Assembly: GCF_028368995.1 (NCBI RefSeq) | Contig: NZ_JAQNDL010000005.1 | Span: 320,001 to 384,000, forward strand | Direction: 5' to 3' | DNA: 64,000 nt | Origin: Nannocystis bainbridge | GTDB lineage: Bacteria > Myxococcota_A > Polyangia > Nannocystales > Nannocystaceae | Shown here: one piece after another, positions 1-64,000 of the stretch | Position numbering within the stretch: position 1 is the first letter of the stretch | Layout of the letters: each line of letters opens with the position of its first letter | Made by a program: the position numbers and the translations under genes | The notes under the pieces: model-generated | Databases searched by the model: none | What the model was told of the DNA's origin: nothing | Seen by the model: the letters and a program-made list of their open reading frames with translations, nothing else

Positions 1-1203
1 GTACGGCGTCACCTGGTGGTGGATCCCGGGGTACACCAGTTGCCCGCGGCCGTGGCCCGCGAGCACGATCGGCTGGCGGGCGATGGTATGCGAGATGCCC
101 TCGGCGCAGTCCGAGCTGCAATAGACGATCGACGAGTCGAGCAGGTTGGTGCCGTCGATGTCCTCCCACGCCTTGAACTTGCGCAGCAGGTCGGCGAAGC
201 GCTCCATGATGTAGACCACGCCGTCGTGGACCAGGTCCTGCGCGCCGGCGTCGTGGGTGTGGAAGTGGTGACCCGCCGTCTGCCCGAGCTCGGCGAACAC
301 CGTCTCGGCGGCGCCGCCGATGAACATGCAGGTGGCCACGCGGGTGATGTCGCAGGCGAACGCGTAGACCAGCAGGTCGGCCATCACGTCGTTGACGGCG
401 GTGATCGGCTCGACCCCGTCGACGTCGACGTTGGCCTGGCCCGGCACTCCCGGCAGGCTGCACAGCGGCGCGGCGGCGGTGATCTTCTTCTCGAGCGCGG
501 CCACGCCATCGAGGTGGGCGTCGAGCCGCTGGTTGTCGTGCTTGCCGAGGCGGCCGCGCAGGCGCGCGACGTCGTCGCGGACCGCGTCGAGGATGCTGGT
601 CCGCAGCGCGCGGTCGTCGGGCCGCGGCACGAACGCGCCGAACAGCTCGGTCCACACCTCCTGCGGGCTGTAGCGGGGGTACTGCGGCTCGTTCGGGCCC
701 TTGTGCGACAGCGCGAACATGGTCGTGCCCGAGTCCATGATGCTGACGTGCTTGGAGATCCCGAGGTGCACCGAGGCGATCGGGGTGCGTTCGCCGACGA
801 CCGCGGCGATGCGCTGGTCGATCGTCGGCCCGCCCGCCTTCGAGAACAGGCCGTCGATCTCGACCATCGTGTGCCCGTTGAAGGCCGTCATGCCCTCGTG
901 GTGGGTGATGATCTGCTCGCAGCGGTTCTGCAGGCCGGTCAGCACGGTCACGTAGTCGCGCACGTCGGCGAGCGGGGCCAACTGCTCGCTCAGCGGATAA
1001 TCGGGGCCGGTCGCGCTCGGCTCGAAGCGCGGCAGCAGCACGCCGTTGCCGAAGAACCACGTCATGAAGCGAGTCGGCAGCGGCGTGGCGTCGGCGAGCG
1101 CGGTGCCGTGCGCGTCGAGCATGGCCTCGAGCAGCGGCAGGGCGACCACGGCCTGGGCCGCGCCGCGCAGGAAGGTGCGACGAGCGAGGGGACGACGAGT
1201 CAT
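1..1203 (-). CDS. DUF1552 domain protein (3' end runs off the window)
   Basis: Not in the ORF track. Minus-strand translation from ATG at 1203 gives MTRRPLARRTFLRGAAQAVVALPLLEAM (Tat-like), LSEQLAPL, GPTIDQRIA, RLDAHLDGV, AFACDITRVAT and GTNLLDSS, typical of DUF1552. It lies directly downstream of a DUF1592 gene, with a GGAG RBS. Confidence 0.9.
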   Translation of the reverse strand, partial: MTRRPLARRTFLRGAAQAVVALPLLEAMLDAHGTALADATPLPTRFMTWFFGNGVLLPRFEPSATGPDYPLSEQLAPLADVRDYVTVLTGLQNRCEQIITHHEGMTAFNGHTMVEIDGLFSKAGGPTIDQRIAAVVGERTPIASVHLGISKHVSIMDSGTTMFALSHKGPNEPQYPRYSPQEVWTELFGAFVPRPDDRALRTSILDAVRDDVARLRGRLGKHDNQRLDAHLDGVAALEKKITAAAPLCSLPGVPGQANVDVDGVEPITAVNDVMADLLVYAFACDITRVATCMFIGGAAETVFAELGQTAGHHFHTHDAGAQDLVHDGVVYIMERFADLLRKFKAWEDIDGTNLLDSSIVYCSSDCAEGISHTIARQPIVLAGHGRGQLVYPGIHHQVTPY

Positions 1204-1212
1204 GACGGGCTC

Positions 1213-2874
1213 CTATCGAGGGTCCGCGACCGCGCGGAACAGCGGGCTGGCGACGAGGTCGACGAGCAGGCTCTGGACGCGGTGGCCGCTGGCGACGAAC
1301 CTGTCCTCGAGGACATCCAGCGCGGGCAGCTCGCCGAAGGTCTCGAGGTGGCCGAGGCCGCCGCGCACGAAGTTCTTGATCACGCAGGCCGCAGCCCGCC
1401 GATCGTCGACCAGCAGGGCCGCCAGCTCGCGCGCGCCGGCGAACCGGCCGAGGTCGTCGGTGCTGGCTTCGACGTCGATGGCGAGCCCCTGATCCTCGGT
1501 GCGGAAGCGGCCGAGGGCGTCGTAGTGCTCGAGGGTGAGGCCGAGCGGGTCCATGCCGCGGTGACAGCTGGCGCAGCTCTGGTCGGTCAGGTGCCGCTGC
1601 AGCCGCTGCTTCATGGTCTCCGGCTTATTTGGGTCGGCGGCCGGCAAGTGAGTGTCGACGCCGGGCGGCGGCGGCAAGATGATGTCGCACAGCAGGCGGG
1701 TGCGAATGAACTGACCGCGGCGGGTCGGCGAGGTCAGGCCAGGGTGGGCGAAGCGAGCCAGGAAGCTGGCGTGGCCGAGCAAGCCGGCGCGGCCCTGCGC
1801 CGCCGGCGAGGCGACGCGGTGAAAGCCCGGCCCGTCGGGCGCCGGCAGCCCGTAGAGCCCGGCCAGCGCGGCGTCGACGAAGGTGGTGTCGCTGTCGAAG
1901 AACCGGCGGATGTCGCCGTCCTCCTGCCATACGATCGCGTCGAGCAGATGCAGGGTCTCCTGCGCCATCGACCCGGCCAGCGCGGGCGAGAACTCCGGGA
2001 ACAGGTCGGCGCTCTTGGCCAGGGTCGGCAGGTCGCGCAGCAGCAGCAGCTCGCTGTAAAATTTGGTGAGGGTGGTCCGCGCCTCCGGTTGCTTCAGCAT
2101 CGCCGCGGCCGCGGCCCGCACCTGGGCCTCGGTCTCGAGCTCGCCGGCCTCGGCGGCGGCCAGCAAGGCGGCGTCCGGGGTGCGTCCGAGCAAGAAGAAC
2201 GACATGCGCGCGGCCAGCTCGAGCCCCGTGAGCCGCCGCCGCGCCGGGGCGTCGGAGTCGGGCTCGCCGAGCTCGAACAAATAGATGAAGTGCGGCGATT
2301 GCAGCAGCGCCATCAATTCGTATTCGAGGCCGACAGCGAACGAATCACCCCAGGCGCGGCCGTCCTCGGCGATCTGCACGAGCGCCGCGACCTCGCCGTC
2401 AGTCAGCGGCCGCCGCCAGGCCAGGCGCCCGAAATCGGCCGCCACGGCGGCGTAACAGGGCGAATCGGCGGTGGCATCATGGACGCACGGGACGAAGCTG
2501 GCGAGCCGCTCGCGATCGGCGACGGCGGCCAGAGCGACCGCTCGCGCGGAGGCCTCGCATTGTTCGATGGCGCTCGCCTGTAGCGCCAGCTCCGCCGCGC
2601 CGATGGCGTCGAACCCGTGCAGCGGATAATCCTCGGGGGGCGCAGCCGCGGCCGCCGCCTCGTCGCCGAGCAAGTAGCGGATCGAGCCGACGTATTGATG
2701 GCGCAGGAGGCGTCGCAGGCCGCCAGGGACCGGCGCGAACGAGTCCTCGTCGCCGCCGCCGGTGGTGCCGTCGATGGGCAGGTCGGTGCTCGCGTCGTCC
2801 GCGTCGCCCGGGCCCCTGCCCTCATTCGCCGGACATGCGAACAAGGTGAGACACGATGCGACAGCGATCGTCAT
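1213..2874 (-). CDS. DUF1592/DUF1588/DUF1595 family lipoprotein
   Basis: Motifs LRRLLRHQY, AWRRPLT, LLQSPHF, ELAARMSFFL, TSPTRRG and CASCH..MDPLG..LEHYDALGRFR. Lipobox LFAC after ATG 2874. Confidence 0.9.
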   Translation of the reverse strand: MTIAVASCLTLFACPANEGRGPGDADDASTDLPIDGTTGGGDEDSFAPVPGGLRRLLRHQYVGSIRYLLGDEAAAAAAPPEDYPLHGFDAIGAAELALQASAIEQCEASARAVALAAVADRERLASFVPCVHDATADSPCYAAVAADFGRLAWRRPLTDGEVAALVQIAEDGRAWGDSFAVGLEYELMALLQSPHFIYLFELGEPDSDAPARRRLTGLELAARMSFFLLGRTPDAALLAAAEAGELETEAQVRAAAAAMLKQPEARTTLTKFYSELLLLRDLPTLAKSADLFPEFSPALAGSMAQETLHLLDAIVWQEDGDIRRFFDSDTTFVDAALAGLYGLPAPDGPGFHRVASPAAQGRAGLLGHASFLARFAHPGLTSPTRRGQFIRTRLLCDIILPPPPGVDTHLPAADPNKPETMKQRLQRHLTDQSCASCHRGMDPLGLTLEHYDALGRFRTEDQGLAIDVEASTDDLGRFAGARELAALLVDDRRAAACVIKNFVRGGLGHLETFGELPALDVLEDRFVASGHRVQSLLVDLVASPLFRAVADPR

Positions 2875-3374
2875 CTCTCTTAAAAAATGATGGGTGAGCG
2901 ACCGCGACATCAGCGATTGCTATGAACGAGGTTTGTCGACCACGCGACGCGAACCGTCGACCAGATCACGCCGCCGCCAGCGCGACCCACGAGTGGCCCA
3001 ACCTGCCCCATTGTCGGCCCAAAACCCCTGGCGGCCGCAGCACCGCTGCGAGCGATGCTCGTGTCGATGCAGCCCATCGTCGCTAGCGCAGCGACGCTAC
3101 GCGTCGTTGCCGAGCATGCGGGCCGAACATCGCTCCGCGCTTCGTCGCGTCGCGCGCCCGGGCCGACTGTCGCCGAGACTCGACACGCGGTCGGAGGCGG
3201 ATTTCATCGCGAAGGTTTGCTCCCCCGCGGCGTCCGGGCTCCACTTTTGACCTGCCCACAAGAACAGGTCGACCGACGTGATCGGCTGCCGTCGCCGCTT
3301 CTCCTCGACATGGCTCTCTCGGCGGAGTTAGAGTCCGCGGCGTGCAGAGCGGTAGTTCGTCGAGCCAGCGGGAC

Positions 3375-4286
3375 ATGCGCGGACGCCTCGTTCACGGTGC
3401 GTTCTCCGCCGGCAGGTCGCTGCTCGCGTCGCGCACGGAGGTGCTCCTGGTGAACGCGTCCCTGCAGGTGCACGGCACGTGGCGGCCTGCCCAGGGCGAC
3501 GCCGTCTGTGCGATTGCGCTGAGCGAGAATGGAGAGCAGGCCGCCATTGCGACGGAGTCGGACCGCGTCGTCGTGTGGTCGACGCAGACGCTGACCGCAC
3601 GCGTGCTGCTCGAGGCGAACAGATCGCCCGAGGAGAAGCTGATGGCGGCGATGCTCGGTCAAGAGATAGACCTGCCCGCGGCGCAGCTCGCGGTGGCGAA
3701 CGATGGCGAGACGGTGGCGCTCGTGCGCGCCGGGGCGGGTGGCGCGTACACGCTGGAGCTGCTCGGACCAGCTCGGGCCAGGGTGGAAGTCGGGTCCATC
3801 GATCCCTGGACGCGCGTGTCGATGCACGAGGAGCTCGTCGTGCTGGGCCGCAGCGCGTACGCACGCGAAGACCTGGCACGGCTGCCCCTCGGCGAAGAGG
3901 TCTTCGCGCGGTCGAACGGCGTAAAGCTGGTCCGAACGAGCGAAGGCGAGATCGCGCTGCGTGCCGCGGACGCCACTACATCGCTCGGCGAATGGGATGA
4001 CGCGGGCTTTGCGTCCCACGAGGTCGTGCTGGTTCGACTTCGCCAGCACAAGGAAAGGGGTCCGCGCTCCCTGGAAGTGCAGCGCTGGCCGCTCGCCCCG
4101 GGCGTGATCGAGACGCGATCGATCCCGTGGGATGCGCCCGACAGGAGCGACCCTTTTGGCGAGCGCGCTCCACTCTGTGATTGCGCGAACCTTCGAGGCG
4201 TCGTCCATGCGGGCGAGGCCCACGCGTGGGTCGACCTGCGGACCGGTGAACGGATCGGCGACGTGGAAGCGCGCGATATGGATTGA
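3375..4286 (+). CDS. hypothetical protein (possible beta-propeller-like)
   Basis: GC3-biased ORF with beta-rich segments (AIALSENGEQAAIA, LAVANDGETVAL). Start is uncertain. Confidence 0.55.
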   Translation: MRGRLVHGAFSAGRSLLASRTEVLLVNASLQVHGTWRPAQGDAVCAIALSENGEQAAIATESDRVVVWSTQTLTARVLLEANRSPEEKLMAAMLGQEIDLPAAQLAVANDGETVALVRAGAGGAYTLELLGPARARVEVGSIDPWTRVSMHEELVVLGRSAYAREDLARLPLGEEVFARSNGVKLVRTSEGEIALRAADATTSLGEWDDAGFASHEVVLVRLRQHKERGPRSLEVQRWPLAPGVIETRSIPWDAPDRSDPFGERAPLCDCANLRGVVHAGEAHAWVDLRTGERIGDVEARDMD

Positions 4287-4367
4287 GCGGGCCTTCGGGG
4301 CGAGGAACGGGCGCCAGGCATGACCCGCGACCACGCGCGCAGCGGCTATACTCGCGGCCGGACTCGC

Positions 4368-5111
4368 ATGGCCATCACCCGTCGCGCGCTCTCCAGCCAG
4401 GCCCTCGCCGTGCTCGCCACCGCCGGCCTGGCGCAGCTGCTGGTCTCGCCCGGCGTGCTCGCGGCGTCGGTGCGGCCGGCGCTCGGCGCCTGGCTGCGCG
4501 AGCTGGCGGAGATGACCCGGGCCCTGCGCGGGCGGCAGCTCGGCGCGCGCGAGTACCAGGGGCTGCTCGATGATCTGTGCGGCCGCGTCGAGCTGTCCGA
4601 CCTCCACGCGGCGATCGACCTCGAGGCCCTGAGGGCCCGCATGGCCGTGCCGGCGACCGGGGCCGGCAGCTGCGAGGTCGATTTTGCGGCCCTGGCCGGC
4701 GCTCCGACGCGTCTCGGCTTCGGCCGGCGGGTGTTCGCCTGCCGCCGCGGCCGCGCGATCGTCCCCCACGGCCACGACGACCTGTGCACCGCCTTCATCG
4801 TGCTCGCGGGGCGCTGGCGCGGCCGCCACTACGACCGGCTCGAGAGCCACGCCGATCACTTCGTGCTCCGCCCGACCATCGACCGCGCGTTCGCCCCCGG
4901 CGATAGCTCGAGCGTGTCCGACCACCGCGACAACGTCCACTGGTTCGAGGCCGAGACCGACGACGCGTTCGTGTTCAACGTGCACGTCGCCTGCGCCGGC
5001 GCCAGCGGCTCGCGGGTCTACCTCGACCCCGAGAGCGAACGCCTGGCGGGCGGGACGATCCGGGCCGCCAGGCTGAGCAAGGCCGCGTGCGTCGCCAAGT
5101 ACGGCGGCTGA
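4368..5111 (+). CDS. cupin/cysteine dioxygenase-like protein with possible Tat signal
   Basis: N-terminal ITRRAL followed by a hydrophobic stretch. Metal-ligand-like motifs IVPHGH and DNVHWF. Confidence 0.65.
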   Translation: MAITRRALSSQALAVLATAGLAQLLVSPGVLAASVRPALGAWLRELAEMTRALRGRQLGAREYQGLLDDLCGRVELSDLHAAIDLEALRARMAVPATGAGSCEVDFAALAGAPTRLGFGRRVFACRRGRAIVPHGHDDLCTAFIVLAGRWRGRHYDRLESHADHFVLRPTIDRAFAPGDSSSVSDHRDNVHWFEAETDDAFVFNVHVACAGASGSRVYLDPESERLAGGTIRAARLSKAACVAKYGG

Positions 5112-5213
5112 GCGAGAGATACGGCGGTCGAGCGAGGCCGCTTGCGCGCCAAGCACCGCGGCGGAGCGCGGACGAGCATCGGCCCGCATGCGCTCGACCT
5201 GCGCGGCTCATTA

Positions 5214-5297
5214 TGTCCGAATGAGCATGTCCGATCGGGCATGCCCCCTCGAACATGCCCTCTTGCGCATGCCCTTCAGGACATGCCCGGAGCGCCA
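5214..5297. repeat. tandem array of six degenerate 14-bp TGTCC-N4-GGACA units
   Basis: Contiguous units TGTCCGAATGAGCA, TGTCCGATCGGGCA, TGCCCCCTCGAACA, TGCCCTCTTGCGCA, TGCCCTTCAGGACA, TGCCCGGAGCGCCA. Confidence 0.85.
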
Positions 5298-6481
5298 GCC
5301 AGCAGCGCCGCCACCTCGTCTTGCCCGTTGAACTCGGCCCACTCGCGCGGCGTCGCCCCGTAGATCGCCTCGCGGGCGTCGACCGCGGCGCCGTGGTCGA
5401 CCAGCGCGCGCACCACCTCCGCGTGGCCGTGGCCGGCGGCCACGTGCAGGGGCGTCGGCAGGCCGGGGCCGGCGAGGCCGTCGACCGCGGCGCCGGCGGC
5501 CAGCAATGCGAGGACCGCGGCCGTGTGGCCCTCGCGCGCCGCCAGGTGCAGGGCCGTCACCTCGGCGGGCGTCTCGGCGAGCAGCCGGCGCGTACGCGCG
5601 TCGATCTCGACGCCGGCGCGCACCAGCACCTCGACCACCTCGGGTCGGCCGTTCTTGGCCGCCAGCGCCAACCACGAGGCCAGCAGCGCCGGCGGCTGCG
5701 GCCCGGCCTGCAGGCGCGCGGCCATCGTCGCCAGGTCGCCGGTGACCAGCGCCGTCGCCACGTCGTCGCCCGCCCCGAGCCCGCGCAGCAGCGCGATCTG
5801 GGCCGCGTCGCCGCGCGCCATCGCCAGCGCCAGCGGCGTGAGGCCGTCGTCGGTGGCCGCGTGCAGCTCGGCCCCGAGCTCGACCAGCAGCGTCAGCGAG
5901 TTCTTGAGCCCGCGCGCGACCGCCAGGTGCAGCGCCGTCATGCCCGCCGACACGAAGCCCATGCGCTGATGCACCGCGCCGGGGTCGGCCGCCACGGCCG
6001 CCCGGATCGCGTCGAGCCCGGACGGCAGCGCGGTGAAGATGTCTTCGCGGGCGCCGGCGGCCCGCAGCAGCCGCGCCACCGCTGGCCGATCCTGATGGCC
6101 CTGCGGCGCCCAGCGGACCACGACGGACCAGCCCAGCGGCGTGAGCGCGAACCACCCGTCGCGCGTCTCGAGCGCGGCGCCGTGGGCCAGCAGCAGCTCG
6201 GCGACCGCGGGCACTCCCATCTCGGCCGCCCAGTGCAGCGCCGTGGTGTCGCTGGCCGCCTCGCGCGCGTGCACGTCGGCGCCGGCCTGCAGCAGCGCGG
6301 CGACCACCGGCTGCTGCCCGCGGTGGGCGGCGAAGATCAGCGGCGTGCTGCCCAGCGACGGATCGCGGGCCCCCGCCAGCGCCGGCTCGGCCTGCACCTG
6401 GGCGACCGCGGCCGCGAGATCGCCGCGCTGGATGGCGTCGAACAGCGCGGACCCGGGAGACGGCTGGGGCGGGGCACTCAT
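5276..6481 (-). CDS. ankyrin repeat protein
   Basis: Multiple ankyrin motifs: GSTPLIFAAHRG, TTALHWAA, MTALHLAV, TPLHVAAGHGHAEVVRALVDHGA. Confidence 0.95.
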   Translation of the reverse strand: MSAPPQPSPGSALFDAIQRGDLAAAVAQVQAEPALAGARDPSLGSTPLIFAAHRGQQPVVAALLQAGADVHAREAASDTTALHWAAEMGVPAVAELLLAHGAALETRDGWFALTPLGWSVVVRWAPQGHQDRPAVARLLRAAGAREDIFTALPSGLDAIRAAVAADPGAVHQRMGFVSAGMTALHLAVARGLKNSLTLLVELGAELHAATDDGLTPLALAMARGDAAQIALLRGLGAGDDVATALVTGDLATMAARLQAGPQPPALLASWLALAAKNGRPEVVEVLVRAGVEIDARTRRLLAETPAEVTALHLAAREGHTAAVLALLAAGAAVDGLAGPGLPTPLHVAAGHGHAEVVRALVDHGAAVDAREAIYGATPREWAEFNGQDEVAALLAGAPGMS

Positions 6482-6645
6482 GCGGCGCCGAGGATCGCCC
6501 GGTTCACCGGCGGCGACAAGCCGCGGTCCCGCGCACGACCTGGCCTTCGGGACAGATCGAAGCGCGACCCGCGGCCGGCGCCGAGGAGCGTTCCGTCAAT
6601 CATCCTCGCCACTTGGCAAAAACGTTCAAAAAAGATCCGCCGCCG

Positions 6646-6672
6646 TGTCGATCCGGCTCGGCCTCGTTCGAC
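6646..6672 (+). promoter_or_regulatory. ECF42-type promoter candidate for the DGPF gene
   Basis: TGTCGA (6646-6651) and TTCGAC (6667-6672) upstream of a DGPF/YciI gene. Matches the -35 TGTCGA / -10 CGA(T)C pattern known for ECF42 targets. Confidence 0.6.
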
Positions 6673-6733
6673 GTGGTCCTGAAGGCCGGGCGCGCCGCTG
6701 CGACCGGGCCTCTCACGACGAAAGGGTACCGAC

Positions 6734-7099
6734 ATGCGATTCATGATGATGGTCAAGGCTGACGAGCGTGGCGCCCCCCCGAGCCCCGAGCTGATGGCCG
6801 AGATGAGCGAGTTCATCGCCGAGACCCGGCGGGCCGGCGTGCTGCTCGACACCGCCGGCCTCGCCCCGATGGCGATGGGCACCCGGATCCGCGCCGCGGG
6901 CGGCGAGCTGACCGTGACCGACGGCCCGTTCGCCGAGGCCAAGGAGGTCGTCGGCGGGTTTGCGATCGTGAAGGCGAGCACCAAGGAGGAGGCGGTCGAG
7001 CTCGGCCGGCGCTTCATGCAGGTGCACACCCGCGTGCTCGGCGGCGCCTACACCGGCGAATGCGAGATCCGGCAGATGTTCGGCCCGGACGACGCCTGA
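6734..7099 (+). CDS. YciI/DGPF family protein
   Basis: Signature VTDGPFAEAKEVVGGF. Confidence 0.95.
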   Translation: MRFMMMVKADERGAPPSPELMAEMSEFIAETRRAGVLLDTAGLAPMAMGTRIRAAGGELTVTDGPFAEAKEVVGGFAIVKASTKEEAVELGRRFMQVHTRVLGGAYTGECEIRQMFGPDDA

Positions 7100-7169
7100 A
7101 TCGCGACTGCCACCATTGCCTGTTCACACCGCATTGGCTCCCTACCCCCTTCGAATCCGGAGATCGATC

Positions 7170-7562
7170 ATGCCCACCTCCTCCTCTCACAAGCGCGCCC
7201 GCGCCGGCCGCATCCTCAGCGCCTTGCCGGTGCTGTTCCTCCTCGCCGACGCCGTCGGCAAGTTCGTCCAGCCCGAGGCGGTCGTCACCGCCTCGGCCGA
7301 GCTCGGGTTCCCGCCCGAGACGCTCGTGGCCCTCGGCGCGCTCGAGGCCACCTGCGCCGTCCTGTTCGCCCTGCCCCGCACCGCCGTGCTCGGCGCCGTC
7401 CTGCTCACCGGTTACCTCGGCGGCGCCACGGCGACCCACGTCATCCACGGCTCGTCGTTCGGGTTCACCGTGGTGTTCGGCGCGATCGTGTGGCTCGCCA
7501 TGCTGCTGCGCGACGATCGCCTGCTGGCCCTGATGCCGCTCCGCCACCCGCGTTCGCTGTGA
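7170..7562 (+). CDS. DoxX family membrane protein
   Basis: Motif PRTAVLGAVLLTGYLGGATATH, about four TM segments, GGAG RBS. Confidence 0.9.
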   Translation: MPTSSSHKRARAGRILSALPVLFLLADAVGKFVQPEAVVTASAELGFPPETLVALGALEATCAVLFALPRTAVLGAVLLTGYLGGATATHVIHGSSFGFTVVFGAIVWLAMLLRDDRLLALMPLRHPRSL

Positions 7563-7565
7563 GCG

Positions 7566-9218
<1,653 letters not shown>

Positions 9219-9446
9219 CGGGCCCGCAACGTAGCACAAGCGTCCGCGAGCCGGCTCGCGTCGAAGTCCGAACCGGAGGGCGCCTGTCACGGCCGAAACG
9301 CGCCCTGTACCCGGGTGTTCCCCGGCGACCCCGGCCCGGTGTCCTCCGGTCCGCGGGAGTTGGAAGCGCACCGCGCGCAAGCGCCCGCGCACGCACACAC
9401 GCCGAAGATCGCCTGGCGCAGCCGAGCCCGGGGGCGCGCATGAACC

Positions 9447-9721
9447 TGTCCTTCAGGACATCCGCGCCGGCGGCTGCCTCGACAGCCGGTCCCGAGAGAC
9501 AGGACCGGCGCGCCGCGGCGGACCGTCACCTGTCCCGTGGGACATCTTCTTCGTCGCGTGCCGCGAGCGCCGCCCGGCGATCGCGTCGCGGCCACCTGTC
9601 CCACGGCACATACGGCCGTCGCCATTACACTCGAGCCGTGTCCTCGAGGCCACCAAGCGAACGGGCCCGGATCTACCGGGCCCATCCGCCGCATCAGGCT
9701 CGTCACCTGTCCCGGAGGACA
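9447..9721. repeat. cluster of six TGTCC-N4-GGACA palindromes
   Basis: Copies at 9447, 9531 and 9708 are perfect. Copies at 9488, 9597 and 9639 have 1-2 mismatches. Confidence 0.85.
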
Positions 9722-9734
9722 GCCGATTTGCCCG

Positions 9735-10544
9735 TCACATGCAGCCCGGCACCCAGTCGGGGGGGCTGCAATCCTCGAAGCCCTGGAGAATGCAGCCGGA
9801 CGGCGCGTCCCAGGCCTTGTCGGGCTCGCCCACCTTGCAGACGACCGGGATGAACGGCGGGCACGCGCCGCCGTTGGCGATGCAGCCCAGGAAATCCTGG
9901 TTCCCGTAATCGGCGCACAGATCGCCGTCGACCTCGACGTGGGGCGCGCCGTAGATCGCCCGGCACTCGGAGGGCTCGTCCAGGCACTCGGCCTCGTCCA
10001 GCGACTCGCACGTATCGCAGTACACCAGCGCCGGCGCCTCGCAGGCCGTGAATCCGGCTGGCGCGCAGCCGGTGTCGACGAGGTCGTAGATCGCGTCGGT
10101 GCCGTCCTCGCAGAAGATCGTGCTGTTGTGCTCGCACTCCTGGGGCTCCGAGCAGCCGAGGAAGACCAGGCCCTCGCTGCAGCCGGGGAACTCGAGCGCC
10201 TTGCCGTGGTACGCCTGGCATCCGTAGGCCTCGCAGTCGGCCTCGCCGAGCTCGACGCACTCGGGCGGGATCGCCATGCCGGTGGTCGAAGTCTCGACCA
10301 GAGTCGTCTCCGACGGGTCGAACATCGTCGTCGCGGTCTGCCAGGGCTCTTCCGGCGCGTCGGTCGTCCCGCCGGTGGTGCCCACGCTGGACTCGCCGTC
10401 AGTGGCCGTCGGGTCGCCCGTGGTGCCGGACGAACCACTGTCGGTCGCCGAGAGGTTGCCGAGCTTGGTCGGCAGCTCGCACGCGGCCAGCGCGAGCGTG
10501 ATCGTGATCGTAAGGATGCGGGGGACGTAAGCGAAGTTGTTCAT
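9735..10544 (-). CDS. Cys-rich lipoprotein
   Basis: Lipobox LALAAC, Thr/Ser/Gly linker, two Cys-rich modules (CVELGEADC..FLGC and CESLDEAEC..FLGC). Confidence 0.85.
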   Translation of the reverse strand: MNNFAYVPRILTITITLALAACELPTKLGNLSATDSGSSGTTGDPTATDGESSVGTTGGTTDAPEEPWQTATTMFDPSETTLVETSTTGMAIPPECVELGEADCEAYGCQAYHGKALEFPGCSEGLVFLGCSEPQECEHNSTIFCEDGTDAIYDLVDTGCAPAGFTACEAPALVYCDTCESLDEAECLDEPSECRAIYGAPHVEVDGDLCADYGNQDFLGCIANGGACPPFIPVVCKVGEPDKAWDAPSGCILQGFEDCSPPDWVPGCM

Positions 10545-10586
10545 GTCGTTGCCTCACCCTCTCGTCTCCGACCGTCGGCCCGTCCG

Positions 10587-11870
10587 TCACTGCCCGCAGC
10601 GATTAAAATGGCCGAACCGCTGGGCCACCGCCGACGCCGGGAATGTGCGCACCAGCGATTGCGCCGCCGACAGCGCCGCGGGCTCGTCGCCGAGTCGGCA
10701 CAGCGCCTCGATGCGCGCCGCCTCGCGCACGTCCGCCAGCGCCCCGCCGGGGAACCGCTGCGCGTGCTCGGCCACCCCGGCCAGCGCCGCTGCCGGATCG
10801 CCGGCCGCCAGCTGCGCCTGCACGCGATCGATCGCCGCCACCTCCGCGGCCAGCCGCGCCCCCGCGTCGCTCGCCTCGGGCTTCGGCGCCTCCGCCTCGC
10901 TCGTCGCCCGCGGGCTCGCGGCGCTCTGGGAGGATGTCCCTTTGGACATGTCCTTCGGGACCTGCACCGGGATCACCGCCGGCGCGGCGATCGGCGCCGG
11001 CGTCGGCGCGGCCGCGAGGACCGGGCCCGGCTGCTTCGCCGCCACGACCGGCGCGCTGGCCACGGACGGGCGCTCGGCCGCGCGGGCCGGCGCGCGCGCG
11101 ACCACCAGCCCGATGGTCGCCGCTCCGGCCACGATCATCGTCGTCGCCGCCGCCGTCTGCGAAGTCACCCACGCCGCCAGCCCGACCTTCGCCGCGCTCT
11201 TGCCGAACATCGGCAGCATCAGGCCCCACGTGCGCGACTCGGCCTCGCGCGGCGGCGCCTGGCGCTGGCGGGAGGCGTCGCGCAGCGAATCGAGGCGACC
11301 GCCGATCACCAGCGCCTGCAGCTGCTGCCGCGCCAGTCGCAGCCGCGAATACACCGTATTGACCGGCAGCCCCAGCTCCGACGCGATCTCCGGCGCGCTC
11401 ATCCCCAGCAGCTCCGTCATCTCCCACACCGTGCGGTTGCCGTCGGCCAGCTCGCCGAGCACGCGCGTCAGCAGCTGGGCGTCGTCGTGGCGCTGCTGCG
11501 GCGCCGCGGCCTGCGGGCGGGCCAGCTCGGCGAACGCCGCGTGGCGCCGGGCCAGGCGCGCGGCCCCGCGGCGGTGGCGGAACGCGACCCGGCGGGTCAC
11601 CCCGAACAGCCAGGCCCGCGGCGACACCTCGAAATGCAGCTCCTCGAGCCGGCGGTACGCGGTCAAGAACACCTCCTGGACCACGTCGTCGACCGTGCCG
11701 CCCGGCACGCCGAAGTGCTGGGCCGCCGACCACACGAACGCGAATTCGGCGCGATACAGCGCCTGAAAGCGTCGCAGGTGGGGTTCGTCCTCGTGAGCGG
11801 TTTCGCGCGGGGTCATCGCCGGTCCGGCTGGTGCCCACGATTCTCCGGCCTGCCGGCGATCCGTCACCAT
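10587..11870 (-). CDS. ECF sigma factor with long C-terminal extension (TM plus TPR-like)
   Basis: Sigma2 DDVVQEVFL..RAWLFGV and sigma4 MSAPEIASELGLPVNTVYSRLRLARQQL, then hydrophobic IVAGAATIGLVV and a helical HAQRFPGGALADVREAARIEALC tail. Start is 11870 (coupled to the upstream stop) or 11816. Confidence 0.85.
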   Translation of the reverse strand: MVTDRRQAGESWAPAGPAMTPRETAHEDEPHLRRFQALYRAEFAFVWSAAQHFGVPGGTVDDVVQEVFLTAYRRLEELHFEVSPRAWLFGVTRRVAFRHRRGAARLARRHAAFAELARPQAAAPQQRHDDAQLLTRVLGELADGNRTVWEMTELLGMSAPEIASELGLPVNTVYSRLRLARQQLQALVIGGRLDSLRDASRQRQAPPREAESRTWGLMLPMFGKSAAKVGLAAWVTSQTAAATTMIVAGAATIGLVVARAPARAAERPSVASAPVVAAKQPGPVLAAAPTPAPIAAPAVIPVQVPKDMSKGTSSQSAASPRATSEAEAPKPEASDAGARLAAEVAAIDRVQAQLAAGDPAAALAGVAEHAQRFPGGALADVREAARIEALCRLGDEPAALSAAQSLVRTFPASAVAQRFGHFNRCGQ

Positions 11871-12880
11871 GGATCTCCGAACCGCATCTCGACCCCCAGG
11901 AGCAGCCGCCCCGACGCCCACGGCGTCCACAGCGGCACCGGCTCCGGGGCCGCGTCGAGCTCGAACTGCGGGTGCACCGGCGACAGCGCCAGCTGCAGCG
12001 CGCCCCACACGCTCCAGCGGGCCCCGGCGTGCCACGCCAGCCCGGCCCCGAGCACCCCCGCCAGCCAGCCCTGCGCCGCCGCCCGGCCCGTCGCCAGCCC
12101 GCGCGCCTCGCCGCGCATCGCCCCCGCCTCGAGCCCGACGCACAGCGGCACCTCGACGGGCCCGCGCCCCAGCCGGCCGCAGCCGTGCACCGCCCCGGCG
12201 AACAGCCCCGCCCGCACCTCGACCTGAAACCCGGCCACGTCGCGCACCTCGCCCCGCGGCGCCACGAACAGCCCCTGGACCTCGACCCGCCAGCGCGGCC
12301 ACAGCAGCCCGCCCGCGAGCCCGACCGCCCCGGTGATCCGCGGCGCCGCCCCCAGCTCGCCGCCGCCGTGCAGGCGCACGAACCCGCCTGGCCGTTTGGA
12401 CCTGTCTGAAGAGACAGTCTCGCGCGCCGGCTCGGGCTCCGCGATCGGCGCGAACCGATCGTCCAGCGGCTCGGCCGTCACCGCCTCCACGACCGGCTCC
12501 GGCCGCGGCTCGCTCGCGACCTCGGGCTCGGCCTCGCTCGCGGGCGCCGGCACGCGGGCCGGCTCGACCGCGGCGGCCACCAGCAGCGCCACCACGTCGG
12601 CCAGGGCCGCGCACGACGGGTCGCTGACCTCGCGGGTCTCACCGCGCTCGCCGGCGGTCAGCCGCAGCCGCAGGGTGAAGCCCCGCTCGCCGCGCACCAC
12701 CGTCGCCTCGACCGCGGCCTCCTCGGCCGTCAGCGGCCGGCCCAGCCGGCGCGCGACCGCCCCCAGCACCTCCGCGCGCTCGGGGCAGCCCGCCGGCGCG
12801 CGCCACTGCAGCGCGTCCTCGGACGGCGCGGGCACCTGCGCCGCGCCGAGCAGCGGCGCGAGGGCGAGGCGCACGAGCAT
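11864..12880 (-). CDS. secreted / outer-membrane beta-barrel-like protein associated with the ECF gene
   Basis: Signal peptide, N-terminal WRAPAGCP...CAALA domain, and C-terminal alternating beta-strands ending LLGVEMRF. Confidence 0.7.
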   Translation of the reverse strand: MLVRLALAPLLGAAQVPAPSEDALQWRAPAGCPERAEVLGAVARRLGRPLTAEEAAVEATVVRGERGFTLRLRLTAGERGETREVSDPSCAALADVVALLVAAAVEPARVPAPASEAEPEVASEPRPEPVVEAVTAEPLDDRFAPIAEPEPARETVSSDRSKRPGGFVRLHGGGELGAAPRITGAVGLAGGLLWPRWRVEVQGLFVAPRGEVRDVAGFQVEVRAGLFAGAVHGCGRLGRGPVEVPLCVGLEAGAMRGEARGLATGRAAAQGWLAGVLGAGLAWHAGARWSVWGALQLALSPVHPQFELDAAPEPVPLWTPWASGRLLLGVEMRFGDPW

Positions 12881-13017
12881 CGTCGGCCCAACATACCACG
12901 CGACCGCCTGCGGCGAGCGCCCGCGCGCGGACCCGCCCGCCACCTCTGCGCACATGGATGGGTCCGATCGTCGCACCGCCCGGCGACACCGCGAGGGCCC
13001 GGCTACGATCGCCGCGC

Positions 13018-13476
13018 ATGAACCTCGAAGCCTGGCTGCAGCCCCTGATCTGGCTCGCCGGCGTCGGCCAGATCGCCCTCGCGCTCGCCTCGCTGGCGAT
13101 CCCGCGGCAGCTCGGCTGGCGACTCAAGCTGGCCGGCATGTCGCCGCTGCTCCGGCAGATGTTCTGGGTCTACGCCGCCTACATCCTCGGCACCAACCTC
13201 GCATTCGGCCTGGTGTCCGCGCTGGCGCCCGCGAGCCTGCTCGACGGCAGCCCGCTGGCCGCCGCGGTGTGCACATTCATCGCCATCTATTGGCTGTCGC
13301 GGGTCGTCGTGCAATGGACCTACTTCGACCTGACCGAGCTGCCGCGCTCGCGCTTCAACACCTTCGCGCGCGTCTCGCTCGAGCTCGCGTTCGTGGCCCT
13401 GACCGTCGTCTACGCCGCGGCCGCGTACACCAATGGCTGCGCTCCCCGGGCCGACTTCCATGCCGATCGCCGTTGA
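13018..13476 (+). CDS. hypothetical integral membrane protein
   Basis: About four TM helices, motifs LLRQMFWVYAAYI and YWLSRVVVQW. Overlaps the MBOAT gene. Confidence 0.8.
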   Translation: MNLEAWLQPLIWLAGVGQIALALASLAIPRQLGWRLKLAGMSPLLRQMFWVYAAYILGTNLAFGLVSALAPASLLDGSPLAAAVCTFIAIYWLSRVVVQWTYFDLTELPRSRFNTFARVSLELAFVALTVVYAAAAYTNGCAPRADFHADRR

Positions 13477-14413
13477 CGTGGCGCTCGCCGTCACCGGCGC
13501 GGCGCTGAGCGGGGTGCTCGCCGTCGGCTTCGTGCTGCCGCGATTGCGCGATCGGGCGGCCGCCCGCGCGCTCGCGTGGACGAACGTGCTCACCGGCCTC
13601 GTCGCCGTCCTGCTCGCCTGCGTCGCCGCGCCGGCCGGCTTTCGCATGTTTGCGATCTGCGGCGTGGTCCTGTTCGCCATGAAGGGCGTGGTCGCCGTCG
13701 AGGAGCGCCACGCCCACGATCGCCGGCTCGATCCGCTCGCGTGGATCGGCTGGGCCGCGGCGTGGCCCGGCATGCGCCCCGACCTGTTCGCCGCCCTCCC
13801 GTGGCGCCCGTTGCCCGGCGCCGGCGCGCTGCTGCGCAAGGGCGCGATCCGCCTCGGCGTCGGCGTCCTGTGCCTGCTCGCCGCGCGCCTCGTATTCCCC
13901 CGCTCCGAGCTGCTCGCCGCCGCCCTGGCCCTGCCCGGCCTCAGCCTGGTGCTCCACTTCGGCCTCTTCAACCTGCTCGCCGGCGCCTGGCGCCTGGTCG
14001 GCGTCCCCGCGTATTCGCTGTTCGACCACCCGCTCGCTGCTCGCGGCCTGTCCGAGTTCTGGGGCCGCCGCTGGAACCTCCCCTTCACCGAGATGACGCA
14101 GCGCGCCGTCTATCGCCCGCTGCTGCCCGCGCTCGGCCGCGACCGCGCCGCCGTGCTCGCGTTCGCCTTCTCGGGCCTGCTCCACGAGGTGGCCATCAGC
14201 CTCCCGGTCCGCGCCGGCTTCGGCGGGCCGATGCTGTACTTCCTGCTCCACGGCGGCGCCACCCGCCTGGAGCCGCGCCTGCGCCCCGCCTTCGCGCGCC
14301 GCCCGTGGCTGGCCCACGCCTGGACCGTCGGGTGGTTGGTGCTGCCGATGCCGCTGCTGTTCCACCCGCCGTTCCTCCGCGGCGTGGTCTGGCCATTGCT
14401 CGGCCTCGCGTGA
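13460..14413 (+). CDS. MBOAT_2 / wax synthase family O-acyltransferase
   Basis: Motifs PLAARGLSEFWGRRWN and FAFSGLLHE (catalytic His). Confidence 0.9.
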   Translation: MPIAVDVALAVTGAALSGVLAVGFVLPRLRDRAAARALAWTNVLTGLVAVLLACVAAPAGFRMFAICGVVLFAMKGVVAVEERHAHDRRLDPLAWIGWAAAWPGMRPDLFAALPWRPLPGAGALLRKGAIRLGVGVLCLLAARLVFPRSELLAAALALPGLSLVLHFGLFNLLAGAWRLVGVPAYSLFDHPLAARGLSEFWGRRWNLPFTEMTQRAVYRPLLPALGRDRAAVLAFAFSGLLHEVAISLPVRAGFGGPMLYFLLHGGATRLEPRLRPAFARRPWLAHAWTVGWLVLPMPLLFHPPFLRGVVWPLLGLA

Positions 14414-14433
14414 GGCGGGCGCAAATGCATGCA

Positions 14434-14475
14434 TGTCCCATTCGACATGTTTATAAAAACATGTCCTTACGGCCA
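14434..14475. repeat. three tandem 14-bp palindromic units
   Basis: TGTCCCATTCGACA, TGTTTATAAAAACA, TGTCCTTACGGCCA, contiguous. Confidence 0.8.
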
Positions 14476-14605
14476 TGCATCATCGCACCCGTCGCCGCGA
14501 TCGCGCCGACGCACGACCTCCCGGTCGCGCCTGGCGCCGTGGAAGGTCGATCCCGCGCGGCACGGCGCCCTGTCGTGCGCGGCTCGCTCGCGTTACCATC
14601 GCCGC

Positions 14606-15115
14606 GTGAACTTCTCGGCCCGGCTCGCCCCCCACCGCTCGACCTGGGCCATCGTCCGCCTCACCTGGGCCCCGCTGTTCGTCACGATGGCGGTCGTCCT
14701 CGGCGCCTCGGCGCTGCGCAGCGCCGCCCCGACGGCCGCCGACGGCTTCGCGTTCCTCGCCGGCCCGCTCTTCATCGCCGCGGTGGTCTACGTCGTCTTC
14801 ACCTGGAAGCGCGGGCCGATGCTCACGATCGAGGGCGGCACCCTGAGCCTCGGCGAGCGGCGGATCGCCGTCGCCGAGGTCCAGGCCAGCGTCGAGCAGC
14901 ACGTCTTCAAGGTCTCGTCGCGCTACATCCGCGGCACCTTCTGGCACCCGCTGCTGGCGCTGCGCCTGCCCGACGGCAGCACCGTCCGCATCGTCTGTCC
15001 CCTCGGCGGCGGCGGCGAGGCCAGCGGGCGCAAGCCCTCGCCGGCCCCGGATTACAACCTCGAGCCCGCCCCGTGGAACGAGCTCGCGGCCTTGCTCGGC
15101 GCCAGCGGCCGCTGA
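14606..15115 (+). CDS. hypothetical membrane protein (2 TM plus PH-like tail)
   Basis: GC3-biased ORF with two hydrophobic helices. GTG start is inferred. Confidence 0.65.
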   Translation: MNFSARLAPHRSTWAIVRLTWAPLFVTMAVVLGASALRSAAPTAADGFAFLAGPLFIAAVVYVVFTWKRGPMLTIEGGTLSLGERRIAVAEVQASVEQHVFKVSSRYIRGTFWHPLLALRLPDGSTVRIVCPLGGGGEASGRKPSPAPDYNLEPAPWNELAALLGASGR

Positions 15116-15122
15116 AGCGGGC

Positions 15123-16724
15123 TCACGGCGTGCAAGCGGCCGGGCCGACCCTGACGTCGTCGACGTTCCAGCTGCCGACCAGATACACCAGAGTGCTGCC
15201 GACGTTGAAGCACCAGCGCGCGCGGAAGTCGGCGTTCTTGTGCGGCGTGACGTTGTACGAGAAGAACTTCCACTCGGTGTCGTAGGTCCCGGTCGCGAGC
15301 GTCTCCCAGAGGACCACCCAGTTGGTGCCGTTGTACACCGACAGCGTGTTCTTCATGTACGGCGTATAATCGCTGTTGATGTAGCGCCAGTACGACAGGT
15401 GGACGTCGGCCGGCGCCGCGGACAGATCGATCGTCGGGCTCTCGAGGCAGTAGTAGTCGTGGATGGTGGAGTTGGGGATGCAGCCGCCGAGGACGACACC
15501 GGCGACGCCGTTGTCGTCGGTCGGGGTGTGGTCCAGCGCGGGGTCCTGGCCGTTCTGGCAGCCGACCGACGCGGCCGCGGGGCCGATCGCCCACTGCGTA
15601 CCGAGCGTCCAGCCGGCGCCGTTGTCCGAGAAGTCCTCGTTGAAGAGATCCTCGAGCGACGGGCCGCACACGCCGGCGTCGCACACCTCGAGGTTGGTGC
15701 AGGAGTTGCCGTCGTCGCACGCGGTGCCGTCCTGGACCTCCTGGGCGAAGCAGCCACTCACCGGGTCGCAGGCGCCGGTATGACAGGCGCCGGCCTCGCC
15801 GCTGCAATCGAGCGGAGTGCCGCCGCCGCAGCTACCGGCGTTGCAAGTGCTGCCCTCGAAGCAGACGGTGCCGTCCTCGCACGCCTGGCCGTCGTTGACC
15901 GGCTCGGCGACGCAGGTGAAGCCCGGCATCTGACACGCGCCCTCGGTGCAATCGCCGTCGAGCATGTCGCAGTCGGCGTCGCTCAGGCACAGCGGCGCGG
16001 TGCACAGGCCGAGCGTGCAGATCGCCGACAGGCAGTCGCTGTCCTCGAGGCACAGCCCCTCGCCGAGGCAGCCGTTGCAGGTCGCCCCGCCGCAGTCGAC
16101 GTCCGTCTCGTCCTGGTTGAGCACGCCGTCGCCGCAGGTCGCCTGGGCGCACGCGCCGTCGGTGCACACGCCGCTGGCACAGTCGCTGGCCTCGGCGCAC
16201 GCGAGCGCGTCGCCGCAGGCCGGGCAGGTCGCGCCGCCGCAGTCGACGTCCGTCTCGTCGGCGTTCTTGACCAGGTCCTCGCAGCTCGGCGCCGCACACA
16301 CGCCGCCGACGCAGCTGCCGATCTCACAGTCGCCGTCCTGCGTGCACTGGAGGCCGTCGGCGCACGGCGAGCAGGAGCCGCCGCAGTCGACGTCGGTCTC
16401 GTCCTGGTTGAGCGTGCCGTCGTCGCACGAGGCCGCGGGCTCGGTGGTGACCTCGGTGGTGCTCGGGTGCAGCGTCGAGTCCGAGGAGGCCGTCTCGTCG
16501 GCGGTGGTGCTCGTCGAGGTCGTCGGCGTCCCCGTCGTCGTCGTCGTCGAAGTCGGCGGCTCGTTTGTGGTGACCGGCGTCCCAGTCGTCCCCGGTTCGC
16601 CGGTGCTGGTGTCGGTGGTACTGGCGGATACTTGCCCGTCCGTGGTCGTCGTGCCGGCGTCTCCGCAGCCAGCGAGCGCGAGGGCGCCGACGAAGAGCGA
16701 TACTTGGGTCCGTGGGGTGGTCAT
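15123..16724 (-). CDS. Cys-rich repeat lipoprotein with C-terminal jelly-roll (MAM/adhesin-like) domain
   Basis: Lipobox LALAGC, Thr-rich linker, three DETDVDCGG repeats, CDDGNSCT repeat, C-terminal LESPTIDLS...WNVDDV. Confidence 0.85.
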   Translation of the reverse strand: MTTPRTQVSLFVGALALAGCGDAGTTTTDGQVSASTTDTSTGEPGTTGTPVTTNEPPTSTTTTTGTPTTSTSTTADETASSDSTLHPSTTEVTTEPAASCDDGTLNQDETDVDCGGSCSPCADGLQCTQDGDCEIGSCVGGVCAAPSCEDLVKNADETDVDCGGATCPACGDALACAEASDCASGVCTDGACAQATCGDGVLNQDETDVDCGGATCNGCLGEGLCLEDSDCLSAICTLGLCTAPLCLSDADCDMLDGDCTEGACQMPGFTCVAEPVNDGQACEDGTVCFEGSTCNAGSCGGGTPLDCSGEAGACHTGACDPVSGCFAQEVQDGTACDDGNSCTNLEVCDAGVCGPSLEDLFNEDFSDNGAGWTLGTQWAIGPAAASVGCQNGQDPALDHTPTDDNGVAGVVLGGCIPNSTIHDYYCLESPTIDLSAAPADVHLSYWRYINSDYTPYMKNTLSVYNGTNWVVLWETLATGTYDTEWKFFSYNVTPHKNADFRARWCFNVGSTLVYLVGSWNVDDVRVGPAACTP

Positions 16725-17017
16725 CAATGCGCAGAGTGCCAGGATCGCGCCAGCGACTGGAAGCCCACCGTTCGGGGAGACTCGGCGAATGATGGCAGCG
16801 CGCAGACCGCCGCACGTCCGGCGCACTGCGTAGTTGTAGGTACCGCGACCGGGGGCGCCGGCGCCGCCGAGACCGCTGTCGCGGCGTCAACCCGCCATTG
16901 CCATGTAATCAACGTTCAGGCCGGTCGTCGCACCGAGCTGAACGCGGGTCGGCGAAACGTCGTATTGCGGGGAATGCACCGACATCGGGGGTTCACCTCG
17001 CCGTCGAGCCCGCCGTT

Positions 17018-17370
17018 CTACCAGTTCTCGGCGTAGGAGTATTCCTGACAGGAGCCTGGTTGCGCGGCGGCACGATCTGCCGCTCGTCTCGGGCCTGTCG
17101 TCTCGATGTCGTCGCTACTTCGATGGATCTCGCGACGATCTTCCAAAGTTGGACGCGAGGATGGCCGTCGATCGGAGGTCAACGCCGTGCGCCGGGCTTC
17201 CACCCGTCCGGAAGCCACCACGCGGAAGGGGTGCACGTGCAGCCGATTCACGAGCCGGCGAATCAGCAGATACGCTGCATACGTCAGCAGGGTCAGGTTG
17301 GCCAGGTACGCCGCTGGCATGAAGACATAGACCAGCGACGAGTACCCACCCCACCGGATGTATGACCTCT
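17018..17370 (-). pseudogene. possible 5'-truncated membrane protein remnant
   Basis: Lower-GC frame with hydrophobic YSSLVYVFMPAAYLANLTLLTYAAYLLI, abutting the IS66 remnant. No convincing start. Confidence 0.3.
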
Positions 17371-17468
17371 TGTCTACCACCTGCCAGGATCGTCCGCCGC
17401 ACACCATCGCCCGGGCGCCACGCCGGGCTCCGCCGGCACCCGAGCGCGCTGCAGGCGACCCCTCTCGC

Positions 17469-17800
17469 CGACATCTTCGCCTCCGGGTGCGCGGCCGCGT
17501 GGAAGCCGAGGCGCTCGCGCGTGTGCTCGACGTACTGGAGGCGCGGCGATGATCCCTACGTCGGTGCGGATCTTCGTCTGCACGCAGCCGGTCGACATGC
17601 GGCGCAGCTTCGATGGACTCGCCGCGGCGGCGAAGCAGGTGATCGGCGAAGACCCGCGGAGCGGCGCGCTGTTCGTATTCACGAACCGGCGCTCCAACCG
17701 CCTCAAGGTGCTGTGGTGGGACAAGAACGGCTACTGCCTGTCAGGCAAGCGGCTGCATCAGGCGTTATTCCGGCTCCCGTCCGCGAATGACCCTTCCGAC
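17469..17800 (+). mobile_element. tnpB: IS66 family remnant: TnpA C-terminus plus truncated TnpB accessory gene
   Basis: From 17549: MIPTSVRIFVCTQPVDMRRSFDGL...SGALFVFTNRRSNRLKVLWWDKNGYCL..KRL, the IS66 TnpB pattern. The preceding LRVRGRVEAEALARVLDVL* overlaps by ATGA. No TnpC transposase follows. Confidence 0.9.
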
Positions 17801-17829
17801 AGGAAGATGCTCGCCGATCGTCTCTGGCC

Positions 17830-18393
17830 TTACTCGGGCAATTCAGGCCTTCTACGGAAGCGCCGTTCGACCGCACCGAGCCAAACAATATAAACCATGA
17901 TAATACCGATGCCCCAGAATGGGCCCGTGGCAAATACAACAAGAGCGCCGAGCGACAACTCTAGGGTGAGCCGTGCGGCTCCTCCGAGGTTCCCGAAATG
18001 GTGGCGGAAGAAGGCTTGTTGGAACTCCTCGGTAGCGCAGAAGCCAAGAGGTTGATCAGGGCCAGCCTGAACCAAGGCCGCGGACTGGGCGGGTGTGGAC
18101 TGGGCAGGTACGGATTGGGCGGGTAATCGCGCCGATCGCCGTTGGATGCGGTCGCGCATGCGCCGCTCGATTACACCAGCAAGAGGAAGCAGTAATAGAC
18201 TATACACCCATATTTGCCACGTCGATAAACCGAACAAGCTATCCAAGAGCGCGAGCGGGATGAAGGCCAAAGCCATTGCCCCAATACCCAGCGGTGTGCG
18301 AATCGCTATGTTCCAGAATTCGCGCGTTGGCCAGAAACCCAAGTACTGGGCGGGGAAGGGCCGCTTCCCGTAGATTTCCATGTACTCCTTCAT
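17830..18393 (-). CDS. membrane protein with internal duplication (candidate immunity protein)
   Basis: Two modules LGFxxTxEF...TM...(V/A)(I/V)ERR(M/F)R joined by PAQSV-PAQST-PAQSA. ATGA-coupled to the upstream gene. Lower GC. Confidence 0.7.
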   Translation of the reverse strand: MKEYMEIYGKRPFPAQYLGFWPTREFWNIAIRTPLGIGAMALAFIPLALLDSLFGLSTWQIWVYSLLLLPLAGVIERRMRDRIQRRSARLPAQSVPAQSTPAQSAALVQAGPDQPLGFCATEEFQQAFFRHHFGNLGGAARLTLELSLGALVVFATGPFWGIGIIMVYIVWLGAVERRFRRRPELPE

Positions 18394-18962
18394 TTCTTGT
18401 CCCTCTTGTTCTGGGCCTTATCACATTTGTTCTTCACATAGGCACCAGCGGCGAGCCCGGTTGTTGCGCCGCAGGGACCACAACCGGTCACCGTAACAAT
18501 GCCGACCGTGGCGGCCGCAAATGCTCCAGCTAACCAGCATTTCCATCGCGCTTCGTCCTCACCGAGGCCCGCTAGCTCAAGCCCTTCATCCAACCAGATC
18601 TGCACGATGCTGGCGGCGATCCGGGCGACCCGCTTCGGAGATAGGGATGTAGACGAGTGACCGAACTCGCCCACGAACTCCCAATCGACGAACCGAAGGT
18701 CGACGATCGGAACGCGCTCGACAACAAATGTGGCCGTGCCGCTCCCGCTAGCATCGATGCGCAAAGCAATGCTCAGCGGGCCGACGTCCGGCAGGACATA
18801 GTCGATCTGACCGGCGATTCCGTCCGTGAAGTTGAATGAGGCGGTGAGGTTCCGAACGTGGCTTGGCGCCGTTAGTACTTCAGCGAAGGTCGCCTCGACC
18901 TCATCGCAAGCGGATACCGGGCCGGGTAAGGAGAGGGAGAGGATGAGGGCGATGGCGTGCAT
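18390..18962 (-). CDS. secreted protein with Gly/Ala/Cys-rich cationic C-terminus (bacteriocin-like precursor candidate)
   Basis: Signal peptide MHAIALILSLSLPGPVSA. C-terminus WKCWLAGAFAAATVGIVTVTGCGPCGATTGLAAGAYVKNKCDKAQNKRDKK. Confidence 0.7.
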   Translation of the reverse strand: MHAIALILSLSLPGPVSACDEVEATFAEVLTAPSHVRNLTASFNFTDGIAGQIDYVLPDVGPLSIALRIDASGSGTATFVVERVPIVDLRFVDWEFVGEFGHSSTSLSPKRVARIAASIVQIWLDEGLELAGLGEDEARWKCWLAGAFAAATVGIVTVTGCGPCGATTGLAAGAYVKNKCDKAQNKRDKK

Positions 18963-19278
18963 GAGCGTCCTGGGATGCTGGATGAGGCTCAGAGATCTGC
19001 AAGGTGAAGGGCAGACTTTCTCGAACCCGTCGCTAGCCGCCGATTCCGCGTAATCCCGGGCGCCGGCGATGACGCCGCCGATGCCACCTCACTTAGCCGC
19101 TAGGTGCGGCGACCTCGGCAGCGCGGTTGGCGAGTCTAGCGAGCGAGCAGCAACAACTCCGCCATGGCGAACAGTCGCCGCGCCCGACTCGACTCGCTAC
19201 CTCCGTCGACGGCATCGACCGGCGCTCATGGATGACTACCGCTGCCCGGCCGACAAAAGCACCGGGTCGAGGAGTCGA

Positions 19279-19460
19279 CTACGGGTAGAAGAAGCATTCT
19301 TGACCCTGGTAGTTGCCCGAGCAAATGCTGTTGCATTGACTTCTAGCACTAACATGGGCGTCCGAGCAACTGCTGCCTACACCGTTAGCGGTGCGAGGAA
19401 CTGGATCAGCACCGCACCAGCACCAACCCCAGGCAGTGTAGTAAGAAAGGGGCAAATCAC
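19279..19460 (-). pseudogene. orphan Cys-rich C-terminal gene fragment
   Basis: Low-GC segment encoding YYTAWGWCWCG...SSCSDAHVSARSQCNSICSGNYQGQECFFYP*. The upstream frame is the shadow of the opposite-strand gene. Confidence 0.4.
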
Positions 19461-19483
19461 CGCCGCGTGCGGCATCATCCAGC

Positions 19484-20090
19484 GTGCCGGCCTCCCCCTC
19501 TGCGGCGTCGGCCGGACTGGCCGCATGGGACGTCGCGGCCCGCCACCTCGTCGACGACGACCCGGCGGCGGCGGCGGCTGTCCTTTCGGACATGCCCGCG
19601 ACCACGGCGCGCGAGCACGCGATCCGGCTGGTCATCCTCGAGCGCCTCGGCGACCTCGCGGGGCTCGAGCGAGCCGCCGGGCCCGCCGCAGCGGTCTTGC
19701 TCGACCCGGCGGCGCGGGCCGACCTCGCCGTCCTCGTGCGCACCCGCCCGCTCGTCGCGGCCGCCCTGGTCGGCGCCTGCGCGCCGCTGCTGCCCGCGCT
19801 GGTCGACGTGTGGTCCGGGCTGCGCGCTCACCTCGGCGACGGTGAGGTCCGCCGGGCCGCGCTCGCCGGGCTGCACGCGCTCGCCCCGGCGGCCCCGACC
19901 GGCCCCGAAGACCACGCGGCGCTGGCCCGGTTGCTGGCGCTGCGCGGGCTGCTGGCGGCCTCCGAGGGCCGGAGCGCCCCGGCGATCCGCGACCTCGAGG
20001 CGGCGCTCGAGCGGGTCAGCCCGGACCTCGACGAGGACGAGGAGCTCGCCGAGATCCACGCGCCACGCTCGCGCGCCTGCTGGCCCCGGA
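19484..20090 (+). pseudogene. helical TPR-like protein fragment
   Basis: Strong GC3 bias and Ala/Leu-rich helices up to EELAEIHA, after which the frame loses coding character. Both ends look truncated. Confidence 0.5.
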
Positions 20091-20316
20091 GTCGCCGGCG
20101 CAGGCCCGGGTGCACGCGCAGGCTGCCATTCGCCGCAGCGTCACGCCCGAGCGGACCCGCGAGCGCATGCTCGCAGAGCCGGCGCTCGCGGGCTTGCTTG
20201 CCGACGACGCGCCGTGAAGCCGGGACCTGGCCTCATTCATCCCGCCGACACCTCCCGGGTTGTGTGGCACGCTCCGGCGAGGCGCCGGCAGATCCGGCCG
20301 CCGATCGGAGGACACG

Positions 20317-20976
20317 ATGATCACGCTCTATGGTTTCGGACGCATCTTCCCCGAGGGGCACGGCGAGACGAAGGACCTGCGGGCCCAGTGGGCGCTCGAG
20401 GAGACCGGGCTGCCGTATCGAGTCCACGCGCTCGACCACACCGCCGGTGAGCTCGACGGCGAGGCCTTCAGCCGGATCAGCCCCTTTCATCAAGCCCCGG
20501 TGATCGACGACGACGGCTTCATCGTCGCCGAGTCGGCGGCGGTGGTGCTCTACCTGGCCGAGAAGGCCGGCAAGCTGATCCCGGGCGATTTCCAGGGCCG
20601 CACCCGCGTCGTCCAGTGGTGCTTCGCCGCGACCAGCACCGTCGAGCAGACCCTGGTGTGCCTCGATCTGATCGGCATGTTCGACCACGACAAGGCCGCC
20701 CACAAGGTCACCGCGGAGGTGCGCAAGATCGCCGACCGCTGGCTCCGCGACGTCGAGCGCCGCCTCGAAGGCCGCGAGTGGATCGCCTGCGACGCGTTCA
20801 CGGCCGCCGACATCATGCTGGCCTCCGTCCTGCGCGGCGTCCGGAAGACCGACCTGCTGGCGCCGTATCCACGGACCCAGGCCTACTACGCGCGGGCCAT
20901 GGCCCGCCCGGCCTGGCAGCGCACCCTCGGCCTCTACGCCGAGCGACTCGGCGCGAACCTCGACGACATCCGCTGA
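20317..20976 (+). CDS. glutathione S-transferase family protein
   Basis: RAQWALEETGLPY, SPFHQAPVIDDDG, ESAAVVLYLAEK, FTAADI. GGAGG RBS. Confidence 0.95.
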   Translation: MITLYGFGRIFPEGHGETKDLRAQWALEETGLPYRVHALDHTAGELDGEAFSRISPFHQAPVIDDDGFIVAESAAVVLYLAEKAGKLIPGDFQGRTRVVQWCFAATSTVEQTLVCLDLIGMFDHDKAAHKVTAEVRKIADRWLRDVERRLEGREWIACDAFTAADIMLASVLRGVRKTDLLAPYPRTQAYYARAMARPAWQRTLGLYAERLGANLDDIR

Positions 20977-21131
20977 CAGGTCGCCCGGGCGCGGACGATC
21001 CCGCTTTCCCCGCGTACCCACAGTTGCTTCACCACGGCGAAGCTGGCCTCGCCGCCCCGATCGACTTCGCCGTTGTCAGCCGCAATCTCGCGCCCGACCC
21101 GCGGCTCGGCTGAGCCGAGCCCGCCGCCGCG

Positions 21132-21752
21132 TCATTCGGCGTGGAAGATCACCCGCTCGAACGTATCCGACCCGTTGAGATTCTCGTTCGCGCCGCAGCG
21201 ATAGCCGGTCCCGATCTCGTCGCCGAGGGTGTGCCAGCACAGGCGCAGGCTCGAGTTGTCCTCCGGGCCCCCGAATTGCGTGTCGCACTCGGTGCGATTC
21301 ACGCTGTCGCCCGCGCGCGCGAAGCCCCACGAAAAATTGTCGCTGAAGTACCAGGCGACCCCGTTGGCCTCGTGCTTGCCGTCGCCCTGGCTGCCGACGT
21401 CGAACAGCACGTCGGCCCGCTCGCCCATCGCCAGCAGCTGGAAATCGTCCGCGCCGACGGGGCGGCACGCCATGAGCAGCTTGGAGCCGGTACACGCCTC
21501 GCCGAGGATCTCGTCGGTGAGGTCGGGCTCGACCTCGTCGTAGAGATTCGCGAAGCACTCTTCCCAGCCGACGAGGTCGCCCGCAGGCACGTCCTGCTGC
21601 GGTCCCTCGGCCCAGTACAGCTTGTCGTGGTGACCGTCGTCGTCGTCGTCGTCGTCATCATCGCGGTCCGGCACGTCGACCTCGCAATCACAGTCTTGGA
21701 CGTACGGAATTGTGCATAACAAGCTGCTGAGCACGATCGTGGTGTAGTGCAT
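21132..21752 (-). CDS. secreted Cys/Trp-rich hypothetical protein
   Basis: Hydrophobic N-terminus, Asp9 tract, domain ANGVAWYFSDNFSWGF...RLCWHT...GYRCG. GGAGG RBS. Confidence 0.8.
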   Translation of the reverse strand: MHYTTIVLSSLLCTIPYVQDCDCEVDVPDRDDDDDDDDDGHHDKLYWAEGPQQDVPAGDLVGWEECFANLYDEVEPDLTDEILGEACTGSKLLMACRPVGADDFQLLAMGERADVLFDVGSQGDGKHEANGVAWYFSDNFSWGFARAGDSVNRTECDTQFGGPEDNSSLRLCWHTLGDEIGTGYRCGANENLNGSDTFERVIFHAE

Positions 21753-22142
21753 CGAAATCCTCCCTCGGCGATATCCCGCTCGAACTGCCTCGAAGATGCG
21801 ACAGGTCGCAGGGGTAGCAACCATGCAGATTGACGCCGCTCACGGTCCGCCGCAGCGACGCGAGCACGCCGGGCACACAGCGTTCCGTGGATCCGTCGAG
21901 CTGCTCCCGGCGCGTGGGAACGCTCCAGCCCGCTCTTGCCCGCGACCTCAGGGCCACGTGCGCCGGCCACTTGTCAGCGATCGACGCCGCCCGGGGACAG
22001 GCACACGCGCGGCGATCACTCTCATTCTGTTCAGTAGATGCAGACGGAGCCGGCTCGCTCGGTCGAAACTCAAGCGCCCCTCTTCACGGACGAACGCCTC
22101 GCCAGCGTCGCAGCGACCGGGCTCGCGCTATAAGAAGCGACG

Positions 22143-22604
22143 ATGAGCGACCCGCTGCGAATCCCCGTGCGCGCCCCGAACGGGCTCCTGTGGGTGAACG
22201 TCTTTCTCCAGCCCGCGGTGATGCTCCTCTGCCTCTGGCTCGCGATGACCGCGACGACCGACAGCGCGCGAACCCTCATGTGGCAGCTCGTGGCGCTCTC
22301 GACGGCCGGCTTCGTCGGCGCCGCGTGGCTGCTCGCGCGCCGCCGGCGTTCGGAACACGCGATCGTGATCGACGACCGCGCCCTCACGATCCCCGGCGTG
22401 CTCGGCGGCGCGACCGAGGTCGTCCTCGCGTCGATCGAGAGCGCGAGGCTCGAGGTGACCCGCTCCGCGACCGAGACGCTCTCCGTGCTCCGCCTGGAGG
22501 CGAAGAATCGGCCGCCGGTCCTGGTCTCGAGCCGGCTCGTCGGCGCCCAGGCCGTGCAAGCGACCGCCGACTCGCTGCGGGCGCGCGGTGTGCCGGTCGC
22601 CTGA
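22143..22604 (+). CDS. hypothetical membrane protein
   Basis: Two TM helices followed by a soluble beta-rich tail. GC3 bias. Confidence 0.7.
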   Translation: MSDPLRIPVRAPNGLLWVNVFLQPAVMLLCLWLAMTATTDSARTLMWQLVALSTAGFVGAAWLLARRRRSEHAIVIDDRALTIPGVLGGATEVVLASIESARLEVTRSATETLSVLRLEAKNRPPVLVSSRLVGAQAVQATADSLRARGVPVA

Positions 22605-22686
22605 CCGCGAGCACCGGCCGATCCTCCGTCGTGCTCGCCACGGCCTCGCTGCCGCGGCCGCCGAATGCACCCTGACCGCCCCGGGC

Positions 22687-23700
22687 TCAGGGGCAGCTCG
22701 CGGGCGATTCGACGTACAGCTGGCCCAGCTCCGTCAGTTGCCCCGACCCGGCGAGCAGGTCGATCGTCGGCGCCGGGTCGAAGCGGCCGCTGAACCACGA
22801 GTAGCGGGCCACCGCCGGCTCGGCCTCGAGGTATTCGAGCGCCTCCTGCATGTATTGCAGCTGCACCGCGACCGACTTGTCCTCCGCGTCGAGGCAGGAG
22901 AACTCGGTCAGCCAGATCGGCCGCTCGTAGCGCTTCATCTCGCCGATGTACCATTCGAGCGCGGGGCGGTCGCAGGCGTACCAGTGGACCGCGAGGTGGT
23001 CGACGCGGCAATCGGGGCAGGCGGCGAAGAACTCGTCGAACCACTCGAACGGGTCGGTCTTGTTGCAATCGCCGCCGCAGTAGTTGACCGCCGGCGACAC
23101 GATCTCGAGCCCGTGCGCGTCGGCGACCGCCTCGACCTGCGGCCACAGCGCGGCCGCCTCCTGCGGCGTCAGGTTGGCCTGGGCGCCGAAATTGGGCTCG
23201 TTGAACGCCAGCAGGTAGCGCGCCCCGGCCGGGATCGGCGGGTCCTGATCGAGCGAGGCCCCGCCCCACAGCATCGGCACGAACTCGACGTCGAGCGAAA
23301 CGTAATCGCCGACCTCCTGATCGGGCGGGACCGTCCAGTTGTACCACCACGACACCCCGGGCGCGAGCGCGGCCATGTCCGCGTGCGAATGATAGCCGTA
23401 CGCGATCCCCCGCTTGCAGCCCGAGCGATCGACGCCGCCCGAATCATCCGTGCTGCTGCCCTCGCTGGTCGGCCCGTCGCCGCTGGTCGGCCCGTCGCCG
23501 CTCGTCGGCCCGTCGCCGCTCGTCGGCCCGTCGCCGCTCGTCGGTCCGGTGGACGGCCCCCCGCTGCCCGTCGGCGTCGTCGTCTCGCCCCCGCTCGTCG
23601 GGCCCGCGGTCGTCGACCCGGCCTCGCTCGAGTTTCCGCCGTCGTCACCACAGCCGGCCGCCAGCGCCAGCATCAGCCACCATTGTCCGCGCATCATCAT
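22687..23700 (-). CDS. GH128 (Glyco_hydro_cc) beta-1,3-glucanase lipoprotein
   Basis: KRGIAY, SWWYNW, EFVPMLWG, LAFNEPN (acid/base), AVHWY, PIWLTEF (nucleophile), RYSWF. Lipobox LAAGC. Confidence 0.92.
   Translation of the reverse strand: MMMRGQWWLMLALAAGCGDDGGNSSEAGSTTAGPTSGGETTTPTGSGGPSTGPTSGDGPTSGDGPTSGDGPTSGDGPTSEGSSTDDSGGVDRSGCKRGIAYGYHSHADMAALAPGVSWWYNWTVPPDQEVGDYVSLDVEFVPMLWGGASLDQDPPIPAGARYLLAFNEPNFGAQANLTPQEAAALWPQVEAVADAHGLEIVSPAVNYCGGDCNKTDPFEWFDEFFAACPDCRVDHLAVHWYACDRPALEWYIGEMKRYERPIWLTEFSCLDAEDKSVAVQLQYMQEALEYLEAEPAVARYSWFSGRFDPAPTIDLLAGSGQLTELGQLYVESPASCP
23461..23545 (-). repeat. 18-bp coding tandem repeat (SGDGPT)x4
   Basis: GTCGGCCCGTCGCCGCT(C/G) repeated in the GH128 linker. 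Confidence 0.85.
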
Positions 23701-23714
23701 ACCTCGCATCTTTC

Positions 23715-25097
23715 TCAGTTCGGCAGCCGCAGCCCGAGCGCCTCGCCGATCGTCGCCTGCGACACCGCCCCCGGCAACCCCGGCAACAGCGGCGCGAGCG
23801 CGGGCGGGACCTGCTCCGGGTGCACGATCGCCAATTGCACAGTGCGCGACGCCGTGTCCATCAGCACGATGAAATAGCGGTACCCGTCGATCGGCCGGCG
23901 GAACGCCACGCCGGGGCCCTGATTCGGGGTCGCCACCGCGCCCGCGGCCGCCTCGACGTTCTCGCCCTTGTCGATCAGGTCGACCTCCGGCCCCAACTGC
24001 GAGGCGTCGCACCCGTCGCCGCACGGCCCCTCGCCGACGTAGCCGGCGTAGCCGAAGAAGTTGGTGCTGAACACGCCGAAGTTCTGGTACTGGTTGTTGT
24101 CGTTGACGACCTCCCACACGTTGAATTGGCCGCACCCGTCGCCGAGGTACCATTCATCGGGGTTCTTGGCGTAACACTGGCAATTCGAGAACGAGCCCGC
24201 GCGCACCAGCTCGCCCAGGCTGAGGCCGATCCACGGCGCGTTGTACCAATTGCCGGCCATGTCGTCCGAGCACGGCTCGCCGACCGCGTCGGCGTCGGGC
24301 ATGCGCGCCAGCAGCACGAACAGCTTCGAGCCGGCCCAGCCGTCCCAGTCGCCATCCTGCGAGCCCGGGCAGAACGGCTCGCTGCCCGCCCCGCAGGCGA
24401 ACGGCGTCGCGGTCGAGACATTGACGAGACACTCGGTGCCGACGATCCCGTCGAACCCCGTCATCTCGGTCTCGTTGCCCTTGAACGCGACGCCCTGCCC
24501 GTCGCCCGGCCGGCGCTCGTCCCAGCTCGAGGCCAGCGCCCACTGATCGGCACCCTCCGGCTGGTACACCGCGAATTGCTTGAGCTGCAGCGGCCCGCGC
24601 AAGGTGAGGATCAGGTCCTCGTCCCACGGTGTCAGCCCGTCGCCGTCGACCTGCTGCTGCGCCAGGCAGCAAGTGTCGCTCTGATACGCGTCGCACGGCC
24701 CCACCGCTGGATCGCGCCGGCTCGGATACCAGCCCGGTGCGCCGATCTGCTGGAAGGTGATCGTGCCGCCGTGCGACGGCGCGTCGAGCTCGTCGGTGTC
24801 GAACTCGGCCGGCCCCAGGCCATCACCGCCCCCGGTCGGGTCATTGCCAGCGTCGGGCTTGGGCCCCCCGCTCGAGTCGCTGCCGGTGGGGTCCGCTCCA
24901 CCCGTCGGATCGACGCTGCCCGAGGTACTGGTGGGGGGCTCGCCACCCGTCGAAGGCCCGGCGCCGGTCGGCCCGTCACTCGTGGGCCCCGCGCCCGTCG
25001 GCCCTGCCCCGTCCGTCGGCTGCTCCGCGCCGCCCGGGGTGCAGGCGACCATCCATGCCAGCGCGACCGAAGCGTGAATCGACCCTGTCCGCCGCAT
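23715..25097 (-). CDS. DUF2403/DUF2401 (fungal Tos1/YJL171C-like) lipoprotein
   Basis: LTPWDEDLILTLRGPLQLKQFAVY resembles the fungal LSP(F/L)DEE.S.HFRGP..LKQFAVY motif. Also GW.GSKLF..L..MP, NAPWI, CQCY and GCGQFNVWE. Lipobox WMVAC. Confidence 0.8.
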   Translation of the reverse strand: MRRTGSIHASVALAWMVACTPGGAEQPTDGAGPTGAGPTSDGPTGAGPSTGGEPPTSTSGSVDPTGGADPTGSDSSGGPKPDAGNDPTGGGDGLGPAEFDTDELDAPSHGGTITFQQIGAPGWYPSRRDPAVGPCDAYQSDTCCLAQQQVDGDGLTPWDEDLILTLRGPLQLKQFAVYQPEGADQWALASSWDERRPGDGQGVAFKGNETEMTGFDGIVGTECLVNVSTATPFACGAGSEPFCPGSQDGDWDGWAGSKLFVLLARMPDADAVGEPCSDDMAGNWYNAPWIGLSLGELVRAGSFSNCQCYAKNPDEWYLGDGCGQFNVWEVVNDNNQYQNFGVFSTNFFGYAGYVGEGPCGDGCDASQLGPEVDLIDKGENVEAAAGAVATPNQGPGVAFRRPIDGYRYFIVLMDTASRTVQLAIVHPEQVPPALAPLLPGLPGAVSQATIGEALGLRLPN

Positions 25098-25329
25098 CCT
25101 CGACCTCCCGAAGCCGGGTGACTCTACCGCGACCCCGACCGGCGAAGCCATCGCAATCGTCCGAGCGCGCGAATGTAGCCACCACGCAGCACGCATGATG
25201 CAGCGCCCGTGTCCCCGCTTGCCGAGGCTACCGACCGCCGCGCCGGCATGGGCCGCCGCCCGACAGGGGTTCCATGACCCGGGCCCGCGGCCAATGGCAC
25301 CACTGCCGCAGTGCCACGATTCACGACGA

Positions 25330-28300
25330 TCAACGCGGCTCGCTGGCCGCGAGCAGGCCCTCGGGCGTGGCCGGCAGCCGCACCGCGCCGATGGGCGCGC
25401 CGATCACGATCGCGTCCTCGCTGTCGGCGGTGAACGCCAGCTCCACCGGCGTCCCGCCGTGCAGCCGCGCGATCGTCCCGGCGAACGCGCCGTCGTGCGC
25501 CGACCACAGGCCGACCTCGCCGCGCTGATCGGCGATCAGAATCTTCGAGCCGTCAGGCGAGAACACCGCCGATCGCCGCACCCAGTTGCGCCGCCCCTCG
25601 AGCTGCACGCTCGGCGAGAGGTCGTCGGCCCGCCACAGCCGCGCCGCGCCGCTGTCGTCGAGCCCGAGGATCGCGCTGTCGTCCGGCGAGTACTTCGCCG
25701 ATACGATCCGCGCCGCATTGCCGCGCAGCTCGGCCAGCACCTCGCCGGTGCGCGCGTCCCAGACCTTCGCGTCGCCGCGGCTCCCGTGGGCGAACATCTG
25801 CGCGCCGTCGTGAGCCCCCGCGATGCCCGAGAGCTCGCTGCGGAGCCCGTCGAACTGCACGCTCGCGCGCGTCCACGGATCGAGCAGCTCGAACCGCGTG
25901 GTCCACCCGGGGATCACGAGCTGCCCGATCGCCGTGCCCTCGATGCGGCCGTAGGGCAGGTTCGGCCGCCGCAGCGTGTGCAGGCCGCGGCAATCCGCCG
26001 TCGACCACAGGTGCAATGCGCTCTCCGTGTCGACGGTCACCACCGCCTCGGCGTGCGGCAGGAACACCGGCCGCTGCCACATCTCGAGCGTGGTCGGCAG
26101 CGCGCAGCGCAGCGCACCCGTGTCGGCGTCCCACAGCTCGGCGGCGCCGGCGGGCGAGGCCGCGAGCAGCGTGCCGGCGCCCGACAGCACCAGCTTCGCC
26201 ACGTCGTTGGTCGCCTCCGCCGCGAGCAGGGCCCCGTCGGTCACGCGATGCACCGTCACCACCCCGTCGCCGGCCATCGCCAGGCGGTCGCCGGCGACAT
26301 CGATGTCCATCGCCACCGGCGCCCGGGCCACGCGCCAGCGCGCCGGCACGGCCAGCGGCAGCTCCCACACCAGCGTCGGCCCGGCCGCCGTGCCCGCGAG
26401 CAGCTGGCCGCCGTCCGGCGAAAACTGCAGCGACATCACGTCGTCGTACGCGGCCCGCAGCGTCGCCCGCAGCGCCCCGGTCGCGACCTCCCACACCCGC
26501 ACCGTGCCGTCGCCGGCCCCGAGCGCCAGCCACCGCTCGTCGGGTGACAGCGCCGCGGCCCCGTAGTGCGCGACCTCGCCGTCGACGCGCCGGATCATCC
26601 GCCCGTCCTCGGGCGCCCACGCGAACCACGCCCCGTCCATGATGACCGAGATCAGCGTCTCGCCGTCGCCGGTGAACAGCAGCTGCTGCGGCGAGAACGT
26701 CGGCCCGACCGCGCGCTTGACCAGCTTCGGCGCCGCGCCGCCCACGTCCCACATGTAAATGTCCATGTCGTTGCCGGCGACCGCGACGCGCTCGCCGTCG
26801 CCCGAGATCGCCAGCGCCGTGTACATGCGCGCCGACGTCGGCAGGTCGCCCAGCTTGCGGCCGTCGGGCAACGACCACAACCACGCGTAACCGTTGTCGC
26901 CGGTGACGATCCGCGAATTGTCGCGCGAGAACGCGGCCGCGTGGGCCCTCTGCGGCAGCGCGGCGATCAGCGCCCCGGTGCTCGCGTCGCGCACGCGCAG
27001 CTCGCCCTCGGCCAGCGCGGCGATCCGGGTCCGATCGGGCGACATCGCGATCAATTGCTGCTCGTCGCCGAGCCGCGCCGTGATCGCCCCGCTGCGCACG
27101 TCGCGGCGCACCAGCCCGTCCTCGCCGGCGGTGACCAGCGCCCCGTCGGCCGCGACGTCGGCCCCGGCCACCCCCTCCAGCTCGACCAGCCGCTGCCCGC
27201 TGCCCGCGTCCCACAGCCGCAGCGTCCTGCCCTCGACCAGCGTCAGCACGACCTCGCCGCCCGCCGCCCAGCGCGCGTGGTTGACGTAGCGCCCGTCGAC
27301 CGCGCCGTACTGCATCACCACCCGCGGCGCCATCAGCGTCGCCGCCAGCGCCCGGCTGGCCGCCGCGATCGGGCCGCCGGTGCGCAGCGCCTCGCCCGCG
27401 GCCGCCCGCGCGATCGCCCGCGCGGCGTCCGTTCGATCTGTCTCTTCGGACATGTCCTGCGCGCGCAGGATCGACGCCTGCAGCCGCTGGGCGTCGACCA
27501 CCGCCTGGCGCTCGAACGCGCTGCGCTCCGCCTTGTCGGCCTGGGCCGCCGCCTCGCGCTCGGCCTGCTCGGTCTGCGCCCGCGCCTCGGCCCGCGTGCG
27601 CGCCTGCTCGTAGCCCAGCCAGGCCAGCGCCACCCCGCCCGCGAGCGCCAGCCGCAGCCCCGCCACCGCCACCCGGTGCGAGCGGGCCCACAGGCGGGCC
27701 CGCTCGCGCAGCGAGTACGCGTGGGCCGCCACCATCTGCCCGGCCTGGAACCGCCGCAGCTCCTCGGCGAACGCGGCCGCGTCCGGGTAGCGATCGGTCG
27801 GCGCGCGGGCCATGGCCCGGTGGGCGATGGTCGCCAGCTCGCCCGGGATCGCCGGATCGACGCCCCGCAGATCGCTCGGGTGGCCGGCCAGCACCTGCGC
27901 CGCCAGCCCCGTCCCCGTCACCGCCGCGAACGGCGGCTGCCCGGCCAGCACGTGATACAGGATCGCCCCCAGCGCGTACACGTCGGAGCGCACATCGACC
28001 ACCTCGCCGGCCGCCTGCTCCGGCGGCATGTAGCGCAGCGTCCCCAGCACCGTGCCCGCCTGCGTCATGTCCGAAGTGCCATGGTCCAAAGGACCTGCTC
28101 CATCGGACATCTCATTTTCGACCGCCGTCAGGTCCTTGGCCAGGCCCCAGTCGATCACCACCGTCTCGCCGAAGCGACCGACCAGCACGTTGGCCGGCTT
28201 GAGGTCGCGGTGCAGCACCTTCTGCGCGTGCGCGTAGGCGATCGCGTCGGCCACCGCGATCACGTGCTCGACCAGCCGCAGCCGCTGCGGCAGCGTCGTC

Positions 28301-28740
28301 GCCTGCTGGATCTTCGCGTCCAGGCTCTCGCCGTCGACCAGCTTCATGCAGTAGAACGGCTCGCCGGAGGCGTGCCAGCCGAGGTCGTACAGCGGCACGA
28401 TGCCCGGGTGCTGCAGCCGGGCCGTGATCGCCGCCTCGAGCGCGAACCGCCGCTGCGCGTCGGGGCTGGCGCGCAGCAGCTCCTTGACCGCGATCACCCG
28501 CCCGAGCCGGCGATCCTCCGCGCGACGGATCACCCCGATCCCCCCGGCCGCCAGCGCCTCGCGGAACACATAGCGCTGCTCCTCGGGCAGCTCCGGGCGA
28601 GCCGTGGGCGTGAGCGTCGGCGGCTCGGCGGCGTCGGTCAGCGTCGCCGAAGCGTCGGCCAGCGCGGACACGCGGGCGAGCAGGCGGTCCTGGGCGCGAC
28701 GGACGATCTCGGTGGGCGGGACAAGGTAGGGCACGGGCAT
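25330..28740 (-). CDS. Ser/Thr protein kinase with C-terminal WD40 repeats
   Basis: LAAGGIG, IAVK, LHRDLKPAN, DWG, GTLRYMPPEQ, then many WD40 repeats (DGTVRVWE, FSPDG, AKVWD). Confidence 0.95.
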   Translation of the reverse strand: MPVPYLVPPTEIVRRAQDRLLARVSALADASATLTDAAEPPTLTPTARPELPEEQRYVFREALAAGGIGVIRRAEDRRLGRVIAVKELLRASPDAQRRFALEAAITARLQHPGIVPLYDLGWHASGEPFYCMKLVDGESLDAKIQQATTLPQRLRLVEHVIAVADAIAYAHAQKVLHRDLKPANVLVGRFGETVVIDWGLAKDLTAVENEMSDGAGPLDHGTSDMTQAGTVLGTLRYMPPEQAAGEVVDVRSDVYALGAILYHVLAGQPPFAAVTGTGLAAQVLAGHPSDLRGVDPAIPGELATIAHRAMARAPTDRYPDAAAFAEELRRFQAGQMVAAHAYSLRERARLWARSHRVAVAGLRLALAGGVALAWLGYEQARTRAEARAQTEQAEREAAAQADKAERSAFERQAVVDAQRLQASILRAQDMSEETDRTDAARAIARAAAGEALRTGGPIAAASRALAATLMAPRVVMQYGAVDGRYVNHARWAAGGEVVLTLVEGRTLRLWDAGSGQRLVELEGVAGADVAADGALVTAGEDGLVRRDVRSGAITARLGDEQQLIAMSPDRTRIAALAEGELRVRDASTGALIAALPQRAHAAAFSRDNSRIVTGDNGYAWLWSLPDGRKLGDLPTSARMYTALAISGDGERVAVAGNDMDIYMWDVGGAAPKLVKRAVGPTFSPQQLLFTGDGETLISVIMDGAWFAWAPEDGRMIRRVDGEVAHYGAAALSPDERWLALGAGDGTVRVWEVATGALRATLRAAYDDVMSLQFSPDGGQLLAGTAAGPTLVWELPLAVPARWRVARAPVAMDIDVAGDRLAMAGDGVVTVHRVTDGALLAAEATNDVAKLVLSGAGTLLAASPAGAAELWDADTGALRCALPTTLEMWQRPVFLPHAEAVVTVDTESALHLWSTADCRGLHTLRRPNLPYGRIEGTAIGQLVIPGWTTRFELLDPWTRASVQFDGLRSELSGIAGAHDGAQMFAHGSRGDAKVWDARTGEVLAELRGNAARIVSAKYSPDDSAILGLDDSGAARLWRADDLSPSVQLEGRRNWVRRSAVFSPDGSKILIADQRGEVGLWSAHDGAFAGTIARLHGGTPVELAFTADSEDAIVIGAPIGAVRLPATPEGLLAASEPR

Positions 28741-28816
28741 GGCGAACTCCTCGCCGGTGGGGTGTCCGCAGCCAGTATTTCTGATCCCCGGAGATTTTTG
28801 AAAAGTCGCCGGGCGC

Positions 28817-29464
28817 TCACCGCTCGCCGTCGCGCACCCGGCCGAGGTGGGCCTGCAGCTTGCCGTAGATGCTCTGCATGCAGCTGTCGAGCCCGTGCAC
28901 GCTGGCGTCGCGCAGCGCCGGGTCGGCGACCAGCCGCTCGACCGCCTCGCGCAGGCGCGTGCGGGCCCGTTGCAGCCGGCGCGCCACCGTCGGCTGCGGC
29001 ACCTCGAACAGCGCCGCCAGCTCGGCCTGCGTCAGCCCCTCCCAGTCCTTGAGCTCGACCAGGATCTGGTCGTCGAGCGCCAGCGATCGCAGCGCCTGGG
29101 CGACGATGTACTCGAGCTCGCGGTCGGCGAACAGCGCCGAGACCGAGCCCTCGGTCGCCGGATCGATCGCGCTGTGCTCGGCCGGCTCGAACCGCTTGCC
29201 GTGGCGCTGGCGCCGGCGGATGTGCGCCACCAGCACGAAGCGGGCGATCCCGTAGACATAGGCGCGGAACGGGCTGTCGCCGCGGAACGCGTCGCGCCGG
29301 CGGACCACCAGCTCGAACGTCTCCTGCGCCAGATCCTCGCACGCCCCCGCCTCGGTCTTGCCGTAGAAGAAGCGATAGATCGCCGCGTAATAGCGGGTGA
29401 TGAGCTGCCGCCCCGCCTCGGCCTCACCGCCGCGCCATGCCTCGAGGAGCGCCCCTTCGTCCAC
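28817..29464 (-). CDS. ECF sigma factor (kinase-associated)
   Basis: LLEAWRGG, EDLAQETF, FRAYVYGIAR, EGLTQAELA...TVARRLQRAR. Confidence 0.92.
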   Translation of the reverse strand: MDEGALLEAWRGGEAEAGRQLITRYYAAIYRFFYGKTEAGACEDLAQETFELVVRRRDAFRGDSPFRAYVYGIARFVLVAHIRRRQRHGKRFEPAEHSAIDPATEGSVSALFADRELEYIVAQALRSLALDDQILVELKDWEGLTQAELAALFEVPQPTVARRLQRARTRLREAVERLVADPALRDASVHGLDSCMQSIYGKLQAHLGRVRDGER

Positions 29465-29797
29465 CCGCGCATGCTACCGCGCCCCTCGCCCCCGCGCGAG
29501 CCTCTTTGCGAAATCACCGCCCTCGCTCCCGATGACCAACTCCGAGGGAACGACGGCGCGTGACCGATGGCGCGAGCCATGCCACGTCCGCCCGCGTCAC
29601 AGTCGACGACCTCGAGCCGCCCGCGGCGCTCACTTCTTGTCCGCCGACACCGTCCACGATCCGGTGAATCATGCCAGGACATCCCTCGCCGAGCATCGGT
29701 CAAATACGCAATCCGGCGAATCCCCGCGCCTCACGACTCGCGCATGGTCCCGCGAATCACGGCAGTCCCATGATTCGCGGTCTCCTTGTCATCACCG

Positions 29798-30787
29798 TCA
29801 GCGTTTGCAGCGACGAATCGCCGCCACCAGCGCGTCGGCCACCGTGGCGAACGTCTCGGCCCGCGGCGCCGCGCCCTCGGCGGTCAAGGCATTGGCCACC
29901 GCAGGGCGCACCCCGCTGACGAAGCAATGCACCCCCAGCAGGCGCACCGCCGCGAAGATCCCGTGCAGCCGCTCGGCTCCGTTCACCTCGATCGACTCGA
30001 GCCCCGTCATGTCGAGGATCGCCACCTTGGCCCGCGTGTCGCAAATCGCCGCCAGCAGCTTCTCGCTCACGTGCGCCAGCTGCTCCTCTGCCAGCGTCCC
30101 TGCCAGCGGCACCGCCAGCACCTCTTGCCAGATTCGCAGCACCGGCGCCGACAGCCGCAGGATCTGCGAGCGCTGCGCCTCGATCTCCGCCACCCGTCGC
30201 TCGAGCTCCGCGTTGCTCTGCTCGAGCGCCGCTGCCCGGGCCGCCGCCACGCTGCCCAGGTGCTCGCGCTCGCGGGCCACCTGGCTCTCGAGCAGCGGCC
30301 CTGCCGTCCGCAGGAAGCTGCGCGCCAGCGTCACCTGGCGCGGTGAAAAGGCCGCCGCCCGCGAATGCACCCCCAGCAGGAGCGCCGCGCCCCGGCTCGT
30401 GCGCAGCGGCATCATCAGCGCCGCGCGGACCCCTGGCACCGCGGTCAGCGGCTGCAGATCGGGCACCCGCGCCACATCGAAGACCGCCACCACCTCGCCG
30501 CCCTCGACCCGCTGCACGAACTTGCCCGCGGCCAGGCGCACCGCCGACAGCCTCGTCTCCGTCGCCGTCACCGCCCGGTACGTCGCGCCCGCGTCGGGCA
30601 CCAGCACGGCACCCGCCTCGTAGCCGAACACCGGCGCCAGCACGGCCAGCAGCGCCGCCTCGGCGTCCGGCAGCGACCGCGCCGTCGCGGCCGCGCCCAC
30701 CGCCGTCAGCAGCCCCTCGGACTCGCGCCGCAGCTCGCGTTCGCGGTGCAGCGCCTGCTCGAGGTGGGCCACCGTCTCGCGCAGCAT
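29798..30787 (-). CDS. GAF-STAS (RsbR-like) protein
   Basis: GAF-like AALMMPL...LLLGVHS, coiled coil, STAS LSAPVLRIWQEVLAVPLAG...ILDMTG...SGVRPAVA. Confidence 0.85.
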   Translation of the reverse strand: MLRETVAHLEQALHRERELRRESEGLLTAVGAAATARSLPDAEAALLAVLAPVFGYEAGAVLVPDAGATYRAVTATETRLSAVRLAAGKFVQRVEGGEVVAVFDVARVPDLQPLTAVPGVRAALMMPLRTSRGAALLLGVHSRAAAFSPRQVTLARSFLRTAGPLLESQVAREREHLGSVAAARAAALEQSNAELERRVAEIEAQRSQILRLSAPVLRIWQEVLAVPLAGTLAEEQLAHVSEKLLAAICDTRAKVAILDMTGLESIEVNGAERLHGIFAAVRLLGVHCFVSGVRPAVANALTAEGAAPRAETFATVADALVAAIRRCKR

Positions 30788-30816
30788 CTCTTCGTCGCGC
30801 GCCACCGGAGGGGCTC

Positions 30817-31998
30817 CTACGCGCGCACCAGCGCGGTGACCGAGATCATCAAATTGCCGTGGCGATTCTCCCCGCCGACGAAGCAGCCCTGCTCGCCGAA
30901 CGTGAAGCAACCGACGAACGGCGCCCCGCCGAGGGCCGCGCGCAGCCCCGCCGCGATCGCGTCGAGCTGCGAGCGCAGCGCCAGCATGCAGCCGGCGCAG
31001 AACACCACCAGCGCCCCCGCCACCGCCTGCCGGTCGACCCCCGCGAACGCCAGCGCGTCGGTGGCCACTCGCTCCGCGCGGCTCGCCAGCGCCTCGTGCG
31101 TCCCGTGCATCAGCACCAGCTCGTCGCCGACCTCGAAGCTGGCGAACAGCTCGATCGCCCCGTCCGGCCGCACCAACGCCGGGTGCGCCAGGCGATACGA
31201 CGCCACCTCGCCGATCCCCCCGACTCGCCGTCCCAGCGGCAGCAGCGTCGATTCGGCCAGCACGTTGCCGCCGCCGCGCGCCGCCGCGATCGCCCCCTCG
31301 GTCCACCCGTCGTAGATCTCCGCCGCCGGCCGGCCGTCGATCTCGAGGATCGCCCGATCGTGCGCCTGCGTCACCTTGCCGCTGCGCGTCGTCGGCGTGT
31401 AACCGCTCTGGAACGCCGAGGCCACCCGGCCCGACGGATACAGCGCGCTGACCACCACCGCCTCCGAATGCGTGGTCGCCCGCGTCCATTGATACCAGCG
31501 GCCCGCGATCGCGTCGTCCGCCGCGCTGCCGCCGACGATCGGCACATCGGGCCCGACCACCGCCTCGATCCCCGCGATGCACGCCTCCTCGCGGCCCGGC
31601 GACGCCGTCATCCACACCAGCATCGGCACCTCGCCCGGGCGGCCGGCGTCGTCGATCGCCGCCGTCACCGCGCGCTCGCCCGCCGCCTGCGCGTCCGTCC
31701 CAAGGTCCGCCGACCCGACCCCGTACGCCCCGGCCGGGTCGTGCACCCCGAGCAGCGCCAGCCCCCGGTCGTGCACCCCCGCGTCCGTCATCACCGCCGC
31801 CGACGAGCTGCTGCCGTGGGCCACCGGCGCCCCGAGCTCGACCAGCGCCCGGCGCACGTCGTCGCCCGCGTGGGCCTCCGTCGATTGCACGAACAGCCAG
31901 TCCGGCGGCCCGCCGAGCGCCTCCACCACCGTCGCGTACGCCTCTCTCGCCGCCTGCGCGGTATCCCGCTCGACACTGTGCGCACTCGCTGACCGCAT
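30817..31998 (-). CDS. FIST (NosP-like) signal transduction protein
   Basis: IVGGSAAD, ILEIDGRPA, VFCAGC and GCFTFGEQ...HGN motifs. Confidence 0.92.
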   Translation of the reverse strand: MRSASAHSVERDTAQAAREAYATVVEALGGPPDWLFVQSTEAHAGDDVRRALVELGAPVAHGSSSSAAVMTDAGVHDRGLALLGVHDPAGAYGVGSADLGTDAQAAGERAVTAAIDDAGRPGEVPMLVWMTASPGREEACIAGIEAVVGPDVPIVGGSAADDAIAGRWYQWTRATTHSEAVVVSALYPSGRVASAFQSGYTPTTRSGKVTQAHDRAILEIDGRPAAEIYDGWTEGAIAAARGGGNVLAESTLLPLGRRVGGIGEVASYRLAHPALVRPDGAIELFASFEVGDELVLMHGTHEALASRAERVATDALAFAGVDRQAVAGALVVFCAGCMLALRSQLDAIAAGLRAALGGAPFVGCFTFGEQGCFVGGENRHGNLMISVTALVRA

Positions 31999-32186
31999 GG
32001 CTCCGAGGTTACTACAGGATGCCACTGGCGGCGCGCGGGCAGACATTCGCAGGCCGCGACATGTCCGCGGAATCATCCCTCGCCCGAGCCGCGTCGACCT
32101 CGGCCTACATCGCACATCAGGGCCCGTACGGCGGTCGCCGCGCGGACACCTTCAAATCGGGGTCCACGGCACCCGATCTCCCCACG

Positions 32187-32322
32187 TGTCCCGAAGGACA
32201 GATTTTATGGATGAGCCCGTTCTATGTCCCGAAGGACAGCTCGCAATCGACTTCGCGCAACATGTCCCGAAGAACATCTTGGACGACACGATCGCCGCTT
32301 GGAAGACATGACCGGAGGGACA
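32187..32322. repeat. TGTCCCGAAGGACA copies at exact 38-bp period
   Basis: Copies at 32187, 32225 and 32263 (1 mismatch) with unrelated 24-bp spacers. Further variant TGACCGGAGGGACA at 32309. Confidence 0.85.
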
Positions 32323-32362
32323 GATCACGCCCCATCACCGGCGAATGCACCGTCGCGCCCTG

Positions 32363-34169
32363 TTATCCCGCGGCGCGCAGCTCCACCAGCATGCCCGGCC
32401 CCACCAGCACGTGCGGATCGGCCGGGTTCGCCTGCCAGCCGCCGCCCACCGGCAACGCCAGCCGCGCACCGCTCCGCACATGGGTGAAGACCGTCACCGG
32501 GCTGGTCTCCACCGTCCATTCCGCCGGCCACGGCCCCGCGAATTCGGCCACCCGCTCGAGGCTGTCCCCGGCCCGCTCCTCCTCGCCGCTGGCGAGCTCC
32601 CAGATCCGCCAATCGCCCGCGGCCACGCGGGCGGCCATCCGACGGCCGTCGCGCGAGAACCTCGGGCTCGGCTGCAGGTACGCCTGCGTCGCCTCGTCCA
32701 AATTCGTGAGCTCGCCGCAGCGCTGCACCAGCGCCCCCTCGGCCGTGCGAACCTCGACCTGCCCGCCGTCCTGCACCGCGAGAAGGCCCCCGTCGGCGCT
32801 CATCCCCAGCCGCCAGCCCGCCAGCTCGAACGTCACTGAACCGACGCAGCGCCCGTGCGGCAGCTCGTGCAACGCCACCGTGGTCGCGCCCTGGGCCAGC
32901 GCCGCCATGCGCACCCCCTCGCGGTCGTACGCCAGCCGGTCCCCCAGCGAGAAGCCGAGCGGCTCCCGCATCGCCAGCGCGACCCCGCTGCGGGTGTCCC
33001 ATAGCTGCAGCCCCCCCTTGCGTGCAAATCATGTGACGTGTCCCAAAGTACAGCCACGGATCGGCCGGCCCGCCCTCGAGGTAACGCCCGAACTCCACCT
33101 CCATCCGCGCCAGCGGCTCCCCGGTGCGACCGTCGAGCAGGTCCCGGTCCCACACCAGCCGCGTGCCGTCCGGATCGAAGCACGGCGGGAAGCCCTGCTC
33201 GGGCGGCGGCGTCTTCAGCCGCATCAGCGCCGCCAGCGACCACACCTTCACCGCTCCCGCGAACGTGGCCACGAACTCACCGCTCGGCGACACCGCCATC
33301 TCCCAGCCGAAGATCGGCAGCACGCGCTCGCGGCGACCGTCCCAGCCGATCATCCCGCTGCGAGTCGTCGAGACCACCAGCTTCCCGCCGCCCTCCGCGA
33401 CCTCCGACACCGGTGAATCGGTGACCAGCGCGCGCTCGATCTGCAGCGTCGCCGGATCGACGACATACACGAACCCGGCGGCGTACTCGTCCTCCGAGCC
33501 GTACACGAGCAGGCGTTTCTCGTCGGCCGTGAACTTCGCGCTCGCGGTGCCCTCCGCTGGGCAAGGCAACGCCTCGCGCGGCGCGCCCTCCGAGCGGAGC
33601 AAGTACGTCGGGCCCCACCCGTCGCTCACGAACTTCGGGTACGCCGGCGCGGCCTCGTCGTCCAGATCCGGCTCGGTCACGAATTGATCGCCGCGCCACT
33701 GCCAGCGCACCCGCTCCTTGCGCCGCTCGGGCACCCCGGGGTTCGGGTACATGCGCCGCGCCGACACCACGATCTCGTCGTCCGTCACGAAGCGCAGCAC
33801 GGCCAGCCCCGCCAGCGACACCTCGCTCGAGGTCAGCTCGGCGAGCAGCCCCTCCGTCAGCGGCAGCCGGCGCATCGGCCGGATCCACGGCCTCTGCCGC
33901 GCCGCCAGCTCCTCCGCCCAGCGCCGATACAGCGCCGCCGTCGTCCGGTCGCCGAACGTGCGCGCCAGCATGCAGCTGCCCACCGAATCCGGGTACTGCG
34001 CCAGCAGCTTGCGGTCGCTCTCCAACACCCGCCGCAGCCGCGCCCGCACCTTCTCGCCCTCGATCTCTGCCAGCCACACCTCGAGCGAATCGGTGGCCAG
34101 GGCAGACTCGAGCGCAGCGATCGAGGCAGTCACCCCGGTCTTATCGCACGTCCCCGTCGACACCGGCAT
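32363..34169 (-). pseudogene. WD40-like beta-propeller protein split by a 1-nt frameshift in a G7 tract
   Basis: ORF 32325..34256 is coding up to MICTQGG. Removing one G at 33011-33017 gives QGGLQLWDTRSGVALAMREP, which joins ORF 32363..32971. Confidence 0.8.
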
Positions 34170-34360
34170 CCGTGCCCCCCTCACCCCGGTCGACATGCCC
34201 CCCCTCGCCCCCTCTGCGCAAATCCGGCCACTGGCACGCGGCATCATCGACGACACTCTTTTCGGCCTTCACGGCAGGCTGGTCCAGGAGCGCGAATATT
34301 GCTACTTGATCGACCTGGGACGCCGCGCGACGGCTCCAGCCCTCGGACGACGAGACACCC

Positions 34361-37300
34361 ATGAGCAAGCGCCAGGAGCCGCCCGAGCAAGCGTGGGGTC
34401 TCTACGAGACCCTGATCACCGAGGCCGTCGCCGCCAACGTCCGCGACCTCTCCCCTCGTCGCTCCGCGCGGGTCGAGCGGCTCCGCCCAGCCGACGCCGC
34501 CGACCGCCTCGCTTTGCATCTCGGCCGGATCGTCAACCGCGCGCTCGCGGCGTTGCCCGACGAGGAGCGGGTGCCTCGCGGCGTTCAGTTGGCGCGGCAG
34601 TTGATCGCGCAGATCGCCTCCGAGCTCGCCCTCGACCTCGCCCCCGACCTCCCGCGCGAGCCCGGCGAGGTCCTGCGGGCGCTGCTGGGCCGCCTGCCGG
34701 ACGGCAGCGCCGAGCTCCTGAGCGAGCCGATGATCCCGCTGCTCGACACCACGCTCCTCACCAACGCCCCGGGGGAGCCGCGGCTCGGTCACCAGCTCCA
34801 CGCCGAGATCCACTCCTCCGATCGCATCGATCTGCTGATGGCATTCATTCGTCGCAGCGGCCTCGCCCCGTTGCTGGACGCCCTTCGCCGCCACTGCGAG
34901 GCCGGCCGCACCCTGCGGCTCTTGACCACCACCTACACCGGCTCGACCGAGGCGCGCGCTCTCGATCAGCTGCGCGCGCTCGGGGCCGACATTCGCATCT
35001 CCTACGATACCGGGGCGTCGCGCCTGCACGCCAAGGCGTGGCTGTTTCACCGCCGCTCGGGCTTCTCGACGGCGTACATCGGCTCCTCGAACCTCACCCA
35101 CGCCGCGCAGGTCACCGGCCTCGAGTGGAACCTCCGCGTCTCGAGCGCGCGCAACCCCGACGTGATCGACCGCGTCGCCGCGGTCTTCGAGACCTACTGG
35201 AACAGCGACGACTTCATCGCCTACGACCCCGACCAATTCGCCGCCGAGAACGAGCGCGCGTCCGGCCCTGTCCTCCTGCTCAGCCCCATCGAACTGCGCC
35301 TGGAGCCCTTCCAGGAGCGCATGCTCGAGCAGATCGCCCTCGCCCGCGCGCAAGGTCATCACCGCAACCTCCTCGTCTCCGCCACCGGCACCGGCAAGAC
35401 CGTGATGGCCGCCGTCGACTACGCCCGGCTGCGCGCGAGCCTGCCGCGCGCCCGGCTCCTGTTCGTCGCTCACCGCGAGGAGCTCCTCGACCAGAGCCTC
35501 GCGACCTTCCGCCACGCCCTCCGTGAGCCCAGCTTCGGCGAGCTATGGGTCGGCGGCCAGCGGCCGCGGCGGTTCGAGCACGTGTTCGCCTCGATCCAGA
35601 GCCTGAACGCCGCCGGCCTCGCCGACCTCGACCCACGCCAGTTCGACGTCGTGATCGTCGATGAATTCCACCACGCCGCCGCGCCGTCGTACCGCGCCTT
35701 GCTCGATCACATCACCCCGCTCGAGCTGCTCGGATTGACCGCCACTCCCGAGCGCAGCGACGGCCTGCCGCTGCTCGGGTGGTTCGACGGCCGGATCGCC
35801 GCCGAGCTGCGCCTGTGGGACGCCATCGATCAGCGCCGCCTCGCCCCGTTCCTGTACTACGGCATTCACGACGGCCTCGACCTGCGCGACGTCGCCTGGC
35901 GTCGCGGTCGCGGCTACGACGTCGCGTCGCTCTCGAACCTGATCACCGCCAACGACGTCTGGGCCCGCCGGGTGCTCGCCCAGCTCGTCGCGCGCATCGA
36001 CGATCCTCGCGCGATGCGAGCGCTCGGCTTCTGCGTCAGCGTCGACCACGCCCGCTTCATGGCCCGCGTCTTCAACGAGGCCGGCATCGCCGCGCTCGCC
36101 GTGTGTGGCGACAGCCCGGACGGCGAGCGCCGCGCCGCGCTCGACGACCTCGCCGCGCGCCGCGTCAACATCGTCTTCTCGGTCGACCTCTTCAACGAGG
36201 GCATCGACGTGCCCGCCGTCGACACTCTCCTCCTGCTCCGACCGACGGACAGTCCGACGCTGTTCCTGCAGCAGCTCGGCCGCGGCCTCCGGCGCAGCCA
36301 CGGCAAGGAGGCCTGCACCGTCCTGGACTTCGTCGGCCGCCACCGCGCCGAGTTTCGCTTCGATCGCCGGTTCCAGGCCCTCCTCGGCGGCTCTCGCCGC
36401 GACCTCGTGCAGCAGATCGAGCACGGCTTCCCGTTCCTCCCGGCCGGCTGCCATCTCGAGCTCGACCCGATCGCCGCCGACATCGTGCTCGCCAACATCC
36501 GCCAGGCGACCCCCTCGCGACGCCCCGCCAAGATCGAAGCCCTGCGCCGGCTCGCCCGCGAGCACGGCGCGCCCACGCTCGATCAATACCTCACGGAGGA
36601 GGGCCTCGATCTCGCCGATGTCTACAGCGGAGACGGCTGGTCGGACCTGTGCGAGGCCGCCGGCCTGTCCCTTCGGCCAGCCGGGCCGCGCGAGGCCGAG
36701 CTCCGCCGCGCCTGCGCGCGCCTGCTCCACATCGACGACCCCGAGCGGATCGCGGCCTTCCGGGACCTCGTGGCCCGCGACGCACCTCCGCCGCTCACGG
36801 GCATGCCGGAGCGCCAGCGTCGGCTGCTGCGCATGCTCGTCGCGGCCGTGACCGAGCGCGCCCTCGACAAGACCACCACGCTCGCCCAGGCCAGCGCGCT
36901 GCTCTGGCAACACCCGCAAGTGTTGGCCGAGCTCCGCGAGCTGCTCGCCGTGCTCGCCGGCCGCATCGATCACCTCCACCACCCGCTCGCGGAGCGTCCT
37001 GATGTCCCGCTGCAGGTCCACGCTCGCTACACCCGCATCGAGATCCTCGCGGCGTTCGGCGTCGGCGCCGAGGCCAAGGTCGCGCCGTGGCAAACCGGCG
37101 TCTACTGGGCCAAGGAAGCGCGCGCCGACCTCCTGGCCTTCACGCTCGACAAGACCAGCGGCAACTTCTCACCGACCACCCGTTATCGCGACTACGCGAT
37201 CAGCCGCGAGCTTATCCACTGGGAGAGCCAGGCGATGACCCGCGCCACCAGCGAGACCGCCCGGCGTTACCAACAGCACGTCCAGCTCGGCACCGCGATC

Positions 37301-37462
37301 ATGTTGTTCGCCCGCGTTCGCAGCGACGAGCGGGCCTTCTGGTTCCTCGGGCCTGCCACTTACGTCCGCCACGAAAGAGAGGCGCCGATGGCCGTCACGT
37401 GGCGCCTGCATCACGCGCTCCCCGGCGACCTCTTCACCGCGTTCGCCGCCGCGGTCGCCTGA
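34361..37462 (+). CDS. PLD nuclease - SF2 helicase - DUF3427 protein (SauUSI-like modification-dependent restriction enzyme)
   Basis: LHAKAWLF...GSSNLT (PLD), SATGTGKT, DEFHH, TATPER, QQLGRGLR, C-terminal YRDYAISRELIHWESQ. Confidence 0.92.
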   Translation: MSKRQEPPEQAWGLYETLITEAVAANVRDLSPRRSARVERLRPADAADRLALHLGRIVNRALAALPDEERVPRGVQLARQLIAQIASELALDLAPDLPREPGEVLRALLGRLPDGSAELLSEPMIPLLDTTLLTNAPGEPRLGHQLHAEIHSSDRIDLLMAFIRRSGLAPLLDALRRHCEAGRTLRLLTTTYTGSTEARALDQLRALGADIRISYDTGASRLHAKAWLFHRRSGFSTAYIGSSNLTHAAQVTGLEWNLRVSSARNPDVIDRVAAVFETYWNSDDFIAYDPDQFAAENERASGPVLLLSPIELRLEPFQERMLEQIALARAQGHHRNLLVSATGTGKTVMAAVDYARLRASLPRARLLFVAHREELLDQSLATFRHALREPSFGELWVGGQRPRRFEHVFASIQSLNAAGLADLDPRQFDVVIVDEFHHAAAPSYRALLDHITPLELLGLTATPERSDGLPLLGWFDGRIAAELRLWDAIDQRRLAPFLYYGIHDGLDLRDVAWRRGRGYDVASLSNLITANDVWARRVLAQLVARIDDPRAMRALGFCVSVDHARFMARVFNEAGIAALAVCGDSPDGERRAALDDLAARRVNIVFSVDLFNEGIDVPAVDTLLLLRPTDSPTLFLQQLGRGLRRSHGKEACTVLDFVGRHRAEFRFDRRFQALLGGSRRDLVQQIEHGFPFLPAGCHLELDPIAADIVLANIRQATPSRRPAKIEALRRLAREHGAPTLDQYLTEEGLDLADVYSGDGWSDLCEAAGLSLRPAGPREAELRRACARLLHIDDPERIAAFRDLVARDAPPPLTGMPERQRRLLRMLVAAVTERALDKTTTLAQASALLWQHPQVLAELRELLAVLAGRIDHLHHPLAERPDVPLQVHARYTRIEILAAFGVGAEAKVAPWQTGVYWAKEARADLLAFTLDKTSGNFSPTTRYRDYAISRELIHWESQAMTRATSETARRYQQHVQLGTAIMLFARVRSDERAFWFLGPATYVRHEREAPMAVTWRLHHALPGDLFTAFAAAVA

Positions 37463-37853
37463 CCGCTGCGTATCGCAGCGCTCCCTCTCGACTCACGGCC
37501 GCTCGCGCCCGCATGGTCTGCAGGGTCGCACGCGTGCCGTGACGCGCCGATCGCGTCCTTACACTCCCGTATGGGTCGGAGCCCGCCCACGTCCTCGGGT
37601 CGACGCCGAGGCACCGCGCTCACCCGATCTCGAGGATGTCCCGAAGGACAGCTGACCTCACATCGCGCCTGCGGCGCGAGGCTGCCGGGGACGTCCGCCT
37701 CGCTCGGCCCTGCGGCTCACGCGCGACGCTCCAGGAGCGCGACGGACGGGCGAAGCGTGCACCTCGTCCCTCGATCCTCGGGTTCGTGCCCAGGATGTCC
37801 GCGGACGGCTCGTCAGTATCTGCGGGCTGGCTGCGCGGTGTAAGCTCGCCGCG

Positions 37854-38798
37854 ATGGCCGCAAGCGACAGGTCGAACGAAGAGCTCACCGCCGAGGTGGA
37901 GGCGCTTCGGCGGCAGGTGGAGGAGCTCGAGGTCGACGCGCGGCGGTACCGGGCGATGGTCGACAATGTCGCCCTCAGCGTCCAGGTCTGCGACGCCGCC
38001 GGTCGCGTCGTCGAGGTCAACCGCGGCTTCGAGCGGCTGTGGCACCTCTCGCTCGCCGCCGTGCACGGCCACGTCATCCTCGAGGACAAGCAGCTCGAGC
38101 CGTCCGGCAGCCTGCGCGGCGTTCGCCACGCCTACGCCACCGGCGAGGCCACCCGGCTGCCCGCCATTCGCTACGATCCGCGGCACACCGAGGGCGTCTC
38201 CGACGGCTCTGCGGGGTGGGTCGCCTCCTCGATCTACCCCGTGCGCGACGACGCCGGCCGGCTCGTCGAGGCCGTGATCATGCACTACGAGATCGGCGAG
38301 CTGAAGCGCAGCGAGGAGGAGCTGCGGATCCAGAACGAGGCGCTCGAGGCCGCGGTCGCCGCCCGCACGGCCGAGCTGTCCGAGCACCTGCGCCTGCTCC
38401 ACGCCCAGCAGCAGTCGCTGCGCGAGCTCTCCACGCCGGTGATCCGCCTGTGGCCGGGGATCCTCGCGCTGCCGCTGATCGGGGTGATCGACGCCGCCCG
38501 GGCGACGCAGATCATGGAGAACCTGCTCTCGGCGATCGTCCATCACCGCGCCTCGCAGGTCCTGCTCGACGTCACCGGCGTGCCCGTCATCGACGCGGAG
38601 GTCGCCGCCCACCTGTGCCAGACCGTCGGCGCCGCGGCGCTGCTCGGCGTGCGCTGCATCCTCGTCGGCATCTCGCCGACCATGGCGCAGACCCTCGTCG
38701 AGCTCGACCTCGACCTCACGCGCCTGGCCACCGCCGCGAGCCTGGAAGACGGCCTCCGACAGGCGCTCGCGCAGCGCAGCCCGACCCCCCGCGGCTGA
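37854..38798 (+). CDS. PAS-STAS (RsbR-like) protein
   Basis: PAS DAAGRVVEVN...PVRDDAG, STAS ELSTPVIRLWPGILALPLIGVID...LDVTGV...GISPTMAQTL. Confidence 0.92.
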   Translation: MAASDRSNEELTAEVEALRRQVEELEVDARRYRAMVDNVALSVQVCDAAGRVVEVNRGFERLWHLSLAAVHGHVILEDKQLEPSGSLRGVRHAYATGEATRLPAIRYDPRHTEGVSDGSAGWVASSIYPVRDDAGRLVEAVIMHYEIGELKRSEEELRIQNEALEAAVAARTAELSEHLRLLHAQQQSLRELSTPVIRLWPGILALPLIGVIDAARATQIMENLLSAIVHHRASQVLLDVTGVPVIDAEVAAHLCQTVGAAALLGVRCILVGISPTMAQTLVELDLDLTRLATAASLEDGLRQALAQRSPTPRG

Positions 38799-38943
38799 TC
38801 GTCGCCAGGCGTCGCGCCGGAGCAGCCGCCGCCGGCAGGCGCTCGCGCAGCGCGACCCGGCGTTGGGACCCAGATCGTCGTGATCATGCGCTAGCCCGCG
38901 CCGAGGGTTGACATCCGCCCGAGGCCGGGGAAACGATCGCGGG

Positions 38944-39369
38944 ATGATGAGAGCATCCGCCGCCCGCGGCCGAACGCAGGTCATCGGCGTCATCAACACC
39001 TGCATGACCTTCCAAGTGGCGGTGATCGTGCTGTTCGTGGCCGTCCGTGGCGGCGAGCGGCTGCCGCAGCAGCTCGTCCGCACTCTCCTGGCCGCCGGCC
39101 TGTGCTACGCGCTCTACCGCGGCGCTCCGTGGGCGCGCTGGACCACGGCCGTGCTGTACGGCTTCGCCGGCGCGCTGGGGATGGTCCTGCTGGCGACCGA
39201 CCACGACACCGTGAACGCGATGACGCTGTTCCAGTTCGCTATGGCCACCAGCTTCCTCTCCTGCACCGTGGTCCTGGTGCTCTCGCGCGACGTGGCGGCG
39301 TACTTTCGCCGCGACACCGCCGTCCGCTCGCCGCCCGGGCAGCCCCGCGCCCCGGACAAAGTGCAATGA
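38944..39369 (+). CDS. hypothetical membrane protein
   Basis: Four TM helices, motifs LYRGAPWARW and SRDVAAYF. Confidence 0.75.
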   Translation: MMRASAARGRTQVIGVINTCMTFQVAVIVLFVAVRGGERLPQQLVRTLLAAGLCYALYRGAPWARWTTAVLYGFAGALGMVLLATDHDTVNAMTLFQFAMATSFLSCTVVLVLSRDVAAYFRRDTAVRSPPGQPRAPDKVQ

Positions 39370-39785
39370 CCATTGGGACATGTGTCGGGAGGGCTACTGC
39401 CCCATCCTCCGACGCCAGGCCACGAAGCTCGACCCGATCGCAGTCGCCAGCCGCGAGAGGGGGTCCTTCCGTCCCTCAACGCCAGGTATAGAAGCGTTCC
39501 ATCTGCTCATGACGCCTCCGGCGTGTGCTCCAAGCACCTTCGCCCGCAGCGAGTCATTTATCACAACAGATGACCCAAGAGACATGTTGCGCCCCCGCTC
39601 CTCCGCCGGGCGGCCGCGCGCGTCGGCTCGCCCAATCGCGCGAGGCGCTCATCCGGGTCCCCCTCCCCCCGGCCGCCCTCACCAGTAACTCCCCCGAGCG
39701 CGCCTCCTCCTCGTACGAATCGGCGGTCCGCGCCTCGGTCGATACCCCACCCATTCGCGCACGAAAACGCCACCGACGCGCGATC

Positions 39786-39821
39786 TAAGTCAGTTGACTT
39801 TTCAGGCGAATGACTTAGTGT
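39786..39821 (+). promoter_or_regulatory. sigma70-like promoter overlapped by a palindromic operator
   Basis: AAGTCA-GT-TGACTT palindrome at 39787-39800 and a further TGACTTA at 39811. TTGACT-16nt-TAGTGT. Upstream of the BVMO operon. Confidence 0.5.
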
Positions 39822-40074
39822 ACCGGCCCGGGAGGATGCGCTCCCAGACCACCTCTAAAAAGCCCACGGGAGGGGCTCCTCCCATTCCCTGGAATGCCGC
39901 GCCCCCGGTCGGATCTGCCGTGGTCGCGCCGGGACCGTCATCGCCCTGCGATGATTCGCGGGACCGCGCCCTCGCCGGCGCGCCCGCGCATAGGTCCGCC
40001 CGTGGCTCGACGAATGATGGCAGCGCCCTTGCCCCTTCGGGCCGGCGCCTCTTTGCAGCGAAGGATGTGCGACG

Positions 40075-41886
<1,812 letters not shown>

Positions 41887-41905
41887 ACGCGCCCCGGAGG
41901 ACCTC

Positions 41906-43546
41906 ATGCGTCGCGCGCTCCAAGCACTCGTGATCACCTGCCTCGCGCTGGGCCCCACCAGCCAGGCCCAGGCCGCCCCGCCGCCCAAATACCGCCAGGA
42001 GGTCGTGGTCGCCGGCTCATCGTTCCAGGGCGTGCACGGGCTGGTCGTCGACAAGGGTCGATTGCTGGCCGGCAACCTGCTCGGCCAGACCGTGCACGCC
42101 GTCGACCTCGCCACCGGCGCCGTCTCGACCGTGGTGGGCCCGCCGCTCGGCGGCGCCGACGACCTGACCCTCGGGCCAGATGGCTCGATGTACTGGACCG
42201 GCTTCTTCTCCGGCCAGCTGATGCGACGCACCCCGCAGGGCAAGGTCCGCGCGATCGCCAAGGACCTGCCGGGCCTCAACTCGCTGGCGTTCCGCGGCGA
42301 CGGCCGGCTCTACGTCACCCAGCTGGGCCCGGCCGACGCCCTGTGGCAGGTCGACCCGACCGGCAAGCAGAAGCCGCGGCAGGTCCTGGCCGCGCCGGGC
42401 TTCCTCAACGGCTTCGAGTTCGGCCCCGACGACCGCCTGTACGGCCCGCTCCTGCTCAAGGGACAGGTCGTGCGGGTCGACGTCGACACCGGCAAGATCG
42501 AGGTCGTCGCCGGCGGCTTCACCATGCCGACCGCGGTCAACTTCGACAGCAAGCGCGAGCACCTGTTCGTCGTCGACGCCGCGACCGGCGAGCTCGTGCG
42601 CGTGCGCGTGGCCACCGGCGAGAAAAAGCTCGTCGCCCAGCTTCCGACCGGGCTCGACAACCTCGCCGTCGGCCCCGACGACCGGGTCTACGTGTCCAAC
42701 ATGGTCGACAACGACATCCGCGTGGTGAACCCCGCCGACGGCTCGGTGCGCACCGTGGTCGCCGCGCGCCTCACCGTGCCCTCCGGCCTCGCCGTCGCCC
42801 CGGACGACGTCGACGAGCAGCTGTGGGTCGCCGACGTGTACGCGCTGCGGCGGGTCGGCGGGCGTGACGGCAAGATCGCCCAGACCACCCGCGTGCTCTC
42901 GACGCCGATGGTGTTCCCGATGCACGTCAGCCTCGGCGACAAGCACGGGATCCTCAGCAGCGCCTACCTCGCAAGCGTGCAGGTGCTCGACCGGGCCAAC
43001 GGCGCGGTCCTGCGGACGATCCCCAACACCGGCGGCGTTCAGGGGGCGATCGAGCTCGGCGACGGCGCGCTGGTGGCCGCCGAAGCGACCACGGGCCGGC
43101 TCGTGCGCATCGACAAGGCCGAGCCCGCGACGACCACCGTGCTCAGCGAGGGCCTGCAGGGCCCGGTGGGCCTGGTCGGCGACCTGCAGGCGGACGAGCC
43201 GGCGGTCTACGTCACCGAGGTGCGCGCGGGCCGGGTCACGCGCGTGCGCCTGTCGGACGGGGCCAAGCGCACGGTCGCCAAGGGCCTGCGCGCGCCCGAG
43301 GGCATCGCCCGTCACCCCGACGGCGGCCTCGTCGTCGCCGAGGTCGGCCGCAAGCGCCTGGTCCGCATCGACCCCGCGACGGGCCGCAAGACCGTGCTGG
43401 CGAGCGGCCTGCGCATCGGCCTGCCCGAGAGCCGCGGCCTGCCGCCCGGTTACGTGCCGACCGGGGTCGCCGTGGGCCGCTCGGGCACCATCTACGTCTC
43501 GTCGGACGTCGAGAGCGCCCTCTATCGATTCGTGCCGGTCCCCTGA
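41906..43546 (+). CDS. secreted SMP-30/gluconolactonase/NHL beta-propeller protein
   Basis: Signal peptide. Repeats [37 protein letters not shown]. Confidence 0.85.
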
Positions 43547-43550
43547 ACAC

Positions 43551-43940
43551 TCACCCGATCGGCTGATACAGCTGGATCAGGTTGCCGCAGGTGTCGGCGA
43601 GGATTGCGATCGACACCGCGCCCATCGGCGTCGGCTCGATCGTGAAGGCCACCCCGCGCGCGCGCAGCCGATCGTACTCCGCCGCGAGGTCGTCGACCTC
43701 GAACGCCGTCAGCGGGATCCCCTGGGAGAACAGCGCCGCCTGGTACGTCTTCGCCGCCGGGTTGGCGTTGGGCTCGAGCACCAGCTCGACATCGCCGGGC
43801 CCCTCCGGCGAGACCACCGTGATCCAGCGGTACTCGCCGATCGGCAGGTCGTGCTTCGGCTTGAAGCCGAGCACCTCGGTGTAAAACCGCAGCGCCTTGT
43901 CCTGATCGTCGACCATGATGCTGTTCAGCTTGATCTTCAT
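43551..43940 (-). CDS. VOC/glyoxalase family protein
   Basis: VDDQDKALRFYTEVLGF, RWITVVSPEG, DTCGNLIQL. Confidence 0.95.
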   Translation of the reverse strand: MKIKLNSIMVDDQDKALRFYTEVLGFKPKHDLPIGEYRWITVVSPEGPGDVELVLEPNANPAAKTYQAALFSQGIPLTAFEVDDLAAEYDRLRARGVAFTIEPTPMGAVSIAILADTCGNLIQLYQPIG

Positions 43941-43987
43941 CGCTTCGCCTCCGTGGATGCGCGGCGAGCATGACAGCTGCCGTACGG

Positions 43988-44431
43988 TCACGCTTCTCGA
44001 AAATTGCGAAACGTGCCCGGCGGCAGCCCGCCCATCAGCGTCAGGCAGCCCGCGACCGGGCTCACCGGCCGCGACGGCGGCACCTGCACCAGCCCTCGCA
44101 GACGCCGCTGATACGCCGACGGCGTCACCCCGACCCGCCGCCGGAACAGCGCGCTGAAGCTCCCGAGGCTGGAGAAGCCGACCTCCAGACACACCTCGGT
44201 CACCGGCATGTGCCCGGCCGCCAGCAGCCGGCGGGCGCGACCCAGCCGCGCGTGGATCCGGAGCTGATGCGGCGTCGCCCCGAACACCGCCTCGAACTGC
44301 CGGATGAAGTGGTACTGCGAGATGCCGACGGCGCGCGCGACCTCGCCGACCGACGCCTGGCCCTCGCCGACCTCGCACAGCAGGTCGCGCGCGCGGCACA
44401 GATGGCGGAAGACGTCGGGCCGCAGCAGCAT
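43988..44431 (-). CDS. AraC family transcriptional regulator (HTH only)
   Basis: SQYHFIRQF..FGATPHQ and VTEVCLEVGFSSLGSFS.LF.RRVG.TP. Confidence 0.93.
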   Translation of the reverse strand: MLLRPDVFRHLCRARDLLCEVGEGQASVGEVARAVGISQYHFIRQFEAVFGATPHQLRIHARLGRARRLLAAGHMPVTEVCLEVGFSSLGSFSALFRRRVGVTPSAYQRRLRGLVQVPPSRPVSPVAGCLTLMGGLPPGTFRNFREA

Positions 44432-44487
44432 CCGCCGCGAGCCTACCGCGGAGCGCCGGCCACCGCGAGCGTCCAGATCGCCGGGTC

Positions 44488-44589
44488 ACGCAGGCCCTGC
44501 AGCGTTGCGCAAACGAGTCGCCGCTCGACCCTCGCCAGGCCCCTCAAACCGGCCCTGCGAAGCCTCCTGCGGGTGGTACGGGCCTTGCT
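44488..44589 (+). promoter_or_regulatory. sigma54 promoter with paired upstream boxes
   Basis: TGGTAC-GGGCC-TTGCT at 44574-44589. Boxes ACGCAGGCCCTGCAG (44488) and half-site GCGCA (44507). Confidence 0.75.
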
Positions 44590-44613
44590 AACTCGAGCGG
44601 CGAGGATCTTCGA

Positions 44614-44751
44614 ATGACCACCACCTTCGCCTTCATCGCAGCCTTCCCCGGTCTCTTGCAGAACATGCTCGGCTGGCTCTGCGGCGCGCTCGTCATCCTC
44701 GGCCTGTTCCTCTTCAACCGCAGCCGCATGCGCGAGCCTTCGCACGAGTGA
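44614..44751 (+). CDS. 45-aa membrane peptide
   Basis: MTTTFAFIAAFPGLLQNMLGWLCGALVILGLFLFNRSRMREPSHE*. GAGGA RBS, own sigma54 promoter, GC3-rich codons. Below the ORF-track cutoff. Confidence 0.7.
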   Translation: MTTTFAFIAAFPGLLQNMLGWLCGALVILGLFLFNRSRMREPSHE

Positions 44752-44771
44752 TGCGGCCGAGCCCGGTGCGG

Positions 44772-44862
44772 ACGCAGCATCTGCACCGCCGCGCAGGGCG
44801 TTCGCCCGCGCCAGCGAGCCCGGCGGGGAATCGCAGCGAGAACCGCTGGCACGCGGATTGCT
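44772..44862 (+). promoter_or_regulatory. sigma54 promoter with paired upstream boxes
   Basis: TGGCAC-GCGGA-TTGCT at 44847-44862. Boxes ACGCAGCATCTGCAC (44772) and GCGCAGGGCGTTCGC (44791). Confidence 0.8.
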
Positions 44863-44875
44863 GCTATGACGGCGC

Positions 44876-45361
44876 ATGCACGTCGCCCTCCGCTGTCTCT
44901 TCACCTCGCTCCTGTTCGCCGCCGCCTGCGACGCGCCGCCGCCCGCGCCGCGCGTCGAGACCCGCAACGCCAACCCGAGCGGCGACCGCCAGGGCCTCTC
45001 GGGCTGCCTCGACGATTGCAGCGCGCAGAAGCTGAGCGGCACCGACGCGGCGACCTGTCGCAACAATTGCGAGGCCTCGTTCAGGGTCGCCCCCACCGCC
45101 GCCGGCGCGCCCGCGCTCGACACAACGGTCAAGTGCCTCGACCGCTGCCACCGGCAAGCGCCGAAGGACGCCGCCTGCGCCGACGCCTGCAAGGGGTCGG
45201 CGCAATCGCTGGAGTCGGAGTTCCCCGGCGCGCTGGGCCGCCTCGGCGCCTGCGTCGACGCCTGCCACGCCGATCGCAGCCTGGCCGACACCGACCGCTA
45301 CACGTGCGTCAACAACTGCGCGCAGACGGCGAAGATCGCCGACAAGCCGGCCGCGCAGTGA
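44876..45361 (+). CDS. Cys-rich helical lipoprotein (six CxxxC motifs)
   Basis: Lipobox FAAAC. CLDDC, CRNNC, CLDRCH, CADAC, CVDACH, CVNNC. Confidence 0.85.
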   Translation: MHVALRCLFTSLLFAAACDAPPPAPRVETRNANPSGDRQGLSGCLDDCSAQKLSGTDAATCRNNCEASFRVAPTAAGAPALDTTVKCLDRCHRQAPKDAACADACKGSAQSLESEFPGALGRLGACVDACHADRSLADTDRYTCVNNCAQTAKIADKPAAQ

Positions 45362-45401
45362 CGCGGCCCTGCGCGCTGCGGTGAGGCACCGCAGCCGCGC
45401 T

Positions 45402-46759
<1,358 letters not shown>

Positions 46760-46763
<4 letters not shown>

Positions 46764-48472
46764 CCGTGGTTCTCCATACGCGAGCGGATCGCACTGTCGG
46801 GCGGGCCGTCGAGCGGCAGCACGATGCGGAAGACCGTGCACCCGCGCTTGCTCTCGACGTCGAGGGTGCCACCGTGATCGGTGACGATGCGATACGAGAT
46901 CGACAGACCGAGCCCGGTGCCCTGCGCCTTGGTCGAGAAGAACGCGTCGAAGATCGGCGCGTCGTCGGGGATCCCGGGGCCGTCGTCCTCGATCTCGAAC
47001 GACACCGTCTGCGGCTGCCTGCGCGCCCGCAGGACCACGCGTCCGGCCCGGCCCTCGCCGCTGACCGCCTCGACCGCGTTCTGCGTCAGGTTGAGCAGCA
47101 CCTGCTCGAGCTTGGCCCCGTCGGCCTCGAGCTCGAGCGCCTGCGGCGGCACGTCGAGCTCCACCGCGACCCCGTGCTGATGCGCCTGCGCGGCCACCAT
47201 CTGGGCCGCGCGCTCGAGCAGCGTCTGCGCCATTACGCGCTTGACCAGCAGCGGCTTCGGCCGCGCGAACGCCAGGAACTCGGTGACCAGGCTGCCGAGG
47301 CGCTTGATCTCGTCGGCGACCACGCCGACGGTCTCGATCAGCTCGGGGTGCGCGCCGGACCGCTTCAGCGAGCGGTCGAGGTAGGTGACGTGCAGCTGCG
47401 CCCCGTTGAGCGGGTTGCGGATCTCGTGGGCCAGGCCGGCCGCGAGGGTGCCGATCGCCGCCAGCTTCTCCTGCTGCTTGGTGCGGGCCAGCAGCGCCTT
47501 CTCGTGGGTGGTGTCGCGGCCGATGGCGAACACGCACACGTCGTCGCCGCTCGACGGCGCGTGCGTCAGCTGCCACAGCACGCTGCGCCGCTGCCCCGAG
47601 CGGGTGCTGATCGCGGTCTCGATCGCCCGGCTCACCACCTCGCGCTCGCCCGCCGTCGCCGCGAAGCCGCCCAGGACCTCGCGCAGCGCCGCGCCCTCGC
47701 CGGTCTCGTCGATCGCCAGGCACTCGAGCAGCGGGCGCCCGATCACCTCGTCGCGCGCGAACCCGGTGACCCGCTCGGCCTCCTGATTGAACAGCAGGAT
47801 CGCCCCGCGCGCGTCGAGGCCGACGATGACCACGTGGGCCAGCTCGACCGCGTTGACGTAGCGGTGCTCCGTGCGCGCCAGCGAGGCGTCGAGCGCCTTG
47901 CGCTCGAGCCGCTCGACCTGCTGGATGCGGGCGACGAAGTTGTCGCGGTAGCTCTCGAGCATGATCGCCAGCTCGAGGTCGAGCAGGCGCGACACGGCGT
48001 CCATCACGTGCAGCCCCGCCGGCCCCTCGGCCTCGGCGATGCGCTGCAGCGACGAGCGGATGAGCGCCATCGCCGTGAACATGTAGCGCTGCGGCAGCCC
48101 GACCTTGACGTGCACCCGGCCGATCTTGGCCGTGTCTTCGAAGTACGCCTCGTCGTAGCGGCCGCCGAACAGCCGCTCCATCCACAGCACCAGCGACCGC
48201 TGCAGCCGCGCGATCTGGGCCTCGCCGGTGAACACCGCGTGCGCCTCGTCGTGCAGGCGGATCCGGTCGTAGAACTCCTGGGCGATGCGAGCGAAGTGCG
48301 GCGCCGCGACGTCACGGAAGCCCCGCAGCAGCGCCGCGTCCTCGGCCGCGAACGCGACGTAGCGCTTCAGCTCCTCGAAGCGGGTCTCGGCGGCAGGCGG
48401 GTCCCGTGCTGGAAGACCATGGTTCGACAGGGAAGACCGTCGCTCTCGCTGGGTGCGCGTGAAAATTACCAT
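46760..48472 (-). CDS. protoglobin-PAS histidine kinase (globin-coupled sensor)
   Basis: Globin [10 protein letters not shown]...EFYDRI...[19 protein letters not shown]...[41 protein letters not shown]. Exact start uncertain. Confidence 0.93.
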
Positions 48473-48518
48473 CTCGACCTGCGCGCCAACAAGGGCCCGG
48501 AAGGCCGCGGACTCGGCC

Positions 48519-48947
48519 TCACGCCGCGGCCTCCAGCAGCCGCAGCAGCCCCGGGTAATCGATCGGCTTGGTCACGATCCGGCAGCCCGGCGCTGCCCCG
48601 AGCGCGAGCCGCTCGGCCACCTGCGGGTGCGCCGTCACCAGCACCAGGCGCAGCGCCGGATGGCGCGCGTGGATCCGCCGCAGCGTCTCGACCTCGCCCG
48701 CGCGCGCCGGCGAGACGTCCATCACCAGCACGTCCGGCCGCGGCCCGCGCTCGACGCAGGCCTCGGCCCCGGCGGCGTCGCCCGCGACCTCGACTTCGAA
48801 CCCGTCGACGCGCAGCAACTTGACCAGGACGGTCGCCGTCTTCGGCTCGCCGTCGACGATGAGGATCGACACCGGTCGCTCGGTCACCACGCCGAGAGGC
48901 ACGGGCTGCTGGATTGCGCATCGAAGCATGGTCGTGAGGGGTGGCAC
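48519..48947 (-). CDS. stand-alone response regulator receiver protein
   Basis: ILIVDGE, PDVLVMD, LVLVTA, VTKPID. True start is probably downstream of 48947. Confidence 0.85.
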   Translation of the reverse strand: MPPLTTMLRCAIQQPVPLGVVTERPVSILIVDGEPKTATVLVKLLRVDGFEVEVAGDAAGAEACVERGPRPDVLVMDVSPARAGEVETLRRIHARHPALRLVLVTAHPQVAERLALGAAPGCRIVTKPIDYPGLLRLLEAAA

Positions 48948-48979
48948 GGGGAAAGTCGCGGCGTGGTCCGGAGGCTTCG

Positions 48980-49083
48980 AGCAAGCGTCATGCCATCGCT
49001 ATTCGGGCCGCTGACCGGGGGCTGCGACAGCTCTTTCCCCGCCGGCAGCGCGAGCGCCTTGCGCACCGGTGCAAGACCTGCAC
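48980..49083 (-). promoter_or_regulatory. sigma54 promoter for the receiver-kinase-NtrC operon with paired boxes
   Basis: Minus strand TGGCAT-GACGC-TTGCT at 48995-48980. Boxes GTGCAAGACCTGCAC (49069) and half-site ...TGCGC (49050-49064). Confidence 0.8.
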
Positions 49084-49200
49084 GTCGCGCCTCCCGGGCG
49101 TCGCCAGCGAGCGCCACGCCGCGCGTCGAGGGCTCTCGTAAGGTCAGCTTCACCGCCCTCACCGTCGCCCAGGATATTCGCGCTGGCGCCTTCGTCGCAC

Positions 49201-49440
49201 GCGCAACTCCTGCACCGAAGTGCACCGCCTGCACGCACGATCCGCCGTCGGCTCGCCGCGATCCACGATGATGCTCGATCCTCTCTCGCTGGCGCTCGCG
49301 AGCTCCGGCGACCGACAATCCCGGCCCTGCGCGTCCTCTCGAGGGGCTCCCGCAAGCCGTGCACCGCCACGCAATCGGTGCACCCCCTTGCGCGCGAACG
49401 TTGCGTGCTTCCCTGCCCCCGAATTGGCACGCCTGTTGCT
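49201..49440 (+). promoter_or_regulatory. sigma54 promoter with two pairs of upstream boxes
   Basis: TTGGCAC-GCCTG-TTGCT at 49424-49440. Boxes at 49201/49220 (GCGCAACTCCTGCAC, GTGCACCGCCTGCAC) and 49350/49369 (CCGCAAGCCGTGCAC, ACGCAATCGGTGCAC). Confidence 0.85.
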
Positions 49441-49524
49441 GAGGCCACCGGGCAGCACCACCGCGCTCGGCCGGCTCCGACTGTCGGCGCGCGTCTCGGT
49501 GAACCTGGCCTGGAGGACAGATCG

Positions 49525-50943
49525 ATGCCCAACCCGAACCCCGCCGCCCCCCGGATCCTCATCGTCGACGACGAGCCGAGCGCTCGCTCGGCGCTGACTG
49601 CCCTGCTGCGAGAGGAGGGGTACGAGGTCCAGAGCGCCGCCGACGGCTACAAGGCGCTCGGGCGGACCGACGAGTGGCGGCCCGACATCGTGCTCACCGA
49701 CGTCAAGATGCCCGCCCTCGGCGGCATCGAGCTGCTCGCCCGCCTGCGCGAGCGGCTGCCCGAGGTCGCGGTCGTCATCATGTCCGGCTTCGGCTCGGTC
49801 GAGGGCGCCGTCGAGGCCATGCAGCTCGGCGCCGACGACTACCTCAGCAAGCCGCTCGACCTCGACCAGGTGCTGCTCACCCTCCAGCGCATCGTCGCCG
49901 GCCGCGCCCTCGCCAGCGGGATCAAGGAGGCGCGCGCCGCCTGCGGGTCCGCCGACGCCGAGACCCTCGCCGACCTCGTCGGCCAGAGCCGGACCCACCG
50001 CGAGCTCGTCGAGCTCGCCGGTCAGGTCGCCGAGGCTCCCGTCTCGCTCCTCATCACCGGCGAGCGCGGCACCGGCAAGCAGCACATCGCCCACCTCATC
50101 CACCAGCTCAGCGGGCGCCCCGGCCGGCTCGTGCGCGTCGGCTGCAGCACCGCCGACGAGGCCACCCTCACCGAGGAGCTGTTTGGCGCCGAGAGCCGCG
50201 TGCTCGCGGCCCACCGCGGCACCCTCCTGCTCACCGACGTCGACGCGCTCCCGCCCGCGCTCCAGGCCCGGCTGCTCGGCCTCTTGCAAGATCGCTGCGT
50301 CACTCGCCTCGGCGGCGCCCGCCTCGAGATCGACGTCCGCGTCGTCGCCACCAGCCGCGACCTCGCCGGCGCCGTCGCCAGCGGCCGGTTCCGCCAGGAC
50401 CTCGCCGAGCGCCTCGCGGTCGTCGGCCTGCGCGTGCCGGCCCTGCGCGAGCGCCGGGACGACATCCCCCTGCTCGCCGCCCACTTCGTGCAACGCCACG
50501 CCCGCAGGCTCGGCAAGACGGTCACTGGTTGCGCCGAGCGGGTGCTGCAGATCCTGTTCGGCCTCGACTGGCCCGGCAACGCCCGTCAGCTCGAGACGTG
50601 CATCGAGCGCGCCGTGATCCTCGCCCGCGGCCGCGAGATCGAGCCGCGCGACCTGCCGCGCGAGTTCACGGCCGCGACCGCCGATCACCGCGGCGCGCCG
50701 GTCATCCCCGGCGCCAGCCTGTGGGACATCGAGCGCTACGCCATCCTGCAGACCCTCGAGCACACCGGCGGCAGCACCAGCAAGGCCGCCCGGATCCTCG
50801 GCATCTCCCCGCGCAAGATCCAGTACCGCCTCAACGAGTACGGCCTCGTCAAGCAGTCCGCCGTGGCCCACTGCGCCCCGCGAACGAGCGAGCCGCCCGC
50901 CACGGTCAGGCCGCAGCGCACGGGCTCCCTCGCCGACGCGTGA
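49525..50943 (+). CDS. NtrC-like response regulator with degenerate AAA+ domain (no GAFTGA)
   Basis: Intact receiver IVDDE..TDVKMP and Walker A GERGTGKQ. EELFGAESRVLAAHRGTLLLTDVD lacks the GAFTGA loop and the canonical Walker B. WPGNARQL, Fis HTH, GGAGG RBS. Confidence 0.92.
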   Translation: MPNPNPAAPRILIVDDEPSARSALTALLREEGYEVQSAADGYKALGRTDEWRPDIVLTDVKMPALGGIELLARLRERLPEVAVVIMSGFGSVEGAVEAMQLGADDYLSKPLDLDQVLLTLQRIVAGRALASGIKEARAACGSADAETLADLVGQSRTHRELVELAGQVAEAPVSLLITGERGTGKQHIAHLIHQLSGRPGRLVRVGCSTADEATLTEELFGAESRVLAAHRGTLLLTDVDALPPALQARLLGLLQDRCVTRLGGARLEIDVRVVATSRDLAGAVASGRFRQDLAERLAVVGLRVPALRERRDDIPLLAAHFVQRHARRLGKTVTGCAERVLQILFGLDWPGNARQLETCIERAVILARGREIEPRDLPREFTAATADHRGAPVIPGASLWDIERYAILQTLEHTGGSTSKAARILGISPRKIQYRLNEYGLVKQSAVAHCAPRTSEPPATVRPQRTGSLADA

Positions 50944-51019
50944 CGCGTTCACACCCCCGGGCGTCGGTGGCATGCATCGACCCGGGATCGTGGTGAAGAC
51001 AATCGTTCGGGCGGCCGCG

Positions 51020-51709
51020 TCAGGCGTCGCGGGGCTCGCCGGACGGACGACGGCGCTCGTGGGCCCGGGCGAGCGCCGCGACGAGCAGCGAAGCGACGAG
51101 CAGCCCGGCGAGGATCGGCCACGCATCGGTCTGAAACCGCCCCGACGCGTCGAACATCTCGCTGCCGAGGTAGCTCACGAGCAGCAGCGGCGGCACATAG
51201 CCGATGAGCGAGCCCCAGAAATGAGTCCAGAACCCGACCCGCGACACGCCGAGGAAGGCGTGCAGCACCTGCGGCATCCAGAAGATCAGGCGCAGGACGA
51301 CGACGGTCCGGAACGCGGCGTGATCGAGCGATTCGTCGTACTTGCGGAGCCGGGCCGGAATGCGCTTCGAGACCCAATCCTTCGCCACGAAGCGCGCGAA
51401 CGAGAAGCCGACCACGCTCGCACCCATCGTCCCGATCATCGACAGCGCGAAGGCCGTCCGCCACGGCCAGATCAGCGGCGCCGCGACGATGAAGATCGTC
51501 CCCGGGACGCCGAACGGCTGCAGCACCGTGTACGCCAGGATGAACGCGAGGTAGCCCCACGCCCCCATCGCCACGAGCCCCTCGGCCAAGATCTTCGGCT
51601 CGGCGAGCCGCTCGAACACCCCGAAGCAATAGGCGCCCGCGAGCGTGAGGAGCACCAGGACGACGACGCTGAGCCTGGCGCCACGCCGCGCGCGAATCGT
51701 CGGGCTCAT
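51020..51709 (-). CDS. TVP38/TMEM64 (DedA/VTT) membrane protein
   Basis: PFGVPGTIF, GASVVGFSFARF, VVLRLIF, GVSRVGFWTHFWGSLIG..P. Confidence 0.9.
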   Translation of the reverse strand: MSPTIRARRGARLSVVVLVLLTLAGAYCFGVFERLAEPKILAEGLVAMGAWGYLAFILAYTVLQPFGVPGTIFIVAAPLIWPWRTAFALSMIGTMGASVVGFSFARFVAKDWVSKRIPARLRKYDESLDHAAFRTVVVLRLIFWMPQVLHAFLGVSRVGFWTHFWGSLIGYVPPLLLVSYLGSEMFDASGRFQTDAWPILAGLLVASLLVAALARAHERRRPSGEPRDA

Positions 51710-52368
51710 GCCGCGACCCTGTTGATGTCGGCCATCTCGAGGATGAACCGATCGGCCCGCCCCTCGACGACCCGAAGCATCGCACGGCCGAGGATCTCGG
51801 AGGTGGTGAACAGGCTCGGGAACCTCCGCGTGAGCCACGGGAGCAGCGGGAGCACCGGCTTCAACACCACGAGCCCGGCCTGATAGAGGCGCGTGCGGCT
51901 GCGGATGCCGGGACCGGGCCGGATGAAGCCGGGGCGCACCGCGCCGGCGTGGCGAAACGGCATCGACTTCAGCGCCCCCTCCACGCGCTGGCGAACCCTC
52001 GCCCACATCGAACGGCCGCCGGCGCCCGCTGCCGAGCAGTAGCAGAAGGAGAACTCCGGGTTCAGCCGGACCAGCGCGCGCGCCCACAGCAGCGTCAGCT
52101 CCTCGGTCACTCTGGCGTAGGCCGCCTCGTCGAGGCCCACGGAGCTGACGCCGACGGCCCAGATGCAGGCGTCGTAACCGACGAGCTGCTCTTCGACGGC
52201 GCCGATGTCGAAGAGATCGGGCAGCAGGAGCTCGCGCAGCTTCGGGTGCTCGACGCCGCACGTACGCCGCCCGATGCTGAACACCGCCTCGACCTCGGGG
52301 GCCGCGAGCGCTTCGCGCAGCGCGCCTGCCCCGACCATGCCGTTCGCGCCGAAAATCACGAGTCTCAT
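51706..52368 (-). CDS. NAD(P)-binding epimerase-like oxidoreductase
   Basis: VIFGANGMVG, GYDACIWAVGVSSVG, MWARV, RPGFI. Confidence 0.9.
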   Translation of the reverse strand: MRLVIFGANGMVGAGALREALAAPEVEAVFSIGRRTCGVEHPKLRELLLPDLFDIGAVEEQLVGYDACIWAVGVSSVGLDEAAYARVTEELTLLWARALVRLNPEFSFCYCSAAGAGGRSMWARVRQRVEGALKSMPFRHAGAVRPGFIRPGPGIRSRTRLYQAGLVVLKPVLPLLPWLTRRFPSLFTTSEILGRAMLRVVEGRADRFILEMADINRVAA

Positions 52369-52482
52369 CCCATGCACCTCTTCATTCCGTGGATCCGCAC
52401 GATCATCCGCGCTGGCATGATTGTGCCGTCCGAGCTCAGCGAGCGAGCGCCTCGCACAGCAGCCGAGCCGCATCCTGGTCGT

Positions 52483-53049
52483 TCACGGTCGGCGCCCCTT
52501 CGAAATCGCTGGTCTTACGAATCGCTCGGCGAGGACCTGGAGCCGCCGTTCGAGCACCGCGCTCGTCGGCATATCGGCGAGCAGACCGTCGAGCGCGAGC
52601 AGGAAGACCTCGGCCTGCTCCTCGTCCCCCAGGATGGTCGACACGCAATCCAGCGCGACCCTGTGGTGCTCCGCGTCGGTCGCGGGGTCCAGTCGCTCGC
52701 AGACTTCGAGGAACTCGCTCCCCATCGGCGTCCCGACCATGTCGGACCACGGCTCCAGCACCATCACCCTGCACACCGCGAGCAAGCGCTCGTATCGGCT
52801 GCCTCGCGCGCCCGTCGCCTGCTTCGCCGCGGGGTGCAGCGAGACCAGCCAGTCGACGAACACGGCCCTGTAGATGTCTTCCTTGTTTTTGAAGATCCGG
52901 TAGAGCAGCGTGCGCGAGAGGTTCGCCCGCTTGGCGATGTCCTCGAGCGAGGTCTTGGCGAAGCCGAAGTTGAGGAAGCACCACCGCGCGGCGAGCAGGA
53001 CCCTGGCGCGGCGCGCAGCCGCCTCGTCCTCGTTCATGGTCGCGCTCAC
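52483..53049 (-). CDS. TetR/AcrR family transcriptional regulator
   Basis: GFAKTSLEDIAKRANLSRTLLYRIFKNKEDI. Confidence 0.95.
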   Translation of the reverse strand: MSATMNEDEAAARRARVLLAARWCFLNFGFAKTSLEDIAKRANLSRTLLYRIFKNKEDIYRAVFVDWLVSLHPAAKQATGARGSRYERLLAVCRVMVLEPWSDMVGTPMGSEFLEVCERLDPATDAEHHRVALDCVSTILGDEEQAEVFLLALDGLLADMPTSAVLERRLQVLAERFVRPAISKGRRP

Positions 53050-53058
53050 GCGAACACT

Positions 53059-53084
53059 TTGACAATCGGAGCAATATTTGTCAA
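53059..53084. promoter_or_regulatory. inverted repeat, probable TetR auto-operator overlapping the -35
   Basis: TTGACAA-N12-TTGTCAA immediately upstream of the TetR start. Confidence 0.65.
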
Positions 53085-53184
53085 CTCGTCACCGAGCGAG
53101 AGCCGCCCGACCCGGGCACCGCGCCTCTGGGCGGCGATTTCGCGCCCGCGCAGCGATTCGCAGCACCGCGCGAACGATGAGCCT

Positions 53185-53299
53185 GCGCGAGGCTTGCGTG
53201 CCCCGTGCACCGCTTGCGCCTCGCCGCCGGCGACAGCTCCGTACCCCGCCGAAAATCGCCAGCGATCCTCACTCCGCGCCGCGCGGTGCGACGGTTGCA
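53185..53299 (+). promoter_or_regulatory. sigma54-like promoter with paired boxes upstream of the USP gene
   Basis: CGGTGC-GACGG-TTGCA (GG-N10-GC) at 53284-53299. Boxes GCGCGAGGCTTGCGT (53185) and GTGCACCGCTTGCGC (53205). Confidence 0.65.
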
Positions 53300-53330
53300 A
53301 CCTCGCCATCGCCACAGGAGCAAGATTCGC

Positions 53331-54170
53331 ATGACCACAGCACGGCGATGGGTCCTCGGCCTCGATCTCGGCGCCTCCTCTCACGGGGCCGCGGCCTTCG
53401 TCCGCTGGCTGCACGAAGCCGGCGAACCGGTGACCAGCGTCCACGTGCTCGAGACCTGGATCCGCGGCTACTTGCGGAGCGACGACCACGAGCGGCTTCA
53501 GGCCGTGCTCGCCCGCACCGCCGCCGACATGGGCCTCGACGCCTCCGGCGACGTTGAGGTGGTCGAGGCCGCGCGCGCCGAGGTCGGCCTCGCGCGCGCT
53601 GCCGAGGGCGCCACCGGCCTCGTCCTCGGTCGCCCCGCGCCGCCCAAGGGCGCCTCTCTTTCACGACTCGGCCCCACCACGCGGCGACTCCTGCGAACCT
53701 TGCCCGCGCCCGTCATCGTCGTCCCGCCCGCCTGGCGCCCCGCCGATGCCGGCCCCGTGCTCGTCGCCACCGACCTCGAGGAGACCAGCGTCGGCGCCGT
53801 CGAGTTCGCCCAGCAATTCGCCGCCCGCCACCGCCGCCCGCTCGAGCTCGTGCACGTCGGCCAGACCCACCACCACGATTTCCTCGCCGCCCTCGAACCC
53901 CGCTGGCTCGCCGCGCGCGAGATCCACCACGCCGACGTCGCCGACGCCGTGCGCGAATGGGCCGTCGAACGCGACCTGCGAGGCACCCGCCACGTCGTCT
54001 ACGGCGAACCATCGCTGCAGATCGCCGCCCTCGCCCAGACCCGCGACGCCGCCCTCGTCGTCGTCGGTTCACGTCGCCTCGGCACGGTCGCCCGCGCATT
54101 CCTCAGCAGCACCGCCTCGGCGCTCGCAAGCTGCGCCACCTGCCCGGTCGCGGTGGTCCCGTCGCGCTGA
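53331..54170 (+). CDS. tandem universal stress protein
   Basis: VLGLDL..SS, LVLGR..LGPTTRRLLR..APVIVVP, VLVATD, LVVVGSR...FLSSTA...CPVAVVP. Confidence 0.92.
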   Translation: MTTARRWVLGLDLGASSHGAAAFVRWLHEAGEPVTSVHVLETWIRGYLRSDDHERLQAVLARTAADMGLDASGDVEVVEAARAEVGLARAAEGATGLVLGRPAPPKGASLSRLGPTTRRLLRTLPAPVIVVPPAWRPADAGPVLVATDLEETSVGAVEFAQQFAARHRRPLELVHVGQTHHHDFLAALEPRWLAAREIHHADVADAVREWAVERDLRGTRHVVYGEPSLQIAALAQTRDAALVVVGSRRLGTVARAFLSSTASALASCATCPVAVVPSR

Positions 54171-54299
54171 ACGAACATCCGCCCTGCCAGCCACGAGGAC
54201 GGCGCTCGAGCACCACCCGGTGATCAAGCACGGCCTGCGAGCGGACCTCCGCGGCCCAGCGCGCAAGGTCCATCAAAGTGCTCTCGAGCTTGCGGCCTC

Positions 54300-54700
54300 C
54301 CCGTCTCCGCGTCGCGCAGGCGCTCATCATCAGCCGGCCCCAGCAGCAGCGCCTTGCCACCCACCCGCCGGTCGAACGCCCGCAGCATCCGCCCGCCGCC
54401 CGGCCAACTACGATCGGCCCCTCGCCCAGCTCGTCGAGGATCACCGGCTCGCTCGCCAGCCGGCTCGCCTCGTACGCCCTCGCCTGCCCGCCGACCGCGA
54501 TTACTGCCACCAGTGCCCGCGGCGGCAGCGGCGAATCGCTGGTGTCCACCACCGTCGAGAGCTTGTCGATGCCCGGCTCCCAGTCGCGCTCGTCGCTGTC
54601 CGAACGGCCAGGTTCTCCCAGTAACACCTGCCCCGCCGGAAAATCCATTTCAAACCGTGCGACCGTCAGCTCGTCGTCATGAACCTGCTCGAGCCTCACC
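54300..54700 (-). pseudogene. partial, frameshifted duplicate of the DUF3179 gene
   Basis: Near-identical to about 57395-57800 (FPAGQVLLGEPGR...ARAYEASRLASEPVILDELGE). Has a 1-nt deletion near 54406, and lacks the 5' half and the Sec codon. Confidence 0.85.
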
Positions 54701-54716
54701 CGCGCGCGGCGGTGAA

Positions 54717-56807
54717 TCAATTGCCGCGGGTCTGCAGCGCCTCGGCGAGGCCCGGCACGTGCTCCGCGCCGACTCTGACCTCGATGCTCGCACCATTCTT
54801 GAAATCGTCGCCGATCGGCTGATAGGAGCCGCCGAGGCAGCGGGCGAGGAACGCTTCGGTGACCGCGTTGAACGAGATCTCGTTGGCGGGCTGCTGGAAG
54901 CCATGGCCCTCGTCCGGATACAGCACGTAGGTCACCGGCAGGCCCTTGGCCTGCATCGCCGCGACGATCTGGTCCGACTCGGCCTGCTTGACCCGCGGGT
55001 CGTTCGCGCCCTGGCCGATCAGGAGCGGGCGCTCGATCTTGTCGACCCGGTGCAGCGGCGAGCGCTCGTGCAGCAGGGCGCGGCCCGCCTCCGTGCCGAA
55101 GTCGCCGACGCGGGCGGCGAAGCGCGCCGCCTTGGCCGCCCAGTACGGCGGCACGCTGCGCAGCAGCGTCTCGAGGTTCGAGGGGCCGACGACGTCGACC
55201 CCGCAGGCGAACACGTCCGGCGTGAAGGTCAGGCCGACCAGCGTCGCGTAGCCGCCGTAGCTGCTGCCCATGATCGCTACGCGCGCGGGGTCGCTGATCT
55301 TCTTCGCGTTGGCCCAGGCGACCGCGTCGAGCAGGTCGTCGTGCATCTTGCCGGCCCACTCGTGGTCGCCGGCGTTCAGGTGGCGCTTGGTGAAGCCGGC
55401 CGAGCCGCGGAAGTTGACGCTCAGCACCGCGTAGCCGCGGCTGGCGAGCCATTGATGGACCGCGTCGAAGCCCCACTCGTCGCGCGTCCACGGGCCGCCA
55501 TGGACCAGCAGGACCAGCGGGACGGGCGCGCTCGGCAGGCCGTCGCCGTCGGGGTCTGCGGCCGCCGGCAACGTGTAGAAGCTGACCAGCTCGAGGCCGT
55601 CGCGCGCGGGGATGACGACCGGGTGCATCTTGCGGAGGGTAAGCGCGGCGAGCTCGGCGTCGGCGACGAACAGCAGGTCGGCCCGGCGGGTCGTGCGGTC
55701 GTAGCGGTAGTAGCGGTTCGGGCCGGTGTCGAGGCGGTAGGCGACGATCCACTGCCGGCCGTCGAGGGTTTGGCTGGTGATCGTGAAGTCGCCGTCGCTG
55801 ACCTCGCGCAGCGCGGCGAGGTCGGCCTCGACCGCCGGGTCGAGCGCCTGCCACCGCTGGCGCATGTGCGTGAAAGTGACAGCGAGCGGGCGATGCGTCC
55901 GGGGCTCGGTGAGGACGAAGTCGACGCCGGTCTTCGCGTCCTCGGCGAGCACCTGCTGCTTGCCGGTGCGCACGTCGCGGGCGATCAGCACCTCGGTCTC
56001 GCGGTCGCGGCTGTCGAGCAGGTACAACGTCTCACCGGTCGCGTCGACCCCGATCGGGCTGGTCGTCATCCCGTCCTCGAGGCCGATCGCAAACACCCGC
56101 TGCCAGTCCTTGCCCTTCGGCGCCAGCAGCTCGCTGCTGCCGTCGGCCAGCTCGCGCATGGCGAAGCGGAGCTTGTACTGATCATCGGCGATGTAGCGGG
56201 CGATCCGCTGCTCGTTGCGGTGGACCAGGGTGCGCGCGCCGGTCCGCACGTCGACGCGGTAGAGATCGTGCCACGCCGGATCGCGGTCGTTCATGCCGAC
56301 CAGGATCTCGCGCGGCCGACGGGGGCTGACCCCGACGATCTGCGCGCTCACGCCAGGGTGAGGGCTGAGGTCCCGCGACTCGCCGGTCGCCGGGTCGACC
56401 GCGTACAGGTGCCAGTTCTCGTCGCCGACCCGGTCTTGCAGGTAGAGCACGCGCTCTCCGTCGGCGCTCCACTCGGTCTGGAAGATGCTGCGGCGGTCCT
56501 GGGTGATCGGTTTGGCCGCGTCGGGCTGGCCGGCAGGGCCGACCCAAACGTTGAGCACGCCGTCGACCGGAGCGAGGTACAGGAGGCGCGCGCCGTCGGG
56601 GCTGAGCTGAGGGGCCTCGCGGTCGGGGTTGCCGAACAGCACGCTGCGGGGGATGAGCGTCGGATCGGCCCGGCCGGACGGGGCCGCCGCCGTGGGGGCG
56701 ACCGGCGGCCCTGCTGCGGGTCCGCTCTCGGGGGAGCCGATACGCGCCGCGCAGGCGAAGGCGGTCAGGGCGAGCGAGGTGAGCAGGAGTCGGGTGCGGG
56801 CGGGCAT
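54717..56807 (-). CDS. S9 family peptidase (dipeptidyl aminopeptidase/acylaminoacyl peptidase), probable lipoprotein
   Basis: LIPRSVLFGNP, VHGGPW, NFRGSAGF, GSSYGGY (Ser), GANDPRV (Asp), DEGHGF (His). Lipobox AFAC. Confidence 0.96.
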   Translation of the reverse strand: MPARTRLLLTSLALTAFACAARIGSPESGPAAGPPVAPTAAAPSGRADPTLIPRSVLFGNPDREAPQLSPDGARLLYLAPVDGVLNVWVGPAGQPDAAKPITQDRRSIFQTEWSADGERVLYLQDRVGDENWHLYAVDPATGESRDLSPHPGVSAQIVGVSPRRPREILVGMNDRDPAWHDLYRVDVRTGARTLVHRNEQRIARYIADDQYKLRFAMRELADGSSELLAPKGKDWQRVFAIGLEDGMTTSPIGVDATGETLYLLDSRDRETEVLIARDVRTGKQQVLAEDAKTGVDFVLTEPRTHRPLAVTFTHMRQRWQALDPAVEADLAALREVSDGDFTITSQTLDGRQWIVAYRLDTGPNRYYRYDRTTRRADLLFVADAELAALTLRKMHPVVIPARDGLELVSFYTLPAAADPDGDGLPSAPVPLVLLVHGGPWTRDEWGFDAVHQWLASRGYAVLSVNFRGSAGFTKRHLNAGDHEWAGKMHDDLLDAVAWANAKKISDPARVAIMGSSYGGYATLVGLTFTPDVFACGVDVVGPSNLETLLRSVPPYWAAKAARFAARVGDFGTEAGRALLHERSPLHRVDKIERPLLIGQGANDPRVKQAESDQIVAAMQAKGLPVTYVLYPDEGHGFQQPANEISFNAVTEAFLARCLGGSYQPIGDDFKNGASIEVRVGAEHVPGLAEALQTRGN

Positions 56808-57256
56808 CGGTGGAGGACCACGCCGGCGCGCCGGCGAGGTCTCCTTGGACCCGGGGCGAGCGGTGTTCGGTTTCAGGTCGGCCCAGGGCCGCGAGGCGGG
56901 GGTGGGCTCGTCGCTCGCCGCCTGTGAATCCACGAGGCGCTCTCCGGCAGGGGCTATCGACTTGCACCGGCGGGCGATTCGTGCCGGCGTACGAATGCAT
57001 CCATGTCTCTCGGATATAATGATCATAGGGGCATGTTCTCGTGAGCGCCGAGCAGCACGCCGCGATGCGCGGTTTGCGCACCCATCGCGCGCCTCGTAAT
57101 GATGTTGCCGCCGTTCGTCATGCAGACGCCTGGTCATCCGACGACGCTGAGGGGCTCAAGCCCGCAAGGTCCATGGTACAGCGGATGACGAACTTCAAGG
57201 CGGGCGAGGCGGGCGAGATCCATTCGCCGGTGCTCCCGCGCAGGCGGACGCAGGTA

Positions 57257-58450
57257 TTATCGATAAATGCTGGTCGTAGGGTTATACGCCCGCCAGTCGA
57301 ACCAATAGTCCCAAAGGACAGGCACGGCCGGCATACACACCTTCGAGCTAGCGTGCGGCCCCTCGACCGCGCAGCCGCGGAAATCCCACAGGCTCCCGCT
57401 CTCGGCGTCGCGCAGGTGCTCCACGTCAGCCGGCGCCAGCAGCAGCGCCTTGCCATCCACACGCCGATCGAACACCCGCAGCATCCGCCCGCCGCCCGAC
57501 CACAGCACGATCGGCACCTCGCCCAGCTCGTCGAGGATCACCGGCTCGCTCGCCAGCCGGCTCGCCTCGTACGCCCTCGCCTGCCCGCCGACCGCGATCC
57601 CAGCCACAAGTGCCCGCGGCGGCAGCGCCGAATCGCTGGTGTCCACCACCGTCGGCAGCTTGTCGATCCCCGGCTCCCAGTCGCGCTCGTAGCTGTCCGT
57701 ACGGCCAGGTTCTCCCAGCAGCACCTGCCCCGCCGGGAACTCCGTCGTAAACCGCGCGATCGTCAGCTCATTACTATGAACCTGATCGAGCTTCGCCCCG
57801 CGCATCGACCCGGCGATGCACTCGCCGCTGACCTGCTGCCAGAAGCTCCCCGTCTCCTCGTCGCGCATGAGGAAGTTCTGGTTGTGGATCCCCGCGAGGT
57901 GGAAAGTCAGCGTCTTGCCCTGGATTGTCCGCGCCCACACTAGACCAGTGTGGCAGAGCGTTCAATATGTCACGACGAGCGCCGTATCCCCCACGTAATC
58001 ATTCAACACATGGTGATACGCCATCACCTCGACCGGGTACCCCCGCGCCTGCTCCCCGACGCGCACTGCCATCACCATCGCATCGTCCGGCAGCCCCGAT
58101 TCGCCGGCCGCCGCGAACCTCGGCGCCGGCATCGGCGCGAACATTTTTTCAAACACGTTGATCCGCGACAGCGCCCCCGCGCCGATCGTCAGCACCAGCA
58201 TCACCACCGCCCCGGCGCGCCGCCACCAGCCGCCGGGCCACGCGCGCGCCACCGCGACGCCCGCCAACAAACCTGCCCCGAGGAGCAACCACGGCCCGAA
58301 GCGCAGCACCCACAGCGCCACTGCCAGCTCGGTCGGGCCTTGCGGGCGGAACGGGCGCATCACCCACAGCGGGGTGACGAGCGTCGCCACGGCGACGAGC
58401 AGCGCGCCGAGGCCGAGCAGGACGAACGGACGACGGGTCGAGGAGGTCAT
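57257..58450 (-). CDS. DUF3179 domain selenoprotein (in-frame TGA = Sec, UxxC)
   Basis: ORFs 57962..58450 and 57257..57940 are in the same frame. Read-through gives HHVLNDYVGDTALVVTY-U-TLCHTGLVW...NFLMRDEETGSFWQQ, 397 aa. Confidence 0.88.
57935..57953 (-). promoter_or_regulatory. bacterial SECIS hairpin candidate
   Basis: mRNA CCACACU-GGUCU-AGUGUGG, a 7-bp perfect stem. The loop starts 16 nt after UGA and GGUCU matches the E. coli fdhF apical loop. Confidence 0.8.
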
Positions 58451-58615
58451 GACGCCGAGGTTACACCCGCACCCTCGCCCTGTCGCCTCCTCGCTTCACC
58501 GGTCCTCGGTCAGGTATCGGTCCCACAGCTCGCCCAGGGTCGGGCACTCTCTTCGGGCTCTGGAGGGTGCGGCTGCCTTCTTCGTGGGTTGCGGTCTCCT
58601 TTCCCATGCCAGCCG

Positions 58616-59263
58616 CTACGGAGGCGGCGGGCGAATGGGGGAGCTTTCGTCGAGGACGAGGGCGCGCGAGAATGCGTAACCGACGACGCTCCAGCCCCAC
58701 ACGCTGCTGTAGAAGAAGCCGACGCCAGCCGCGAGGAGGCCAAGCGGCGTGAGTGCCATGGCGGCGCCGGCGATGGCCCAGGCGCGAAGGTATGAGGAGC
58801 CGCCGTCCAGCGCTCGCCGCAACGCCTTATCCGGTCGGTACAAATAGGAGAGATCGTTGAATGCTGCGTTGTAGGTCATCCCGCCGGGCAGCGCATAGAT
58901 CGCGATCAGGAAGCATGCGAGCGCGAGCGGGCCTGTCACCCAGATCAGGGCCGAGTACGCATGGCAGTGAAGGACCGCGGTCGCGCCCGCGAGGAGGATG
59001 GCGGGCGTGAGATAGACGGTGATCGCCGCGAAGGCGCGGAGCCCTCGGCGCAAGGTGTGACCCCAGGGCGCGAAGCCGCGGAAGTACGGCGGTTCGTCGT
59101 GATATACCCGGTAGACGACATCCAGACGGTGACCGAGATTGAGAATCCAGCCCAGCAGGGGGAGTAGAAGCAACGTACCCCCCAGCAGCACGTCACGCCG
59201 CCCCTCGGGGGTGCTGATGGGGAAAGCGAAGCACTCGCGGAGACTCGGGGCGGGGCGGCGCAT
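58616..59263 (-). CDS. DUF4013-like membrane protein
   Basis: LLGGTLLLLPLLGWILNLGH...P...W..LRRGL..F.ITVYL.P, multiple TM helices. Confidence 0.75.
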   Translation of the reverse strand: MRRPAPSLRECFAFPISTPEGRRDVLLGGTLLLLPLLGWILNLGHRLDVVYRVYHDEPPYFRGFAPWGHTLRRGLRAFAAITVYLTPAILLAGATAVLHCHAYSALIWVTGPLALACFLIAIYALPGGMTYNAAFNDLSYLYRPDKALRRALDGGSSYLRAWAIAGAAMALTPLGLLAAGVGFFYSSVWGWSVVGYAFSRALVLDESSPIRPPPP

Positions 59264-59274
59264 GCGAAGGACCT

Positions 59275-59409
59275 TCAGACCTTCCGCCTGGTGGGCGCGG
59301 CGAGGCCGACGATGCCCAACGCTTGGAGTGCATCGCCCCGTCCAACCACCGCGTACAGGGCGATGAAGCCGACGAGGACGCAGCCGATCCAGGTGACGGG
59401 CAGCGGCAT
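59275..59409 (-). CDS. small membrane peptide or gene fragment (44 aa)
   Basis: MPLPVTWIGCVLVGFIALYAVVGRGDALQALGIVGLAAPTRRKV*, GC3-rich, stops 12 nt before the DUF4013 start. Confidence 0.45.
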   Translation of the reverse strand: MPLPVTWIGCVLVGFIALYAVVGRGDALQALGIVGLAAPTRRKV

Positions 59410-59582
59410 CCTGGGCAGGGGACCACGGCTCGACCTGCGGAGCAAGTGCCGCCGTCGACCGCGCTCCCGGCCGCTACGAGGCCCGTTGCTCACCGCCAGC
59501 GGCCGCGCGTGCTCCTCGTCCGCAGGCAGATTCCCCGACCCGCGCCGCCATCTCGCAGCCTCGCCCTGTCGCCTCCCTCGCT

Positions 59583-60167
59583 TCACCGCTTGCGATCCGG
59601 CGCCAGCGGGTCCTCCCCCCATTCGGGCTCGAACTGCCCGCCGAGCCCGTCCACCAGCCGATTGTAATAGTTGAAAAGCGCCGTGATCTGCACGATTTGG
59701 TGGATCGCCACGTCGTCGAACCCGTGCTCCCGCAGCCCCGCGATCTGCCGCTCACCGATCGCCTTGCTGTCCCGCGTCAACGCCACTGCCACGTCGATCA
59801 TCGCCCGGTCGGCCGGCGACAGCGCGGCGTGGTCCGGGTCGCGCTCGAGCGCGTCGGCGATCGCGTGGACATCTGGTTGTGCCTCGACCTCGGCCCGGAG
59901 GTCGTCGCTGTGCGCGCGCGTTCAATACACGCACTTGTTGGTGCGGGACACCGCGACCGCGATCATCTCGCGCTGGGCCCGTGACAGCGGCCCGGGGCCG
60001 AACATCAGTTCGCGGTACAGGTCGAGCGACGCCTGCAGGACGCGCGGCTGCACGCTCTGGATCCGCAGCACGTGGAAGATCTTGCCGGCGCGCGCCAGCG
60101 CGGCGCGGTAGATCCGCGCCAGGAGGCCGTCTGCGTGGTCGGGGTCGACGATACGGATCCATGCCAT
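59583..60167 (-). CDS. AhpD/CMD-like peroxidase-related selenoprotein (in-frame TGA = Sec, CxxU)
   Basis: ORFs 59922..60167 and 59583..59801 are in frame. Read-through gives LSRAQREMIAVAVSRTNKCVY-U-TRAHSDDL...LREHGFDD...FNYYNRLVDGLG, 194 aa. Confidence 0.9.
59885..59904 (-). promoter_or_regulatory. bacterial SECIS hairpin candidate
   Basis: mRNA CGACCUC-CGGGCC-GAGGUCG, a 7-bp stem with a G-containing loop starting 25 nt after UGA. Confidence 0.65.
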
Positions 60168-60271
60168 GCCGGCACTGTACCGCGAACGCCGCCCTGCCGG
60201 ACAGGTGCACGCCCTCTCGGCCCCTCGCTATCCTCTGCCCTCGCGCCGGCCAACCGGGCTATCCTCCGCCG

Positions 60272-61117
60272 GTGCGCCTCGCCTGGGCGACCGACATCCA
60301 CCTCGATTTCCTCGACGACGAGCAGGTGCGGCGGTTCGCCGCCGAGCTCGCCGCGCCGCGGGCCGACGCGCTCGTGCTGAGCGGCGACCTCTCGCACGCC
60401 GAGACCCTCGAGCACCACCTGCGCCTGCTCGCGCAGGGCGTGCCCGGGCCGATCTACTTCGTCCTCGGCAACCACGACTACTACGGCAGCTCCGTCGCCG
60501 CCGTGCGGACCGCCGTGCTCGACCTCGGGGCACGCCGACCGCGGCTCTCCTGGCTGCCGGCCGCTGGCGTCGTGCGCCTGACCGATCGCACGGGTCTGAT
60601 CGGCTGCGACGGCTGGGCCGACGCGCGGATCGGCAACCCCGCGACCACGCCCGTCGTGCTCAACGATTTCTTCCACATCGAGGAGCTGGCCGACACCCTC
60701 GATCCGGCCGCGCGCGCCGACCCGCGGCAGTTCTTCCGCGGCAGCGACCGCGGCCGCTTGCACGCCGAGCTGCGGGCCCGCGGCGACGCCGAGGCCGCCA
60801 CCTTGCGCCCGCTCCTGCGCGACGCCCTGCACGAGTTCGAGGCCGTCGTCGTCGTCACCCACGTGCCCCCGTTCGCCGAGGCGTGCTGGCACGACGGCCG
60901 CCACTCCGACGGCGACTGGCAGCCCTACTTCACCTGCGCCGCCGTCGGCGACGTCCTGCGCGACGCCGCCGCGGCCTGGCCTGGCCGCCAGATCACCGTC
61001 CTGTGCGGCCACACCCACGGCGCCGGCGAGGCGCGGATCCTCGCTAACCTCAGCGTGCTCACCGGCGCGGCCGAGTACCGCCGCCCGGCCCTCCAGCGCG
61101 TGATCGACGTCGCCTGA
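60272..61117 (+). CDS. calcineurin-like metallophosphoesterase
   Basis: ATDIH, SGD, LGNHD, THVPP, CGHTH. Confidence 0.93.
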   Translation: MRLAWATDIHLDFLDDEQVRRFAAELAAPRADALVLSGDLSHAETLEHHLRLLAQGVPGPIYFVLGNHDYYGSSVAAVRTAVLDLGARRPRLSWLPAAGVVRLTDRTGLIGCDGWADARIGNPATTPVVLNDFFHIEELADTLDPAARADPRQFFRGSDRGRLHAELRARGDAEAATLRPLLRDALHEFEAVVVVTHVPPFAEACWHDGRHSDGDWQPYFTCAAVGDVLRDAAAAWPGRQITVLCGHTHGAGEARILANLSVLTGAAEYRRPALQRVIDVA

Positions 61118-61120
61118 TGC

Positions 61121-61295
61121 GACATGTCCCTCGGGACATGTCCACGCTCACCGATCCTGCCGCCGTGCTGCGGCGATAGACATGTCCTTCGAGACATGTC
61201 CGAGATCACCGCTCGATCTCCCCGCCTCAGCGGCTTACTCGAAGCCTCTACATGTCCTTCGGGCCATCGACATGCCCCTCAGGACATGTCCCGGG

Positions 61296-61301
<6 letters not shown>
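61121..61301. repeat. three 33-bp direct repeats built on the TGTCC-N4-GGACA unit
   Basis: GACATGTCCCTCGGGACATGTCCACGCTCACCG (61121), GACATGTCCTTCGAGACATGTCCGAGATCACCG (61179), GACATGCCCCTCAGGACATGTCCCGGGTCATCG (61269). Extra unit at 61253. Confidence 0.85.
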
Positions 61302-62342
<1,041 letters not shown>

Positions 62343-62630
62343 AGATCTCCGGGCCGCTCGTGGCCTCCAGCCCGCAGCGCGGCTTCGATCGGGGCGCGAG
62401 CGCCCCCGTCTCGGTCCCGGGGAATCGTCGTTTCTCGCTCCCCGTCACGCCCGGGCCACGCGCGTGCGCGCGCACGATGCACTCATGCCATTGGCCGCGA
62501 ATCTTGAGACTAGCGGCAATGTCTACACATTGGCCCGAGACGCCGCGAGCGACAGCGAGTTCGCCTGCTTGTTCGTCGACGTCGCGGGCGACGGATCGGT
62601 CGATCCGTCGCCCGCGAGCTCGCCCGCCGC

Positions 62631-63674
62631 TCAGGGGTGACCGAGGTCGGCGTAGGCGTTCCGCGACACCCGCATGTAGTTGGTCGGCGAGTGGTCGCCC
62701 CACGAGAACGTCATCGGCGGCGACATCGACAGGTACAGCGCGTCCTTGGCACAGGCCAGCGCCCCGATCACGTTCGCCGTCAGCCGCGCCCGCAGCTCGC
62801 GGTCGAGCCGCATCTCGTCGACCCATACGCCGTCGCGGCTCGTCGACACCAGCTGGCGACCGAAGTGCATGTAGCGCCCGACCGAGCGCGGCGGCATCTT
62901 CGTGACGTAATCGTTCTCGTACATGAAGCGATACGTCTTGTCGCCGAACTGTTTTTCGAGGGTCCTGGCGAGCGTCGGGTCGGCGAACATCGCCGGGCCG
63001 TAGGCGTACAGCCCGCGCACCAGCTTGCGCATGGGCGCGAACTTCGGGTCGATATAGATACCGGCCGTCGCCATACCGGCGAGCGAGCCGCCCGTGCTGT
63101 GCCCGGTGATGTAGAGCGCCTCGAGCGTCGGCTTCTTCTTGCCGATCTGCTCGACCTCGCTCTCGGGCCGCTTCCCCGGCTTCTTCGGGGACAGCTCGAC
63201 CAGCCGCTTGCCGAGCGGCTTGCCCGTGTACAACGCTGCCAGGAATTCGCGCAGGGTCGGCCACAGGGCCATGCCGCTGCGATAGAGCCCGCCGTGCGCC
63301 GAACCGACCGACGGGAACGGCACCATCGTGCCCCGCGGATCGGTGAGCCAGCGGATGATGTCGTCCTGCTCCACGCCGCGGAGCGTCAGGATCCCGAGCT
63401 TCTTGTCGGCGCTCTGGAACAGGTAGGCCGCCGCGTCGACGAGCACCGCGTCGTTGCGCACGCGGACGCCGACGACCTCGCCGTCGAGGCCCAGCTGACA
63501 CAGCCGGTCGGTGTACGTCGTCAGGCCGCCGTACGACCAGGCCGACGCGATCGACAGCACCTCCACGACGCCGTGGTCGTATTGACCCTCGTCGACGCCG
63601 TCGATCAGATGTTCCGCCAGATCGCCCTTCTTCTTGGTCCCCGGGCACTTCGTGAATGCATGTTCGAGCCGCAT
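62631..63674 (-). CDS. class 3 lipase family alpha/beta hydrolase
   Basis: ILTLRG, AHGGL, LYITGHSTGG, YAYGP, DYVTKMP, DHS..NY. Confidence 0.88.
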   Translation of the reverse strand: MRLEHAFTKCPGTKKKGDLAEHLIDGVDEGQYDHGVVEVLSIASAWSYGGLTTYTDRLCQLGLDGEVVGVRVRNDAVLVDAAAYLFQSADKKLGILTLRGVEQDDIIRWLTDPRGTMVPFPSVGSAHGGLYRSGMALWPTLREFLAALYTGKPLGKRLVELSPKKPGKRPESEVEQIGKKKPTLEALYITGHSTGGSLAGMATAGIYIDPKFAPMRKLVRGLYAYGPAMFADPTLARTLEKQFGDKTYRFMYENDYVTKMPPRSVGRYMHFGRQLVSTSRDGVWVDEMRLDRELRARLTANVIGALACAKDALYLSMSPPMTFSWGDHSPTNYMRVSRNAYADLGHP

Positions 63675-64000
63675 GTCTCGCCTCCGATCCGGGTATTGGG
63701 CTCCGGACTCGACCGAGGTTCATGGATCGACCGGATCGCGGTGCAACGATAAAAAGCGCGTCATGTCGGCCGCGCCGCCCGCGGTTCACATTCGAGCCAG
63801 GCGTCGCTCGCAATGGCCGTATCGGGCCGAGATTCGCTATGGGCCGCGCGCGAGCGCCCGGGTCACGCGACCGCCTGCGCGGCGGCCGGGACGGCGACCT
63901 CGATCGCGCACGCGGGGCGAGTCAGGCGCCTATGTCGAATGTCCCTTGGGACAGCTATGAACATGCGCTTTCGGTCAGCCAGCGCTCGCCGCGTCGACCA

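What the first reader, a model, noticed from the sequence alone, without database searches (positions are those of the whole stretch)
1302..63953. Pervasive unrecognised 14-bp palindrome TGTCC-N4-GGACA: candidate chromosome-wide DNA signal
Seen: perfect copies at 1302, 7979, 9447, 9531, 9708, 10935, 19579, 32187, 32225, 37637, 61125 and 63940. About 20 more copies with 1-3 mismatches, e.g. 5214-5297, 6541, 9488, 9597, 9639, 10949, 12389, 12403, 14434-14475, 27439, 28068-28109, 32263, 32309, 33039, 39367, 39571, 49506, 57307, 61183, 61253 and 61273. Hand estimate: assuming 72% GC and independent bases, about 0.05 perfect hits are expected per 64 kb against at least 12 observed. The spacer is always 4 nt and variable, variants often remain symmetric (TGTCT/AGACA, TGTTT/AAACA), and flanks tend to A-n-(C/A) ... 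(G/T)-n-T. Copies sit upstream of genes, between convergent genes, over stop codons, over an RBS and inside CDSs, with no relation to gene function. Knowledge: it differs from parS, matS, SlmA SBS, Noc NBS, HIP1, REP and DNA-uptake sequences as I know them. Inference: binding site of an abundant dimeric or polymerising protein (nucleoid organisation, nucleoid occlusion or segregation), or a modification/self-recognition mark.
Basis: partly seen in the sequence, partly recalled or inferred. Interest (0 to 1): 0.9.

Follow-up and report, generated by a model that had tools for sequence, protein, structure and literature searches.

The report
Genus-wide 14-bp palindrome marking gene ends
A 14-base palindrome, TGTCC-N4-GGACA, occurs thousands of times in Nannocystis genomes, mostly just after genes and often in head-to-tail rows, and looks like the docking site of a still unknown DNA-binding protein.

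Summary
The window holds 12 perfect TGTCC-N4-GGACA (0.02 expected) and none with N3 or N5. The genome holds 1987 perfect copies, against 0-16 for every other spacer from N0 to N12. With one mismatch allowed there are 6245 copies, against 272 for an N5 control.

Copies lie at 5446 loci. Arrays of up to 9 units keep a strict 14-bp register. Density per kb is 4.98 in convergent intergenic regions, 1.82 in tandem, 0.60 in divergent and 0.28 in CDS. CDS copies still exceed a synonymous-codon null about 30-fold (795 against 26).

The two halves vary independently. I found no compensatory changes, no G·U preference and no spacer complementarity. This points to sequence-specific recognition of duplex DNA by a symmetric dimer, not to a hairpin.

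Sites are kept at orthologous places in five other Nannocystis species. The motif is enriched only in Nannocystis and two sister genera; 400 other Myxococcota genomes show 0-18 copies.

No binder was found. RAYT, a second ParB, Vsr and C5 methylase are absent, and CdbA and two N4/N6 methylases do not fit. My searches found no paper on the motif. Function is inferred, not shown.

The parts
1302..1315 (.). Perfect copy inside a real CDS (minus-strand gene 1213-2874, within its PSD2 domain), read as D-V-L-E-D-R
   Evidence: At this position 3 of 5 other Nannocystis species keep all ten specified bases and 2 carry one mismatch, while the spacer varies.
5214..5297 (.). Array of six units in 14-bp register, between convergent genes 4368-5111 (+) and 5276-6481 (-, ankyrin repeats). 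The last units overlap the stop of the ankyrin gene.
   Evidence: An array is present in the same intergenic region of all 5 other species, with different spacers and unit numbers.
6541..6554 (.). One-mismatch solo copy (TGGCC...GGACA) in a divergent intergenic region, about 60 nt upstream of the ankyrin gene start
   Evidence: A copy with up to 2 mismatches is kept at this place in 5 of 5 species.
7979..7992 (.). Perfect copy in the C-terminal region of a Ser/Thr kinase gene (7566-9218, minus strand), read as P-V-P-E-D-R
9447..9721 (.). Cluster of six solo copies (perfect at 9447, 9531, 9708; one mismatch at 9597, 9639; two mismatches at 9488). It starts 14 nt downstream of the stop of gene 9735-10544 (-).
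   Evidence: The orthologous intergenic region holds 7, 4, 7 and 1 copies in the 4 species that could be mapped.
10935..10962 (.). Two abutting units (perfect plus one mismatch) in the predicted ORF 10587-11816 (-), downstream of its ECF sigma domains
14434..14475 (.). Two one-mismatch units 28 bp apart (in register), 21 nt after the stop of gene 13460-14413 (+)
19579..19592 (.). Perfect copy in a weak predicted ORF (19475-20059, no Pfam match). Whether this is coding is uncertain.
27439..27452 (.). One-mismatch copy inside the long gene 25330-28734 (-)
32187..32322 (.). Cluster of four copies (perfect at 32187 and 32225; one mismatch at 32263 and 32309) downstream of the stop of gene 32363-32971 (-)
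   Evidence: The orthologous intergenic region holds 1, 2 and 1 copies in the 3 species mapped.
33039..33052 (.). One-mismatch solo copy in a divergent intergenic region
37637..37650 (.). Perfect solo copy in a tandem intergenic region, about 175 nt after the stop of gene 34361-37462 (+)
61125..61286 (.). Four copies (perfect at 61125; one mismatch at 61183, 61253, 61273) filling the convergent intergenic region between genes 60272-61117 (+) and 61296-62321 (-)
63940..63953 (.). Perfect solo copy about 22 nt downstream of the stop of the gene that begins beyond 63975 (-)

Best explanation
TGTCC-N4-GGACA is the core of a roughly 20-bp mirror-symmetric site, RCM-TGTCC-YYRR-GGACA-KGY. A sequence-specific homodimeric protein of the Nannocystis lineage, not yet identified, reads it on double-stranded DNA. 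Where units abut, dimers would sit every 14 bp, which is 1.33 helical turns, so every third dimer lies on the same face, and they would coat 30-125 bp as a co-operative array. Sites are kept by selection, or by a bias that acts like selection. They concentrate just downstream of stop codons, above all between convergent genes. The most likely job is therefore at gene ends: a boundary, roadblock or topological element comparable to what REP/BIME elements do in enterobacteria. Lower-density copies are embedded in coding sequence wherever the protein tolerates them.

Shown: the abundance, the spacer specificity, the register, the placement, the symmetry without covariation, the conservation and the taxonomic range. 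Inferred: that a protein binds, that it is a dimer, that arrays are bound co-operatively, and any function at gene ends.
For: (1) Strict spacer and sequence specificity. There are 1987 N4 copies against 0-16 for other spacers. Pair-preserving variants such as TGACC/GGTCA (25) and TGGCC/GGCCA (78) stay at background (N5 controls 26 and 77), against 1987 for the consensus. The bases themselves matter, not the pairing.

(2) The halves are independent. There are 4258 one-mismatch sites. Mirrored double variants number 596, against 305 expected from independence plus 265 background. Position 3/12 tolerates any base on either side.

(3) Flanks and spacer show mirror-symmetric preferences but no Watson-Crick covariation. 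Observed against expected pairs: 640/599, 438/529 and 510/525 for the flanks, 398/471 for the outer spacer pair.

(4) There is no G·U advantage relative to the direction of transcription: C5>T 144 against G10>A 149; C4>T 51 against G11>A 40.

(5) Arrays keep an exact 14-bp register. GGACATGTCC occurs 956 times. There are 2182 loci with 2 or more units and a secondary peak at 5-6 units. Arrays have no polarity. Mirrored units do not have complementary spacers (1.08-1.15 against 1.03-1.15 in controls).

(6) Placement. Density per kb is 4.98 convergent, 1.82 tandem, 0.60 divergent and 0.28 CDS. In tandem regions the median distance is 69 nt from the upstream stop and 196 nt from the next start. 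54-68% of convergent regions of 50-500 bp carry a site. By PWM, 69% of convergent regions score above the shuffled 95th percentile.

(7) Conservation. Intergenic regions with sites keep them in the other species (4 of 4 mappable). Regions without sites lack them in all species (9 of 9 mappable). The array at 5214 is kept in 5 of 5 species while its spacers change. Of 13 G013 sites that aligned inside a coding match to G000, 4 are perfect and 2 have one mismatch at the same place.

(8) In sister genus g4 (161 copies, no arrays among the 15 loci scanned for neighbouring copies) 10 sites lay outside long ORFs. Of these, 3 lie 16-90 nt from the stops of convergent ORFs, a fourth lies about 260 nt from both, and 3 more lie 15-150 nt after a stop.

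(9) The pressure acts on DNA even in genes: 795 observed against 26, and 274 against 6.0, under synonymous shuffles. The forced codons are rare NNT codons before GTC.
Against: No binding protein was identified, and every candidate tested failed.

A job at gene ends does not explain why about 40% of perfect copies lie in predicted CDS, spread over 592 of 8089 genes.

Density falls stepwise. It is 120-180 per Mb in six large Nannocystis genomes, 25-105 per Mb in five other genomes of the genus, 19 per Mb in g4 and 10 per Mb in g2. The longest motif-free stretches mostly have low GC and atypical codon usage. Both patterns fit slow accumulation by a genome-wide bias as well as they fit selection.

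The 5214 array folds better than its shuffles (-39.9 kcal/mol, z = -2.83). Three-unit arrays show some complementarity of their outer spacers (7.5% fully complementary against 1.8%). A structural role for a subset is therefore not excluded.

Gene coordinates come from my own gene caller. There are no expression or binding data.
Confidence: 0.5

Rival explanations
1. Molecular-drive signal. The motif is recognised by some genome-wide machinery (DNA uptake, recombination, repair or self/non-self discrimination, as with USS/DUS, Chi or HIP1). It spreads by biased fixation wherever it is tolerated. Its placement then reflects only where constraint is weakest, and individual sites have no local function.
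For: Copies are embedded in 592 of 8089 predicted genes, with a frame bias that follows codon usage, and are over-represented in disorder-prone segments (29% against 11%). Enrichment is 30-46-fold over synonymous shuffles. Density falls in the order convergent, tandem, divergent, CDS, which mirrors falling tolerance. Density falls stepwise across the lineage. Motif-free islands of 25-44 kb mostly have low GC and low codon score, as expected for recently acquired DNA.
Against: Drive alone does not predict units in exact 14-bp register with differing spacers, nor a secondary peak at 5-6 units. In genus g4, with only 161 copies, 7 of the 10 sites outside long ORFs already lie after stop codons or between convergent ORFs. 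No Vsr or C5 methylase exists for a repair-type drive. Known uptake sequences are not fixed-spacer palindromes (recalled, not tested).
Confidence: 0.22
2. REP/BIME-like structural element. The units act as hairpins in RNA or single-stranded DNA (terminators, mRNA stabilisers, REPIN-like replicators) and are spread or maintained by a dedicated transposase.
For: The distribution is REP-like: extragenic bias, 3' ends, convergent regions, clustered arrays, genus-specific sequence, thousands of copies. The 5214 array folds with z = -2.83. Three-unit arrays show excess complementarity of their outer spacers.
Against: No Y1/RAYT transposase is found in the genome (PF01797: 0 matches; the control rang in 6 of 14 genomes). 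The stem is only 5 bp. A mismatch in mid-stem is common and is conserved across species (site 6541). There are no compensatory changes, no G·U preference and no flank covariation. The bases just after the core are not T-rich (T 0.10-0.24). Spacers and flanks are too diverse for copy-and-paste spread; the commonest spacer makes up 5%. About 40% of perfect copies lie in CDS. There is no Rfam match in the window.
Confidence: 0.12
3. Modification mark. The palindrome is the target of an orphan N4/N6 DNA methyltransferase, or of a restriction-modification-derived system, and its abundance serves or follows epigenetic marking.
For: A 5-N4-5 interrupted palindrome is a typical geometry for type II recognition sites (recalled). 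The genome has 12 matches to N6_N4_Mtase and 10 to N6_Mtase.
Against: Restriction targets are usually avoided, not enriched (established knowledge). There is no C5 methylase and no Vsr. The two methylases with native codon usage that I tested have close orthologues only in five large Nannocystis genomes. They were not found in the five other genomes of the genus, nor in g2 or g4, all of which carry the motif. Register arrays are not explained.
Confidence: 0.08
4. By-product of protein-coding or compositional constraints, for example the peptide motifs V-P-x-D-S and C-P-x-G-Q-Y-C, or GC-rich codon usage.
For: Some CDS copies do encode recurrent peptides. C-P-x-G-Q/H covers all 64 frame-0 copies. 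V-[P/L]-x-D occurs in repeat-rich proteins.
Against: 1176 of 1987 perfect copies lie outside predicted genes. Shuffles that keep every protein sequence and each gene's codon usage give 26 against 795. N3 and N5 spacers are at background. 400 other Myxococcota genomes searched show 0-18 copies.
Confidence: 0.02

Closest known systems
REP/BIME elements of enterobacteria and pseudomonads, and REPIN-RAYT systems (features recalled; bioRxiv 10.1101/2021.07.10.451892 seen only as a search listing with the start of its abstract)
   Same: Hundreds to thousands of short palindromic units specific to a lineage. Strong bias to gene 3' ends and convergent intergenic regions. Units clustered in arrays. Persistence at orthologous loci.
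   Different: The unit is 14-20 bp, not about 20-40 bp. The stem would be only 5 bp, and no pairing constraint is detectable. Units stand head to tail in a fixed 14-bp register. About 40% of perfect copies lie in CDS. No RAYT gene is present.
HIP1, the highly iterated palindrome GCGATCGC of cyanobacteria (recalled)
   Same: A short palindrome hugely over-represented in genes and between them, under DNA-level pressure, with no settled function.
   Different: HIP1 is a contiguous 8-mer. This motif is a 5-N4-5 interrupted palindrome with register arrays and a 3'-end bias. No C5 methylase is present here.
DNA uptake sequences (Neisseria DUS, Pasteurellaceae USS) (recalled)
   Same: Lineage-specific 'dialect'. 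About 0.2-0.6 sites per kb. Copies in tolerant parts of genes with a frame bias. Frequent placement after genes.
   Different: Uptake sequences are asymmetric 9-12-mers that form terminators only as inverted pairs with variable spacing. Here the inverted pair with exactly 4 bp is itself the unit, and units form register arrays. Uptake bias was not testable.
CdbA sites of Myxococcus xanthus (PMC7156744; passages read with the find mode; supplements not seen)
   Same: A myxobacterial, GC-rich, sequence-specific site of a nucleoid-associated protein. More than 500 sites, in intergenic regions and within genes, with little effect on transcription.
   Different: The paper describes the CdbA motif as a direct repeat separated by 4 bp, not an inverted repeat. 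The paper says CdbA orthologues occur in all sequenced Myxococcales, whereas this motif is confined to Nannocystis and two sister genera. The orthologue here has the same N-terminal DNA-contacting strand as the solved M. xanthus protein.
Chromosomal palindromic organiser sites: parS, Noc NBS, SlmA SBS, matS (recalled)
   Same: 12-16-bp palindromes read by dimers, often inside genes and conserved between species.
   Different: Those have tens of copies and regional distributions. This motif has thousands of copies spread chromosome-wide. There is no second ParB-family gene.
Co-operative arrays of short abutting repeats bound by small dimers (MetJ metboxes, omega heptads, ParR/TubR centromeres) (recalled)
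   Same: Units abut without a linker, and neighbouring dimers would touch. This offers a model for how the 14-bp register arrays could be bound.
   Different: Those arrays are a few operator or centromere loci per replicon. Here there are 2182 multi-unit loci. No such protein was identified.

Membership tests
REP / REPIN-RAYT system | A cognate Y1 (RAYT) transposase gene in the genome | tested here: not met
   PF01797 gave 0 matches in G000. The control rang in 6 of 14 reference genomes. The genome is 90.5% complete by marker genes.
REP / REPIN-RAYT system | Imperfect palindrome whose hairpin is maintained (pairing conserved) | tested here: not met
   No excess of compensatory variants (596 against 305 + 265). 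No flank covariation. No G·U preference. Mirrored spacers in arrays are not complementary.
REP / REPIN-RAYT system | Extragenic location, biased to 3' ends and convergent genes | tested here: inconclusive
   The 3'-end and convergent bias is met. However, 795 of 1987 perfect copies lie inside predicted CDS, including one in a Pfam domain.
Intrinsic (Rho-independent) terminator | Stable GC-rich hairpin followed by a U tract | tested here: not met
   The stem is 5 bp. T frequency at +17 to +25 is 0.10-0.24, with no T run. One-mismatch stems are twice as common as perfect ones.
HIP1-type highly iterated palindrome | Contiguous short palindrome over-represented in genes and between them | tested here: inconclusive
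   Over-representation in both compartments is met. The motif is interrupted (5-N4-5), not contiguous, and has a different sequence.
HIP1-type highly iterated palindrome | Co-occurring methyltransferase that targets the palindrome | tested here: inconclusive
   No C5 methylase. N4/N6 methylases are present. The two tested do not follow the motif's distribution. The others were not tested, and specificities are unknown.
DNA uptake sequence (DUS/USS) | Preferential uptake of motif-bearing DNA by competent cells | not testable with these tools
   No experimental data are available.
DNA uptake sequence (DUS/USS) | Asymmetric 9-12-mer present on both strands, with inverted pairs only as a subset | tested here: not met
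   The unit is the inverted pair with exactly 4 bp. All other spacers from N0 to N12 give 0-16 copies.
ParB-family sites (parS / Noc NBS) | A dedicated ParB-family paralogue | tested here: not met
   PF02195 gave a single match in G000.
CdbA binding sites | Direct repeat separated by 4 bp, bound by the RHH tetramer CdbA | tested here: not met
   This motif is an inverted repeat. The CdbA orthologue of G000 (E = 2.6e-26 to 6sbw_A) keeps the DNA-contacting strand. The motif is at background in 400 other Myxococcota genomes. The paper states that all sequenced Myxococcales have CdbA.
CRP/FNR-type operators (5-N4-5, as in the FNR box) | Binding by a CRP/FNR-family dimer | not tested
   Only the geometry is alike (recalled). 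No candidate was examined.

The most novel reading that the evidence does not exclude
Nannocystis has evolved a sequence-specific DNA-binding protein that polymerises on 14-bp-register arrays placed at the ends of most convergent transcription units. It would act as a protein-based boundary: a roadblock terminator, a supercoil barrier or an insulator. That would be a bacterial counterpart of mTERF/Reb1-type DNA-bound terminators, with thousands of extra sites that shape the nucleoid.
Probability: 0.22. Interest if true: 0.85.

Novelty: new variant of a known kind. Interest (0 to 1): 0.7.

Why it matters
At least 6000 near-consensus sites mark about two thirds of convergent gene boundaries, and the motif has been maintained across species and into sister genera. 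That makes it one of the strongest sequence signals in these 11-13 Mb genomes, and it has no assigned reader. If a protein binds it, this would be a new, highly sequence-specific chromosome-wide DNA-binding system in a phylum where only CdbA is characterised. It would also be directly testable, because several Nannocystis strains are in culture. If the motif marks transcription-unit ends, it would bear on how GC-rich bacteria without canonical terminators end or insulate transcription. If it is a drive signal, it would be a new class of interrupted-palindrome uptake or self-recognition sequence. On the practical side, the motif flags native against acquired DNA and helps to delimit operon ends in Nannocystis genomes, which are mined for natural products.

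Tried and rejected
Candidate readers or drivers tested and not supported:
- Y1/RAYT transposase: 0 matches.
- A Noc-like second ParB: only one ParB_N.
- Vsr: 0 matches.
- C5 DNA methylase: 0 matches.
- p53-type domain: 0 matches, but the control rang nowhere, so this is uninformative.
- mTERF: 0 matches; the control rang only below the family's cut-off.
- CdbA: an orthologue is present, but its DNA-contacting strand is unchanged and the motif is absent from other Myxococcota.
- Two N4/N6 methylases with native codon usage (L108, L105): close orthologues only in five large genomes of the genus, not in the other motif-bearing genomes.
- Four further strong PF01555 matches were fetched but not profiled.

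Other lines that led nowhere:
- Alternative palindromes in sister genera: 200 kb of G011 and 159 kb of G013 show no other dominant 5-Nx-5 palindrome.
- Per-site local alignment of intergenic sites failed for most pairs, because intergenic regions are too diverged (12 site-species pairs passed). I replaced it with counts per orthologous intergenic region.
- Synteny with the other species holds only for window positions of about 1-34,000, so conservation was not assessed for the rest.
- Small genes next to sites in the window are not DNA-binding by Pfam. ORFs next to G013 sites gave no lead.
- No RNA holder listed for the window, so read laying was not used and 3' ends could not be examined.
- Rfam: no family at gathering score in the window.
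- Genes followed by a site have a slightly higher codon score (about 0.40 against 0.37 in all eight bins). I read this as native against foreign or spurious genes, not as evidence about expression.

Literature. Searches for Nannocystis + palindrom, TGTCC + GGACA + palindrom + bacteri, 'highly iterated palindrom' + myxobacteri, Nannocystis + repetitive + intergenic + genome and 'repetitive extragenic palindrom' + Myxococc listed no paper whose title or abstract start concerns this motif. Only listings were read, and subscription journals are not covered. Supplementary files of PMC7156744 (motif matrix, peak lists) could not be seen.

Full report
OBSERVATION. The window holds 12 perfect TGTCC-N4-GGACA at exactly the coordinates given. 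A hundred dinucleotide-preserving shuffles gave a mean of 0.02 and never more than 1. The same half-sites with 3 or 5 intervening bases occur 0 times.

The window is G000:C5:320001-384000 of an 11.05-Mb, 71.5% GC genome in 5 contigs. Genome-wide there are 1987 perfect N4 copies. Every other spacer from N0 to N12 gives 0-16. Allowing one mismatch gives 6245 sites, against 272 for an N5 control. Two-mismatch sites number 7530 against 4617. The window's density (12 per 64 kb) is the genome average.

ANATOMY. The decamer GGACATGTCC occurs 956 times, and TGTCC-N9-TGTCC (with its complement) 1321 times, so units often abut head to tail. Seeding on sites with at most one mismatch and extending in 14-bp steps gives 5446 loci. 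The numbers of loci with 1 to 9 units are 3264, 1140, 495, 163, 209, 130, 33, 10 and 2, so there is a secondary peak at 5-6 units. Units within an array have different spacers. Arrays are therefore not recent duplications, although a few show 14- or 42-bp tandem copies.

In arrays of at least 4 units the best-kept bases are those at the junction: C13 0.98, A14 0.90, T1 0.91 and G2 0.96. Position 3/12 is loose. In 1315 solo perfect sites the flanks prefer R-C-M on the left and K-G-Y on the right, and the spacer prefers Y-Y-R-R. The whole site is thus a roughly 20-bp mirror-symmetric sequence.

DUPLEX SITE OR HAIRPIN. Five tests point the same way.
- Pair-preserving variants are not favoured. 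TGACC/GGTCA occurs 25 times and TGGCC/GGCCA 78 times, which equals their N5 backgrounds of 26 and 77, against 1987 for the consensus. All mirrored double variants together number 596, against 305 expected from independent halves plus 265 background.
- Flank positions that are mirror images show no excess of Watson-Crick combinations: 640 observed against 599 expected, 438 against 529, and 510 against 525.
- I oriented 1143 one-mismatch sites of co-directional intergenic regions by the direction of transcription. Changes that would give G·U in the RNA are no commoner than their mirror images that give C·A: 144 against 149, and 51 against 40.
- Arrays have no polarity. The variance of left-half minus right-half mismatches is 10.2, against 9.7 expected.
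- Spacers of mirrored units in an array are not complementary: 1.08-1.15 matching bases out of 4, against 1.03-1.15 in controls. The exception is 3-unit arrays (1.40 against 1.03; 7.5% fully complementary against 1.8%).

A 5-bp stem in which the middle pair is freely broken, and stays broken across species (site 6541), is not a maintained hairpin. The 5214 array does fold better than its shuffles (z = -2.83), as any row of palindromes must. There is no T run after the site and no Rfam match in the window. I conclude that the bases are read as sequence on duplex DNA by something two-fold symmetric.

PLACEMENT. I used my own codon-usage gene caller (8089 genes, 84% of the genome). It places 1176 perfect copies between genes, 16 across a gene end and 795 inside genes. 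Sites per kb (at most one mismatch) are 4.98 in convergent, 1.82 in co-directional and 0.60 in divergent intergenic regions, and 0.28 in CDS. In co-directional regions the median distance is 69 nt from the upstream stop and 196 nt from the next start. Of convergent regions 50-500 bp long, 54-68% carry a site. With a 20-bp weight matrix, 69% of convergent, 37% of co-directional and 22% of divergent regions exceed the 95th percentile of their own shuffles.

In the window the pattern is plain:
- The array at 5214-5297 lies between convergent genes.
- 61125-61286 fills another convergent region.
- 9708, 14434, 32309 and 63940 lie 14-41 nt after stop codons.

Sites are spread over all contigs at 39-176 per 200 kb, more unevenly than a Poisson process. 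The longest site-free stretches (25-44 kb) mostly have lower GC (0.66-0.70) and lower codon scores than the genome.

COPIES INSIDE GENES. These are real. Site 1302 lies in the PSD2 domain of a DUF1592-family protein, and site 7979 lies in a Ser/Thr kinase. Shuffling synonymous codons within each gene gives 19-33 copies (mean 26) against 795 observed. In 2568 long genes with strong codon signal the shuffles give 3-10 (mean 6.0) against 274. The copies are spread over 592 of 8089 genes, 485 of which carry one.

The preferred frame is xxT-GTC-Cnn-nnG-GAC-Axx (456 copies). It encodes [P/H/A/D]-V-[P/L]-x-D-[S/M/I/R] and forces a rare NNT codon. All 64 frame-0 copies encode C-P-x-G-Q/H, which at least partly reflects a cysteine-repeat peptide. 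Contexts rich in P, E, S, A, G, T and Q are over-represented (29% against 11%), but most copies lie in ordinary sequence. A few repeat-rich proteins carry 10-17 near-consensus copies.

CONSERVATION. Synteny with five other species of the genus (79-88% DNA identity in genes) holds for window positions of about 1-34,000.
- At site 1302 the ten specified bases are all kept in 3 of 5 species and one differs in the other 2, while the spacer changes.
- The 5214 array is present in 5 of 5 species, with different spacers and unit counts.
- Sites 6541, 7979 and 9447 are kept while the flanks diverge.

Counting per orthologous intergenic region, all 4 mappable regions that have sites in G000 also have sites (up to two mismatches) in the other species. 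All 9 mappable regions without sites lack them in every species. This sample is small.

Across genera, I examined 34 G013 site entries. Thirteen aligned inside a tblastx match to G000. At the same place G000 has a perfect site in 4, one mismatch in 2, two mismatches in 1, and three or more in 6. Two of the six conserved ones are cysteine-repeat peptides, where paralogy and peptide constraint may contribute.

TAXONOMIC RANGE. Records related to a window protein are titled Nannocystis punicea, N. exedens, N. radixulma, N. pusilla and Nannocystis sp.. All 10 other genomes of the genus carry 114-2090 copies. This is 120-160 per Mb in five large genomes and 25-105 per Mb in five smaller, more distant or fragmented ones. 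Two other genera of the family carry 87 and 161 copies, against reversed-pattern controls of 10 and 1. The other 28 genera sampled carry 0-8. In 400 further Myxococcota genomes the maximum is 18. The two sister genera have no other dominant palindrome. In G013 I saw only solo sites: the 15 loci scanned for neighbouring copies held no array. Of the 10 sites outside long ORFs, 7 lie after stop codons or between convergent ORFs.

WHAT READS IT.
- The genome has no Y1/RAYT transposase, no second ParB, no Vsr and no C5 methylase.
- p53-type and mTERF domains were not found. The p53 control rang in no reference genome, and the mTERF control rang only below the family's cut-off, so neither blank is a strong one.
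- The CdbA orthologue matches the solved M. xanthus protein over residues 1-65 and has the same N-terminal strand. The paper describes its site as a direct repeat and says CdbA occurs throughout the order.
- Two N4/N6 methylases with native codon usage have close orthologues only in the five large genomes. They were not found in the other motif-bearing genomes.
- No RNA data exist for testing 3' ends.

INTERPRETATION. The best-supported reading is a recognition site for a lineage-specific symmetric (dimeric) DNA-binding protein that binds co-operatively where units abut. A 14-bp step equals 1.33 helical turns, so 3 units span 4 turns. I infer that its main role is at gene ends: a boundary, a roadblock or a topological function like that ascribed to REP/BIME elements.

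The chief rival is a genome-wide drive of the uptake, recombination or self-recognition kind. It explains the genic copies, the stepwise rise in density along the lineage and the motif-free islands. It does not explain the register arrays, nor the gene-end placement already present in the low-copy sister genus. A hairpin-based REP-like element, a methylation mark and a coding artefact are progressively less likely, for the reasons given above.

NOVELTY. By distribution the nearest known kinds are REP/BIME elements. By abundance in both genes and intergenic DNA the nearest are HIP1 and uptake sequences. The motif fails defining features of each. My five literature searches found nothing on it, within the limits of an open-access library and of reading listings only. 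I class it as a new variant of a known kind (lineage-specific, highly iterated palindromic signals). It is robust and testable, and its reader is unknown.

Noticed in passing
G000:C2:2066053-2070511 (minus strand) and G000:C5:658300-661411 (plus strand): Two large proteins have long disordered, repeat-rich segments in which the DNA motif recurs 16-17 times within 1.5 kb (up to one mismatch) as A-V-P-A-D-S-Q or P-V-P-E-D-S peptide repeats. The DNA motif appears to have been amplified together with the intragenic repeats.
   Followed up: partly
G000:C2:2310941-2311903 and G000:C4:227912-229825: Cysteine-rich repeat proteins in which C-P-x-G-Q-Y-C is encoded by the motif in frame 0. This is the one class of genic copies where a peptide motif may itself explain the DNA motif. 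The copies are shared with genus g4.
   Followed up: partly
L103 (G000:C3:1085501-1088500): gene at 1362-1571 (minus strand); array at 373-456: A CdbA orthologue (69 aa; E = 2.6e-26 to PDB 6sbw_A) lies upstream of an alpha/beta-hydrolase-like ORF. An array that one search scored as 8 units, of nearly identical copies, follows that ORF's stop. This may be coincidence, given how common arrays are.
   Followed up: partly
G000:C2:741506-785869; G000:C1:1140698-1167575; G000:C5:560068-590249, and others: Stretches of 25-44 kb without any near-consensus site. Most have lower GC (0.66-0.70) and lower codon-usage scores than the genome, so they are probably acquired islands. One stretch (C2:2106446-2131117) has a high codon score instead.
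   Followed up: no
Genome-wide, 3-unit arrays (495 loci): In 7.5% of 3-unit arrays the spacers of units 1 and 3 are fully complementary, against 1.8% in controls. A minority of arrays could form a longer hairpin around the middle unit.
   Followed up: no
window 34,000-64,000: Collinearity with the five other Nannocystis genomes ends near window position 34,000. Only one short block (59585-61143) matched again, in one species.
   Followed up: no
window 1213-2874, 5276-6481, 7566-9218, 10587-11816, 30817-31929, 37854-38798: Gene content by Pfam: a PSD/PSCyt (DUF1585-1595) protein, an ankyrin-repeat protein, a Ser/Thr kinase, an ECF sigma factor with a long C-terminal extension, a FIST protein and a PAS-STAS protein. 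None is DNA-binding apart from the sigma factor.
   Followed up: partly
L072 and L076 (G013:C6 about 21687 and G013:C13 about 60374): Two G013 sites share more than 20 bp of identical flanking sequence in opposite orientation, so this is a duplicated segment that carries the motif.
   Followed up: no
G000:C4:183778-185052 and G000:C1:2127487-2128422: Two N4/N6 DNA methyltransferase genes with native codon usage have close orthologues (85-93% identity) only in the five large Nannocystis genomes. One of them has a 60%-identical paralogue in G000 and in those five.
   Followed up: partly
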